The notes beneath the pieces were generated by a model, which was not told where the DNA came from, searched no databases, and saw only the letters and a program-made list of their open reading frames with translations. This document shows positions 1-64,000 of a DNA stretch of 64,000 nucleotides, in pieces. The translations under genes were made by a program, and so were the position numbers. The stretch is from Amoebophrya sp. A120 (taxonomy: Eukaryota > Protista > Dinoflagellata): NCBI GenBank assembly GCA_905178155.1, contig CAJINV010000002.1, positions 2,919,152-2,983,151 on the forward strand. Reading direction: 5' to 3'. Each line of letters begins with the position of its first letter. The stretch's first letter is position 1.

Positions 1-217
1 GTCATGCTAGTCTGGCATGACTCTGAGCTCTGTATTGCGTGGCCACAAACACACTTTATCGCCTGTCATGCAAAGACGCAGTTTCTCATGCGGAATACGC
101 AGCACACAGGCACGAAAAAAACTTGTCATGCTTGGCGGCGCATTGCAGTCGTGCACGTGTTATTGACTGACTTGCATCACAAGTTTCCAGACCCAGACTA
201 CATATTTGCAATGCATA
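1..217. mobile_element. Introner family A, 5'-truncated by window
   Basis: ends TTCCAGACCCAGAC..TGCATA. Confidence 0.8.
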
Positions 218-563
218 TCTTTGTCGCGCTGCGTTGCTTGAAGGAGGACGCTCTGAAAAAATTTTTTTCGGACGTGGAGGAAGACGACGACGAGGAAAAA
301 CCACCTGAGAGCAGTGGTAGAACTGCTGCTGGTCGTGCTTCTAGAAGTGCTGCAAGTTCTTCCGGGAGAAGCCGGAGTACTAGTAGACATTCAAAAGCAA
401 CGGACAAGAACAGTACCAAGGAAGAAACCGAAACAAGTCAAAGTGGAACACAAAATACAAACGATTCTACTTCAACTTCATCTAAAACCACGTTTTCGGA
501 TATGGACGAGATACTGGAACAGCAGGACTTTGCGGCTTCCGAGGATGTAATGGAAAGAGATGC
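218..563 (+). CDS. Exon of giant gene (acidic/Ser-rich)
   Basis: Middle of ORF 4..624, bounded by introners. Confidence 0.8.
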
Positions 564-3500
564 TATCAAATGTAAAAATGTCCTCTGGGTCTGGAAGATC
601 ATGCAGATTTTACATGACATATGACGTCTGTAATGCATAACCTGGCATCACAGATTTTTAGCGGGCTTTCTGATGCCTATCCGGCATGAGAAATACCCTC
701 TCCATGTAGCACAGACTGGACCCCTCTTGCTGGTCATGCAATACAGATTATTTTAGAACGCCCCCCCCAGTGCAGGATAGATGATGATGATGAACGCAGA
801 GACAGCATCACAAGTTGCAATCTTCCAGACCCAGACACTTTTGCAGTTGATAGATGCCGCGTACCGGAATCGGAGAGCTGCTATGGCGTTCTCAAACGTT
901 ACATCCTCAACTGTTACATGAATCTGTGATGCAAGAACAGCAAATGTGAAAGCGGAAAGCTACTTGCGCGCTTTGCATTACAAATTTGCTGGAACGGATT
1001 ATCATGCTGCTTAGCCCTTCGAGAATTTGTCATGCTGAGCACCTTGGCGATCGTGTGGAGGCTGATGGCAATTCTGCATAACAAATCCGTGTAACAGTTC
1101 TTGAGAATGCCATAGCTGCCGCCCACAAGTTGTGGTCCATGCTGCTGTATCCTGTGCAAAAGCATCGTACTCGTATTGCAATTATGCATTACAAATTTTG
1201 TTCTGAAGCTAAATCCGCATTACAAATTTTATTTCTCATGCTGAGGAAATTTGTATTGCATTTATACGAGTGCGATACTTTTGCAAGGCATATGCTGCTG
1301 CTGAAGCGATTGTGGCTCCACGTGCATTATCCACTGCAAATTATATGTCGGGGTCTGGAAGAATACAAACTTGTCATGCAGAATTTCCATGCCCCATGAG
1401 GTCTGGATCTGGAATGCAGGACCTAGGATAACAGGTTCTGCGATTTGTTCTCTATCATCCCTAGCCTGCATGAGAAATAACTCCCACTCATCATGTTGGT
1501 CAAAAAAGAGCAACTTTATTTGGTGATCACGCAAGACAGATTTTTGTGTGATCCACAGGACGCATCACAAGTTTGCTCCTCCCAGAGATCCAGGGATATT
1601 TGCAATGCATATGCACGTGAAGAGCATGGCGGCCTTGCGCAATATCCTGTGCAAAAGTATCGTACTCGTATAAATGCAAGTCTTGCATTACAAATTTTCT
1701 TCTCAAGGTAAATCCGCATTACAAATTTTAATTCTCATGCTGAGGGAATTTGTCAAGCTTTTATACGAATACGATACTTTTGCAGTTCATACGCAAGGAC
1801 GAAGAGCGAAACTTCTGGGAAATCTTCACGCTATGAATTGCAAATATTCCTGGATGTCTGGAAACTTGTGAAGATGCTGTGTGGCGTAATATCACGAGGA
1901 GGCCACAAGTGCTGGCTCAGCATGACAAGTTTCTGAGCTTCTAGGTGTTGTCTATCCTGCATGACAAACTGCGTTTCTGCATGCCAGCACGAAAGTTTGG
2001 CTCTTGGGTAACGTGCACAATGACAGATTTGAGAGTCATGCCAGACAAGCATGACAAACTTGCATTCTTCCAGACCCAGACATATTTGCACTTGATACAC
2101 GCGAAAAAACCACGAAACCGCTTTCCAGTGCGGGCAGCGGCTGAGTATGAAGAGAAAGAAGTTCGTCACAGTCACTAACTTGCAGGCTTTGCATTACAAA
2201 TTTTCTTAGCATCACAAATGTTCCTTGTATTGCAGAAACACTAGGGAAATCCCCAATGAAGTTTGGCTGTGATGCATTTTTACGCATGACAAGCAATTTT
2301 GTATTGCAAAGATGCGCATGCGTGATCGTGACGAACTTTTTTGTTTGATACTGAGCCGTTGCGTGCTCCTGCAGAACGCGTTCGGGCTGCTCAGCTTCGA
2401 CCACCACCTGGATCGTGAGAACTTCGAATATGACCTGCTCAAACGTTACAATCTCAGAAGTTACAATAGAGTCTGGATTTTGACGTATTGCATGATGAGC
2501 ATGACAGACTCGGACAGTATTCCACCACTTTCTGCAATACAGATTTCGCCAAATAAAAACTGTAGTGCGATTCGGATCTGCTCCGGAACTTGTCATGCGC
2601 AATTATCTTGTGGAAGCAGGGTGGTTCATGCACTTCTTGTTGATTCTCGCATCACAGACTTCCATATTCTATTGTAACGTTTGAGATTGTAGTAACAACT
2701 GAGCAGGTTATATCGAAAACGACGACTTTTTCCAGCCGCCAACCAATCTGCTGGGTCCCTCGCTGTCCAAGAGCCGGCGCAGCACCGACGCCCGAATGGT
2801 GGTTTGGTATTGGTTTCACATGCAGGAGAAGGCGCTTATGGGTGGTGGCGCAGCAGCAGCACCTTCATCTTCACCTTCATCATCATCATCTGCCCCAAAA
2901 ACTTTTCAGAAGAGGTCGGACCTGATGCGGCCCACGCAGCTGCTCCCCTTGCACGACATTTTTGAGCAGGATTTGGTGTGCAAATACTGTCGCTCCGCCG
3001 CGTTTAAGGAGGGGTCTTTCGAAAGTTACGATCGCCGATCGGATGTGTATATGCATTGCAAAAGCATTGTAGATAGTACAAATCGCAATACAAATTTTTT
3101 CAGAAGGAAAAATGGAGTTTGTAATGCTGATTTGGCTAAGAAACAAGATTTGTCATGCATGAAAGCAATTAGGACGGGCACGATACTTTTGCAGAGCATA
3201 GTGTACGGCTGGGACTCGGAGTCGCGCATCACCCGGCAACGCGTGATGCGGTATCAAATGCAAATATCCCTGGATGTCTGGAAATAACTTGTGATGCAAG
3301 GAGGGGAATGGTGAAAGCACTGTAATGCGCTGCCCCGCATGACAAGTTTTGCCGTGGTTCTGAGTTGCGTAGTACTCCGCATGGGAACCTGCGTTTTTGC
3401 ATGACAGGCAAGCGGAGCAGCCCTTCGCGGCCACGCAATACAGAGTTCAGAGTCATGCCAGACTAGCATGACAAATCCCGCAATCTCCCAGACCCAGGCA

Positions 3501-6500
3501 TTTTTGCATTTGATATGCGGGTAAGTGAGACGATTCTGGAGGTCCCCCGGATCCTGCAGTACGTCCAGCACAGCTGCCCGCCAGACCAGGTTTTGCTCAC
3601 GCGGGAGGTTCGGATGCCGGCCGATTACGATGCCTGCCACAATGCCATCATCTGGAATATTATGGAGAGAAAAAAGTTTGTCACAGTCATCAGCTTGCAG
3701 GTTTTGCATTACAAATTTTTTTAGCATCACAAATTTTCCTTGTATTGCAGAAACACTACGGAAATCCCTAATGAAGTTTGGCTGTGATGCAGTTTGACGC
3801 ATGACAGAAAATTTTGTATTGCGAAAATGCGCACGAGTGATCGTGACGAACTTTTTTTGTTTGATAAATATGTGGGACACCCACTTTCAGTGCGGGTCCC
3901 AAATCCCCGTGACCAAAGTGCACCAAAGAACCCTCGGGCGGTACTGCGTATGCGAGAAAAAAACTGTGTAAGTGTAAGTCTGTAATGCAAAAAATGCAAC
4001 ACAGCTACGCTTGTCATGCTCCGCATGCATGATAGGCTCGTTTCCTACGTGTTTACCCGTCCTATCTGCGCATGACAAGTTTTTCCTGTCGTGGCAGACA
4101 AACAACTTGTGATGCTGTTTGCCCAAAAGACCTAAACCAACACAGTTTTTTTCTTGGATACTGCGGGCTCCGCTGCTACCGGTACAAGCCCAATCGGTGT
4201 TATCGAAAGGAAAAATCCCCCCTCCCCATATCAAAACGGAATTTCTGATGCTGGATTTGTGTACACAAATCAGGTTTGTATTGCAGAGAGGCACTGCGGC
4301 CAAATCCCCAGGCTAGGTAGGGGCGAATGGGTCTAGTTGTTCAGCATGGCAAGCGGGTCACTTTTAGGGCCAACAGCATGGCAAATCGCTCCCATAGTGG
4401 GGCGGAAGCTTCTGCCCTTGTCTTCTTGCAATACAAATGTGATTTGTGACCTCAAATCAGCAACACAAATTTTCGGAAACATACCTTTTCGATATGGGGA
4501 GGGGGGATTTTTCTTTGCAATCGGTGTCCGTTGTTGTTCGGAAGGGACAACGTTTTTTATGACAGTGCACAACTCCCCCTCGTCGTTCTCATTTCTCATG
4601 CAGAATACCAAATCCACGCTTTCCCTCCTGTCACTATTATGCATGACAAGTTCTGGTAGCCCAAATAGCATTATACTCCAGTGCAAATTTGTCATGCAAA
4701 ACCGGCACTCTTGCTGATGCTTGTATTGCCGTTCATTCTATATAAATGAGGCGGAGGGGGAGTTGTGCACTGTTATATTTTCCCACAAAACCTGCAGGGC
4801 GGGGAGGAAGAAGACGAAGAGGAACAAGCAGCGAAAACGAGGAGGTCGTCGTCCCTGGGACTTGGACGCAACTACTGGTCCGAGCCCGCGAGCTATCACA
4901 CGTCGAAAAAAGTGTAGTTAATACAGTTACACGTTTGTTGTCAATTCAGCAGCACAAATTTCGTTGCATGAAGGAGAAAATTTGCAATGCAGAAATCCTA
5001 CGGGAATAAAACACGTAGTACGAAACAAGGCTCGTCCTATGCATATCCGGCATGACAGAGCTTGTCTGTCTTGCTTGGCCTGCAACACAATGTGTAAGAA
5101 CTGTAAACTACGCTTTTTATTTCTTGCGATACGGGCCTGGAAGTCCAGTGCGAAGACTGTTCGCTCAGCGCGCATGTAGTGCTGGAAGAAGAGGATGTGC
5201 GGGGTTCTATCCTATGTAAAAACGTCCCCAGCACCCCATAGTCAAGTTGGCAAATCTGCAACACAAATCTCCAAGTTTTGGGAGTTGTGCATGACAAAGC
5301 TCCATCTGCAGTGCAGTGCTGGTTAGCAAGGGCAGCCGCATGAGAAACCCAGCTTGTCACATCCTGTTTACAGCATTACAAAGTCCAAAACACTATTGGA
5401 AATAGTGTCTCTCATGCTCATGGAGATGCGCATTACAAATGTTCCTGTCATTGCGCATTTGCATGACAACCCTGGGGTGGGGACGTTTTTCTTTTTGCTG
5501 AGGATAGGTGCCTCGGGCAGGAGCCGGGTCCTCGCCCCCCTGACCAGGTGGTCCCGGAAGAAAAAAGGGGGCGCTCTGTACCGACGCCTCGGGCTGATGA
5601 CCCGGCTCAACGAGACAGAGGGAAGGAGAACGTTCCGGGACCCGGGCAAAGATGAACACTTATGAAGTGCAAAAGCATCGTACAAGCCCCGCATTACAAA
5701 TTTTCTCAGCATGAAAAATCGAATTCGTCATGCTGTTTCACCTTGCAAAGGAAATTTGTCATGCATGTTTAGAATTAGTACGACGAGTGCGGTACTTTTG
5801 CACAGGATGACACTACGAGCTGGGCAAGAACGTCCCGAAGTTCAGAGACCTGATTATGGGATTCTCAAACGTTACATTCTCAACTGTTGCAGCGTGATTT
5901 GTCATGCAGAAACACTATCACGCTTCACACTCTCAAGCTTCTTCGCATGACAAGTTTTCGACGCGCAGCTAAGCAGCATGATAATCCGTGGCAAATCTGT
6001 GATGCAAGACGCGCAAGGTTCCCCGTTTCCATGTTGCTGTTCTTGCATCACAATAATTCATGTAACATTTCAGAATGTAACGTTTGAGAGCGGCATACTG
6101 ATGCGGCTGCAGCCGTTTGAGACGAACGACGCGTTTGTAAGCAAATTGTTCGAAAGCGAGGGCAAGTCGGCGGTGGTCAGTCCCTGGACCCGCACGGGGT
6201 TTCGCAGTGACCTGGGAGTGCAACCGGTCACGCGCACCCCTTATCAAGTGTAAAAATGTCTGGGTCTGGAAGAATACGAACTTGTCGTGCAGATTTTACA
6301 TGGCCCGTGACGCCTGTGATGTATTCCCTGGCATCACAGATTTTCTGAGTGCTTCTTGATGCCTATTCCGCATGACAAATGGCCTCCCCGCGTAGCAGAA
6401 ACTGGGCGTCTCTAGCTGGTCATGCAATACAGATTTTTCTAGAATCCAAAATTAGCATCACAGGTTGCATCCTTCCAGACCCAGACACTTTTACATTTGA

Positions 6501-9500
6501 TACCCCTCTTGGCATGACCACTGCGGGAGGTGGTGGCCCCGCCCTCGGCAAGAACCAGCAAGCGGTTTTATCATTTGTAAAAACGTCCCCACACCAGAGT
6601 CAAGATGGGGATTTTGCAACACAAACCTAGAAGTTTTGTGAGACACGCATGACAAGTTGCACTCCGCAGCTTAGTGCAGGTTAGCAAGTGCAGCCGCATC
6701 ACAGATTCATCTGCTCATCCTGTTCACAGCATCACAAATTCCAAAACACGACTGGAAATGGCTCTCATGCGGATGCGCATTACAAGTCTTCCTGTCTTTG
6801 CAAATCTGCATTACAACTCTGGCGTGGGTACGTTTTTACTCAGGATAGGATGGTCGTGGCCCCGCCCTCGGCAAGAACCAGCAAGCGGTTTTATCATTTG
6901 TAAAAACGTCCCCACACCAGAGTCAAGATGGGAAGTCTGCTAGACACATCAGCCAGCTTTGGTCGTTTGGCATGACAAGTTTCTCCTCGTATTGTAATTT
7001 CCTGTTTAGGCAGTTCAGCAGCATCACAGATCTCGCACATCATGCTGATTCAAGCATCAAAATAAAGTCGAACTCCGAAACACTACTAGAAAATGCCTCT
7101 CGTGGCGCTCCGCATGGCAATCTTTTTTGGCATGCAGATTTGCATTACAACTCTGGTCGTGTGGGGACGTTTTTACTCAGGATAGGTTTCGCGGATGAGG
7201 ATGACCAACGAGATCGGGGCTTTGTTGAAAGCCGGTGGACCTATCGCTAGCCGCAAAACTTCCCTCCACCTGCCCTACCCCGCGCAGAAGCCGTATTCCT
7301 ACGTCCTGCCCTCGATCGTGCGGTACCGAAGCGTGATTGCCTCGAAGCTGCTATCCACAGAAGTGCAATACGTATAATTTTTGTGGTACTCCTATCGTGA
7401 ATTGCAGTCTTGCATGACGAATCTCACTCCTATACGGTAACTCAGCATTACAAATTTTCATTTTTGAACTTAGGAAAACGAAGATAAAATTTGTGATGCA
7501 ATTCCGACTAGTAGTACTATAAGACATTTTTGTATGTAGTGAGGTCACCGAACGGTTCTAACCGGGGAGTTTTTTTGCCATCTCCCCTGAAAAACGACCG
7601 GCAGTTTTCAAGCGGCCGGAAGCGTTTTTTGACAGAAAAAGTTTCCAATTATCAAGCGGCCGGGGCTTTGAAGTCAAACAAGCCCGGTCGAAAACTATCG
7701 ATTCGCACTTGATAAAACGACGCAGGGGAGCCGGCAAAAGGGGCGCCCTTCTGAGGCGCCCACCGCCTTAGTTTCTGGCGATTTGGGGCGCCCAGAAAAG
7801 GGCGCGCAAAAAACGCGCCCAAAATCAGAACAGCGAAACAGCATGGCGCGGCCGCGATTTCGGAGCATTTTGGGCGGCCGCGAAAGCGGCCGCCTTTTCG
7901 CCGGTTTCAGAGCCTGGGAAGCTTTGCAAAAAGCGCTGGCGAGAAATAGAAAAACGCAAAAAAGAAAAAGCGCGCCAGACGCGCAGAGCCAATCCGCATG
8001 CTATGGGCCCGGTTTTTCCTCGCTTTTTGGGCGCCCCCCGTGGCGCCCGGATCGGCCTCATAGCATGGGGGCTGGCTTTCGGAAAGGAATTTCGAAAATT
8101 TGTCAAAATTTGCGACGCTTATCAGGCGGCCGCCATACCGTGGGGCCTAACGTTACTCACGGCGGTATGGCGGGCCCAGAAAAATCAAAGCCGCGGCCAA
8201 GGCGACGGCCGGCAAGAAAACGCCCACGACCTCACTACCTCCGCCCCGGCGGCTATATTTGGTATTATGCATAGCTGCCCGACTGGGAGGACCCAAAGCA
8301 GAAGATTGTGGACGCCCAGGGCATATGCATTGCAAAAGCATCGCACTAGTAGTACTAAATCGCAGTCATGCATCGCAAATCTTGTTCCCAAGGTAAATCT
8401 GCATGACAAATTCCATTTGTCATGCTGAGGGAATTTGTCATGCGTTTTCTACTTAGGTGCGGTGCTTTTGCAATGCATAGGGCAAGCTCCACATTTTTGC
8501 GCGGCAGCTCGACAAAAAAGTGTTTGGGGGCGCGTGGAACATGTACTCGGGCGCGCTCGAGGAAGTGTTATGGATCGCAAATATGTCTCGGTCTGAAAGA
8601 TTCTTGCAACTTGTCATGCTAAATCCGAATGATCATGGAAAAAAAATAAAATCTCTGTTGCATGAGTGCCAAAAGTAGCTGTCCACTGTGAGGAACCGCC
8701 AAGTCGGGAGGGAGTTTCTTATGCAGGATAGGCATGGCAAAGACCTCACAGAGTCTGTCATGCTAGGTCCCGCATTCCAGACCTCTTGGGTCCTGGAAAC
8801 CCTGCGTGACAAGTTTACACTTTCTCAGACACAAGTGCGGTTGATAAGTGTTCGACTACGACAAGATGTCGCCCCACAACGATGCCATCTGGCATATGGC
8901 GTTCTCAACAAGCGTTTTTACATTCTGAATTGTCACATGTTGAGTTTGTCATGCAAAACTACCGTAAGCCGCCAGATGATGAACAAGCTGCGTCGCATGA
9001 CAAATCTCCGACAGCATCTAAACAGCATCCAAATCTGTGCCAAATCTGTGATGCGAGAGCCTCAAGCGTGCCTCTTTGCCTGTTGCTGTTCTTGCATATA
9101 CAACAATGTCTTCATGACGTAAGAGTTGGGAGTGTAGCGTTTGAGAACGCCATAGGGCAGAAGAGACTGGCCGAGGTCCAGCACGGCGAGGACGGTCTTA
9201 AGGCGGGCGGGGGGGACAACTATCAAATGCAAAAATGTCTGGGTCTGGAAGAGTGCAAGTTTGTCATGCTTGTCTGGCATGACTCGAGAATCTGTGTTGC
9301 CTAGGCACGATGAAAAGGCCCTCTCACCTGTCATGCAAAATAAACGCAGTTTGCCATGCGGAATACGTAAGACATGGCAGCCAAAAAATTTGTCATGCAT
9401 AGCTACGTTTTGCAGTGCCATGCGTCTACTATCATTCACTTTTAGCATTATAAGTTTCCAGACCCAGATCGATATTTGCAATCCATAACAACCCCGACGA

Positions 9501-12500
9501 CTACATTGCCCCCGCTCCCGTGCTTAGCGAGGAAGCCATCCGGAACCTGATCGACATCGGGTGGCAGGGCGCCCAGGGGGACCCCACCGGTGCGGAGGAC
9601 GCGGAGATGTTGCACGACCACGCCATCTTTAGCGAGCGGGTCCAAGAGGTGCGAGTTGACCGCAAGCCGCCCCGCACCCAGGAGGAAACGCTCCAGGTGG
9701 GCGAGCAAAAGCGTTGGGAGCCACTGCCGTTAGAAAAGGATACCCGGCGCGGGCCGCACACCGCGCGATATGCACTGCAAAAATGTCTGGGTCTGGAAGG
9801 ATGAAACTTGTCATGCTGTCTTTGGAGTCTAGAAAAATCTGTATTGCGTAGGCCGCAAGAGGAGTCCAGTTTTTGTTACGCGGAGGGGGCATTTGTTATG
9901 CTGTATAGGCATCAGGAAGCCTTCGCAAAATCTGTGACGCTAGCGCATACATCACAGACATCATGGATCATGCAAAATGTGCATGACAAGTCCTCCAATC
10001 TTCCAGACCCAGACATTTTTGCAATTCATACGCGACGGTTTTTGACCATGTGGCGGAGCCTTCTCGAGCAGGGACTTGTATGCATTGCAAATGTCCCTGG
10101 ATGTCTGGAACAGTGCAACTTGTGATGCTGCATTTGGATGCTAAAAAAAATCTGTATTGCATGAGCAGCAAGATGAGCAGTCAAAAAATTTTGGCAACGC
10201 CGATCGGGCATTTCTCATGCGGGACGCGCATCGATAACAGGCGCTCAGAAGATCTGTGATGCTAGGGCATACATAACAGATATTGCGGACCATGGAAAAT
10301 GTGCATAAAAACAAACTTGTCCTCTTCCAGACCCAGACATATTTGCAGTTTATAACTCGTGATCCAGGGCGATTCTTACGCGCCCTTTCAGCACATGAAA
10401 AATGCCGCGGAGGCGGACGATCGTGCGGAGTTTTTGCACAACAAGAAGTTCGCGATCCCCTTTCCCACGTACGAAACAGTGCACAACTCGCGTCGCCCCT
10501 CCCTGCCCTCATTTGTCATGCAAAATTCCAAATCCACCCTTTGCCTGCTACCTCTTTTTGCATGACAGAGTGCCCCGGAATCCAAAACAGCACTACAGTC
10601 CTCTAGTAGGAATTTGTCATGCAAAAGCTGCATCTTTGCCAGCGCTTGTGTTGCTGTTCATGCAATACAAATGAGGGAGAGGGACAGAAGTTGTGCACTG
10701 TCATACCACGGGGCGCATGATCCGGGACATGCAGGGCATGTGGAACCCCTGGTTTCAAGCCGAAAGCCCGCACGTTATGAATTGCAAAAGCAACGGAGTA
10801 GTATAAATTGCATTACAAATTAAGTAAAAATTGCATCAAATTAAGTAAAAATTGCATTACAAATTAAGTAAAAATTGCATTACAAATTAAGTAAAATTTG
10901 CATTGCAAAAGCAACGGAGTAGTATAAATTGCATCAGATTTCACATGTCAAGTAACGCACACCGGCCTCCTAGCAAAAAATTAATGATGAATTTATATGA
11001 GAAAGAGGGGCCTAATCAAAAAAAAAAAAAAAAAAATTGCATTACAAATTTGCTCAGCACGAGAAATGGAATTTATCATGCTGATTTGCCTTGGGAACAA
11101 GATTTGTAATGCAAGACTTACAATAGTACTTTTGCACAGGATACACGTGATCCCCTTTCAATTCTACAATTACGCCGCCCGAAAGCTCGCGATCGTGGAC
11201 TCCCGCCGGGGATCCTCGCTCCGCCTGGAAATGGTATGACAGTGCACAACTCCACCCCCTCCCCCTCATTTGTCATGCAAAATACCCAATCCACCCTTCG
11301 CCTGTTAGCGCTGTTTGCATGACAGATTCCGGAATCCAAAACAGGAGCACGACAATCCTCTACCTGCTAGGAATTTGTCATGCAAAAGCTGCATCTTTTA
11401 AAGATGCAAGCGCTGGCAAAGTAGAAATGGGGGGCAGGGAGAGTTGTGCACTGTGATAAAGGGACTCCTACCGCCACAGTAGAGCGTTGCGCCGCAACCG
11501 CGGGGCGCCCTTGCTAACCTTCCTGTTGTCCACCATCATTCCGCACATCCAGAGCATATGGCGTTCTCAACTGTTAGACATTCTCAACTGTTCTCACATG
11601 GATTTGTGATGCAAGAATGACAAAAGTTAAAGGGGTCACCTTGCGCGTCTTGCATGACAGATCTGGCAAAGATTCTCAGCCTGTTTGGCACTTTGGGAAT
11701 TTGTCATGCGAAGCAGCTCGATCGTGTTGATTCTGATTGTGATTTTGCATTACAAATCATGCAACAGTTCACAGTGTAACACTTGAGAACGCCATAGAGC
11801 AGACAGGACCAAGACTGGGTGCAGCGTTTGGTGCCCTTCCCCAGGGCGGCGGGGGAAATAGTCTCCTCATCTGCTCCTGCGCCGCCCGGCGGAGATGAAA
11901 CAAACAAAAACCGAACGAAGACCGGATCACTAGGGCACACCTTCCGTGTGTTCGAAAAACTAGATCCAGCTACGATGCCTACGCCACTTTATCAACTGCA
12001 AAAATGTCTGGGTCCTGGAGAATGCAAATTTGTCATGCTGAGTCTGGATCATGCAAAAATCTGTGTTGCGTGATTGCCAAAAGTTGGTCAATTTTAACCA
12101 AGTTGAGATGGAGTTTCTCATGCAGGATAGGCATGATAGAGATCTCACGGAGTGTGTTATGCTGAGTCCTGCATTCCAGAGCTCAGGGGTCATGGAAAAT
12201 CAGCATGACAAATCCCGGAATCTTCCTGAACCAGACATTTTTGCAATCCATACACTTTACTGCGATGACATGTTTTACACCGGCTACACGTCGAAGGATG
12301 CAGTACTGCAAGGAAAAATCCCCCCTCCCCATATTGAAAACGTATATTCTGAAAATTTGTGATGCAGATTTGTGACCACAAATCTTGTCTGTCTTCCTAG
12401 AAGGCAAATCCAGGCTCTCTGCTACGCTATGCAGGCGATTTGTAATGCTGTAAGGACTACAGGGCAGCCGCCTACCATGCTAGGCGCCTACACTAAAGGG

Positions 12501-15500
12501 CCCCTATCTAGGCTTGCGATCTGCGTGCAGTCCTCCACTGCAAGACACACCTGAGTGGTGTACACAAATCCAGCATCATAGATTTCCTTTTCGATATGGG
12601 GAGGGGGGATTTTTCCTTTTGATATGCAGAGAAAAGTGGCTTGGAGCGCAACTACCGGGAACAGTGTCTGCCCGTGTACCGGCTCCAAGACCTCGCGCTG
12701 CACCAGCAACTGCAGGACTTTTTGCGGAAGCACTACCCCCAGCTGCGGCGGTTCCGCGACCTCCGGGCCGAGCTGGCAGATCTGGTTTTTCAGTTATCCA
12801 ATGCAAATATGTCTGGGTCTGGAAACTTGTGATGCTACGCTGCAAATAGTGAATGCTCTGTAATGCACATCCAAGCATGAGAAATATTTGTGCGGCTTAT
12901 TATTGCGGTTTCTGCATGACAAACTGCGTTTTTGCATGACAAGCCAAATGGTCTCTTCTTGGACACGCATCAGAAACTTTTCAGTGATGCCAGACAAGCA
13001 TGCCAAACCTTGCATCCTTCCAGTGACCCAGACATATTTGCAATGCATATCAGTTGTCTGCGGATTATCGACGGGATAACATGTGGCTCGAGCGGCAGCG
13101 GCGGCACCTGATGATATGCATTGCAAAAGCATCTTACTGTTACTAGTAGTAGCAATTGCAATACAAATTCGCTCAGCATTACCAATGTAATTTGTCATGC
13201 TGATTTGCCTTGGAAACGAGTTTTGTAATGCATGACTGCGATTAATAGTACGAGTGCGATACTTTTGCACAGGATAGATGACGGGCGGCAACGATTTGCT
13301 GGGCGATTTTCTGGAGGCGGCGGGCACGTTTATGCACCAGGGCGAGGAGGGCGCAGAAGACGTGGTGGAGGCGTTGGACAAAACGGACTACTCTTCGTAT
13401 CCTGAGCAAAAACATCCCCACGGCCCCAGAGTCAAGATGGGGAATCTGCTAGACAAATCAACCACGTTTGGCTGTTGCGCATGACAATGCTGCCCTCGTA
13501 TTGTAGTCCTGTTTGTGTACGCTAGTTCAGCGGCATCACAGAGCTAGCACATCATGCCAATTCGGGCATCACAAATTCCAGAATACGACTAGACAATGCT
13601 TCTCAGCATGGGGATCCGCATGAGAAACATTTTTAAGAGTGCAGCTTTGCATGGCAAATCTGGTGGTCTCGGGACGTTTTTACACAGGATACTTCGGGGG
13701 GCTTGTTCACATGCGATATCGACGAGGAGCTCGAACTGGACCGGCTATGCATTGCAAATGTGTCTGGGTCTGGATTTGTTATGCAAGGCTTCAAGGACAA
13801 CAAAATCTGTGATGCATGAATACGATTGGCCATTTTTTTTGTCGTGCTGGAAGTTGCCAGCTTGTAATGCTAAACACGAATGAAGCCGCAAAAAGCCGGG
13901 TATAACTCGTCTTGTCATGCTGTTATGCCGTACAAGGAGCCAGTCTGCTATGCAAGTATCAGCAACACAAGTTTCCAGACCGAGACACATTATTTGAATT
14001 TGATACCGGCATTTGGTATACCATGGCGATTTTTTCTACAACTACGAGATCGCGGCCCAGAAGGGCGGGGTGGGCGAGGGCTTCAATCTGGCCATCACCC
14101 CATATCCTGAATAGAAACATCCTCACCCCATAGTCAAGATGGGAAATCTGCTGGACAAATCAACAAGCCGTGGGTGTTGCGCGTGACACGTTTGGCCTCG
14201 TATTGTAATACTGTTTAGGTAGTTCAGCAGCGTCACAGATCTAGCGCATCACGCTGATTGGAGCATCACAAGTTCCAAAACACGACTAAAGAAGGCGTCT
14301 GATGGGGCTCCGCATGGGAAATATTCTCATCATGCAGATTTGCATTACAACTTCTACAGAGTGGGGACGTTTTTACTCAGGATACCCCGGACGAAAAGGC
14401 CACGCTGCAAAAGCACATCTCCCAACCGGCACCCCACCCGCAGGTCTTCGCGCTGCTCTGTGTACCCAGTACGATCAGTAAGGCGGAGATTACGAAAACG
14501 GAACGCCTGGTCCGCGTTGGGGATAATGAACAAGATGAGCGCGATCATGCTACCAAAGCGAAAAGGGACGTCGCCAGGGATGAAGACGAAGAAGTTATAA
14601 AAAAGTCTAAGTCCTCCTCGCGAGAAGAGGAACATGACCCGCGTAACATTGTTGATCTTGCGAAAAACAAGAAGAAGAAGTCGCCACATGATCTTCACAA
14701 AGGAGAGGACGACCGCGGAAGTAGAAGTACTACTACTAGCCGCAAAAAAATGATAAATGAAATAAAAGCCAAGCCCCCAGACGTGATCCTGCGCCCTGCC
14801 GCGCCGACCGAGCTAGACCACCAGTCTGAGTTCTCCTTCTCTGCTACCGCGTTGCTCGGAGATAGGGGAGGAGGAAAATCGAAATCTTTACAACAGGAAC
14901 GTGCCGAGAGGACAGAGGAGGAAGAGAACATCGAGGAAACCGGGACTCGTGTTGGCTACACGCCCGCGCTGGCGGAGGCTACGCACCTGCTGTTCACGAG
15001 CCGGTCGGACGCGGCGCTGGAAATGCGGTATGACAAAAACGAAAGTCTGCAGTGGCGGGACGAAATCTTGGCCTACGGCCGCGCCAACGTGCTGCGCGCC
15101 GACCCGGTGCTCGAGGCGATTCCCATCCAAAAAACCTACTTCACCACGGTGGGCTTCAGCGAGGGGCTGGATCAGCGGGCGGAGAACTTGCGGAACGTGA
15201 CGTTGCAAAAGATTGTGGAGCGCACCGGAGACGACACGCAGCTGACGAACGATCCCTACCTGTTTTACTGTCCCGAGACGCTCGAGCTCTCCAAGACCGA
15301 GGAGGGAGTGCTGTACCTGATGCACTTTTTGCGGTCGGGCCGAACAGCTGTGGTCACTTCCGAAATGATGCAGCTGGCGAAGAACAGCACGACCAGTGGC
15401 AAAGAATCTTTTTCTACTGCGCAGCAGCGCGAGGCCGAAGCCATCGAAGGGCACTCGTCCTGGTGGGTCGGGCTTTATGCGGAACTCGCGCCGGCGGTGC

Positions 15501-18500
15501 AGGAAGAAGTGATGCGGGAGGCGCAGGACGAGCAGACGCGGCGGAGCCAGCGGCGGCTGATTCAGCACTGGCGCCACCCGTGTCTGGCCGACACGACCGC
15601 GCTGCCTTTCGACCTCAAGATGGGGGACCTCACTTTCATGCGCGAGAAGCTCGAGGGGCTATCAACTGCAAAAATGTCTGGGTCTGGAAGAATGCAAGTT
15701 TGTCATGCTTGTCTGGCATGACTCGAGAATCTGTGTTGCACAGGCACGAAAAGGCCCGCTTACCTGTTATGCAAAAACGCAGTTTTCCATGCGGAATACG
15801 TAAGACATGGCAGACAAAAAAATTGTCATGCGTAACTGCGTATTGCAGTGCGTCTATCATTCACTTTTAACATTACAAGTTTCCAGACCCAGACATATTT
15901 GCAATGCATAGGGGCTGCATCAGGACTATCATCTTGTGCGGTTTACGGAGGACTTGTTCCGCACCATCTCCAACCCTTTCCTGGGGTTTCGCGACGTGCA
16001 TGAGAAAATCCTGGAGCGCGCGGTGGCGCATATCCTGTGTAAAAACGTCCCCACCCCAGAGTTGTCATGCAAATCTGCATGGTCACAATGTTTGCCATGC
16101 GGAGCCCCATGAGAAGCATTCTCTGATCGTGTTTTGCAATTTGTAATGCGCCAATCAGCATCAAATACTAGATCTGTGATGCTGCTGAACTACCTCAAAC
16201 GGCACTACAATCCGAGTCCAAGTTTGTCATGCAAAACAGCCAAAACTTGTGGACTTGTCTAGCCGATTCCCCATCTTCATCTTGACTATGGGATGGTGAC
16301 GTTTTTGCATAGGATAGCGCACGAGCCTTCGTTTTGCACGACGAACCAGTACGAGCCGTCTGGGCGGGCACTGGGGCTGCTATCACAAGAAAAAAGAAGC
16401 GTTACACTTAGTGCACATTTGAATTTGTTGGGGTTTCTGCATCACAAAGAAGTTGCTCGCCATGGCAAAGAAAACCTGTGATGCGCAGCCTACCAGGGAA
16501 ACAAACACGAATGAAATGAGGCTGACAAGCATTTCCTGCATGACAGAGGTTGTCTGTCTTGCTTGTTTCGCAAGAACACAATGCGTAAAAACTGTAAGAC
16601 TCTTTTCTCAGGATAGCTGCGCAGCCCGGTGTACTACTATGCATTGCAAAAGTATCGTACTCGTATAAGTGCATTACAAATTGCCTCAGCATGAGAAATA
16701 GAATTTGTAATGCTGATGTACCTTAAGAAAAAGATTTGTAATGCATGATTGCAATACGAGTACGATGCTTTTGCAGTGGACAACTACTTCGGCGAGTTCA
16801 AACTTTGGGAGTCCGACACGCCTCTAGAAGACGAGGTATCAAAATCAAAATCCACCCACGACCCCACATCAAAACGAAGTCTGTGATGCTGGATTTGCGT
16901 ACACAAATCAGATCTGTCTTGCTGGAGAGGACTGCAGGCCCATAGTACCAAGCCTGAGTAGGTAGGTTTTAGACTAGGCTCTTAGCATGCGAAACGTCTG
17001 CGCTGTAGGACCAACAGCATCACAAACCGCCTGCATATTAATGCAGCGGCTGTCTGTGGAGTTGCCTTCCTGCAAGACAGAGATGATTTGTGGTCGCAAA
17101 TCAGCATTGCAAATTTTCTGCGACGTTGTACCTTTTCGATATGGGGAGGGGGGATAATTTTTCCTCACAATACGACGAGGTGGTGGCTTTGAAGGAGCAC
17201 CTGGCGGCCGACACGGCGGAAAACTTATGATACTGCACAACTCCCCCACTTCCCCGGCATTTGTATGGCATGTTGATGAGAATAAGCATCACAACCACCA
17301 ACACACATGGAGCCTGTGCATGACAGGTTCACTCGCTGAGGGTAAGTTAGTAGTACTGTTGCGGCTTCCGCTTCGGGAATTTGTAATGCAAACGGTGCCA
17401 CAGGTGGGCACCGACTGGATTTGGGGTCTTGCATTACAAATGAGAGAAAGCATGGGAAGATGAAGTGCATTGTCATAAAACACGGCCAAAGAACAGATGA
17501 GCCACGCCGTGCGGCCCAAGTATCGGCGATTCGGCGGGTGCTCCGACCCGTTGGGCAGTCGGGTGAAAGGTACCGGAAATTGTCCACTGCTCTTTGATAC
17601 AACTTTACCTCCGGGTACCTCCAGGCGGCCGCGGCCCAGGACTACGACTAGTCCAAATTTATCTCCAACAAGATCCGCGTCTCCTCGTCAGCGAGGAGGT
17701 CCTCGTCCTCCTGGTGGACGAGCTGCAGTACTAGACGAGCAGGAGTCGGGGACCACTTCTGACACCACGACCTCCGACATCACGAGGACCACCTCCGGCT
17801 TTTTGCAGAGCGAAGGACATCATGTTCATGAAGAAGACGAAGACCCTAAGTCTTCCTCTTCTTTCGTCCAAAAATCCCATGACGGCTCCGACTCCGATCC
17901 GGTTCCTGGTGACGGCAAGGGGTATTCCAGGTATTGGTCAGAAGTGGGGAAAAAAGAAGGCATGTTCATGCGTGATGGAACTACTAGACCTGATAATTCT
18001 ATGGATCTTTTCGATTCGCAAGCGGCGCGGCGCAAGGAGTATGATCCTGTGCAAAAGTATCGTACTCGTATTGCAATCATGCATTGCATATGTTTTTCTC
18101 AACTTAAATCCGCATATACAAGTTTTTATTTTATTTCTCATGCTGAGGGAATTTGTCATGCATTTATACGAGTACAACGATACTTTTGCAGTGCATAAGG
18201 AGGCAGCGGAGTTGATCTCCATTGGTGAAGCTTTGCAGGATGACCACAACGCAAAAAACGGGAAAAACACTCCGCCCTTGCGGGACTTGGCAAAACCGCC
18301 CCGGACGCTGGAAGACAGTCTGCTGGCGCTGCATATGAAATGCAAAAATGTCTGGGTCTGGAAAGTTGGAACTTGTGATGCTAACTTTGGACTGTAAAAA
18401 AAGCTGTATTGCATGACCAGCAAGAGGAGCCACATTTGTGCTACGCGAGGAGGGCATTTGTCATGCGGAAATGGCATCAGGAAGCTTTCCAAAGATCTGT

Positions 18501-21500
18501 GATGCTGGGTCATGCATTACAAGCATCATGGGTCATGCCAGACAAGCATGACAAGCCTTCCATTCTTCCAGACCCAGACATTTTTACATTTGATACTGCA
18601 GCCAGAGAATCGACTCCGGTTTCTGCACTACACTAGGCTGGAGGAAAAGATCAGGCAAGGAAACGAGGACTTCACGCAACACGGGATGCACCTGTTCACG
18701 ATCGAGACTTCGTATTGCGGAGAAAAATCCCTCCTCCCCACATTGAGAACGCATCCTTCTGAAGATTTGTGATGCAGATTTGTGACCACAAATCCCGTCT
18801 GTCTTGCAAGAGCGCAAATCTAGAGAGTCCGCCGCTCTCTACAGGCGATTTGTAATGCTGCCAGGCCTACAGGGCAGACGTCCGCCATGCTAAGGGCCCA
18901 CACCAGAAGACCCCTGCCCAGCCTTAGCATCTGCGCGCCGTGCTCTACTGCAAGACAGATCCGGTTTGTGTACACAAATCCCGCATCACAGATTTTCGTT
19001 TCGATATGGGGAGGGGGGATTTTGCCTTTTGATAATTCGGGCATCGTGACCAGCGAGACAGGCCGGGAAGGTCCTCTGGTAGGAAGTACTACAACTTCTG
19101 GTACAAAACTGGGTTTTCTGCACCAGCAGCCACTTTCCCCAGACGAAGATTCACGGTTAATTCGGCTTCACTTTCGGGAAAGCCGGAGTGCGCGGTCCGG
19201 CGACACCACCGGGTTCGTGACCAGTTCTTGGCGGAGTACTGCCAGCACCCCCGGCGCTACAGCTGCGACACAAGAAGAGGAAGACCTCGACTTTGCCAAC
19301 ATGCATGGCAGCATGAAGATCGTGGAGAAGCGCGTGCCGCACGTATCCTGTGTAAAAACGTCCCCACCCCAGAGTTGTCATGCTAATCTGCATGCTCAAA
19401 ATGTGTGTCATGCGGAGACACATGAGGAGCGTTTTTTGGTCGTGTTTTGGAGTTTGTAATGCGCTAATCAGCATGATATACTAGATCTGTGATGCTGCTG
19501 AAGTACCTCAAACAGCACTACACTGCGATTCCAAACTTGTCATGCGAAACAGCCAAAACTCGTGGACTTCTCTAGGCGATTCCCCATCTTGACCGTAGGG
19601 TGGGGACGTTTTTACATAGGATAGCACGTGGAGCTGCTTTATGAAGACCACGCCTCCCGCAATCGTGAGTTTGACAACCCGTTCCAGCAATGGGACGAGA
19701 AGAAGAGCGGGGAGAAGGAACAGCTGTACACGACACCCGGCGACTATGCAAGAAAGTCACTCTGTAAGTGTAACTCTGTAATGCAGACCATGCAACAGAG
19801 TTACACCTGTCATGCCAGACAACCATGAAGTCCTCTCTTCATGTGTGTTTTCCCTTACAAGCCACGCATGACAGGTTTATTTCTCTGTCATGTAGAGCAA
19901 ATTTGTGATGCTGTCAGCCAAGGAAAGTTACACTATTGACACAGTTTTTGTGTTGGATAGCGATGACGACACGGTTAAGGTTCGGGGGGAAAAAAGGAAG
20001 GAACGGCCTTACCGGCCCGTGATTGCGATGACCGTGCCCGGAGCAGCAGTTGAGGCGGTAAATGAAAAGGAAACGGCTGAAGATGCTGACTCTAGTACTA
20101 GTACCAACAAAAAGGCTAAGCCTTATGTTGTCCCGAATCTAGTGGAAACGACGTACGAAATCCGGTACGAGCAGTTCCGAGATCGGAAATTTCGTGGGGA
20201 CGATAAAAAACGGAGTAAAGTAGAGGATGAAGAAGCTTCTTCCCAGGATGTGTATCATATGAAAATTGAGGACGCAGACCAGGAGTACCTTGTAAGCCAA
20301 AACCCCGCGGACCTGGATGACACCGAGAAAGTGCTGATGGGCGGCAATGGGGTGAAGTTTGTCATTGACGACGCCGAGTGTGGCGAGTGCGTCATGCTCC
20401 GCCCGGCGCACTTCAGCGCACACTACGAGTACATGCGTTCGCCCATGTTTCACTCCCTGCTCATGCCAAAGGAGCTGCGGCTGGTCCAGAATCTGTTGGA
20501 AGAGATCCAGCTCTGTCGCGAGTACAAACTTATGAACTGCAGAAGTATCGTACTCGTATTAATGCGAGTCTACGTCTAGCATTACAGATCTGCTTATCCA
20601 GGAAAAAACACCCATCCCCATCCATTTTGCCTCTTTTTTATAGCAAAAAAATCACAAAAAAACAACAAAAAAATGAAAAAAACTGAAATCGTTTCTGCGT
20701 GATGGTTTCGAGTGCACCTACTTCACAACACTAGCTAGTGGCGTCCATGAGAAGCATCTTAACTAGAGGAATTTGACTTAGCCAGGTCTATCGCATTGGT
20801 CGGCCGACGTCGGAGTCGAGATCCCAAAAAAGGCAACTCGCTGCGAGCCGCCTTGCGGGCCTTCGTCGGGGGCGATTTGGCTCGCGAATCTTATCGCGGG
20901 GCTTTTGGGGAGGCGTTGAACCTGATGCGGGAAGAGGTTTTTGCGGGGCAGCGAAAATCAGACGAAATCAAGCGCGCAGCTGGACTGGACTCAACAAACG
21001 AGGCGCTAGCAAATTGCGTAGGTTTTTGAACTTAGCGCCAATGGTATGGCGCATTATTCTCCTCGCAACTTGTGACAATTTTGATACTTTGGAGCCTTCA
21101 CGCAGCAGATGCGCATACTTTATCATCCGAGCAAACGGCGCGCCAGGACGCACGACCTAGCTCATGCGATTAGGCGCTCCTCCTATCGCGCCTCCTCCTA
21201 CCGCGCCAAAACTTGTCTTGCTGCCCGGATGTCCCGAGCCTGGCTTTTTTTTGGATTTTTTTTTCCGACAAAAAAAGTCCGGCTTTTTGCAATTTCTTGT
21301 TTTTTCGTGGATGGGTGTTTTTGCCACGAGCTAACTACAAATACGGCACCACCCATCCACGATTTTTGGGGTCGAAACTTATTTCGCCCTTCTCCCGGTG
21401 CTACGTTCCAGATTTTCGCTGAAAAAATGAAGCAAAAGCGAGCACTTTTCTGAGCTGAATTCTCGGAGTCAGCCCGTGTTTAAAACACCCATCCACTTTT

Positions 21501-24500
21501 TTTGCTCGATGGCCCGAAAGTCATGGCTTTGTGGATGGGTGTTTTTACCGCGAGCTATCTGCTAAATCGCCGACCACCCATCCACTCACTTTGTTCTAGA
21601 AAAGCGCACCTTTTTGCTGAAAAAAAAGCAGTTCGCTCGTGTTTCAAACACCCATCCACTCATTTCCGAAACGGATTTTTTTTTTGGATTTTTTTTCTGA
21701 CAAAAAAAATCCAAGGTTTTGTCGTTTAGAATGGTGGCTCAACATCTGGCCAGGCAGGAGGGCTCCGACTCGGAGCCACGTGAGCCGCGAGAGAGGCAAG
21801 ACAGAGGCCTCCTGCCGCTGCTTTCCATGATTGCTCATTCATCTTGGTCATCTTCCCCCAACATACCCACACAGGCCCGTCGCTACATTCGCATGTGGCG
21901 ATGCGCTGGCACGGCGAAATGGCGACTGCACTTTGGGCAAAGAAGTACAGGCCTAGAGCGCTCCGAGCTCTGAAGCGGATCCGCAATAAGCCGCACGAGC
22001 AGCGGCTAAAGGTCGCGCAGCATGAGACTCCGGAGGGTGAAGCAGATTGCCTGGCGCTGGAGGAATCGGGCGCACGTTACGAGGACACCATCCCCGACGT
22101 GCTCGCGACGACAGCCGGCGCGGGCAGGATCTCCGACTCGTCAGCCGGTGCGGGCTCCTGCGATAGATCTAGCTAGTTGAATTCTTATCAGCTGCACTTA
22201 TCTAGGACGCCGCTTTAGCTAGGTGAATTTAGCGCGGATATATGCCGGCAGGCATGCGTAACAGACCTGAAAACTTTTTGAAAATTATACCTCATTTCTT
22301 GATCAAAAAAAAGGCAAAATGGATGGGGATGGGTGTTTTTTCCTGGATACTGCTTTCTTACCTGAAACTGCATGACAAATTTCATTTTTCTCCTAGGAAA
22401 AAATTGTCATGCAATTACTATCTATTATATTCATGCGAAAAAAGAGGTAGACAGAGGGTAAACAAGAGGTGGCCGAGAGGTCAAAAAGAGGTCAAAAGAG
22501 GTAAAAAAGAGGTCGAAAGAGGTGGAGAGGTTGCGGGGGACCCCATTCGAGAGGGCCGGCGAGAGGGTGCGCGAGTATAGCCCGCCGAAGCTCTCACCCT
22601 AAGGCGCCGCCTAAGTGCCTGAGAGGGCGCAGAGAGGTCAAAAAGAAGGGGCGCGAGAGGTCGACAGAGGTGGAGAGCGGTGGCGCGAATAAGGGGCGAC
22701 CTCTCGCGGACCCTCTTGGCCACCTCTCGGCCACCTCTGTCGACCTCTACCCGCGAGTATAGCCGGTTTATTAGCGGGGACCCCCAAAAGAGGTCAAAAA
22801 GAGGGTCTGCGGGAGGTCTGCGAGAGGGTAAAAGCACACCCAAGCGGGCGCGAATCCGCATGGCGCTCCCTATATTTGGCATTGCAGGCCATTTGCGGAC
22901 TTGTTTTGTTCGGCGCCTTTCCGCGCCACCCTCACTCTCGCGCACCCTCTCGCGCCACCCTCTCGCGCACCCTCTCGCGCCACCCTCTCGCGCAACCCTC
23001 TCGCGCCACCCTCCCGCGCCACCCTCTCGCGCTACCCTCTCGCGCTACCCTCTCGCGCCGGGCGGCTTCTGTTCGCTCGCCCCCCGGTGTTCTTTGCAGC
23101 TGCTCCCTGCGCAGAGCGCCCACAGGCGCGGGAAGCGCGCAAGTGGTCCTGCGAGTTGGCGCGGCGCGAGCTCCAGTATGTTTCGTTGTGCAGGACAGAC
23201 TCCAGTATGTTTCGTTGTGCACAGGCCCGTGGCGTTGTGGTCCGATCGGCAAACTGTCTTGCCCCGGCCCAACAGCCTTGCGCTCCGGCGGCAGCCGGAG
23301 CATGGCTGGTTCATACTAGTACGATACTTTTGCATTGCATAAACCTCCTAAAAGAGCAAAAATTCCTCTCCCCGAGCGAACACGAAACTTTTTTTGTCGA
23401 AGAGAAAAGTGGTTCTTCTACAAGAACGCCTTTCGGAGAAGATGAAGAAGAAGAAGAAGAAGACGAGCAGCCGTCTGAGCAGGACCACCTAAATGAGGTG
23501 GTCAGCAGGAACAGCAAGAACGGGGCAGCTCCTGGACCAAGAAGTAGCGCAGGAAGTACATCAGCCGACATGAAGATTTCTATTGCAGAAGAGGAACAAC
23601 TTCTGCAGCAAGATCAGCAGGCTGTTGAGGAGGTGAGAAAGGTGTACACGTATTGCGGAAAAAAGATCGACACGCAAATGACGACCGTGAGAGCGGAGCA
23701 AGACCTGGCGCTGATGGAAACGGGAAAAATCCCGGTCAACGCCCTGCCGAGGAATTCGGAGAGGGATTTTCTGGCTCTGAACAACAGGAACGGGGCGGAG
23801 GCGGACGGGGTAGCAGAGGAATATGAGCACGCCAATATCAAAATGAAAAATCTCCCCTCCCCATATCGAAAGGGAAATTTGTGATGCTGTATTTGCGTAC
23901 ACAAGTTGAGTTGTATTGCTAGAAAGCCAATAGACCACGCAGTTGCGGCCTCGCTTGCAGATAAAACTCTGTCACGCTTCCAGTTGCTTTCTGCCATGCT
24001 GAAGACGCAAGCTTTATTTCCAACGCCAGCCAGTACTACAGTCCGCATCTCTACTTCCCCTCTAGCATGACAAGGTGACTTGTGACTACAAAACACGCTA
24101 CAGAAATTTCCGCTTTTGTATGAGAAGGTGAAGGGGGGGTTTTTCACTTGGATAGCTAACGACCCCCAACGCAGCTTCGGTGCGGCGCCCTTGGGATACC
24201 GAGTGAATTACTTGGACAGTTTAACAACAAGTACTAAAACATCATCGGTGGAAAGAACCAGTAGCAGCATGTCAAATTCAAAAACAAAAACCCAAGATGA
24301 TCTTCCCCAGGAGGAGGTTTCTCAACAGTCGAAGATGGTACAGTTGCTCCCCTCGCAGACCTATGAATTGCAAAAGTATCGTACTAAGAAGTAAAAATTG
24401 CAATACTAATACAAACTAGCTCATCACAACACATGGAAGTTGTGATGCTGATTTAGCTTGGAAAAGACACTTGTCATGCATATCTGCAAGTCGTCCGTGC

Positions 24501-27500
24501 GATAGTACTTTTGCAATGCATAAGACTGCACTGGACGAGTGTGTCTACTCTGCTTACTACCTAAAGCTCGCCGACGACATGCGGCGCAACACCAGGTTTC
24601 GGCGGTACCCGCTGTTCCCGGGGAAGGTAAATTTGTTGACGACCGTGAAATATCCTCTGCAAAAGTATCGTACTCGTAGTGAAAATCGCAGTCATGCATC
24701 ACAAATCTTTTTCTTGAGGCAAATCCGCATTACAAATTCTATTTCTATATGCGGAGGAGATTTGTAATGCAATTTATACCACTAGTGCGATGCTTTTGCA
24801 GTTCATATGAAAGCGTACGTGGACCTCGAAGCTGCGAGCTTCCTGTTTTCAAAACACCAGTACCACGCTGATGCAGATTTACAGGAACGAGGATATAATT
24901 ACAACAACAAGGAAACACTCTTGAACGACCACATGACCCACAGCAGCCTCCACGGCAACGGCACGCACGCGCACGGTATTTTCGCTTCGTATCCCTACAA
25001 TGAGGAGTACGGCTTTGACGCAGCTTCTTACCAAGGGATCGTGAAGCGGGTCAGAGAGTATAGTAGGAAGAGAACATCAATAAAGAGCAGCACAAGCACT
25101 TCTTCTTCCATACAAGAATCTTTATCTCTCAGTGTCACCGACCGCCTCAGCGTCGGGATGTTTCTTTTTTTGGTAGAAAAGCGCATCGCGGAACACGAGT
25201 GGTGGGTTCTCTTACCCCCATGGGCGCGAGAAGTAGAGCGAGAGCCGGTGGATAATCAAGTCCGCGCGGCCGGGGAGCGCGACGGAGAAAGGCAAGAAGG
25301 AGAAGAAGTGCCAACGGTACTAGAAGATCAAGATGCGGGCGAGGGAAATAAAGCGGACACCGATCGGACGGCAGGACAAGAAGATGGAGTTGATACAGTC
25401 AGTGGCTCATCTAAAAGTTCGAGTACTTCTACTTCCGCTGCAAGAACTCCAAGTGGTGCTAGAAGTGACGACTCTTCTCTTCTGGACCTGAGAAGAGCAA
25501 GAGAAGCAATATCGGAGAACTCGGACGCTGATAATTTAGAAGATACTCGGCCTAGTAGAAGTAGGACAACCTCCCAAGAACATGAAGTGTCGGCCTACGA
25601 CAGCACCACACAGGATAAAGATAAAAATCCGTTCCAGCTGGACGCTATAACTTTAAGCCTTGCGAAGTCGTTCTGCCGCATCCGGGGCTCCATCATAGAC
25701 CACGATCGGACGAACGCGCAGTCGCGCCGCGCGCTGTGGCACAGGTACAACTTAGGGAGGCACACAATAGAACTCCGGTACCATCGGAATTACGATAGCA
25801 ATCGGAAAATTGCCGCCCGAATTCCGATAGCAAGCGCAAAACGCACATATTGAAACGGCGCGCGCAACTTGTTTTGGAGCGTTGCCGGCGCCTGGTAGCG
25901 CTCCTGGCGCCGTGTGGAATGCATGCAGCGATGGCGCAACTTGGTGCCCGAGGAGCGCCAGCGTGCGTCTGTCTTCCCGCAGTCAACGGCGGCGAGGAGT
26001 GTGGAAAAGGTCCGCGGTCCGATTTAGGGCCGGCCGCCTTTTGCGCTGTGTAATGTTGGCTCCCCCGGATCGCCTGATCGTTCTTTGGGGGCGCCGGCGA
26101 TCAAGCTATAATAGATGAGGCGCGAACGTGGGCGCCCTGCTTTTTTTCTAGCTGCAGGGGCCGTCTTTGGCAGATACTTTCTCTGTGCGCTCTATGGGTT
26201 TGCTCCCTCTCGGAAGGGGGCCCCGCGCGACCCACATGGCATTGCCGGGCCTGGGGCGTGGTAAGTATTTTACCGCAGCCGGGACTAGTGCCGAACGCAC
26301 GCGGGCCCCCCTCTGCCGGCGGGGGGCAGGAAGTGTGTGTTCTGTCCGGGGCAGCCGTCTAGCTGCCGCGCTGTGTTTTCTGTTTCTTGGCTCCCGCCGA
26401 GAAAAGGATGCGTGCCGGCGCATAAGAGAACCAATGGCATTGGGTACGCGCCCCACCTTGTCGCTTGTCGGCAGGCGCCCGGCTCCTTTGCTTCGCCTCT
26501 TTCTTCGACGCTTGCCACTGCGAGCACGCGCTGGCCGGGCGGCTTTTCTCGTCAACTTCCGCCGGCAATAGCTTATGATTGGCCAGCTGTGGCCCTGTGC
26601 CGCGGAGTTTTCTTCCATTTCCTGTTCTGTTTCTGTCGCGCGGGCGCCGTCAACGCGCAGCAGCCCGGGCCCAGCGTCCCGATTTAATCGGCGAAACAGG
26701 ATGGGCCAAAGCGCCCTCCCGGCCGATTCTATCGTCGAAACAGGTCGCGCGGAGGTGTTTCGACGTCGAAACACCTTCGCCCGAGCTGTTTCGCCGCTAG
26801 AATCGGGAACTCCGGCCTGGTTGGCTCTCGTCTGCGCAGCCTTTTTTTTCGTGGCCGGCCCCCGTTCCAGAGGTTTTTCCCAGGTGGGCGATAGCTCTGC
26901 ATGGGAGGTTGGGCCGCACCTTTCTTGGCCCTGCGAGCGAGACAGACGCGCACTGCCGCTGTGCGACAACGTGTGCGCCTGCCCAGTTCATATTATTTTT
27001 GAGTCATGGTTGGCGCAGAGCCCGTGGGGCTCACGGCCACCGAGACCACCACGCGTTTCTTGGTAGGCGGGGGTGAATGGAAGGCCAGCAACCTCGGGCG
27101 CGCGGGGACTGCTCGGGCCAATTTTCGTCCTTTTGCTGTTACTTGTTGCTTGGCGTGGGTCTAGCGCTAGCGACTGTGGCCTGACCCAGGCCCTCCTCCC
27201 CAAGAATCGACGCGCAGCGTGTGTGTTGGGCCGGGCCGCCGGAGCTCGGCAGTGGCGCATTGGATGCGCATTGCGCTGCGGAGGTGACCTAGCCCGGTGC
27301 AGTGCCGGCCGTCTAACTTTGTCAGTGTGCTTAGTCGTATTAGGGAGCCGTGGCCCAGCGCGAAGCCTGCAGCCAGCTGCCGCCCTGTTGTCGCACGCGC
27401 TCGGCGAGTCGGTATTGACAAGGCGCCCGGCCGCGCTATGGAGCGCGGCTGCATGCTCCGTTTGCGTTTGGTATGCGGAGATAGATATGTGTGCGCTTGT

Positions 27501-30500
27501 CTTGCCATGTGAATTGCTCTGGTGGCCGTCTTTTATATGTTCTCTTCCGCCCTCTTTTCCGGGGGCGTAGAGCCTTATTTGCAAATGGGGCGCCATAGTG
27601 TAAATCCCACCTGGTAACAGCGGTAGGAAAGTAGTGAGGCCGAGATCGGGCGTGAACCGCGCCGGCGCCTGCACGTGTGCAGAGCCCTTTTTGCGGCGTT
27701 TGAGGTGCCCCGTCGGGCTCTAAGCGGCACAACTCAAAGCGGTAGCGCGCTCGTTTCCGCTGGCTATCGTGAACATTTCCCGATAGCTATCGTGGTCGCG
27801 ATGGTACCGGAATATATGAGTGTGCGTCCATAGTACAACCCCGGGAGGAAGAAAGACCGGGTATAGAGATGAAAAAGGTGATCTTCCCGCGTGTTCTTAT
27901 CCCTAAGAAAAATCGCGCCATACCGTCGCGATTCGTGGGCTTTTTTTATTCTAGACAAGGCCTGGCGTGTCTGAGGCTAACAAAAGCGCCACCGCCCAGG
28001 GCTATCCAAAGCCTTCGCCGCGCATCATCCAGAGGGTCGCGCTTTCGTGCTTAGCGCAGCCCCAGCTCATGCGCCAGGGAACGCTCTGCACACTGACAGA
28101 ATAATCGCCGGCCACTGCGTCCAAGTTCGGGCGCCCGGGCGCGAGCTGATGCCCCACCCAAAGAGCCCCCCCAAGCCGGGGCTACGCCGGCGGTCGCACC
28201 GGGCCGCGGCAGTGTGCGCGCCCACTCGTCTCTCTTTGTGTCAGGCAGCAGATGATGGCCCCTCCGGTGTTGTCTTTGGTGCCTGCGCCGTGCCGTCGGT
28301 CCTAAATTAGGACCGGTGGGGCGCTGGCTCCATAAAATGATATGTATATGGTTATGGGACCACGTCCACGAAGCAAAGATGGTGCTTCAGCTGCGCACGC
28401 TCCCGCTCGTGCATAGATAAGAGCACTACTGCAGCGACCTGCTGTGGTGTTTTGGGATGAAGCAGAGTTGTAGCTTCGGCTCCAAATGTTCCCGTTCTCG
28501 TTTTCTGTTGTTCTTATCCTCCAACTCCGCGCGCTGTGGCACAGGTACAACCCCGGGAGAAAGAAAGACCGGGGCTCTCGCGACCACAAGAGTTCCTTCC
28601 TGAAGCCGGGGTGGGCCAAGGAGAGTGGGGAGTCCCATCTCGAACGGTGCGTTCCGGCGCGGTTGGACGCTTTGTCAAAGGTCATCTCCCTGATTCTGTA
28701 CGACCGATTTTCCGAGGCGGATGCGCTTCTGGAAAAGTACCACTTCTTTGCGAAAAAAGTTTTCGAGGAAATAATACTCGACAAGTCTGGTGATAGTGGT
28801 GAAAAAGAAAATGATGATGAAGCTGAAAGAACCGCAGCTGCAGGACGTCCAGCTCCAGCGCCTTCTGGACGATTGAGATACGATCCCTCCATGCTGGATT
28901 CCCTTGTGCAGAACGCAAAAAACGAGGTCCGGGCGCGTGGGGCACCATTGGACGTTAATCACAAAGAGGAGCTAGAAGGTGGAACAACAGAAAAAAAATT
29001 TTCGGAAGCTGCTGCGTCCACGTTATCCTCTGCAAGTACTATGAGTAGTTCTAGCACCACTATTTCTAGTAAAACTACATCTCGTCCCCACGACGACCCT
29101 TTTGATGTACAAGAAGCATCCCCCGCGGCGGCCCCGTCTTTGCTGGATTACCGCAAGGCCCGGGTGTTTGACCGCGGTCACATCGCGCGCGAAAATTTTC
29201 CTCCGGGGCGGGAAATACTTGTCGGCGCAGAGGACCGGATTATAATGGGTTTGGATAGAACAATTAGAAGTGTGAAGAGCAGTTCAAGTGATGCAAGAAC
29301 TGGAGGAAGGTCGTCCGGAAGTAGAACGTCACCGGATAAGGGAAAAGAAAAAGCAGCAAGTTCCTCGGGGACCACGGACAATGAAGAAGTACGACCAGAT
29401 GAAGGGATAGACAAAGACACGGAAATAAATCGCGAAAATCCTCCTGCAACGTCGTCGTTCCTTGATGTTGAAGATGTCGAGCTCGAAGAAGATCATCCTG
29501 GACAGGCTTCGTTCATTTCCAAATCGGATACAACCACGGATTATGATGATGATGATGATGATGACGATGATAAAAAGTCCTTCTACTCCCACCACCAGGA
29601 CGTGAGTTTCTTTGCCATTGGTGTTGCCCATGCTGCGACGGCCGCCGAGCAGTACCTGCACCAGGGGAAGCCGTTCGGCGTTCCCCTGGTGCCCCCGGTG
29701 GGGTGCAGCATGGTGGAGACGGCCCCGCAAAACCTGCAATCCACCGAAGGCGTGAGCCTGAATTTGGACAACCCCAATCGCAAGGGCGGTCAGGATTTCA
29801 TATCCTGTGCGAAAGTATCGTATTCGTATTGCAATCATGCATTACAAATCCTTTTGTTAATGCAAATCCGCATTACAATGCTGAAGAAATTTGTAATGCA
29901 TTTAAATTTATACGAGTACGATACTTTTGTAGTTCATATTTCACGCCGCTAACCGATCTGTATTTCCACAGCGAGATTGACCTGGTGCACTGGAGGAGGC
30001 ACAGCACCACTAGCAAGGACGGTCTGTATTTCCCAGCCAGGACTTTGATGCCGAACGAAAAAGAAAATGTGTATCGCGCTGTAGACTTCTTTGCAACTAC
30101 CACAAGGGCGCGCGCAGCGCCGGGCCGCGAGAAGAGGAACAGGAAGAAAATTAACTACAAGAACTCCGCTGCGAGCAAAGATGAGAACAAACAAAATTAT
30201 CCCGATAAAAAGAAGGAACAAAACCAAAATGATAACAACGAGCAGACACAGACTGGTCCTTCTACACGACGAGAAGAAAAGAACAAACGCGACGTCATTT
30301 ATCGGCCAATTTGCGATCCTGCGCTATGAAATGCAAAAGCATCGTACTGGAACTAGTATAAATGCATTACAAATTATTTCCTCAGCATGAGATGAAATAA
30401 GATTTGTAATGCAGTTTTACCTTGAGAGCAAGATTTGTATATGCATGTTTGCGATTAATACTACGAGTGCGATACTTTTGCACTTGATATGCGCTCTTTG

Positions 30501-33500
30501 ATGTTGATGTCGAAGACGGTATACCAGATATTAGCACTTCAACTTCCCCATTAATGGAAGTATTTCCGGACAGGTGGAAGGCGAGAATGTCGGGCACTAC
30601 TACAAATGATCGGGCGGTGGACGAGAATAGTAGAACCTCCGGTCTATCAGAACCAGAAGCTGAAGCATCATCAACAACGCCGCGTCCTCCTCAAACACTT
30701 TTGTCCACAGTCGCTGACTTGGTCGCTCTCAGTGCTATAGAAAATCACAAGCCGCAGCCGCATATGAAATCGAAATGCAAAAGCATCGTAATGATATAAA
30801 TCGCATGACAAATTTTCTCAGCATGATGAGAAATAAGATTTGTATATGCAGATTTGCCTTTTTAAGAGAGAGATTTGTAGTGCATGACTGCTATTACTAG
30901 CTACGAGTGCGATATTACAACTTTTGCACAGGATACCGCGCGTGCGGCTTCGGGTAGAGTCGATTTGCGCGCAGCCTGAACTTTTGGATCGAACGACTAT
31001 GTCCACCACAGAGCCCAAGGCCATCCAATTCCGCGGCCCTCACCAATGGTGGCGTAAACGGTTGCAAAGGGTAAAAGAGCAGATAACTACTACTACCGCA
31101 GTAGATCAGGAGCAGAGCCAGCCAAAAGCTATTCATTTGTCCGGTGGCCACCGCGACGACGAGAAGAACAACCACGAGGACAAAAAACAAGAACATCACG
31201 TGGAGTTGGCGAAAAAGAAAAGAAAAGCCACGACGAGAAATAGTAACAAGACCTCCCGGGTGTTTGTTGAGAATAAGAAGGAAATCAAGACCCGATTGCG
31301 CGATTTGCTCCGCGATCACCTTGCTTACCAGAGCTCGCTAGACCGGAAGTGCAACGAGCTGCGCGCGTCGGACAACGGGCGGTCCAGCCTGGTGTTGTGT
31401 CCCATGTGCGTCCGGGATTTGCACCGGGACGTGCAGCGAAAGATGCTGTTTTTTGTGGAGGCCGCGCAGCCCACCACGAGGATAAGGCAGTTTCGGGGAC
31501 TCACGTCGCCCGCTCCGCACGAGGTGGTCGCGGAGCTGCGGCGACACCGGAAATATGGCATTCTCAACTGTTACATTCTCAACTGCTACACGGATTTGTC
31601 ATGCGAAGTTGCCATTAGCCTCCACTTGATCAAGGTGCTTAGCATGACAAATTCCCGAAGGGCTAAACAGCATGATAATCTGTACCGAATCTGTGATGCG
31701 AAAGCTGCAATATTGCCACTTTTACTGCTGCTGTTCTTGCATTACAAATCCATGCAACAGTTGAGAATGTAACGTTTGAGAACGCCATAGGAACAGCCCG
31801 GCCTTTAGGGATCAGGTGTCCTACACCAACTTCGCCCAGTCGCGGGCCTTCCTCGCCGTCCTGCAGCGGTTTTACGGCGGCAGCGATGACGACCGAAAGA
31901 TCGTGGGCGACATGGTGGATGCGCAGGCGCACTATCCTGTGCAAAAACGTCCCCACCCCAGAGTTGTCATGCAGATTTGCAATGACAGGAAGACTTGTGA
32001 TGCGCAGCTACATGATAGGCATTTCTAAGCGTGTATTTGGAATTTGTAATGCTGTAAACAGGATGAACAGATGGATTTGTAATGCGGTTGTGCTCGCTAA
32101 ACTGCACGAGAATGCAGAGAGGAACTTGTCATGCGTGGCTCCCAAGCAAGATTCTGCATTTGTATTGCACGGCCCCCAAGGCGACTATGGGGTGGGGACG
32201 TTTTTACTCAGGATACGTGCGTGGATTTCATCAAGATGGATGGCTACTTCGAGCAGTGGCTACAGCTCCTCTCCGCGTCGCACCAGGTGCGCATTGCAAA
32301 AGCATTGTAGTCGTACTAATTGCAGTTATGCATTACAAATCTCCTTCTTAAGGCAAATCCGCATTACAAATTAAATTTGTAATGCTGACCCAATTTGTAT
32401 TGCTATTGCAATTTAGACTACTACGATACTTTTGCAGTTCATATCAGGTGCGGTTGCGCAATGTGTTCGACGCGCGTGACCCCGACGAGTCCGCCACGAC
32501 CCACTGTGCCATCCACAGCTAGGGGACTCTCAAATGTTACATTCTCAACTGTTACACGATTTGTAATGCAAAATTGCCATCAGTATCTACATGATCAAGC
32601 TGCTTCGCATGACAAATTCTCGAAGAGCCAAACAGGCTGAAAATTTGTGCCAAATCTGTCATGCAAGACGCGCTAGGTCTCCCCTTTCGCGTTTGCCATT
32701 CTTGCATCACAAATTCATATAACAGTTGAGAATGTCAATGTAACGTTTGAGAACGCCATAACCGCCGGCTCAGTCTCGACGAGGAGGACCTGGCCCGGCT
32801 ATGAAAAGGAAAAATCCCCCCTCCCACAATTGACAAGGTACGTTTTCGAAAATCTGTGTTGCTGATTTGTGACCACAAATCGTCTCTGTGTTGCATGAAG
32901 GCAACTCCACAGGCTCCGCCGCATTCTACGCCAGGCGGTTTGTCGTGCTCATGCTCCTACAGCGTAGACGTCTGTCGTGCTAAGCGCCTAGGCCAAGACC
33001 TGTGGCCTTCTCAGGCTTGTTATGGGCCTGCAGTGCTCGCCAGCAAGACAGATCTGATTTGTGTACGCACATCCAGCGCCAGGAGCTTCGTTGTGATATG
33101 GGGAGGGGGGATTTTTCATTCTGATACCGGCGGGGCGGCAGCACCTGGCGGCTGAAAGACGAAAGCACGGAGGAATTGGACCGGCTTATCCTATGTAAAA
33201 ACGTCCCCACCCGGTAGTTGTCATGCAAATCTGCATGCTTTAAATGGTTGGCACTTTTATTGGGGCGACTTGCCGTGGTAGCGCTCGGCTTTTGTATGTT
33301 GAGGTCGCCGAAAGTGCTTCCTCGCCCACCCCCCGGGGAGGGGATCCTTGACCTGTGGCGCTGGGAGCGTTTGTCCACTACATGATGATGATGATGCGGA
33401 GCCCCATGACACTCATTTTCTACCTAGTGCTGTTATGAAACTTGTGACGCTCGAATCAGCATTAGAGGCTCGATTTGTGATGCTGCTGCACTAGCTAAAT

Positions 33501-36500
33501 TCGACCACACTGCGGGCCCAAACTTGTCATGCGCAAGAGCCAACGCTCGTTGATTTGTCTTGCAGAATATCCAACTTGACCAATAAATGGGGTGGGGATG
33601 TTTTACATATGATACAGCTCGCGGAGAATGCAGAGTACGACAGCTTGGAACTATGGTGTTCTCAAAAGTTCTCACATTCTCAACGGTTTTTACATGAATT
33701 TGTCATGCAGAATCAGGATCACGCTTGTCACGTCGATCAAGCTTCTTCGCATGACAAGTTCTCGTCAAGCTAAATAGCATTTATTATCCTTGCCAAATCT
33801 GTAATGCAAGACGCGCAAGGTCCCCACTTTCACTTTTTGCTGTTCTTGCATCACAAATCTGTGTAACAGTTAAGACAATGTAACATCTGAGAACGCCATA
33901 GGAGCGGGAGGACGAGTATGGCGTGATCTCCTACATCTCCAGCATGCGGCGGGTATCAAATGCAAATATGTCTGGGTCTGGAAGGATGGCACTTGTCAGG
34001 CTAAATCAAAATCATACAAAGATCTGTCTTGCATGATTGCCAAACGCTGTCCACTTTCGCCCAAGTTGAGAGGGGGTTTCTCATGCAGGATGGGCATGAT
34101 AGAGACCCCGCAGAGCAGTGGTCTGCCATGCTAGATTCTGCATTCCAGATCCCATGGGTCATGCAAAATGTGCATGACAAACTCCTGCACTCATCCAGAC
34201 TCAGACATATTTGCGATGCATAGCAGTCGAAAAGCTATGACGACGACAGTCCCAACTACGTGAAAATTGACCTGCCCGACCCGGAGCTGCGATGCTACCC
34301 GCGGCACAGCGCGAAGGGCGGCAGCCCGCCGGCCTACGCGGACTTCGGTTTTCACAACTGGTGCTGGGGCTGCCGCGCGAGCCAGCCGGACACGCTGTTT
34401 TCCATGACCTGCCTGCGCTGCCAGCGCGTGCGCCCGGCGCAGCAACTCACGCGCTCGTTCTCCAACGTGATTCGAAAGCGGCAGGTGGAGTATAGTATCG
34501 CAAGAAAAAACTGTTTCACTGTAAACTTGTAAAAATGCAGAAAATGTACCTGAGAAGTATTTGTTTTGCTACACATGCAAGACAGTGGATTTTTACATGT
34601 GTTTTCCCTTAGAATCTCGCATGGCAAATTTTCTCTGTGATTTAGAACAAACTTGTGATGCAAAACTTGCAAAATCCTTAGCTTACAGTGGAACACTTTT
34701 TTCATACGATATACAGCACCGCCCCATTAGCCGGCGACGCCTCTTCCTTGCATAGGTGGGGCTCAAATCTAGAACACGCCCGCCTCAGCAGGGACGTCGA
34801 GGTGGACCAACAGGTCCAGGACGCCGAAAAATCGGCCAAAATAGGGGGTGAACAAAGGGTCGACCGTGCTGTAGAATTGCTGGAAAAGGACTTGTTCTTT
34901 CCCTACTTTCTGCAGCGCATGCACTTGGTATGACAGTCGTGCACAACTCCCCCTCGTTGTTCTCATTTCTCATGCAAAAGCCCGAATCCAATTGCTCCCT
35001 TGTGTCACTATTGTGCTTGACAGATTCCGCAAGCCCAAATAGTACTACACTAGGTGCATGAATTTGTCATGCACAGGCTCCGCGTTTGCTGGTGTTTGTA
35101 TTGCTGTTCATGCAATACAAATGAGGGGGAGGGGGAGTTGTGCCCTGTCATCCTTGGTTACGGACGGCAGCGGGAAGTTCCACGACCTGCAGGACCGGGA
35201 CCTGCGGTATGGGATTCTCAAACATGACATTCTCAACCGTTACATGAATTTGTCATGCAAAATTACCGTGAGCCACCCGACGATCAAGCTTCTACCTCGC
35301 ATGACAAATCCCCGAATAAGGCTAAATAGTACTTAAATCTGTGCCGACACTCTTGTCCTGCGATACTTGCAAGCTGGCCCCTTTCACTGTCGCGGTTCTT
35401 GCATCACAAAAAATCCGTGGCGTAACAGCTGAGAATTATGTAACGCTTGAGCACGCCATATGCGGGTGTACAGCTTGAGTGAGCTCCCGACGCTGTTGGA
35501 CAGCGAAGACCGCCTCGAGCTGCCGCGGCACTCGCCGCTGTTTCGCGCCGCGTGGAACGCCGAAGAACCGGCTAACAGTGATCCCTTGCTGCTGCAGCTG
35601 TACTACGGGCAGAGCGTGAAGACGCCGCTGCCGCTGTCCTTGTCCAGTAAGGCCAACGCGGCCTACCGCTACAGCTCGGTGGGCGAGCGGGTGCGCATCC
35701 TGGACAACTTAGCCTGGAGCGGCACGGCCTTGTGGGACAATTTATTGGAGGAGCAGTTGTTTCCCAACGCAGACTATGAACTGCAAAAGTATCGTACTCG
35801 TATAAATGCATGACAAATTTCCTCAGCATGAGAAGGAAAATTTTTAATGCGGATTTGCTTTAAGAAAAAAATTTGTAATGCAAGACTTGCATTTATACGA
35901 ATCAATACGATACTTTTGCACAGCATACAGACCGGCTCCGGGTGGTCGTCGCGCACCTCGTGCAGGACCTGGTGAAGCCGGTCATTTTATCAAAAGGAAA
36001 AATCCGCCCTCCCCATATCAAAACGAAGTTTCTGATGCTGGATTTGCCTACACAAATCCGATTTGTCTTGCTGGCGAGGACTGCAGGCCCATATCAAGCC
36101 TGAGTAGACAAATTTTGGCTTAGGCGCTTAGCATGACAGACGTCTACGCTGTAGGTGCAACAGCATGACAAACGACCGCCGGTAGAATGCGGCGGAGCCT
36201 GTGGAGTTGCCTTCATGCAACACAGAGCACAAATCAACAGCGCAAATTTTCGAAAACGCGCTTTGTCAATATCGGGAGGGAGGATTTTTCCTTTTGATAC
36301 ATTTTCGCGCTCCGGCTCGACAGCCCGAGCTACATGACGGACCGGGATGTGATGGAAGAGGAGTTCCGAAAACACTATCAAATGTAAAAATGTCTGGGTC
36401 TGGAAGGGTTGCAACTTGTGATGCAAACGCTGGAGCACGCAAAAACTTGTGTTGCATGAGCGCCAAAAGCTGTCCATTTCTTGGCACGCAAGTAGGACAT

Positions 36501-39500
36501 TTCTCATGCGGGACAGGCATCATGAGGCGTGCTCAAAACCTGTGATGCTTTTGCCTGCATCAGAAGCCATTTGCGTGATCCGAAATATGCATGACAAGTC
36601 TCGCAATCTTCCAGACCCAGACATTTTTACAGTCGATAAACACGGACAGAGACCCATTTTAATCGGGCGCCTGTGGAAGCAGGAGTTCTGGGTCGGGCGG
36701 CAAACTCACCGCCAGGTGCTGGGGCGCAGCGTGATGTATGAAGTATCCTGTGCAAAAGTATCGTAATTGCAGTCATGCATTACAAATTTTTTCCCCAAGG
36801 TAAATCCGCATGACAAATTTGATTTCTCATGCTGAGGAAATTTGTAATGCATTTACTTAAATACGAGTGCTGTGCGATACTTGTGCATTGCATATGAAGC
36901 GTTTGGCACCCACGAGGACAATCCGCGGCTGTTTTTCCCCGGGTATCCTATGTAAAAACGTCCCCACGACCCACCCAGAGTTGTCATGCAAATGCGCAAT
37001 GACAGGAATCGATTTGTGATGCGCAGCTCCATAAAAGGCATAGTTGGAAGTCGTGTTTTGGAATTTGTGATGCTGTAACCTGTATGAAAAAATGGCTTTC
37101 TCATGCGGCTTTCCTTGCTAAAAACCAGCACAACACTGCAGAGGCAAACTTGTCATGCGCAACTCCCAAAGCTTGGAGATTTGTGTAGCAGATTTCCCAT
37201 CTTGAGGACTCTGGGGTGGGGATGTTTTTACTCGGGATGCCGGCGAGTCGGCGCCGATCTCCCTGCAAGATCTGATCCGGGAGGAATTATACGAAGCGCA
37301 GCACTATGCGCTGCAAATAGGTATCGTACTAGTATAAATCGCATGACAAATTTTCTCAGCATGAGAAATGAAATCTGTAGTGCGGATTTAACTTGGCATA
37401 AAATTTTGTAATGCATGAATGCGATTTCAGTACAAGCACGATAATGTTGCAGTGCATAAGCACGGCATGCTGGCCAGGGCGGTGCGCCCGTTCCAGGAGG
37501 TTATGGCGTTCTCAAACGTTACATTCTCAACTGTTACATGAACTTGTAATGCAAGAACAGCAACAGTGAAAGTGACAATATTGCAGCTTTCGCATCACAG
37601 ATTTTCCACAGATCAGCATGCTGCTTAGCCCTTCGAAAATTTGTCATGCTAAGCACCTTGATCAAGTGAAGGCTGATGGCAATTTTGCATGACAAATCCG
37701 TGTAACAGTTGAGAATGTAACAGTTGAGAACGCCATAGAGGTGGTGCGGTTGTTGGACCTGGATATGACAGTGCACAACTCGTCCCCCTCCCCCTCATTT
37801 GTATTGCATGAACAGCAACACAAGCGCCAGCGACCCTGGAGCCTGTGCATGACAAATTTATGTTCACCCTGCTGTAGTACTGTTTTGTCTGTTGGGCTTA
37901 GGCTCCTTTCGAAATTTGTCATGCAAACAGTGCCACAGGTGGGCAGCGACTGGCTTTGGGATTTTGCATGACAAGTGAGGGGGACCACGGGGACGAGTTG
38001 TGCACTCTCATACTGGACTGGGCCAAGCAGGTCCGGTACCTGGAGGGTCAGGCCGTGTTGGAGGTCTTCAAGAACATGCCCGGAGGTGGTCGCGTTGAGG
38101 ATATCGCAAAAAAAAACTGTCTCACTGTGAACTTGTGATGCAGAAAATGCAACACAGAACGACTTGTCTTGCTACACCTACAAGGTATTGGATTTTCAAG
38201 CGCGTTTTCCCTTGGGAAGCGCGTATGACAAATTTTCAGTGTCATGTGTAAACAAACTTGTGATGCGGATCTTGCAAAATCATCACAGTGAAGCAATTTT
38301 TTCGTGGGATAGACGAGGACGCAGAGGAAATAAACAAGGCAGCAGGAGAAGTAAACGAGGAGGACGACGACGAGGAGGGTGGTCGCTTGTTTGAGGAAGA
38401 GAAAGGCCGCAAGGAAGATGTTGATGAACATCAAGCGCGACGAGGAGGAGGACGAGGACCCCCAAAATTAGACGACCGAAGCTTCACAAAGCGCTACCTC
38501 TACGATCAGCACCAAGACTACAAATATTGGCATACAATTCCTGAACATGAGGAGAATCTTCTGGGCCAGCAGCTCGGGCTGACAGACGACGTATCAAACA
38601 CAAAAATGTCTGGGTCTGGAAGGATGCGAACTTGTGATGCATACTTGGATCACAGAAAAATCTGTCATGCTCAGACAGCAAAGGAAGCTCCTTTTCCTGT
38701 CGCCGAAAGAAGGCGTTTGTCATGCGGATTAAGCATGGGGAAACCGCCTCAAAACCTGTGATGCTAGGCCTTGCATGGCACACCTTCCGTGTCAAGCAGA
38801 CACAGCATCACAAACCTCAGCAAGCTTCCAGACCCAGGCACTTTTGCATTTGATACTACGCGATCCGAGACGAATTCCGACGGGAAGCTGCTTTAGTGGA
38901 TCTGTATTTGGACCTGCTATTGTGAGGAAAAATCCCCCCTCCCCATACCAAAGCGGGATACTTCTGAAAATTTGTGATGCTGATTTGAGGCCACAAATCG
39001 TTTCTGTATTGCAAGCAGGCAAATCCAAAAACTAAAACGTGTCCGCGTTCTGCAGGTATTAATTTGTCATGCTCTGTATGGCCTATGGAGGACATGCCTG
39101 CCTTGCTAGGCGCCTACACCAAAACCCACCTCCTACTCCCGCTTTGTACTTGCCTGCACTCCTCTACTGCAAGACAAAGCCGATTTGTGTACAGAATTCC
39201 CGCGCCACAGATTTCCATTTCGATATGTGGAGGGGGGATTTTTCTTTTTGGTACCTGCGAAAAGAAAACCAGAACAAGAAGGGAGGTGATTCCAGCACCG
39301 CCACTTCCGCGCTGCAGGAGAAGAAAGCGCGGGTGGATCGAAAAATTACCCAAGCTGCGTTGGCGCTGCTGTTTGTACGCGGAATGCGGATCCACTTTGC
39401 CGTCAACTTTCTGCCGGCCATTTGTTTCCTGAACCGGTTTTTGCGGTTCTACGTACCCCGCCGCGTGTTTCCCACCTTCTCGCAGGGCAGCGTTGTGTAT

Positions 39501-42500
39501 CCGAGTGCACAAGAACAACTACTCCCCCGGCCCCCTCATTTGTATTGCATGAGAAGCAATTATCCAAACACTAGCACCGCACGTGGACGAGCCTGCGCAT
39601 GACAAGTTCATTGGCCGAAGGTAGTGTTGTTTCGCCTTCCGAAATTTGTCATGCAAACAGTGCAACAGGGTAGCAAATGGATTTTGCGGTTTTGCATGTT
39701 ACAAATGAGGGGGGGAGTTCGAGATGTGCACTCTCATATTGTGGAAATGCCCGAGTTTCACTTTTCGCAAGCCGCGACGACGAAGGAACACGACCGGGAA
39801 GCCCTCGAGGCCGTGCTCCGCGATGAAAAGCGGGACGACAAGCGGGCGGCGAAACAGCCGGAGGCGCTGACCTCGTGGATAGCCGGGCTGCGCCTCCTCA
39901 CCAGCGAGCACGGGAATGTCGGGACGCAATCTTGTGCGGAACTGCTGGCGCAAATCCTACCCCAGTTTAAGCGGATCCTCCTCGCCCGGTTTCACCTGCG
40001 CGCCCTGCAGCAGAACTACGGCGTTTACCTGCAAGGAAGCGTCGGCCCCGAAGTAGTGGAGCAGGGAGGACGTAGCACGGCGGGGGCCGGCGGCGCGGGG
40101 TTGATGAAGGTTAGCCTGGTCAGCACGGGGGTGGCAGCTACGCCAGGAGGAGCAGGCGAGGGAGAAGTAGGTGGGCCCTCGTCTTCAACAGGAGCAAGTA
40201 GTACAAGAACTGCGTCAGGTGGTGGAGCAACAGGAGCTGCACCAGGTTCGACGGAGAGCAGGACTTACATCCGTACTTTGTCCCGTACCGAGACCGAACA
40301 GTACCTGACGCAGCCTGTAGGTGCTCTCGGCGATACTAGCGTGCAGATGAGTAACGCGATTCTGAGTCTCTATCAAATGTAAAAATGCCTGGGTCTGGAA
40401 GAATGCAGCTCGTCATGCTAAATCTGAAGCATGCAAAAATCTGTGTTGCATGATTACCAAAAGACGTCCAGTTTTGACCAAGTCGGGAGGGAGTTTCTCA
40501 TGCAAGATAGGCATGAGAGAGATCGCGCAGAATCTGTCATGCTAGGTCCTGCATTCCAGACCTCATGGGTCATGGAAAAGCTGCATGACAAATCGCGCAT
40601 TCTTCCAGACCCAGACATTTTTACACTTGATAGTCTCAGCATTCATGCGATTGCGGACCCGTTGCAGGACCTGCCGGAGTATCCTCGATGCAAAAGTATC
40701 TGATACTCGTATTGCAATCATCGACATTAGCATTACAAATCTTTTTCTCAAGGTCACTCCGCATTACAAATTTCATTTCTACTCATGCTGAGGAAATTTG
40801 TAATGCATTAGTATACGAGTCCGAGTCCGAGTGCGATACTTATTTTGCAGTTCATACGGAGCAGGCCATCCAGCGCCGGGCCCACGTGGAGCGCACCTCC
40901 AGGCCCGCCAAGTCCAAGGGGTTACGGGAATTCCAGAAGTGCACCAGGAAACTGTCGTCCGAGAAGCAGGTCGGACATCGCAAGGCCACAGGAGATGATG
41001 AGAAAGGTCATGGCGCAGGAGCTGCACGGCAAGGAGCCACCAGTGGTGGTCCTTCTGCCGGCGTCGACGGAGCTGCAAATAAGTACGCTGGAGGAAAAAT
41101 GCGGAGCAAAGTGAACGGGGACGACAGCACCACCAAGGACGACGACGAGGACGTCATTGTGGACTATCTTCTGGGCGACCTGCGCTGCCTGCGGGTGTTC
41201 GAGATACACGATACGGATTTTTTTCACTTTCCCTACGAAGGCACCCCCGCGACACGGGTAGAGTATCATGATGAAACAAGTGATCTTCGTGGCGACGGGG
41301 ACGGCGAGCTGTCCTCTACTGCAGGAGCAGCAGCCTCTCGTCCTGCGCCGCAGGAGAAAAAAGATAAATCTGTGCACGGCGAGGATAGAAACGACGTTCA
41401 GCCTGCTCTTCTAGCAGGTCGTGATGTGAGCGAGGACGCTGACGATAAGGAGCAAGTCGTAAATAGAAATGATAACCCGGCGGCGCGACCACCCCCTCCC
41501 CCCCGGTTTCGCATTCGCGCCTCTCCTAGCGATAACGAATGCGAGCGATGCTTGCTGTTTACCGACCTGGCCTACGAAATGCGAAAGCATCGTACTAGTA
41601 GAAATCGCATTACAAATTTCCTCAGCATTTTTACAAATTGAATTTGTAATGCTGAATTGCCTCGAGAAAGAAATTTGTAATGCATAAACGCAATTACTAC
41701 GAGTACGATACTTTTGCACAGGATATGGCCCAGGATCTGATGCGGGAGGAATTGCTCGCGCTCCGCCGCGTTTCAACGGCCGAATTCGTATGAGAGTACA
41801 CATCAACTCCCCCTCGTCCCCCTCATTTGTCATGCAAAACCCCAAATCCAGTCGCAGCCGTGTGGCACTGTTGGCATGACAAATTTCGGAGGCCCAAACA
41901 GTACTACATCAGGTACATAAATTTGTCATGCATAGGCTCCACGTGTGCTGGTGTTTTGTTCATGCCATAGCCATACAAATGAAGAGAGGGAGGGGGAGTT
42001 GTGCACTCTGATACTTCGAGACGGCGGTCGAGAAGGCGCATGTTGACAACACGCCCGCGGAAGGCTCGCTGTTGGAGGTGCTCTTGGTCCGGTTTACCGA
42101 CTACCACGACATTCAGAACGAGGTCACGCATATGCAATGCAAAAGTATCGTACTAACTAAGTAAGTAGTATGAATTGCATTACAAATTAGCCCAGCATGA
42201 CAACTAAGTTACAAGTTAGATTTGTAATGCGGATTTGCGGATAAGAAAAAGATTTGTAATGCATAAACGCGAGTAGTACGAGTGCGATACTTGTTTTGCA
42301 CTGCATAACGCAGCTACGGACCAGCTTGTTGGAAGAGCAGGAAACGAGCGGGGACAGCTACTATCCTGAGTAAAAACGTACCCACACCAGAGTCAGGATG
42401 GGGATTTTGCAACACAAACCTAGGAGCTTTGTGAGTCACGCATGACAAGTTGCACTCTGCAGTGTGGTGCAGGTTAGCAAGTGCAGCCGCATCACAGATT

Positions 42501-45500
42501 CATCTGCTCATCCTGTTCACAGCATCACAAATTCCAAAACACAATTGGAAATGGCTCTCATGGGCATGCGCATTAGTTACAAGTCTTCCTGTCTTTGCAA
42601 ATCTGCATTACGCCGAGCAAAACCGCGTTCTTCTTCGTGAAACGCCCACCGCTTTTTGCGCAGTGGCTGAAAAAAAATCAAAAGAAAAAGAAAATCAAAA
42701 GAAAAAGAAAATCAAAAGAAAAAGAAAATCAAAAGAAAAAGAAAAAGAAAATCAAAAAGAAAAAAAAAATCAAAAAGAAAAAGAAAATCAATGGAATAGC
42801 CAAGCGCGCAGAGTTTTGAAAAAAAAAAAAAAAAATCTGCATTACAACTCTGGCGTGGGGACGTTTTTGCACAGGACAGCTACACCAGCATCGTCATGGA
42901 GGAGAACAACCAGTCGATCTTTTACAAAGACTATCAAATGCAAATATGTCTGGGTCACTGGATGAAACTTGTAATGCTGAGTTACTTTTTAGTTGTATTT
43001 GGAGGCCACAAATGATGGCTTAGCATGACAAGTTTCTGAGCTTATTCTAAGTGTTGCCTCTTCTCCATGAGAAATTGCGTCTCTGCATCACAGAGAATAA
43101 ATAAGTAGGGCTTTTGGGTACTAACGAGCATGACAGACTTAAGAGTATTGCTGGCCTAGCATGACAAACCTTGCACTTATTTTCCAGATGACCCAGACAT
43201 ACTTGCAATCGATAAGGAGGGAACTTTTTTTAACGATGCCCGGAGCACCCTGGAGGGCAACTTGGTCGACCCGCTAGTGGTATCAAATGTAAAAATGTCT
43301 GGGTCTGGAAGATTGTCATGCATATTTCGGATCACGCAAATGGCGTCTGATGCAGGCAAAAGCATCACAGATTTTGAACACGCCTCATAATGCCTGTCCC
43401 GCATGAGAAACTTCCTACTTGCGTGCCAAGAATAAGAAATGGACAGCTTTTGGCGCTCATGCAACGCAAATTTTTGTGTGTTCCTCCAGAGTTTGCGTCA
43501 CAAGTTCCAACCCTTCCAGACCCAGACATTCTTATATTTGATAAGTGGGCGCCGCGGGGTTTGTGAAGGAGAAGGCGTGGCAGGGCATCCAGGCGGCGAT
43601 CACCACCGGCAACCGGGTCCGCCAGGAGCAACTGATGGCTCTGTACGAACACCAGGAGGACACGGAGGAAGCCCTTCGGGACAAAGTGTGGCAGACCCAG
43701 GAGTTTTTAAGGGACCAGCAGGTGTTTTGGACCGCGAAGCAGAGAGAGCTGCGCCGCATATCCAAGTCGCTGCGGGTGGAGGGCGCTGGAATATTAAACC
43801 AGCAGCAGTCCACAGCAAAAGGAAGGGAGGCGAGGGCCATTGAAAGTTTCAGTCCAGCACAGGGCCTGCAAAACGAGTTCGGATCGTATTTTCTGAACCA
43901 CGAGCACGAAAACAATCCCCATTTCCACGTGGTGGAAGAGCAAGCGGACGCCTATGACGATGCGTTGTACGATGAGAACTATCAAATGCAAAAGCATCGT
44001 ACTCGTATGGATTGCAGTCATGCATGACAAATCTGATTTTCTACCTGAATCTGCATAACAAATTCCATTTTTGTTCTTGAATAAATTTGTGATGCGATTT
44101 CTACTAGTACGGTACTTTTGCATTGCATAAGAACGTCGACCACGTGATGAAGTACGGCTCTGTTACTGGCAAGGTGGCTCCGCGCGCCCTTTACAAAGTG
44201 AGGGCGGACATTCTGCAGGAACACAGTGTGGTCGACCTGAGCGTGTACTTCCGAGCACGAACTTACGTGGGTTGTTACCGCGACTCCGCCGAATCACGGG
44301 CGATGGAAGCACCGCGGAGGGAAGCAGGCCGCCTTATCAAAAGGAAAAATCCCCCCTCCCCATATCGAAACGAAATTTCTGATGCTGGATTTGCGTACAC
44401 AAATCAGGTCTGTCTTGCTGGAGAGGACTGCAGGCATATACCAAGCCTGGGTCGAGAGGTTTTGACGTAGGGGACTAGCATGACAGACGTCGGCCCTGTA
44501 TGCCCAACAGCATCACAAACCGCCGGCATAATGCGGCGGACTCTAAGGCTTTGCCTTCTTGCAAGACAGACAGCATTTGTGACCTCAAATCTGCATCACA
44601 AATTTTCAGACGAATGCGTTTTCAATATGGGGAGGGGGGATTTTTCCTCCCAATACGCCTCCAGGGCAAACCCGTGTCCGTGTTCGAGTGCGCCATTTTG
44701 TGTGCGGATCGTCCGTATGGATTGTAAAAATGTCTGGGTCTGGAAGATTCTGATACTCGTCATGCATGTTTTGCATGAGCCATGATGTCGGTGATGCATG
44801 CCCTAGCATCACAGATTTTTTGAGGGCTTCTTGATGCCTATTCCGCATGACAAATGCCCTCATCGCGTCGCACAAATTGCGTTCTCCTTGCTGCTCATGC
44901 AATACAGATTTTTTTGGAATCCAAGTTCAGCATCACAAGTTTCATTCTTCCAGACCCAGACATTTTTGCATTTGATAGTCCGTTTTTCGCCCTGCAGGGC
45001 GGGGGACAATGCTGGTGCGCAAGTGAGCTCAATCAGAAACAGCTCCGAAGAGTTATAACCCGCTCAGGAGTTGTTACAATCTCACACGTTACAATAGAAT
45101 CTGAGATTTGTCTTGCATGATGAGCATGATCCAGCCAACTCTCATAGGGTCGTTGCGCATGACAAGTTCAGGAGCTCCAAACCTCCCTACATTCTGGCAA
45201 AATTTGTATTGCAAAAGGTGGAACGCTGTGCGAGTCTGTCATGCCCATCATGCAACAGCACAAATTTCAGTTTCTATTGTAACGTTTGAGATCATTGTAA
45301 CGTTTGAGCAAGTCATAAGAGTTATGTCCACGTTAGAGCAGGAGGAGGGGGAGGGGGAGCAGCGGCAGTGGGGTGGGCGGCGCGGTATCCTCTTGACAAC
45401 GTCCCCACCCCAGAGCTGTCCTGCAAATCTGCATGCTGAAGATGTTTCTCATGCGGAGCCCCATGAGAAGCATTTTCCAGTCATGTTTTGGAATTTGTCA

Positions 45501-48500
45501 TGCTCCAATCAGCATGATATAGTAGATCTGTGATACTGCTGAGCTAGCTCAAACAGCACTACAATACGAGTCCAAATTTGTCATGCAACACAGCCAAAGC
45601 TTGTGGATTTGTCTAGCCGAGTCACCATCTTGACTATGGGCGGGTGGGAACGTTTTTACATAGGATACGCACGAGGTCTTCTTTGAAGAAGGAAGTATCA
45701 AAAGGAAAAATCCCCCCTCCCCATATCAAAGCGGAAATCTGTGATGCGGGATTTGTGTACACAAATCACATTTGTCTTGCTGGCAAGCACTGCACGCAGA
45801 TGGCAAGCCTAAGGGGGGGCCTTTTGGTGTACTAGGGGCCTAGTCGATGGCAGACGTCTGCCCTGTAGGCCTTGCAGCATTTTTACAAACCGCCTGCGTG
45901 ATTATATCGCGGCGGACTCTCTGGATTTGCCTTCTGGCAAGACAGACAGGATTCGTGGTTACAAATCTGCATCACAAATCTGCGGAAGGACATGTTTTCA
46001 ATATGGGGACGAGGGGGGATCTTTCCTTTCGATAGGAAGACGCGAGCACAACTTCTACAAGTCGAGGATCCACCCCGGGCGAGGCTGAGGCTGAGGCCGC
46101 TGAGGAGGACAAGGATACGGATGTGAAAGACGAAGAAGATGAAGAGCGAAAAAAGAAAGAAGCAGACATCAGCTCCACCCGAAGACATTTCGCCATGCAG
46201 CCTTTTGCCAGGTACGGAGAGGCGCCACAGTCGGAGTGTAGTTCGGTGTGTGCCTACGCCGGGGACTACTGGAACGCGAACAGCTATGGAAGTGTCAGGA
46301 TCGAAATCGTCCGAGTTTAATTTGTGATGCATAAAATCGAGGCCAGTTAGACCTACAGTTTGTAGTTGGCGCATGACAAATTTTCCCCGTCCTGGAAGCG
46401 AGTCTGTGATGCGGTTTAGGGCAAAGCGGCTGCCTTCTGTCATGCTAGTCAGCAGTCCAACTTTTGACCCTTACCAAGACTATAACTTGCCTTCCGTGCG
46501 TCCTCTGCAATAGAGTCACTTTTTGCGTCGCATTTTCTGCATGACAAATCATTTCAACTTTGACGATTTCAATCCTGACGCTTCCATAACAGCAAAAATT
46601 CCGCAGGAGCACTGCAGGATACTGCCGCGTTCAACTGTGGGGGGAAGCTGCGCAACGCCGTCTATATCACGTGTAAAAGTGTCTGGGTCCTCTGGAAGGG
46701 CGCAACTTGTCATGCTAAATCTGAAGCATGCACAAATGATCTGTGTTGCATGATTACCAAAAATCGTCCAGTTTTGACCAAGTCGGGAGGGAATTTCTCA
46801 TGCAGGATAGGCATGAGAGAGATCGCACAGAATCTGTCACGCTAGGTCCTGCATTCCAGACCTCATTGGTCATGGAAAAGCTGCACGACAAGTCGCACAC
46901 TCTTCCAGGCCCAGACATTTTTGCATTTGATAGTCTACAAAGTTCCGCAGAACATGGCCGCCACGGTAGCCCTATCCTGTGCAAAAGTATCGTACTCGTA
47001 TTGTAATCATGCATTACAAATTCTGTTCTTAAGGCAAATTAGCATTACAAATTTTATTTCTCACGCTGAGGAAATTTGTAATGCATTTATGCGAGTGCGA
47101 TACTTTTGCAATTCATAAGCCCTCTACCTGCAGTTCGACACCGCCGAGTTTGAGGAAGGGTATGAGTATGATCACGGTCTTCACGGCGTCGAGCACGGTG
47201 AACAAGAACATCCTCAGATGGCGGGAGGCGAGCAAGAACAAAAAGTAGAAGTTGCTGGATCTTCTTTATCATCCTCGTCGCCCGGAGGTCATGAAGATGC
47301 AGCGACAACACCAACATCTTCGGTGGGCAAGACGAAAAATGAAAAAAATCGCGCAGGGAACAAAGATGAACACCGTCCAGCGCAAGAACTACCACGCCCC
47401 CGGCCGATCCGCATCCCTTCCGCCGCAAACCGGCTATGGTATCGCGAGGTAAGCAAGCTGGTGGGCCGCGAATCCAACCGCCGGATTCGGCTTCCGTACA
47501 GCCGCGCGAGTATGAAACTGTCAGGATTTAAATTCGACAAAGTTGAAAAATTTGTGATGCATAAAACCGATACCAGTTCGAACTCGAAGCCCAATTTCCA
47601 AGCGGCGCATGACAAATTTCGACGTCATCGAAATCCAGCTGAAGGCCTCCTTTGTCATGCTACTTCAGCAGCTCTATCCCAATCCCAAAGAACGCAAACC
47701 CGAAACAGGCTTACAATCGACCTGACTTGCAATCCCTGCAAGACAGTCACTTCGTGCCTTCTATTTTATGCATCACAGATTATGTCAACTATGTCGATGT
47801 CAATCCTGACACACCCATAGCGAGCCCCCAGGCCAAGGCCATCGCGTTGCAAAAGTTTCGTCAGCTCGCTGGGCGTCGGATGTTCCTGCAGTGCACCCGG
47901 TGCGACGAAGATTTTGCCACGCAGCACCCGTTTAGCAACCTACGACAAAACCTGGACCTGCAGAGCGACGCAATCTCGGTAAGGTTGGAGAAGAAGAGTG
48001 GGAAGGCTGGGGAATCAGGGCGTGCGGAACATGATGAAAAGGCTTCTAGAAGTCGGGAAAATGAAAATAAAAATGACCAGGAGCGGGGGGAGGACGAGGA
48101 GGACCTGGCTGTTCTCCAGTATAGCAGGTCCGTATTAGCAGACGAGGAGGAGATATGGAGAGAAAAAAGTTTATCACAGTCACTAATTTATTGCAGGGTT
48201 TGCATTACAAATTTTCTTGGCATCACAAATTTTCCTTGTATTGCAGAAACACTAGGGAAATCTCGAATAAAGTTTGGCTGTGATGCATGATTTTTACGCA
48301 TGACAAACAGTTTTTTATTGCAAAAATGCGCATGAGTGATCGTGGCGAACTTTTTTTGTTTGATAGGAGAACAAGGCCTACAACAAGGCCTACCTTGCCG
48401 ACACCGAGGTGGAGCACGAAGATATCAAATGCAAAAATGTAGTCTGGGTCTGGAAGGTTGGCGCTTGTGATGCTAACAACTTTGGGATCTGAATAAAATA

Positions 48501-51500
48501 AAATCTATATACTACAAGGCCGCAGCTTATGTCGCGCAGTGGGAGGGTGAACGAGTGGACAGGGAGGAAAGAAAAACGCCAGAGGGTGGGCAAGGGAAAA
48601 AATTTCTGATGCAGGGCGGGGCCAGGCATCTGCGCCGCTGGCTTCTTGCTGAAAGAACGAAGGCGGAGCGCCATGGCGCCCGTGGTTCCCGTCGTTGTGC
48701 GAGCGCGAGGACTCCGCCCGCACTGTGCGCGCGCTTGCGTGGCGGCAAGCCTTAGGCCCCAGCAACAACGCAAAGCGCGGCAGCGGGCAGGCGCCAGTGG
48801 ACGGAGGAAGGAAGCAGGGGAACAGTCCGCGCCATGCGAGGCGCTGGCGCGTGACGCCCCGCCCGCGCGTCTGCGGTGTGGCTCGTTCGTGCCGCCTGCC
48901 TGTTTGCCCCGCCCCTGCGCGCCTTGGTGCCATCCCCCGCCCTTCTCCCGCGCGCAGCCTTGCAGAGCAGGGGCTCGCTGGGGCCCCTGTCGCGCGCGTG
49001 GATGGAGGACGGGCGCCGGGGTGGGGCATTCAATCATTGCCCTCCAGGCGCAGGGGCCCACCACCCTCCCCCAGCACCCCCGGACAACAACGGCGCCCCC
49101 CGCGTTTGCTCGCATGCAATCTGTCCCGCCCCCGCCTGCTTCCCTCGCGCGCACCCTCCAAGACAGAGACGGCGGACGGTGGCGCCCTCTGCCGGCCTGC
49201 TCGTGAACAGAGGGAGGGCGCCGGGGGAGGGTGGTGGGCAGCCGGCAGCTGCTCGCCCGCAAGCGTGGCGCTGGGGCGCGGCTTTCCCTGCGCGAACAGA
49301 GAGAGGGCGCCGGGGGAGGGTGGTGGGCAGCTGCTCGCCTGGTGCTTGGCCGCCGGCGGCGTTCGCAGGCACGCCGTGCGTGCCCCCCGCCGTCTGTGCG
49401 CCCTCCGCCCGTGCTTCCCGTTTTCCCCGTGCCCCCCACCCGTTTTCCCCGTGCTCCCCGCACGCTTTCCCCGTGTTTCCCGCTTTCCCCGTGCTTCCCA
49501 CCCGCTTTCCCCGTGCTTCCCACCCGCTTTCCCCGTGCTTCCCGCTTTCCCCGTGCTTCCCGCTTTCCCCAAGCTGCAAAACCGGGGCGGCAGGGTTTTG
49601 GGAGATTGTTGCAAAATATTTCCGCCTGAAAATATTTTTCGGGGATCGCAAAATATTTTGGGCCGCGAAATATTTTGGGCCGCGCAATATTTTGGGTCGC
49701 GAAATATTTTGGATCGAGAAATATTTTGCGTTGCAAAATATTTGGACTTGCGAAATATTTTAAGTTGCAAAAATTGGACTTGCGAAACATTTTGAGCCGC
49801 AAAATATTTGAAGTCGCAAAATGTTTGGAGTTGCAAAATATTTCGAGTTGCAAAATATTTGGAGTTGCAAAATATTTGGAGTTGCAAAATATTTCGAGTT
49901 GCGATGGGACTTGGGCGATTTGCCGTTTGCGATGTGACTTGGGCGATTCGCCGTTGGGCGATTCGCCGTCTGTGATGGGACTTGGGCGATTCGCCGTTCG
50001 GCGATTCGCCGTTTGCCATGGGACTTGGGCGATTCGTCGTTGGGCGATTCGCCGTTTGCCATGGGACTTGGGCGATTCGCCGTTGGCCGGCCGTTGGCCG
50101 ATTTCGCATGCAAATCGCGACAGCTTTGGAAAGTTGGAGAACTGGCAAAAAATTTTCGGCGTGGGCGATTTTCCTCCCCTTTGCAAAATTCGAACTGCCC
50201 CCGCTCAGCAGGAAAGCTGAAAAACCGGGGAGGCGGGTTTTTGGGAGATTTTTGCAAAATATTTTCGTCTGAAAATATTTTTCGGGGATTGCAAAATATT
50301 CGGGGTCGCAAAATATTTCGGGCCGCAAAATATTTTGGGTCGCAAAATATTTTGGGTCGCAAAATATTTTGCATTGCAAAATATTTGGACTTGCGAAATA
50401 TTTTGAGTTGCAAAATATTTGGACTTGCGAAATATTTTAAGCCGCAAAATATTTGAAGTCGCAAAATGTTTGGAGTTGCAAAATCTTTGGAGTTGCAAAA
50501 TATTTCGGGTTGCGATGGGACTTGGGCGATTCGCCGTTGGGCGATTCGCCATCTGCGATGGGACTTGGGCGATTCGCCGTTGGGCGATTCGCCGTTTGCA
50601 CTGGGACTTGGCCGATTCGCCGTTGGCCGTTGGCCGTTGGCCGATTTCGCAAATCGCGACAGCTTTGGAAAGTTTGAAAACTGCAAAAAAAATTCCGACA
50701 TGGGCGATATTCCTCCCCGTCGCAAAGTTTTAACTCGCACCGCTCAGCAATAGGAGTTATATGTATTGCATGATCAGCAAGAGGAGTCTAGTTCGTTGTA
50801 ATTTGTGCCAGTACAACAACGCAGGCAGGGCATTTGTCATGCGGAAAAATAGGCATCAGGAAGCCCTCTGAAAATCTGTGATGCTAGCTCATGCATTACA
50901 GACATCCTGGGTCATGCAAAATATGCATGACAAACCCGGAAATGTTCCAGACCCAGACATTTTTGCATTTGATAGAAGAGGACAGGAATCAAATCAGGGC
51001 TGGAGGTGTGAACGAGGAGGCTGGTGGAAAAAAGATCGTGGAAGATGATAACGAGCACCCCCACGGAGAAAAAGTTCTTGCTGCAGAGAAAGTGGATGTT
51101 GAGCACGAGCACGACGAGGAGGACCAGCACCTCCAGCTCCACCCCCGGCCCTTCCTATCACTGGACGCGACTATTTATCACAGTGCACATCAAGAACTCC
51201 CCGTTCCCTCATTTGTCCTGCAAAACAGCAAATCCAGGCTGTGCCCCTTGGCACTGTTTGCATGACAAACTCCGCAGGAGGCCGAAACAGTACTACACTC
51301 CTGTGCAAATTTGTCATGGGCAGCCGGCATTCTTGCTGACGCTTGTATTGCCGTTCATGCTATACAAATGAGGGGGAGGGGGAGCTATGTGCACTCTCAT
51401 ACCATTGACGCAGTGCGGTTTGGATTTTTCCACTTCCAGTGGAGAAACCCCGCGGACTATCCTGGTGAAAAACGTCCCCATTTTTCCGTAGTCAAGTTGG

Positions 51501-54500
51501 TAAATTTGCATACACAAATCTCCAAGTTTTAGGAGTATATGCATGACAAGTTTAAGTTTTGCGTTTGCCTCGTAGCGACGTGCTCCCGTTTAACTAGTGT
51601 AGCAGCATCACAGATCAAGAATATGATGCTGCTTGGAGCATGACAAATTCCGCAACACCACTAGAATACCCCTCTCATGGGGCTCCGCATGAGAAATATT
51701 TTCAGCATGCCAATTTGCATGACAAAGACAACTCTGGGGAGGTGGGAACGTGTTTACAAATGATACGGACCCGCGCGGGGGACAGGAGTTCTCCTCGCCC
51801 GACGGTGGCGGGGCTTACACCATGCTGGAAGCCTTCCTCCATCCCGGCGCGTGGCACTTCTACCACGTATCACAGTGCACAACTCGTGGCCCCCCTCCCC
51901 CTCATTTGTAAAATGCAAAATCCCCAAATCCGGTCGGTGCCTTGCAGCACGAACTCTTTTGATGACAAATTCTGAGAGGAGCCCAAACCCAATCAGTACC
52001 AGCACAGTCGGCGCATGAACTTGTCATGCTCAGGCTCCACGAGTGGTCTTGGTGTTTGTATAGCTGTTCATCCATGCCATACAAATGAGGGGGAGGGGGG
52101 GGTTGTGCACTGTCATACCACGCACCTAACGTTTGGAACAAGGAGCGGCTCTTGCTGGAACGTCGCGAGTATCCCGTGCAAAAGTATCGTACTCGTATTG
52201 CAATCATGCATTACAAATCCTGTTCTTGAGGTAAATCAGCATTACAAATTTTATCCCTCATGCTGAAAAAATTTGTAATGCATTTATACGAGTACGATAC
52301 TTTTGCAATTCATAGCGAGTTTCTGGGGGAGGCCGCGACGACAGCTGCGGCGCCCCATCGAAGGGGCCAGTACGAGCGACATGCAGACGACACTTATGCG
52401 CCCCACCTGTTTTTCCACTCCACCGGGATGAACGTGGGAGATTCGTCCGGCCAGGAATCCTCGCAGCACGGCAGCGCCACGGGCACCATGCTTATGGAGA
52501 GAAAAAAGTTTGTCGCAGTCACTAACTTGGAGGTTTTGCATTACAAATTTTTTAGCATTACAACTTTTCCTTGTATTGCAGAAACACAAAGGGAAATCCC
52601 GTATGAGGTTTGGCGGTGAAGACGCATTTTTACGCATGACAGGCATTTTTTGTATTGCAAAAATGCCCATGAGTGATCGTGACGAACTTTTTGCTTTCGA
52701 TAATGCTCAGCTCGCACATGGCCGCCGGCGTCGGATCCGCCCTCGCGGCCACGGCCGATGGACTCCGGGGCCGGGACCAATTCCAGGAAGCAGGCCAGCG
52801 TAGTCTCTTACCCTCCCCAGGGAACGACCAACATCAATCGAACGGTGGAGCAGGAGGTGCCGGGCCTGGCGCGGGAGATGATAGTACTAGTGGTTCAACA
52901 AGTACTATATCAAAGGAGCAAGTGAATCACTTTCAAAAGAATCATAGGGTCGAAAAAAAAAAAATTCGGAGCGTTCCCAACTGCCGTAGCGCCTGCAGCT
53001 TTTTTCCCCGCGCCAGACACAGCTGGTCGGTAGATTGCAGTGGGCGAATGCTTGAGAAGGCTGCGACCAAAAGCCCCAGGCGTCGCATTTTGGTAAGGAG
53101 AAGGCTGCGAGATGTAGTGCGCAGAAGATGCCATAGAAGATACCCCAAGACCAGCCCCAAAGCATCATACCGTGGGGCATAATGCTACTCCGCATGGTGC
53201 TACTGACGCACTATTCTTACTTTTGCCCTACTCTACTGTTACCAAGTGGCAGAAGTGGAACAGTGGAGGTGTAATCACTTGAGATGTGCAGCCTGTTTCA
53301 GACGAAAAAAAAGCCAAACCTACTTGATATCTGCTAGGGTGATTTGACGCGAAAAAGACGTGTTTCGGGCATCAATTTGATGCCAAAAATCGCGGTTTTT
53401 TGCAGGGGTGATTCAAGCAGATACTAAGCGGGAGGAGTCAAATGAATCATAGGGCTAATTGATAGCTACAAAACGCGAGGTGATTACACCTCTTTTTTTG
53501 CTTCGAAAAAGATGAATTTTTGGCAAAAATTGAGCTGTTTTCAGAAAATCCGACACCCTCGGGACGCTACGCCCGACGGTATGGAGGTGTAATCACTTCA
53601 TTTTTATGGTGTCGCTTTTCCTATCTTTAGCAATGGGCTTGTGCTTGGTATTTTGGGTTGCGAATGCTTCCCCCGAGTTGTTTGCAAGCTATTCAGGCGC
53701 GATGGCCCCAGCGTCCACTCATGGCCATTGCGTTCGTCCCCCGTAGCCACCAACCAAATAGCGCAAACCTTATCGAGAAAGGCGCGACCTTCCTGAGGAG
53801 CGTCGCTGTGTCTCAGGTTGTTTGGTTGTATATATTGGGCGCTTCCTTATGCGTGCGAGCCGGGCCATGCACTGCGATACTTGGAAAGTTTTTTTTTTCC
53901 GTATGGTGATTCATTTGTAATGTGATTCATTTACCCCTGTGATATACTAGTGGCGAGACTTCTAGTAGTACAACTGCTAGTATTCTTTCAAAGAGCCTGT
54001 TGCTCCGCGGGGATTACAGTATCACGAGCGATGCGGCGTTGGACAAGTTCGACGCCAAGTCTTCCCAGGAGGCTATGGCGTTCTCAACTGTTACATTCTC
54101 AACTATTGCATGAATTTGCCATGCAAGAATGGCAAGAGTCAAAGGGCCAAGCTTGCTGCTTTTGCATCACAGACTTGACACAGATTTAGCTGCTGTTTAG
54201 CCTCTCGGAGATTTGTCATGCGAAGCAGCTTGATCATCTTGCGGCTTCAGGTTGTCTTGCATGACAAATTCATGTAACAGTTGAGAATGTAACTACGTTT
54301 GATTACTCCATAGAGGCCTTCGCGCTGTTTGGCATCCGGTGCGGGGAGCGACCGTTGATCGAGTTCTACCAGAACCGGCTTGTCTGCCTGAGCCAGTCCG
54401 GGCGGGGGATTTTTGACCATGCGGCAGCGATGTTCAAGCCCCGGAACTGCCGCACCTGCCGGCTCCTCTTATGCATTGCAAAAGTATCGTACTAGTAGAA

Positions 54501-57500
54501 ATCGCATGACAAATTCCCTCAGCATGAGAAATAGAATTTGTCATGCGGGTTTGTCATAACAAAGGAATTTGCAATTATGCGCGGCCGCTGCGATTACTAC
54601 GAGTGCGATACAACTCTTGCAGTGCACAGCCCTACGATCTGAACGATTTACAGACGCAAGTGGCCGAGAAAGACCAAGCCGACGCCGTTATCAAATGTAA
54701 AAATGTCTGGGTCTGGAAGATTCCGGGATTTGTGATGCATATTTTGTATGATCCATGATTCATGTAATGCATGCTCTAGCATCACAGACTTTTAGAGGGC
54801 TTCCTGATGCCTACTCCGCATGAGAAATGCCCTCTCCGCGTACCACAAACTGGACCCCTGTTGCTGGTCACGCAATACAGATTTTTTTAGAGTCCAGAGT
54901 TAGCATCACAAGTTCGAAACTTCCAGACCCAGACATTTTTGCATTTGATAGCCGTCCGACAGGAGCGCATTCGGCTGCCCGGCGCGGAAAGCATCTATCG
55001 AGTGAACAAGCCGGATGCTCTCGTATCAAATGCAAATATCGATCTGGGTCTGGAAGGATATAACGTGTGAGTGTGACGCTAATTTTGGAATCTACATAAA
55101 ATCTGTATTGCATGAACAGCTAAGAAGGTGCAATTTGAGCTACGCAGAGAGGGCATTTCTCATGCGGTATGAGCATCAGAAAGCCCTCGCAAAATCTCTG
55201 ATGCCAGGGCATGCATCACAGATCTCATGGGTCATGCAAAATCTGCATGACAAACTCCTGCTGATTTCTACTCAGATAACAACAAAACTCACGTCGCAGC
55301 CGTCCCAGGAGTTTCGGTTGTTGTCTCTCGGTAGAAATCGCGCCGTTCAATTTTCTGCTTTAGAGTTTACCGGGTTACCCTAGCTGCGCGCTACTCTTTC
55401 AGTTCGTGCGGGCTCCAGGTGCTGCGATCACCAGCAGGAGCTTAACAACAGCGAACATAAGAACGTCGGATTTTCGATTGCTCTACATTACAAGACCGGC
55501 ACTTGTGTCGGCCCGCCGAAGCTTCGCGTGCGGGTTCAGCAGTCTTTCTTCCTTCGCAAAAGGTGAGTCTCCTGACCCTTCTGGTCGTCACCATTCCGCC
55601 CGCATTCGTGCTCGCACGGCTGCCTACGACGACGACGACGGTTTAAAGTTTGTAGTTTTGGTTTACAAAAGGGACGCCCTACCCTTAGTTTCCCAACATG
55701 ACAAACTCCTGCTGCATTCTTCCAGACCCAGACATGTTTGCAATCCATATCTCGGGTACGTGTATTACCTGAACCCCGCGCAGTCGCTCCCGGAACTGGA
55801 GGCCTACTATGACTTGCTCAAATCGGTTACCATCTCAAACGTTACAATAGAATCTGGAATTTGTGTTGCATGATGAGCATGACAGACTCGCACAGCGTTC
55901 CACCTTTTGTAATACAAATTTCGCCAGATAGTTGTCGTTGGGTTTGGGGCTCCGGAACTTGTCATGCGCAATCCTATGCGACTTGGCTAGATCTACTTGC
56001 ACTCTTGCATCACAGATTTCCATATTCTATTGTAACGTGTGAGATTGTATTAACACCTGAGCGGGTTATACCTACTGGGGTTCCTTTCTGGATTCCCTGG
56101 CCGACGACGAGGTGGCCTTCACGAAGATGCTCTTGGAAGCGGAGCGGGAGATATCCAGGAAAAAACAGATCCAATTTGTCATGCAAAGCATGCATAAAAT
56201 CCGCTATTTGTCATGCAAAACATGGATGTGGATGGGTGTTTTTTCCTGCTGATAGGAGAAGAGTTTTGAAGACACCGAGATGATGGACGAAGCGGCAGAG
56301 CTATGAACTGCAAGAGAAGAAGTATCGTATTCGTATAAATGCATTACAAATTTCCTCAGCATGAGAAATAAAATTTGTAATGCGGATTTACCTTAACAAA
56401 ACGATTTGTAATGGTGCATGACTGCAATTATACGAGTGCGATACTTTTGCACAGGATAAGAGCAGCGGCTGCTGGCAGGTGGCACCTCCAGCGGTTCCGC
56501 AGATGATCTCTGGAACAAACAAGAGGCAGTAAACCGGGACGAACAGGAAGAGCGACGTGGCGCGGTGCTGCACAAAGCGTTTGAGCAGATATGGCGTTCT
56601 CAAATGTTACATTCTCAACTGTTACATGATTTGTCATGCAAAACGAACATCAACACTCACAAGGTGAAGCTACTTCGCATGACAATTTTGGAAAGGCTAA
56701 ACAGCACCTAAATCTGTGCGGAATTTGTAATGCTACAGGTGCAAACTCCCTGCTTTGACTTTTGCCATTCTTGCATCACAAATCCATGTAAACAGTTGAG
56801 AATGTAACAGTTGAGAACGCCATAGCAGACGTTTGCGGGGTCGAAGATGGTGATTCTAGAGAGTTGCCTGAATCGCCATATCTACAACTTCACAGCGGAG
56901 ATGAATAAACCTATGCTGATATCCTGAGTAAAAACGGGGCCCACACCCCAGAGTTGTCATGCAAATATCTGCATGCCAAAAAGGTCTCTCACGCGGAGCC
57001 CCATGAGAGCCATTTGCTAGTCGTGGTTTGGAATTTGTGATGCTAGAATCAGCATGACATGCTAGATCTGTGATGCAGCTTCGGAACTAGCTAAACAGGA
57101 TTGATTACACTACAAGGACAAAAAATTTGTCATGCGAAACAGCCCATGTTGACTCTGGTGTGGGGACAGTTTTACTCAGGATAGGTGACGCCGGCCGAGG
57201 AAGAAGCTGCAACTGCACTAGCCGAGGAGATATGAATTGCAAAAGTATCCGTATCCGATATTCGTCGTACTAATCGCATTTATGCATTTAGTATACAAAT
57301 CTTTTAGTTACAGTGGAAAGCAATTCTAATTCCATTTTGAATGCTGAGCAAATTTGTAATGCGATAATTCTACGAGTACGATGCAGATGATGCTTTTGCA
57401 TTTGATAGGAGAAAACACGAGGCGGGCCGTGGGGCGGGGCGACAGCTTTTTATGCAGTGCAAAAGTATCGTACTCGTATAAATGCATTACAAATAATTTC

Positions 57501-60500
57501 CCCAGCATGAGAAAGAAAATTTGTAATGCAGATTTGCGTTGGAAACAAGATTTGTGATGCAAGACTTGCATTTGTACGAGTACGATACTTTTGCACAGGA
57601 TACAGCTGCGGACGCCCTGTCGAACGGAGACCGCGTATCAAAAGGAAAAACCCCCCCCTCCCCATTTCGAAGTGGAAATCTGTGATGCGGGATTTGTGTA
57701 CACAAATCGGCTTTGTCTTGCAGCAGAGGAATGCAGCTGCAGGCAGGTACAAAGGGGGGGAAGGTGCGTTTTGGTGTAGGCGCCTAGCAAGGCATGCATG
57801 TCCTCCGTAGGCCATACAGCATGGCAAATTACCTGCAGAACGCGGCCAGGCTTTTGGATTTGCCTTCTTGCAATACAGAGATGATTTGTGGTCTTAGATC
57901 AGCATCGCAAATTTTCAGAAGTATCCCGCTCTGGTATGGGGAGGGGGGATTTTTCCTCACCACACCGCGCGCGGGAAGAGGAACAGGCCCGCGAGAGAGC
58001 CTATGAATCGCAAAAGTCTCGCACTCGTATAAATGCATTACAAATTTCCTCAGCATGAAAAAGAAAATGCGGATTTGCCTAAAAGAAAAAGACTTGTGAT
58101 GCAAAAGAAAATTTGTAATGCGGATTTACCTACAAGAGAAAGATTTGTGATGCAAGACTTGCACTTATACGAATACGATACTTTTGCACAGGATAAAGCC
58201 ATGGCGCAAGCAACTTCGATGATCGTGGACGCCGCTACGTTGATATGACAGTGCACCGCTCCCCCTTGTTCTCATTTCTCATGCAAAATACCAAGTCCAC
58301 CCTTTACTGCCCTGTGGCACTGTTTGCATGACAAGTTCTGGTAGCCCAAATTGCACTAAACCTCAGTCGTGCAGCAAATTTGTCATGCAAAACCGGCATT
58401 CTTGCTGATGCTTGTATTGCCGTTCATGCTATAAATGAGGAGGAGGCCGCGGGGGAGTTGTGCACTGTCATAGTTGACGGCTTTGGTGAAGAGCTGGAAA
58501 AACTTCCCGACGGCGCTAGCGTATCGCGAGAAAAAACGGTTTCACTGTAAACTTGTGATGCAGAAAATGGATCGCAGAAGTATGTGTCATGCTACACATG
58601 CAAGACCAAGACAATGGATTTCTAGCTGTATTTTCCCGTAGGAGCCCCGCATGGCAAATTTCCGCTGTCTGTCATGTAAAACAAACTTGTGATGCAAAAC
58701 TTGCAAAATCATTAGTTACAGTAAGCCACTTTTTTCGTACGATATAGCGCACGACATGCTGGTGCACCAACAGCACTCCAGCCTGCAGAGTGATCTGCCG
58801 TTTTCGCGAGGGGGGGAGCTTCAAGCGCCGGGGGAAGAAGGAGGCGCTCCTGCTGGTACGACAAGTATGGTCAACTATTACGGTAAGGTAATAGAGGAAG
58901 ATGACGTCGGCGACGAGGAGAAGGTGAAGGACGAGCAAGATTTAGAAGTCCTAGAAGGAAAGAAGACCACCTCCACACGACGAAGAGCCCGCGGGACCAC
59001 GTCCCGCGATTCGGATGATGAAGATGAAGTAGATGAACAAGTAGAGGAAAGCATAAACAAGGACAAGCTATGCTGTGCAAAAGTATCGCTGTACTCGTAG
59101 TAATTGCACATATGCATGACAAATCTTCCTCCTAAGGTAAAACAGCATTACAAATTCCACTTTCCTACTTCTTGTCAAAATTTGTAATTCAATTTATGTA
59201 CTAAGTACGTTACTTTTGCAATGCATACAAGCATTACCACGACAAGCGTTTAAGGCGTGAAGCTAGGCACAAGCTTTACGATTTAGATAAAGACGGTATG
59301 ACCTGCTCAAACGTTACAACCTCAAACGTTGCGATAGAGTTTCGGTTTTGTATTGCATGATGAGCATGACAGACTCGGACAACATTCCACTTTCTGCAAT
59401 ACAAATTTCGCCAGATTGTAGTTAGTGCGGATTGGGACTCCAGAACTTGTCGCGCGCAATTCTACGAAAGTTCAAGTTGGCTAGGTAATGCACTTCTTGC
59501 AACACAAAGCTCAGATTCTCGTTCTACTGTAACGTTTGAGATTGTAACACCTGAGCGGGTTATAGACCGAGCAGAGATTTTTTTCCATTGGTACCGTCAT
59601 AGGGACTATCAAATGCAAATATGTCTGGGTGTGGAAACTTGTGATGCAAATCTCTGAATGGTGGGCGCACTATAATATGCAGCCAAGCATGACATTGACA
59701 AGTTTTTGCACTGCCATGTGTTTCGTTTTCCGCATGGCAAACTGCGTTTTTACATGATACGCGAGAGGCCCCATTCCTGCTTACGCATCACAGATCTAAG
59801 AATCATGCCAGACAAGCATGACAAATCCTACATTAATATTCCAGACCCAGACATTTTTGCAATGCATAGGGACCTGAAGACCGAAGCCGGGGAGTCGCTC
59901 AGCTCCGGAGCGTATCAAGTGTAAAAGTGTCTGGGTTTGGAAGGATGCAAGGTTTGTCATGCACATTTTGCATGACTCCTGATGTCTGCGATGCATGCCC
60001 TAGCATCACAGATCTTGTGAGGGCTTTCTGATGCCTATACCGCATGAGAAATGCCCTCTCGCCGGGGCCAAAACCAGACCTCTTTTGCTGTTCATGCAAT
60101 ACAGATTTTTGGATAATGCAGACGCAGCATCACAAGTTGCATTCTTCCAGACCCAGACACTTTTGCAATGCATAGAGCGAGCCTCCAGAAGGCACATGAC
60201 ACACTGGACGCCGCCGCGCGGTCTTTTGACTGGAGCAAGTGGCTTCGGAACTATGGGGCTCTCAAACGTTTACATTCTCAACTGTTACAACATGATTTGT
60301 CATGCAAAATGACCATGAGCCGCAAGACGATCAAGCTGCTTCGCGTGACAAATTGTCGAAGGCCCAAACAGAATCTAAATCCGTGCTAAATTTGTGATGC
60401 AAGACTTGCAAGCTTTCCCCTTTCCCTATTGCTGTTTTTGCATGGCAAATTCATGTCACAGTTCAGAATGTAACAGTTGAGAGCACCATAAGAACCGCGC

Positions 60501-63500
60501 ACTGATCGTGCACCGTACCCTTCATATCAAAAGAAAAAAGTTCGTCACGATCACTCATGGGCATTTTTGCAATACAAAACTGTCTGCCATGCGTAAAAAT
60601 GCATCACAGCCGCACTTCCTAAGGGATTTCCCTAGTGTTTCTGCAATACAAGGAGAAGTTGCGATGCTAAAAAAGTTTGTAATGCAAAATCTGCAACTAA
60701 GTGACTGTGACAAGCTTTTTTCTCTCCATACTTCACGTCCTGGTGACCCGACGCCTGGCCCGGGAGCTCCGGAAGCGCGCGGCGCGGCGGCGGCAGATCG
60801 TGCTGAACCCGCTAGACGCACAGATGTACACGCGCGACAACTGGGAAAGCATCAACGAAAAGCTACAGCCCGGCAAGCATCTCGGCGAGGTGTGGGGGAA
60901 GGTAAAGCACGCGGCCACACTATTCCGAGTAAAAACGTCCCCACCTCCCCAGAGTTGTAATGCAAATATGCATGCCAAAAAAGTTTCCCATGCAGAGCAC
61001 CATGAGAGGCATTTTCTAGTCGTGTTTGGGAGTTTGTGATGCTAGAATCAGCATGATATGCTAGATCTGTGATGCTGCGGACCTAGCTAAACAGGATCAC
61101 ACTATGAGGGCACAGAACTTGTCATGCGAATAAACAACCAAAGCTAGTTGATTTTTCTAGCAGATTTCATCCCAGCTTGATTCTGGGGTCGTGGGGACGA
61201 CGTTTTTGCTAACGATACACGCACAACCCGGTGGCCTCTTTCTGGAGCCGATTCATGGTATCAAATGCAAATATGTCTGGGTCTGGAAGAATACGAAATC
61301 TGTCATGCAGTTTCTGCCTGACCCAGATCGTCTGGCATGCAAGCTCTAGCATCACAGATTTTGAGCACTCATCCCAATGCCTAATCTGCATCACAAACTC
61401 CCTCTCCCGGAAACGAGAAGTGGGGCCTTTTGCTAGCCACGCATCACAGATTTTGTCATGATGTAGACCTCGCATCACAAACTCGAATCCTTCCAGACCC
61501 AGACATTTTTGCATTTGATACATGGGGGTGCGGGACGAGAAAAAGGAGTTCACCGCACAGGACCGACAGGAAAAAGCGTTCAACCGCGACGCGCTCGTAC
61601 GAACCGCAAAAGTATCGTACGCGTATATTAAATGCATTTGTATCAGTTCAACTGGTCCCGCGGTTCAACAATGTACCTACCAGTTCAATAGCGCCCCGGG
61701 GCCTAAATATTCTAGAACAAACAGGGCATTTGATATGCTCAGCGCCAAAAAAATATGCGGGTGGGGGAAGAAGTAGGGGGGGCGTTCCTGACCCAAAGGT
61801 ACGCTCCTGATCTCTCTGGTACTTACTCGACCCGGGGGGTCAGGTATTACCTGACCCCCGGTTCGGGTCTGTACCTGCAATGCCGCAGCGCCGTCGTTTT
61901 AGATGGTGCTGCGGCACAGCATCGCGCACCGTGATGGGAACCACAGGCCTCAAGTCTGTCACTACAGAAAAAAGCAGCCACGACTGCGATCGGTCCTAGC
62001 GTTCGCCCGTTTTCTGTTTGAAACCAGTGCCACGCGCACAGCTTCAGTCTTCGCGTGCCCATTCATCGGAAGCACCGTTCCGAAATCGTGTGGCCGCCNN
62101 NNNNNNNNNNNNNNNNNNNNNNNNNNNNNNNNNNNNNNNNNNNNNNNNNNNNNNNNNNNNNNNNNNNNNNNNNNNNNNNNNNNNNNNNNNNNNNNNNNNN
62201 NNNNNNNNNNNNNNNNNNNNNNNNNNNNNNNNNNNNNNNNNNNNNNNNNNNNNNNNNNNNNNNNNNNNNNNNNNNNNNNNNNNNNNNNNNNNNNNNNNNN
62301 NNNNNNNNNNNNNNNNNNNNNNNNNNNNNNNNNNNNNNNNNNNNNNNNNNNNNNNNNNNNNNNNNNNNNNNNNNNNNNNNNNNNNNNNNNNNNNNNNNNN
62401 NNNNNNNNNNNNNNNNNNNNNNNNNNNNNNNNNNNNNNNNNNNNNNNNNNNNNNNNNNNNNNNNNNNNNNNNNNNNNNNNNNNNNNNNNNNNNNNNNNNN
62501 NNNNNNNNNNNNNNNTTCCCACTTCCAGTTGCCTCCTGTCATCCTGGAGCTGCAAGGCTTTCCCACGCTAGACAGCACTACAGTCCGCATCTTTTGCCTT
62601 CTAGCATCACAAAGCTGATTTGTGGCCACAAATCTGCATCACAGATTTCCGTTTTGATATGGAGAGGGGGCATTTTTCATTGTAATAAGGAGGACGCGCG
62701 GCTGCGGGCCCGGTTTCTGTGGAACCGCAAGGCGGTGCGGCACATAAAGCAATCCATTCTGCGGATGGAGTGGCAGTTGCGGGAGCAATCGCGGCCGGAC
62801 CGGGAGCGGCCGCCGGTGATGTGGCGGTGTCTATCAACTGCAAAAGTGTCTGGGTCTGGAAGATTCTAAACTTGTAATGCTGTCTCTGGATTCTGAAAAA
62901 ATTTGTATAATTGCATGACCAGCAAGAGGGGTACAATTTGTGCTACACGGACAGGGCGTTTCTCATGCGGAAGTTGCATCAGGAAGCCATCTAAAAGTTT
63001 GCGATGCTAGGTCATGCATTACAGGCATCATGGGTCATGAGCAGTATGCATGACAAATCTTGAATTCTTCCAGACCCAGACATTTTTGCATTTGATAGTG
63101 TCACGGCTGCGACGTCCGGGTGGACCCGGTGCTCAAGGAGGAACTGGAAACGTTGAAACAAAGCGTGGAAGAGAAAGGCGTATATCAAATGCAAAAATGT
63201 ATTGGTCTGGAAACTTGTAATGCTCCTTTGGGAATAGTGAATGCTCTGTAATGCACAGCCAAGCACCATGAGAAATATCTGCGCTCCTTCTTTGTGTTGC
63301 GTTTTTCGCATGTGAATCGGTTCGAGAGTGTGCCCCAGTTCGCGAACTAGTTCGCCAACGTTCCGGGCATACGAAAAAGAGCAGAACCATACATAGTTCT
63401 GCTCTTTTTCGTATGCCCGGAACGTTGGCGAACTAGTTCGCGAACTGGGGTACACTCTCGAACCGATTCACATTACAAATTTCCTCAGCATGAGAAATAA

Positions 63501-63951
63501 AATTTGTAATGCGGATTTACCTTGAGAGAAAAAAAGCATGATTGCAATTACTACGACTGCGATATTACTTTTGCACAGCATAGCTCGCGCGCATGAAGTT
63601 GTACCGCCGGGAAACCGCGGCGGCGCGCGATATCGAGTTCTCAAATCGGTTACCTTCTCAACTGTTACATGGACGATTTGTGATGCAAGAATGGCAACAG
63701 TCCAAGGGGCATGCTTGCTGCTTTCGCATCACAGATTTGGCACAGATTTAGATGCTGCTTAGCCTCTCGGAGATTTGTCATGCGAAGCAGCTTGAGATCA
63801 CGTGGCGGCTTAAGGTAGTCTTGCATGACAAATTCATGCAACAGTTGAGAGCTGTGTAACGTTTGAGAACTCCATAAGCGAGGAGGAAAAGTTGTTTCTG
63901 AGGGAGATGACGACCGGCATAAAACGGAGCCTGCAGCGAAAGCGCGAGGAG
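218..63951 (+). CDS. Giant multi-exon gene (5'- and 3'-partial, ~135 exons); very large protein of unknown function with WSC-like domain, Cys-rich motifs and long acidic/Ser-Thr linkers
   Basis: Manual splicing (element + one DR copy removed) keeps one open frame, e.g. EDVMERD|AAYRNRRA|AAHKLWSMLL|LKRLWLHVH|VKSMAALR|KDEERNFWEIFT|RKNHETAFQCGQRL|SRCVLLQNAF; the frame matches the ORF-track frame of the long exons (2796, 14750, 17497, 24807, 28486, 43545). Confidence 0.85.
564..852. mobile_element. Introner A
   Basis: TIR; DR gatgc. Confidence 0.9.
882..1114. mobile_element. Introner C
   Basis: TIR; DR gctgc. Confidence 0.9.
1148..1292. mobile_element. Introner B
   Basis: TIR; DR tgctg. Confidence 0.9.
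1328..1611. mobile_element. Introner A
   Basis: TIR; DR tgcat/tgcac. Confidence 0.85.
1643..1791. mobile_element. Introner B
   Basis: TIR; DR cgcaa. Confidence 0.9.
1832..2097. mobile_element. Introner A
   Basis: TIR; DR cacgc. Confidence 0.9.
2146..2350. mobile_element. Introner G
   Basis: TIR; DR ctgag. Confidence 0.9.
2429..2712. mobile_element. Introner I
   Basis: TIR; DR tcgaa. Confidence 0.9.
2713..3049 (+). CDS. Exon of giant gene
   Basis: In frame with ORF 2796+ (MVVWYWFHMQEK...CKYCRS). Confidence 0.8.
3050..3200. mobile_element. Introner B
   Basis: TIR; DR gtgta. Confidence 0.9.
3252..3515. mobile_element. Introner A
   Basis: TIR; DR tgcgg. Confidence 0.9.
3661..3866. mobile_element. 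Introner G
   Basis: TIR; DR aatat. Confidence 0.9.
3949..4160. mobile_element. Introner H
   Basis: TIR; DR ctgcg. Confidence 0.85.
4201..4522. mobile_element. Introner E
   Basis: TIR; DR ggtgt; ends ATC. Confidence 0.85.
4558..4777. mobile_element. Introner F
   Basis: TIR; DR ttttt/ttttc. Confidence 0.85.
4894..5131. mobile_element. Introner H
   Basis: TIR; DR cgagc/cgggc. Confidence 0.85.
5208..5506. mobile_element. Introner D
   Basis: TIR; DR ggttc/ggtgc. Confidence 0.85.
5661..5809. mobile_element. Introner B
   Basis: TIR; DR acact; ends ATG. Confidence 0.85.
5855..6097. mobile_element. Introner C
   Basis: TIR; DR ctgat. Confidence 0.9.
6242..6502. mobile_element. Introner A
   Basis: TIR; DR cccct. 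Confidence 0.9.
6569..6847. mobile_element. Introner D (next to duplicated exon)
   Basis: TIR; DR ggttt/ggatg. Confidence 0.8.
6892..7184. mobile_element. Introner D
   Basis: TIR; DR ggttt. Confidence 0.9.
7352..8273. mobile_element. Atypical 922-bp intron/element
   Basis: TAT..ATA; DR gctgc; ASKL|PDWEDPK in frame; internal 11-bp inverted repeat gtagtgaggtc (7536)/gacctcactac (8238). Confidence 0.75.
8324..8479. mobile_element. Introner B
   Basis: TIR; DR gggca. Confidence 0.9.
8569..8846. mobile_element. Introner A
   Basis: degenerate TIR; DR agtgt. Confidence 0.85.
8895..9154. mobile_element. Introner C
   Basis: TIR; DR tggca/gggca. Confidence 0.85.
9221..9487. mobile_element. Introner A
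   Basis: TIR; DR acaac. Confidence 0.9.
9769..10030. mobile_element. Introner A
   Basis: TIR; DR cgcga. Confidence 0.9.
10079..10354. mobile_element. Introner A
   Basis: TIR; DR acttg/actcg. Confidence 0.85.
10470..10705. mobile_element. Introner F
   Basis: TIR, starts TAC; DR ccacg. Confidence 0.85.
10776..11143. mobile_element. Introner B with internal tandem repeat and polyA insert
   Basis: TIR; DR cacgt. Confidence 0.85.
10806..10903. repeat. ~23-bp tandem repeat (aaattgcattacaaattaagtaa) x~4
   Basis: seen directly. Confidence 0.8.
11235..11458. mobile_element. Introner F
   Basis: TIR; DR aatgg/aaggg. Confidence 0.85.
11557..11796. mobile_element. Introner C
   Basis: TIR; DR gagca. 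Confidence 0.9.
11990..12252. mobile_element. Introner A
   Basis: TIR; DR cactt. Confidence 0.9.
12304..12624. mobile_element. Introner E
   Basis: TIR, starts TAC; DR tgcag. Confidence 0.9.
12795..13049. mobile_element. Introner A
   Basis: TIR; DR tcagt. Confidence 0.9.
13115..13276. mobile_element. Introner B
   Basis: TIR; DR gatga. Confidence 0.9.
13398..13691. mobile_element. Introner D
   Basis: TIR; DR cttcg. Confidence 0.9.
13746..14005. mobile_element. Introner A
   Basis: TIR; DR ccggc. Confidence 0.9.
14103..14384. mobile_element. Introner D
   Basis: TIR; DR cccca/ccccg. Confidence 0.85.
14385..15659 (+). CDS. Long exon of giant gene
   Basis: Open from 14390 into ORF 14750+. Confidence 0.85.
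15660..15910. mobile_element. Introner A
   Basis: TIR; DR ggggc. Confidence 0.9.
16031..16316. mobile_element. Introner D
   Basis: TIR; DR gcgca. Confidence 0.9.
16381..16615. mobile_element. Introner H
   Basis: TIR; DR gctgc. Confidence 0.85.
16638..16782. mobile_element. Introner B
   Basis: TIR, ends ACA; DR actac. Confidence 0.85.
16837..17172. mobile_element. Introner E
   Basis: TIR; DR cgagg/cgacg. Confidence 0.85.
17226..17477. mobile_element. Introner F
   Basis: TIR; DR aaact/aaaca. Confidence 0.85.
17478..18039 (+). CDS. Exon of giant gene
   Basis: ORF 17497+ between introners. Confidence 0.8.
18040..18197. mobile_element. Introner B
   Basis: TIR; DR aggag. Confidence 0.9.
18334..18595. 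mobile_element. Introner A
   Basis: TIR; DR ctgca. Confidence 0.9.
18713..19034. mobile_element. Introner E
   Basis: TIR; DR cttcg/attcg. Confidence 0.85.
19344..19623. mobile_element. Introner D
   Basis: TIR; DR gcacg. Confidence 0.9.
19745..19959. mobile_element. Introner H
   Basis: TIR; DR gcgac/gcgat. Confidence 0.85.
19960..20530 (+). CDS. Exon of giant gene
   Basis: ORF 19905+ between introners. Confidence 0.8.
20595..22349. mobile_element. Nested 1,755-bp TIR DNA element, family K (non-autonomous)
   Basis: ~37-bp perfect TIR tatccaggaaaaaacacccatccccatccattttgcc; DR ctgct; internal cacccatcc repeats; no recognisable transposase. Confidence 0.9.
22421..23319 (+). mobile_element. 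Nested Helitron-like non-autonomous element
   Basis: A^TC 5' start (tctattatat); 3' hairpin ctccggc-ggca-gccggag (23283-23300) then CTAG^T; no TSD; internal (accctctcgcgc)n repeats. Confidence 0.7.
23342..23835 (+). CDS. Exon of giant gene
   Basis: EYK|LLKEQKF junction across the 2.8-kb composite intron is in frame. Confidence 0.8.
23836..24154. mobile_element. Introner E
   Basis: TIR; DR gccaa/gctaa. Confidence 0.85.
24362..24522. mobile_element. Introner B
   Basis: TIR; DR agacc/agact. Confidence 0.85.
24651..24807. mobile_element. Introner B
   Basis: TIR; DR tgaaa. Confidence 0.9.
24808..25752 (+). CDS. Long exon of giant gene
   Basis: ORF 24807+ up to RRALWHRYN. Confidence 0.8.
25753..27832. 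mobile_element. 2.08-kb TIR element with 7-8-bp duplication (hAT-like?) inside coding sequence
   Basis: ~55-bp imperfect TIR (tagggaggcacac..ccggtaccatcg..cgatagc / revcomp tatggacgcacac..ccggtaccatcg..cgatagc); flanks gtacaact/gtacaacc. Confidence 0.75.
27862..28526. mobile_element. 665-bp insertion/intron between duplicated exon segments
   Basis: starts TAT; flanks ccggg/ccgcg; removal keeps frame; no ATA end. Confidence 0.5.
28527..29800 (+). CDS. Long exon of giant gene
   Basis: ORF 28486+ from RALWHRYNPGRK to QDF. Confidence 0.85.
29801..29938. mobile_element. Introner B
   Basis: TIR; DR tttca. Confidence 0.9.
30325..30489. mobile_element. Introner B
   Basis: TIR; DR tgcgc. Confidence 0.9.
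30763..30935. mobile_element. Introner B
   Basis: TIR; DR ccgca/ccgcg. Confidence 0.85.
30936..31553 (+). CDS. Exon of giant gene
   Basis: ORF 30924+ between introners, contains LCPMC. Confidence 0.8.
31554..31789. mobile_element. Introner C
   Basis: TIR; DR ggaaa/ggaac. Confidence 0.85.
31933..32215. mobile_element. Introner D
   Basis: TIR; DR cgcac/cgtgc. Confidence 0.85.
32288..32443. mobile_element. Introner B
   Basis: starts TGC; DR ccagg/tcagg. Confidence 0.8.
32520..32760. mobile_element. Introner C
   Basis: starts TAG; DR acagc/accgc. Confidence 0.85.
32800..33126. mobile_element. Introner E
   Basis: TIR; DR ccggc. Confidence 0.9.
33187..33614. mobile_element. Introner D with ~145-bp internal insert
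   Basis: TIR; DR cggct/cagct. Confidence 0.85.
33652..33900. mobile_element. Introner C
   Basis: TIR; DR ggaac/ggagc. Confidence 0.85.
33954..34222. mobile_element. Introner A
   Basis: TIR; DR gcggg/gcagt. Confidence 0.85.
34223..34495 (+). CDS. Exon with 4-Cys zinc-finger-like motif WCWGC-x12-CLRC
   Basis: HNWCWGCRASQPDTLFSMTCLRCQRVRP, loosely RanBP2-type spacing. Confidence 0.65.
34496..34711. mobile_element. Introner H
   Basis: TIR; DR tatag/tacag. Confidence 0.85.
34929..35152. mobile_element. Introner F
   Basis: TIR, ends ATC; DR cttgg. Confidence 0.85.
35208..35460. mobile_element. Introner C
   Basis: TIR; DR tgcgg. Confidence 0.9.
35775..35927. mobile_element. Introner B
   Basis: TIR; DR cagac. 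Confidence 0.9.
35988..36299. mobile_element. Introner E
   Basis: TIR; DR cattt. Confidence 0.9.
36376..36638. mobile_element. Introner A
   Basis: TIR; DR aacac. Confidence 0.9.
36744..36894. mobile_element. Introner B
   Basis: TIR; DR tgaag. Confidence 0.9.
36944..37239. mobile_element. Introner D
   Basis: TIR, ends ATG; DR ccggg/ccggc. Confidence 0.85.
37305..37458. mobile_element. Introner B
   Basis: TIR; DR agcac. Confidence 0.9.
37502..37737. mobile_element. Introner C
   Basis: TIR; DR gaggt. Confidence 0.9.
37764..38012. mobile_element. Introner F
   Basis: TIR; DR ctgga. Confidence 0.9.
38102..38311. mobile_element. Introner H
   Basis: TIR; DR gagga/gacga. Confidence 0.85.
38592..38855. 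mobile_element. Introner A
   Basis: TIR; DR cgacg/ctacg. Confidence 0.85.
38918..39253. mobile_element. Introner E
   Basis: TIR, ends GTA; DR cctgc. Confidence 0.85.
39498..39738. mobile_element. Introner F
   Basis: TIR; DR ttgtg. Confidence 0.9.
39739..40370 (+). CDS. Exon of giant gene
   Basis: ORF 39624+ between introners. Confidence 0.8.
40371..40632. mobile_element. Introner A
   Basis: TIR; DR gtctc. Confidence 0.9.
40680..40856. mobile_element. Introner B
   Basis: TIR; DR cggag. Confidence 0.9.
40857..41572 (+). CDS. Exon of giant gene
   Basis: ORF 40688+ between introners. Confidence 0.8.
41573..41725. mobile_element. Introner B
   Basis: starts TAC; DR tggcc. Confidence 0.9.
41789..42013. 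mobile_element. Introner F
   Basis: TIR; DR attcg/cttcg. Confidence 0.85.
42131..42307. mobile_element. Introner B
   Basis: TIR; DR acgca. Confidence 0.9.
42362..42878. mobile_element. Introner D with nested polyA retro-type insert
   Basis: TIR, ends ACA; DR gctac. Confidence 0.85.
42612..42832 (+). mobile_element. Non-LTR retro-type fragment (A-rich, polyA tail)
   Basis: 13-bp duplication aaatctgcattac at 42599-42611 and 42833-42845; polyA at 3' end. Confidence 0.65.
42932..43214. mobile_element. Introner A
   Basis: TIR; DR aagac/aggag. Confidence 0.8.
43281..43543. mobile_element. Introner A
   Basis: TIR; DR agtgg. Confidence 0.9.
43544..43979 (+). CDS. Exon of giant gene (coiled-coil-like)
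   Basis: ORF 43545+. Confidence 0.8.
43980..44129. mobile_element. Introner B
   Basis: TIR; DR agaac. Confidence 0.9.
44264..46938 (+). CDS. WSC-like carbohydrate-binding domain spread over 7-8 exons
   Basis: Spliced: YVGCYRD...VFECAILCADRPFFALQGGGQCWCAS...ECSSVCAYAG...FNCGGKLRNAVY, the 8-Cys WSC pattern. Confidence 0.75.
44335..44655. mobile_element. Introner E
   Basis: TIR; DR cgcct. Confidence 0.9.
44716..44977. mobile_element. Introner A
   Basis: TIR; DR gtccg. Confidence 0.9.
45054..45317. mobile_element. Introner I (reverse orientation relative to 2429)
   Basis: TIR; DR agagt. Confidence 0.9.
45386..45667. mobile_element. Introner D
   Basis: TIR; DR cgcgg/cgcac. Confidence 0.85.
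45696..46034. mobile_element. Introner E
   Basis: TIR; DR ggaag. Confidence 0.9.
46285..46588. mobile_element. Introner J
   Basis: TIR tatggaag(t/c)gtcaggat; DR acagc. Confidence 0.9.
46665..46932. mobile_element. Introner A
   Basis: TIR; DR gtcta. Confidence 0.9.
46973..47117. mobile_element. Introner B
   Basis: TIR; DR agccc. Confidence 0.9.
47511..47819. mobile_element. Introner J
   Basis: TIR; DR gcgag. Confidence 0.85.
48154..48365. mobile_element. Introner G
   Basis: TIR; DR ggaga. Confidence 0.9.
48423..50974. mobile_element. Composite 2.55-kb intron: introner A with ~2.25-kb nested insertion (~48504-50761)
   Basis: A 5' and 3' halves; DR gaaga; EHE|EDRNQ in frame. Confidence 0.85.
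49419..50750. repeat. Minisatellite arrays (ttccccgtgcttccc; tgcaaaatatttNggNNN; ttgggcgattcgccg) in two ~0.6-kb tandem units (49571-50213, 50214-50750)
   Basis: seen directly; both units start aagctg.aaaaccgggg and end ccgctcagca. Confidence 0.85.
51176..51401. mobile_element. Introner F
   Basis: TIR; DR ctatt/ccatt. Confidence 0.85.
51458..51765. mobile_element. Introner D
   Basis: TIR; DR cggac. Confidence 0.9.
51868..52117. mobile_element. Introner F
   Basis: TIR; DR ccacg. Confidence 0.9.
52170..52314. mobile_element. Introner B
   Basis: TIR; DR gcgag. Confidence 0.9.
52493..52702. mobile_element. Introner G
   Basis: TIR; DR atgct. Confidence 0.9.
52908..53944. mobile_element. 1,037-bp TIR element, family L, acting as intron
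   Basis: ~38-bp imperfect TIR tatca(a/c)agg..tgaatcac..caaa.gaatca; DR tacta; STST|SGETSS in frame. Confidence 0.85.
54074..54312. mobile_element. Introner C
   Basis: TIR; DR gaggc. Confidence 0.9.
54470..54628. mobile_element. Introner B
   Basis: ends ACA; DR degenerate cctct/gccct. Confidence 0.8.
54689..54950. mobile_element. Introner A
   Basis: TIR; DR gccgt. Confidence 0.9.
55024..55749. mobile_element. Introner A with 433-bp nested insert (55264-55696)
   Basis: DR tctcg; insert flanked by 18-bp duplication catgacaaactcctgctg. Confidence 0.85.
55808..56070. mobile_element. Introner I
   Basis: TIR; DR cctac. Confidence 0.9.
56152..56254. mobile_element. Introner K (103 bp)
   Basis: TIR tatccaggaaaaaac / ggatgggtgttttttcctgctgata; DR ggaga. 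Confidence 0.85.
56302..56458. mobile_element. Introner B
   Basis: TIR; DR agagc. Confidence 0.9.
56590..56824. mobile_element. Introner C
   Basis: TIR; DR gcaga. Confidence 0.9.
56920..57183. mobile_element. Introner D
   Basis: TIR; DR gctga/ggtga. Confidence 0.85.
57231..57407. mobile_element. Introner B
   Basis: TIR; DR ggaga. Confidence 0.85.
57451..57602. mobile_element. Introner B
   Basis: TIR; DR cagct, left copy offset by ttt. Confidence 0.85.
57636..57964. mobile_element. Introner E
   Basis: ends ACA; DR ccgcg. Confidence 0.85.
58002..58195. mobile_element. Introner B (internal duplication)
   Basis: TIR; DR gagcc/aagcc. Confidence 0.85.
58244..58472. mobile_element. Introner F
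   Basis: TIR; DR gttga. Confidence 0.9.
58522..58744. mobile_element. Introner H
   Basis: TIR; DR tagcg. Confidence 0.9.
59069..59227. mobile_element. Introner B
   Basis: TIR; DR caagc. Confidence 0.9.
59297..59564. mobile_element. Introner I
   Basis: TIR; DR gacgg/gaccg. Confidence 0.85.
59607..59868. mobile_element. Introner A
   Basis: TIR; DR gggac. Confidence 0.9.
59913..60174. mobile_element. Introner A
   Basis: TIR; DR gagcg. Confidence 0.9.
60252..60490. mobile_element. Introner C
   Basis: TIR; DR ggaac/agaac. Confidence 0.85.
60525..60730. mobile_element. Introner G (reverse orientation relative to 3661)
   Basis: TIR; DR cttca. Confidence 0.9.
60921..61217. mobile_element. Introner D
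   Basis: TIR; DR cacac/cacgc. Confidence 0.85.
61259..61520. mobile_element. Introner A
   Basis: TIR; DR catgg. Confidence 0.9.
62099..62516. other. Assembly gap (Ns)
   Basis: run of N. Confidence 1.
62688..63182 (+). pseudogene. Exon-like fragment (two exons joined across introner A 62832-63097, DR gtgtc) nested in the composite intron
   Basis: EDARLRARFLWNRK..VMWRC|HGCDVRVDPVLKEELETLK is in frame; preceded by an E 3' end (to 62687) and followed by a truncated A (63183-63309). Confidence 0.5.
63310..63473. repeat. Near-perfect 164-bp hairpin (78-bp arms, 8-nt loop); foldback/MITE-like
   Basis: atgtgaatcggttcgagag...gcagaac / gttctgc...ctctcgaaccgattcacat. Confidence 0.9.
63631..63876. 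mobile_element. Introner C
   Basis: TIR; DR cgcga/agcga. Confidence 0.85.
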
Positions 63952-64000
63952 TATCAAAGTGACAAAAGCCCCCACCCCATATCGGAAACGGAAGATGCGC
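63952..64000. mobile_element. Introner E, truncated by window end
   Basis: tatcaaag..cccccaccccatatc start. Confidence 0.7.

Follow-up and report, generated by a model that had tools for sequence, protein, structure and literature searches.

Introners of Amoebophrya sp. A120 were described by Farhat et al. (2021, PMC7789003) as hairpin-forming elements of many families, with a mean length of about 240 nt, inverted repeats in which TAT is followed by seven less constrained positions and then by three or more A, and flanking direct repeats of 3–5 nt (5 bp in the legend of Fig. S19). In the parts of that report drawn on here, canonical introns coexist with the non-canonical ones, NCI-rich genes are poorly conserved, general mobilisation by a transposase is argued against, and RNA-seq-supported junctions are reported together with a near-complete U2-type spliceosome in which U1 was not found. 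For the same strain, the corresponding parts of Gozashti et al. (2025, PMC12130899) describe TIR DNA families of 150–320 bp, tens of introners per gene and mostly non-canonical splice sites. One A120 family, among 22 of 58 A120 rows, was annotated there by hand with a 5-bp target-site duplication (TSD), and a TIR family with integrase-like ORFs is reported.

Three further systems, each known here from part of the cited sources, are close. Euglenid nonconventional introns share with the elements described below a MITE-like origin, paired ends, sliding direct repeats and triplets at fixed distances (PMC12501133, PMC11282704), although the euglenid triplets are CAG at +4..6 and CTG at −8..−6 and the excised RNA is circular, whereas here the triplets are TAT and ATA and the offsets sum to 5. 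The introns of Fritillaria borealis also derive from MITEs and carry TIRs and TSDs, and non-GT-AG introns are the majority in that organism (PMC11282704, PMC13326754); they prefer AG-AC or AG-AT ends and a TAC target, in contrast to the absence of any junction sequence preference here. Finally, the TA..TA termini resemble those of IS3EU/GingerRoot, which use integrase-like DDE enzymes (PMC10045372), but their TSD is usually 6 bp and here it is 5 bp.

The elements analysed here belong to the introner class published for A120, and the class is therefore already known: the inverted-repeat motif, a direct repeat within 3–5 nt, repeated families, the hairpin and non-GT-AG boundaries were all found. 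They are non-autonomous TIR DNA transposons (MITEs), with TIRs, a constant TSD, empty sites and no coding capacity. Farhat et al., in the parts used, treat repeats and splice sites as variable and give no family-specific inverted-repeat motifs, whereas here a uniform 5-bp repeat lies directly outside TAT/ATA, the families have their own TIR cores, the ends are transcript-polar and an internal motif is shared. Similarly, the automatic TSD calls of Gozashti et al. range from 2 to 5 bp and splice sites are taken to be carried or co-opted, with no fixed-offset rule in the parts used. Added here to the published class are the strict 5-nt offset, the polarity, the cut register and the shared internal motif, none of which was met with in the literature searched, which included text parts of PMC7789003, PMC12130899, PMC11453091, PMC10045372, PMC11282704, PMC12501133, PMC13326754 and 10.1101/2024.09.05.611473. 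No resolved excision mechanism for A120 introners appeared in it either, PMC7789003 included, in line with the first-pass annotation of this DNA, which had noted similar introns with inverted and direct repeats in Amoebophrya and knew of no resolved mechanism.

Elements and reading frame of the host gene

The window, that is the whole stretch of 64,000 nucleotides analysed, is one stretch of a very large (+)-strand gene, open at both window ends and containing a gap of 417 N. Curation yielded 132 complete TAT..ATA inverted-repeat elements with a summed length of 38,951 bases; with the partial elements at the window edges, the two halves at the N gap and the nested copies, the total is about 135, as first counted (Table 1). 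An automatic caller that uses the direct repeat provided 122 of the 132, and the other 10 were placed by hand from the TIRs plus the repeat; a caller that ignores the repeat recovered 127/132 at identical coordinates. The left end reads TAT in 127/132 and the right end ATA in 123/132, and A is present at TIR positions 11–14 in 96–116 of the 132 elements. The flanking repeat matches at 5/5 positions in 91 elements, 4/5 in 33, 3/5 in six and 2/5 in two, at least 4/5 thus being reached in 124/132, and perfect repeats of 2, 3, 4, 6, 7, 8 and 9 bp were found in 12, 2, 1, 0, 0, 1 and 0 of them. Strict TAT..ATA pairs with a 5-bp repeat, 100–400 bp apart, numbered 80, versus a mean of 1.6 and a maximum of 5 in 30 shuffles. 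The first-pass annotation had stated that nearly every interruption has TAT/ATA ends and a 5-bp repeat of arbitrary sequence. Both ends are indeed intact in 118/132 elements, and the base use of the repeats equals the exon background, but the repeat is imperfect in 41/132 and one interruption, 25745–28544, has no paired ends.

The elements fall into 10 families with median lengths of 156–325 bp, plus nine singletons, and both orientations are present. In the set of 447 window and locus elements described below, nearest copies are 85% identical (median). A total of 374 copies of an internal motif, GCAT(G/C/T)ACA, were counted in 129/132 elements, where it is arranged as an inverted pair near both ends; it is absent from 19.9 kb of exon. 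Hairpin folding is strong, with a median z of −7 in 30 sampled elements and a z of −12.6 for the family 1 element 54689–54950. The orientation of family 8 relative to the transcript is skewed 25 to 3 in the window plus the loci described below, unlike that of most families, and may mark an orientation that splices poorly.

Table 1. Coordinates of the host gene, the introner families and other features in the window. Family numbers are labels from the present clustering.
Feature	Positions	Strand	Remarks
Host gene	223..63951	+	131 exons up to 61597, then four exons after the N gap
Element cut by the window start	1..217		Family 1/6 type, right-hand part
Family 0	1148-1292, 1643-1791, 3050-3200, 5661-5809, 7352-8273, 8324-8479, 10776-11143, 13115-13276, 16638-16782, 18040-18197, 24362-24522, 24651-24807, 29801-29938, 30325-30489, 30763-30935, 32288-32443, 35775-35927, 36744-36894, 37305-37458, 40680-40856, 41573-41725, 42131-42307, 43980-44129, 46973-47117, 52170-52314, 54470-54628, 56302-56458, 57231-57407, 57451-57602, 58002-58195, 59069-59227, 63183-63582 (chimera)		~156 bp; 32 copies (15/17 by orientation)
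Family 1	564-852, 1328-1611, 6242-6502, 8569-8846, 9769-10030, 10079-10354, 11990-12252, 18334-18595, 33954-34222, 36376-36638, 38592-38855, 40371-40632, 43281-43543, 44716-44977, 46665-46932, 48423-50974, 54689-54950, 55024-55749, 59913-60174, 61259-61520, 62832-63097		~263 bp; 21 copies (8/13)
Family 2	5208-5506, 6569-6847, 6892-7184, 13398-13691, 14103-14384, 16031-16316, 19344-19623, 31933-32215, 33187-33614, 36944-37239, 42362-42878, 45386-45667, 51458-51765, 56920-57183, 60921-61217		~293 bp; 15 copies (7/8)
Family 3	882-1114, 5855-6097, 8895-9154, 11557-11796, 31554-31789, 32520-32760, 33652-33900, 35208-35460, 37502-37737, 54074-54312, 56590-56824, 60252-60490, 63631-63876		~240 bp; 13 copies (5/8)
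Family 4	4558-4777, 10470-10705, 11235-11458, 17226-17477, 34929-35152, 37764-38012, 39498-39738, 41789-42013, 51176-51401, 51868-52117, 58244-58472		~229 bp; 11 copies (8/3)
Family 5	4201-4522, 12304-12624, 16837-17172, 18713-19034, 32800-33126, 35988-36299, 38918-39253, 44335-44655, 45696-46034, 57636-57964		~325 bp; 10 copies (6/4)
Family 6	1832-2097, 3252-3515, 9221-9487, 12795-13049, 15660-15910, 42932-43214, 59607-59868		~264 bp; 7 copies (5/2)
Family 7	2146-2350, 3661-3866, 48154-48365, 52493-52702, 60525-60730		~206 bp
Family 8	3949-4160, 19745-19959, 34496-34711, 38102-38311, 58522-58744		~215 bp
Family 9	2429-2712, 45054-45317, 55808-56070, 59297-59564		~266 bp
Singleton	20531-23341		Family 0 ends; clusters apart owing to nested inserts
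Singleton	23836-24154		Family 5 ends
Singleton	13746-14005		Ends similar to family 6
Further singletons acting as introns	4894-5131, 16381-16615, 46285-46588, 47511-47819		
Singleton intron	52908-53944		1,037 bp; without the shared internal motif
Singleton intron	56152-56254		103 bp; resembles the long element 20595..22349 at its ends
Long TAT..ATA element	20595..22349		1,755 bp; near-perfect long TIRs, perfect 5-bp repeat; nested in intron 20531-23341
2,800-bp interruption	25745..28544	+	Reads as a canonical GT..AG intron, splicing deduced from the frame
Element halves at the N gap	61598..62687		Left end family 0-type (61598..) and right end family 5-type (..62687), flanking 417 N
Element cut by the window end	63952..64000		Left end

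When the 129 pre-gap elements, each with 5 nt, and the 2,800-bp insert were removed in silico, a sequence of 19,891 nt was obtained, equivalent to 6,630 codons with no stop. Removal of 2 or 8 nt instead gave two stops, and other offsets gave 114–143. The predicted frame is open in 131/131 exons from 223 to 61597 (median length 71 nt, shortest 17 nt), with a log10 chance of about −28, at a load of about one transposon per 150 coding bases. The stop-codon check proposed with the first reading was therefore passed at element plus 5 nt, and its claim that the frame stays open at all junctions it translated was upheld for these exons; the exception, after the gap, is the chimeric element 63183–63582, whose called start breaks the frame and which fits it only when begun at an overlapping TAT at 63181. 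Some exons may be missing within the N-gap region, 61598..62687.

The host protein is an orphan. A protein search with its residues 742–2115 gave no match, and the lone match of the host protein, P0001, was discarded as spurious, as it rests on a 52-aa tandem repeat. Pfam gave nothing above the cut-off for 65/131 exons; below it, a WSC fragment was seen in exon 44983–45051 (E 0.0047; 17.5 bits against a cut-off of 27.8). The regions 44270–45053 and 46200–46660 show a Cys pattern like one or two WSC domains spread over several exons, and a small zinc finger is possible at 34350–34430. Rfam gave no match in the window, and no snRNA was found in it.

Offset and probable cut register in conserved genes

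A pattern search revealed the families of the window also in contigs JACKZZ01 of a second assembly (134 loci, 557 kb), where a DGAT2 exon matches Amoebophrya sp. A25 at 72% and RPB1 matches alveolate proteins. Indirectly, these matches make Amoebophrya the likely genus of the window. With the repeat-blind caller, 331 of 461 locus elements had a perfect 5-bp repeat, and at most seven had perfect repeats at 3, 4 or 6–9 bp. A perfect 6-bp repeat, the usual TSD length of IS3EU/GingerRoot, was found in 0/132 and 1/461 elements. In RPB1 (L042/L043), removal of the element plus 5 nt restored 34–39 of 39 identities to the homolog P0002 at 4/4 junctions within the aligned region, whereas removal of 2 or 8 nt gave 19–22 of 39. 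Homology also delimits six GT..AG introns in this gene, which has one further GT donor, the seven canonical donors reading GTA in 7/7 and GTAT in 4/7; one element sits inside a canonical RPB1 intron.

For a PseB-like gene (L036, 11 called elements), the 5-nt version required 4 gap openings versus 10–11 in alignments with 80 prokaryotic homologs; one of the 11 elements was placed 1 nt off, which affects the alignment tail only. A junction of this gene with a 3/5 repeat was still exact against the homologs. In addition, empty-site paralogs with a single repeat copy were found at three junctions and, therefore, the 5-bp repeat is a target-site duplication. Frame, RPB1, the PseB-like gene and the empty-site paralogs thus agree with the first-pass annotation that one 5-bp copy is removed net.

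The PseB/FlaA1-like sugar dehydratase gene (L036, 2930–7240) is 56% identical to a bacterial protein and has more than 10 introners, and is a candidate for a bacterial transfer that was invaded by introners afterwards. The Cys-rich repeat proteins encoded in tandem at L004–L006 are paralogs with unequal introner content, so that filled and empty sites are adjacent.

The offset bears on two ordinary explanations that we regard as largely refuted and scarcely credible, namely that a normal spliceosome cuts at cryptic GT-AG sites close to the elements, an alternative raised with the first reading, or that the host gene is a dead, transposon-filled relic. Some in-frame GT..AG pair lies within 12 nt of 52/132 elements and six slide within the repeat exactly to GT-AG, but 80/132 have no such pair, 126/132 are not readable as GT-AG in any of six registers, and shifted junctions would place indels in invariant RPB1 motifs. 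GT is present at the −1 register in 37/132 and AG at the +1 register in 44/132. The lack of a homolog of the host protein would suit a relic, which, however, would not keep 131/131 exons in frame.

The position of the cut could be read from junctions whose two repeat copies differ, of which the host gene has 41. The register proposed here rests on non-synonymous repeat mismatches at two junctions, one in the PseB-like gene and one in DGAT2. At one residue of the PseB-like gene the left copy encodes M and the right copy V, and M is found in 75/80 homologs; at another the left copy encodes P and the right copy R, and P is found in 0/80 homologs and R in five. These residues place the cut within the repeat. 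In DGAT2, the Amoebophrya A25 ortholog has S where the left copy encodes S and the right copy P, which places the cut at most 2 nt before TAT. Consequently, the cut would begin 1 nt, possibly 2, before TAT. Pfam on 40 exon pieces flanking such mismatches gave matches in two genes only, and a junction of L068 (Pro versus Ala) was left out of the register count. A stop-codon test of registers gave one case against the 4-nt register (L038) and was uninformative in the window.

Two other guides to the register were set aside. A strong/weak-base asymmetry suggestive of a 3-nt offset, 19 versus 7 in the window, was not replicated in the loci (19 versus 18). The published A120 splice-site tallies, whose nine top classes all start N-T, fit the model; they were not counted as proof because aligners that slide junctions toward GT, AG, AT or AC may have produced them.

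Signals at the element ends and route of removal

The conservation of ends and repeats was followed in an oriented set of 447 elements, comprising the 132 of the window and the 315 locus elements, out of 414, that were retained by a coding-strand filter. Mismatches per site reached 6.3% in the repeat versus 1.5% at the six end bases, and there was no sequence preference at either junction. It follows that selection acts on the TAT/ATA ends, and that the repeat, whose decay is about fourfold faster, is not the signal. This speaks against a removal guided by the identity of the two 5-bp repeats, through pairing or template switching, either in the cell or as an artefact of reverse transcription. 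Repeats are perfect in 333/447 elements, and false introns in cDNA classically arise where a hairpin is combined with a direct repeat, but a 3/5 repeat is still cut exactly with respect to homologs, and an artefact cannot account for the intact frames of RPB1, the PseB-like gene and DGAT2 or for 6,630 open codons; we consider this explanation very improbable. The first-pass annotation had proposed a dedicated machinery that reads the paired ends and exactly reverses the duplication. The first half of that proposal stands, as the termini are the signal; the duplication itself is seemingly not read, and a fixed offset from the ends fits the fast repeat decay and the exact 3/5 junction better.

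At the 5′ end, T1 was changed in 1/447 elements and T3 in 14/447, and at the 3′ end the last A was changed in 12/447 and the third-last A in 4/447. This polarity, noticed post hoc in the window (132 elements; Fisher p = 0.048), was then repeated in the loci (315; p = 0.0075) and reached p = 1.7e-4 with both together, on 31 substitutions in all. It persisted with perfect repeats only (p = 0.0014) and was lost when elements were oriented by family (p = 0.46). End conservation therefore tracks transcript direction and not element orientation; sequence context or a simple strand mutation bias would not be expected to give such an interaction. Recognition is thus likely to take place on the transcript.

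The same result disfavours the DNA excision that the first-pass annotation had left open, in which a domesticated transposase would remove the elements in expressing nuclei in the manner of ciliate IESs and leave one repeat copy. Ciliate IESs have TA-initial ends, TIRs and one retained repeat copy, as do the elements studied here, and precise excision from DNA would yield identical spliced RNA reads. However, conservation by transcript direction is not expected of a symmetric DNA excisase, the elements are present in two assemblies, that of the window and the second one, and Amoebophrya is not known to have a separate somatic nucleus. Raw RNA reads also carry element ends joined to the flanks of other loci, beginning at TAT (139 reads of X7 at 42362 and four of X5 at 43281), and represent either element-bearing RNA or DNA carry-over. 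DNA excision is accordingly judged improbable. In X7, the 139 reads join a family 2 end to the AT-rich flank of another locus, possibly from an element kept in an abundant transcript.

The raw RNA runs X5–X7 do not cover the host gene, as compared on 29900–48400, and no exon–exon joint of this gene was found among 15 of the 35 joints listed (RNA runs X5–X8, 29900–48400). One contig of these runs, presumably RNA, matches an exon (47163–47341) without mismatch at a depth of 3.6; these reads were given no weight for the splicing of the host gene. Removal at the RNA level is likely from the published RNA-seq of the class, frame plus homology, and polarity, and we hold it to be very probable that it occurs at fixed offsets from the element ends, by a spliceosomal or another activity.

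As to the activity itself, we see an even chance that the TAT..ATA elements are removed from pre-mRNA by a relaxed spliceosome that cuts at fixed distances from both ends. The elements, as non-autonomous DNA transposons with TAT..ATA termini and a 5-bp TSD, lie in coding sequence and were probably spread by one type of integrase-like DDE transposase that binds the shared internal GCAT(G/C/T)ACA repeats. The donor would read N-U-A-U, like the canonical GUAU donors of the organism with position +1 free, and the acceptor would have no sequence of its own, being measured about 4 nt past ATA, while the paired TIRs would hold both sites together. The conserved A of the 3′ end would be the candidate branch point, and the net loss would be the element and exactly five bases. 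A 1-nt offset with an N-U-A-U donor would account for the fixation of U and A and for the greater freedom of the third base. A spliceosome is also favoured by the near-complete U2-type machinery published for A120 (PMC7789003), and precedent is provided by Fritillaria, where, in the parts of the sources used, the spliceosome is described as adapted to MITE-derived introns (PMC11282704, PMC13326754). Counted against a spliceosome are the removal in both orientations and the absence of any branch-point consensus upstream of the conserved 3′-end A; in addition, the proposed +1 position shows no excess of G (131/447), which is odd if normal donor chemistry is used.

A more specific form of the relaxed spliceosome is put forward tentatively, below even confidence. 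In it, A120 would have a U1-less spliceosome with a ruler code, where any base plus UA serves as donor and a sequence-free acceptor lies about 4 nt past the 3′ AUA, so that the offsets sum to the 5-bp duplication. Any transposon of the superfamily would then become a scar-free intron on landing, in either orientation and at any site.

The main competitor, a serious one though less likely than the relaxed spliceosome, is a hairpin-guided endonuclease and ligase of non-spliceosomal nature, making a staggered cut on RNA at fixed offsets from the paired ends. It is favoured by the strong hairpins, in which pairing at P>0.5 was seen for the inner TIR in 91% of 123 elements and for the three terminal pairs in 67–74%, by the working of both orientations (219 versus 207 elements relative to the transcript) and by the lack of junction sequence preference. 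Fixed offset and transcript polarity are equally compatible with it. Euglena offers a precedent in the parts of the sources used, with conserved triplets set 3 and 5 nt inward from the junctions, excised circles instead of lariats (PMC12501133, PMC11282704) and non-spliceosomal factors argued for. On the other hand, the tolerated end changes break pairing (T3 to C at the 5′ end, last A to C at the 3′ end), TIR positions 4–8 are paired in only 46–79%, with an identity between the two ends no better than shuffled in the largest TIR class (0.33 versus 0.33), and the invariant UA coincides with positions +2/+3 of the organism's own donors.

If the fixed-offset model is true, the published splice-site variability is junction slide inside the repeat, and the scar-free uptake of so dense a transposon load is explained, by a spliceosome (or a new nuclease/ligase) that can dispense with both GT and AG.

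Unusual interruptions and nested elements

Besides the six elements that slide to GT-AG through the chance sequence of their repeats, the 2,800-bp interruption departs from the first-pass annotation, which had found no canonical GT-AG intron. It begins with GT, ends with AG after a pyrimidine-rich tract, and is bounded by two copies of a 46-bp stretch that contains AG/GT; judged from the frame, it is most simply a canonical intron created by this 46-bp duplication. Inside it lie an unpaired TAT-type left end at 27862 and, at the putative donor site, an inserted TIR element of 2,080 bp (25753–27832) flanked by an 8-bp (7/8) target duplication. This element looks hAT-like, and its ORFs gave no Pfam match.

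No transposase ORF was found in the long element 20595–22349, which is young and shares its ends with 56152–56254; the latter, a short derivative of this type, contains the shared internal motif twice. Among 17 long candidates of the window and the 557 kb of loci, with length and ORF content as the sole criteria, none was an autonomous transposase element, and 12 ORFs of nested inserts gave no Pfam match. Mobilisation by an integrase-like transposase is accordingly put forward as a lead only.

Within the chimera, positions 63300–63470 form a near-perfect 170-bp palindrome in which the 5′ half of a family 1/6 element is joined to a family 0 3′ half, from either a deletion or an assembly collapse. 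A 44-bp exon is present in tandem duplicate (6525–6568 and 6848–6891), and the first 41 bp of element 6569–6847 are common with 6892–7184. This duplication likely arose by unequal crossover between two family 2 copies, a route to exon duplication through introners. Element 6569–6847 had been considered as proof of repeat-independent cutting and was dropped, since 6569–7184 is removable as one unit with a perfect repeat.

In both assemblies (window 7537–8260; L042 166–930) there is a nested element of 700 bp that has short TAGTGAGGTC inverted repeats and, after them, a GC hairpin, and that looks Helentron/DINE-like. More nested inserts or tandem repeats lie inside elements at 48500–50750, 22430–23310, 42610–42840, 55260–55690, 33250–33400 and 10810–11030, and the host elements that contain nested inserts reach 2.8 kb and yet retain both ends and the frame.
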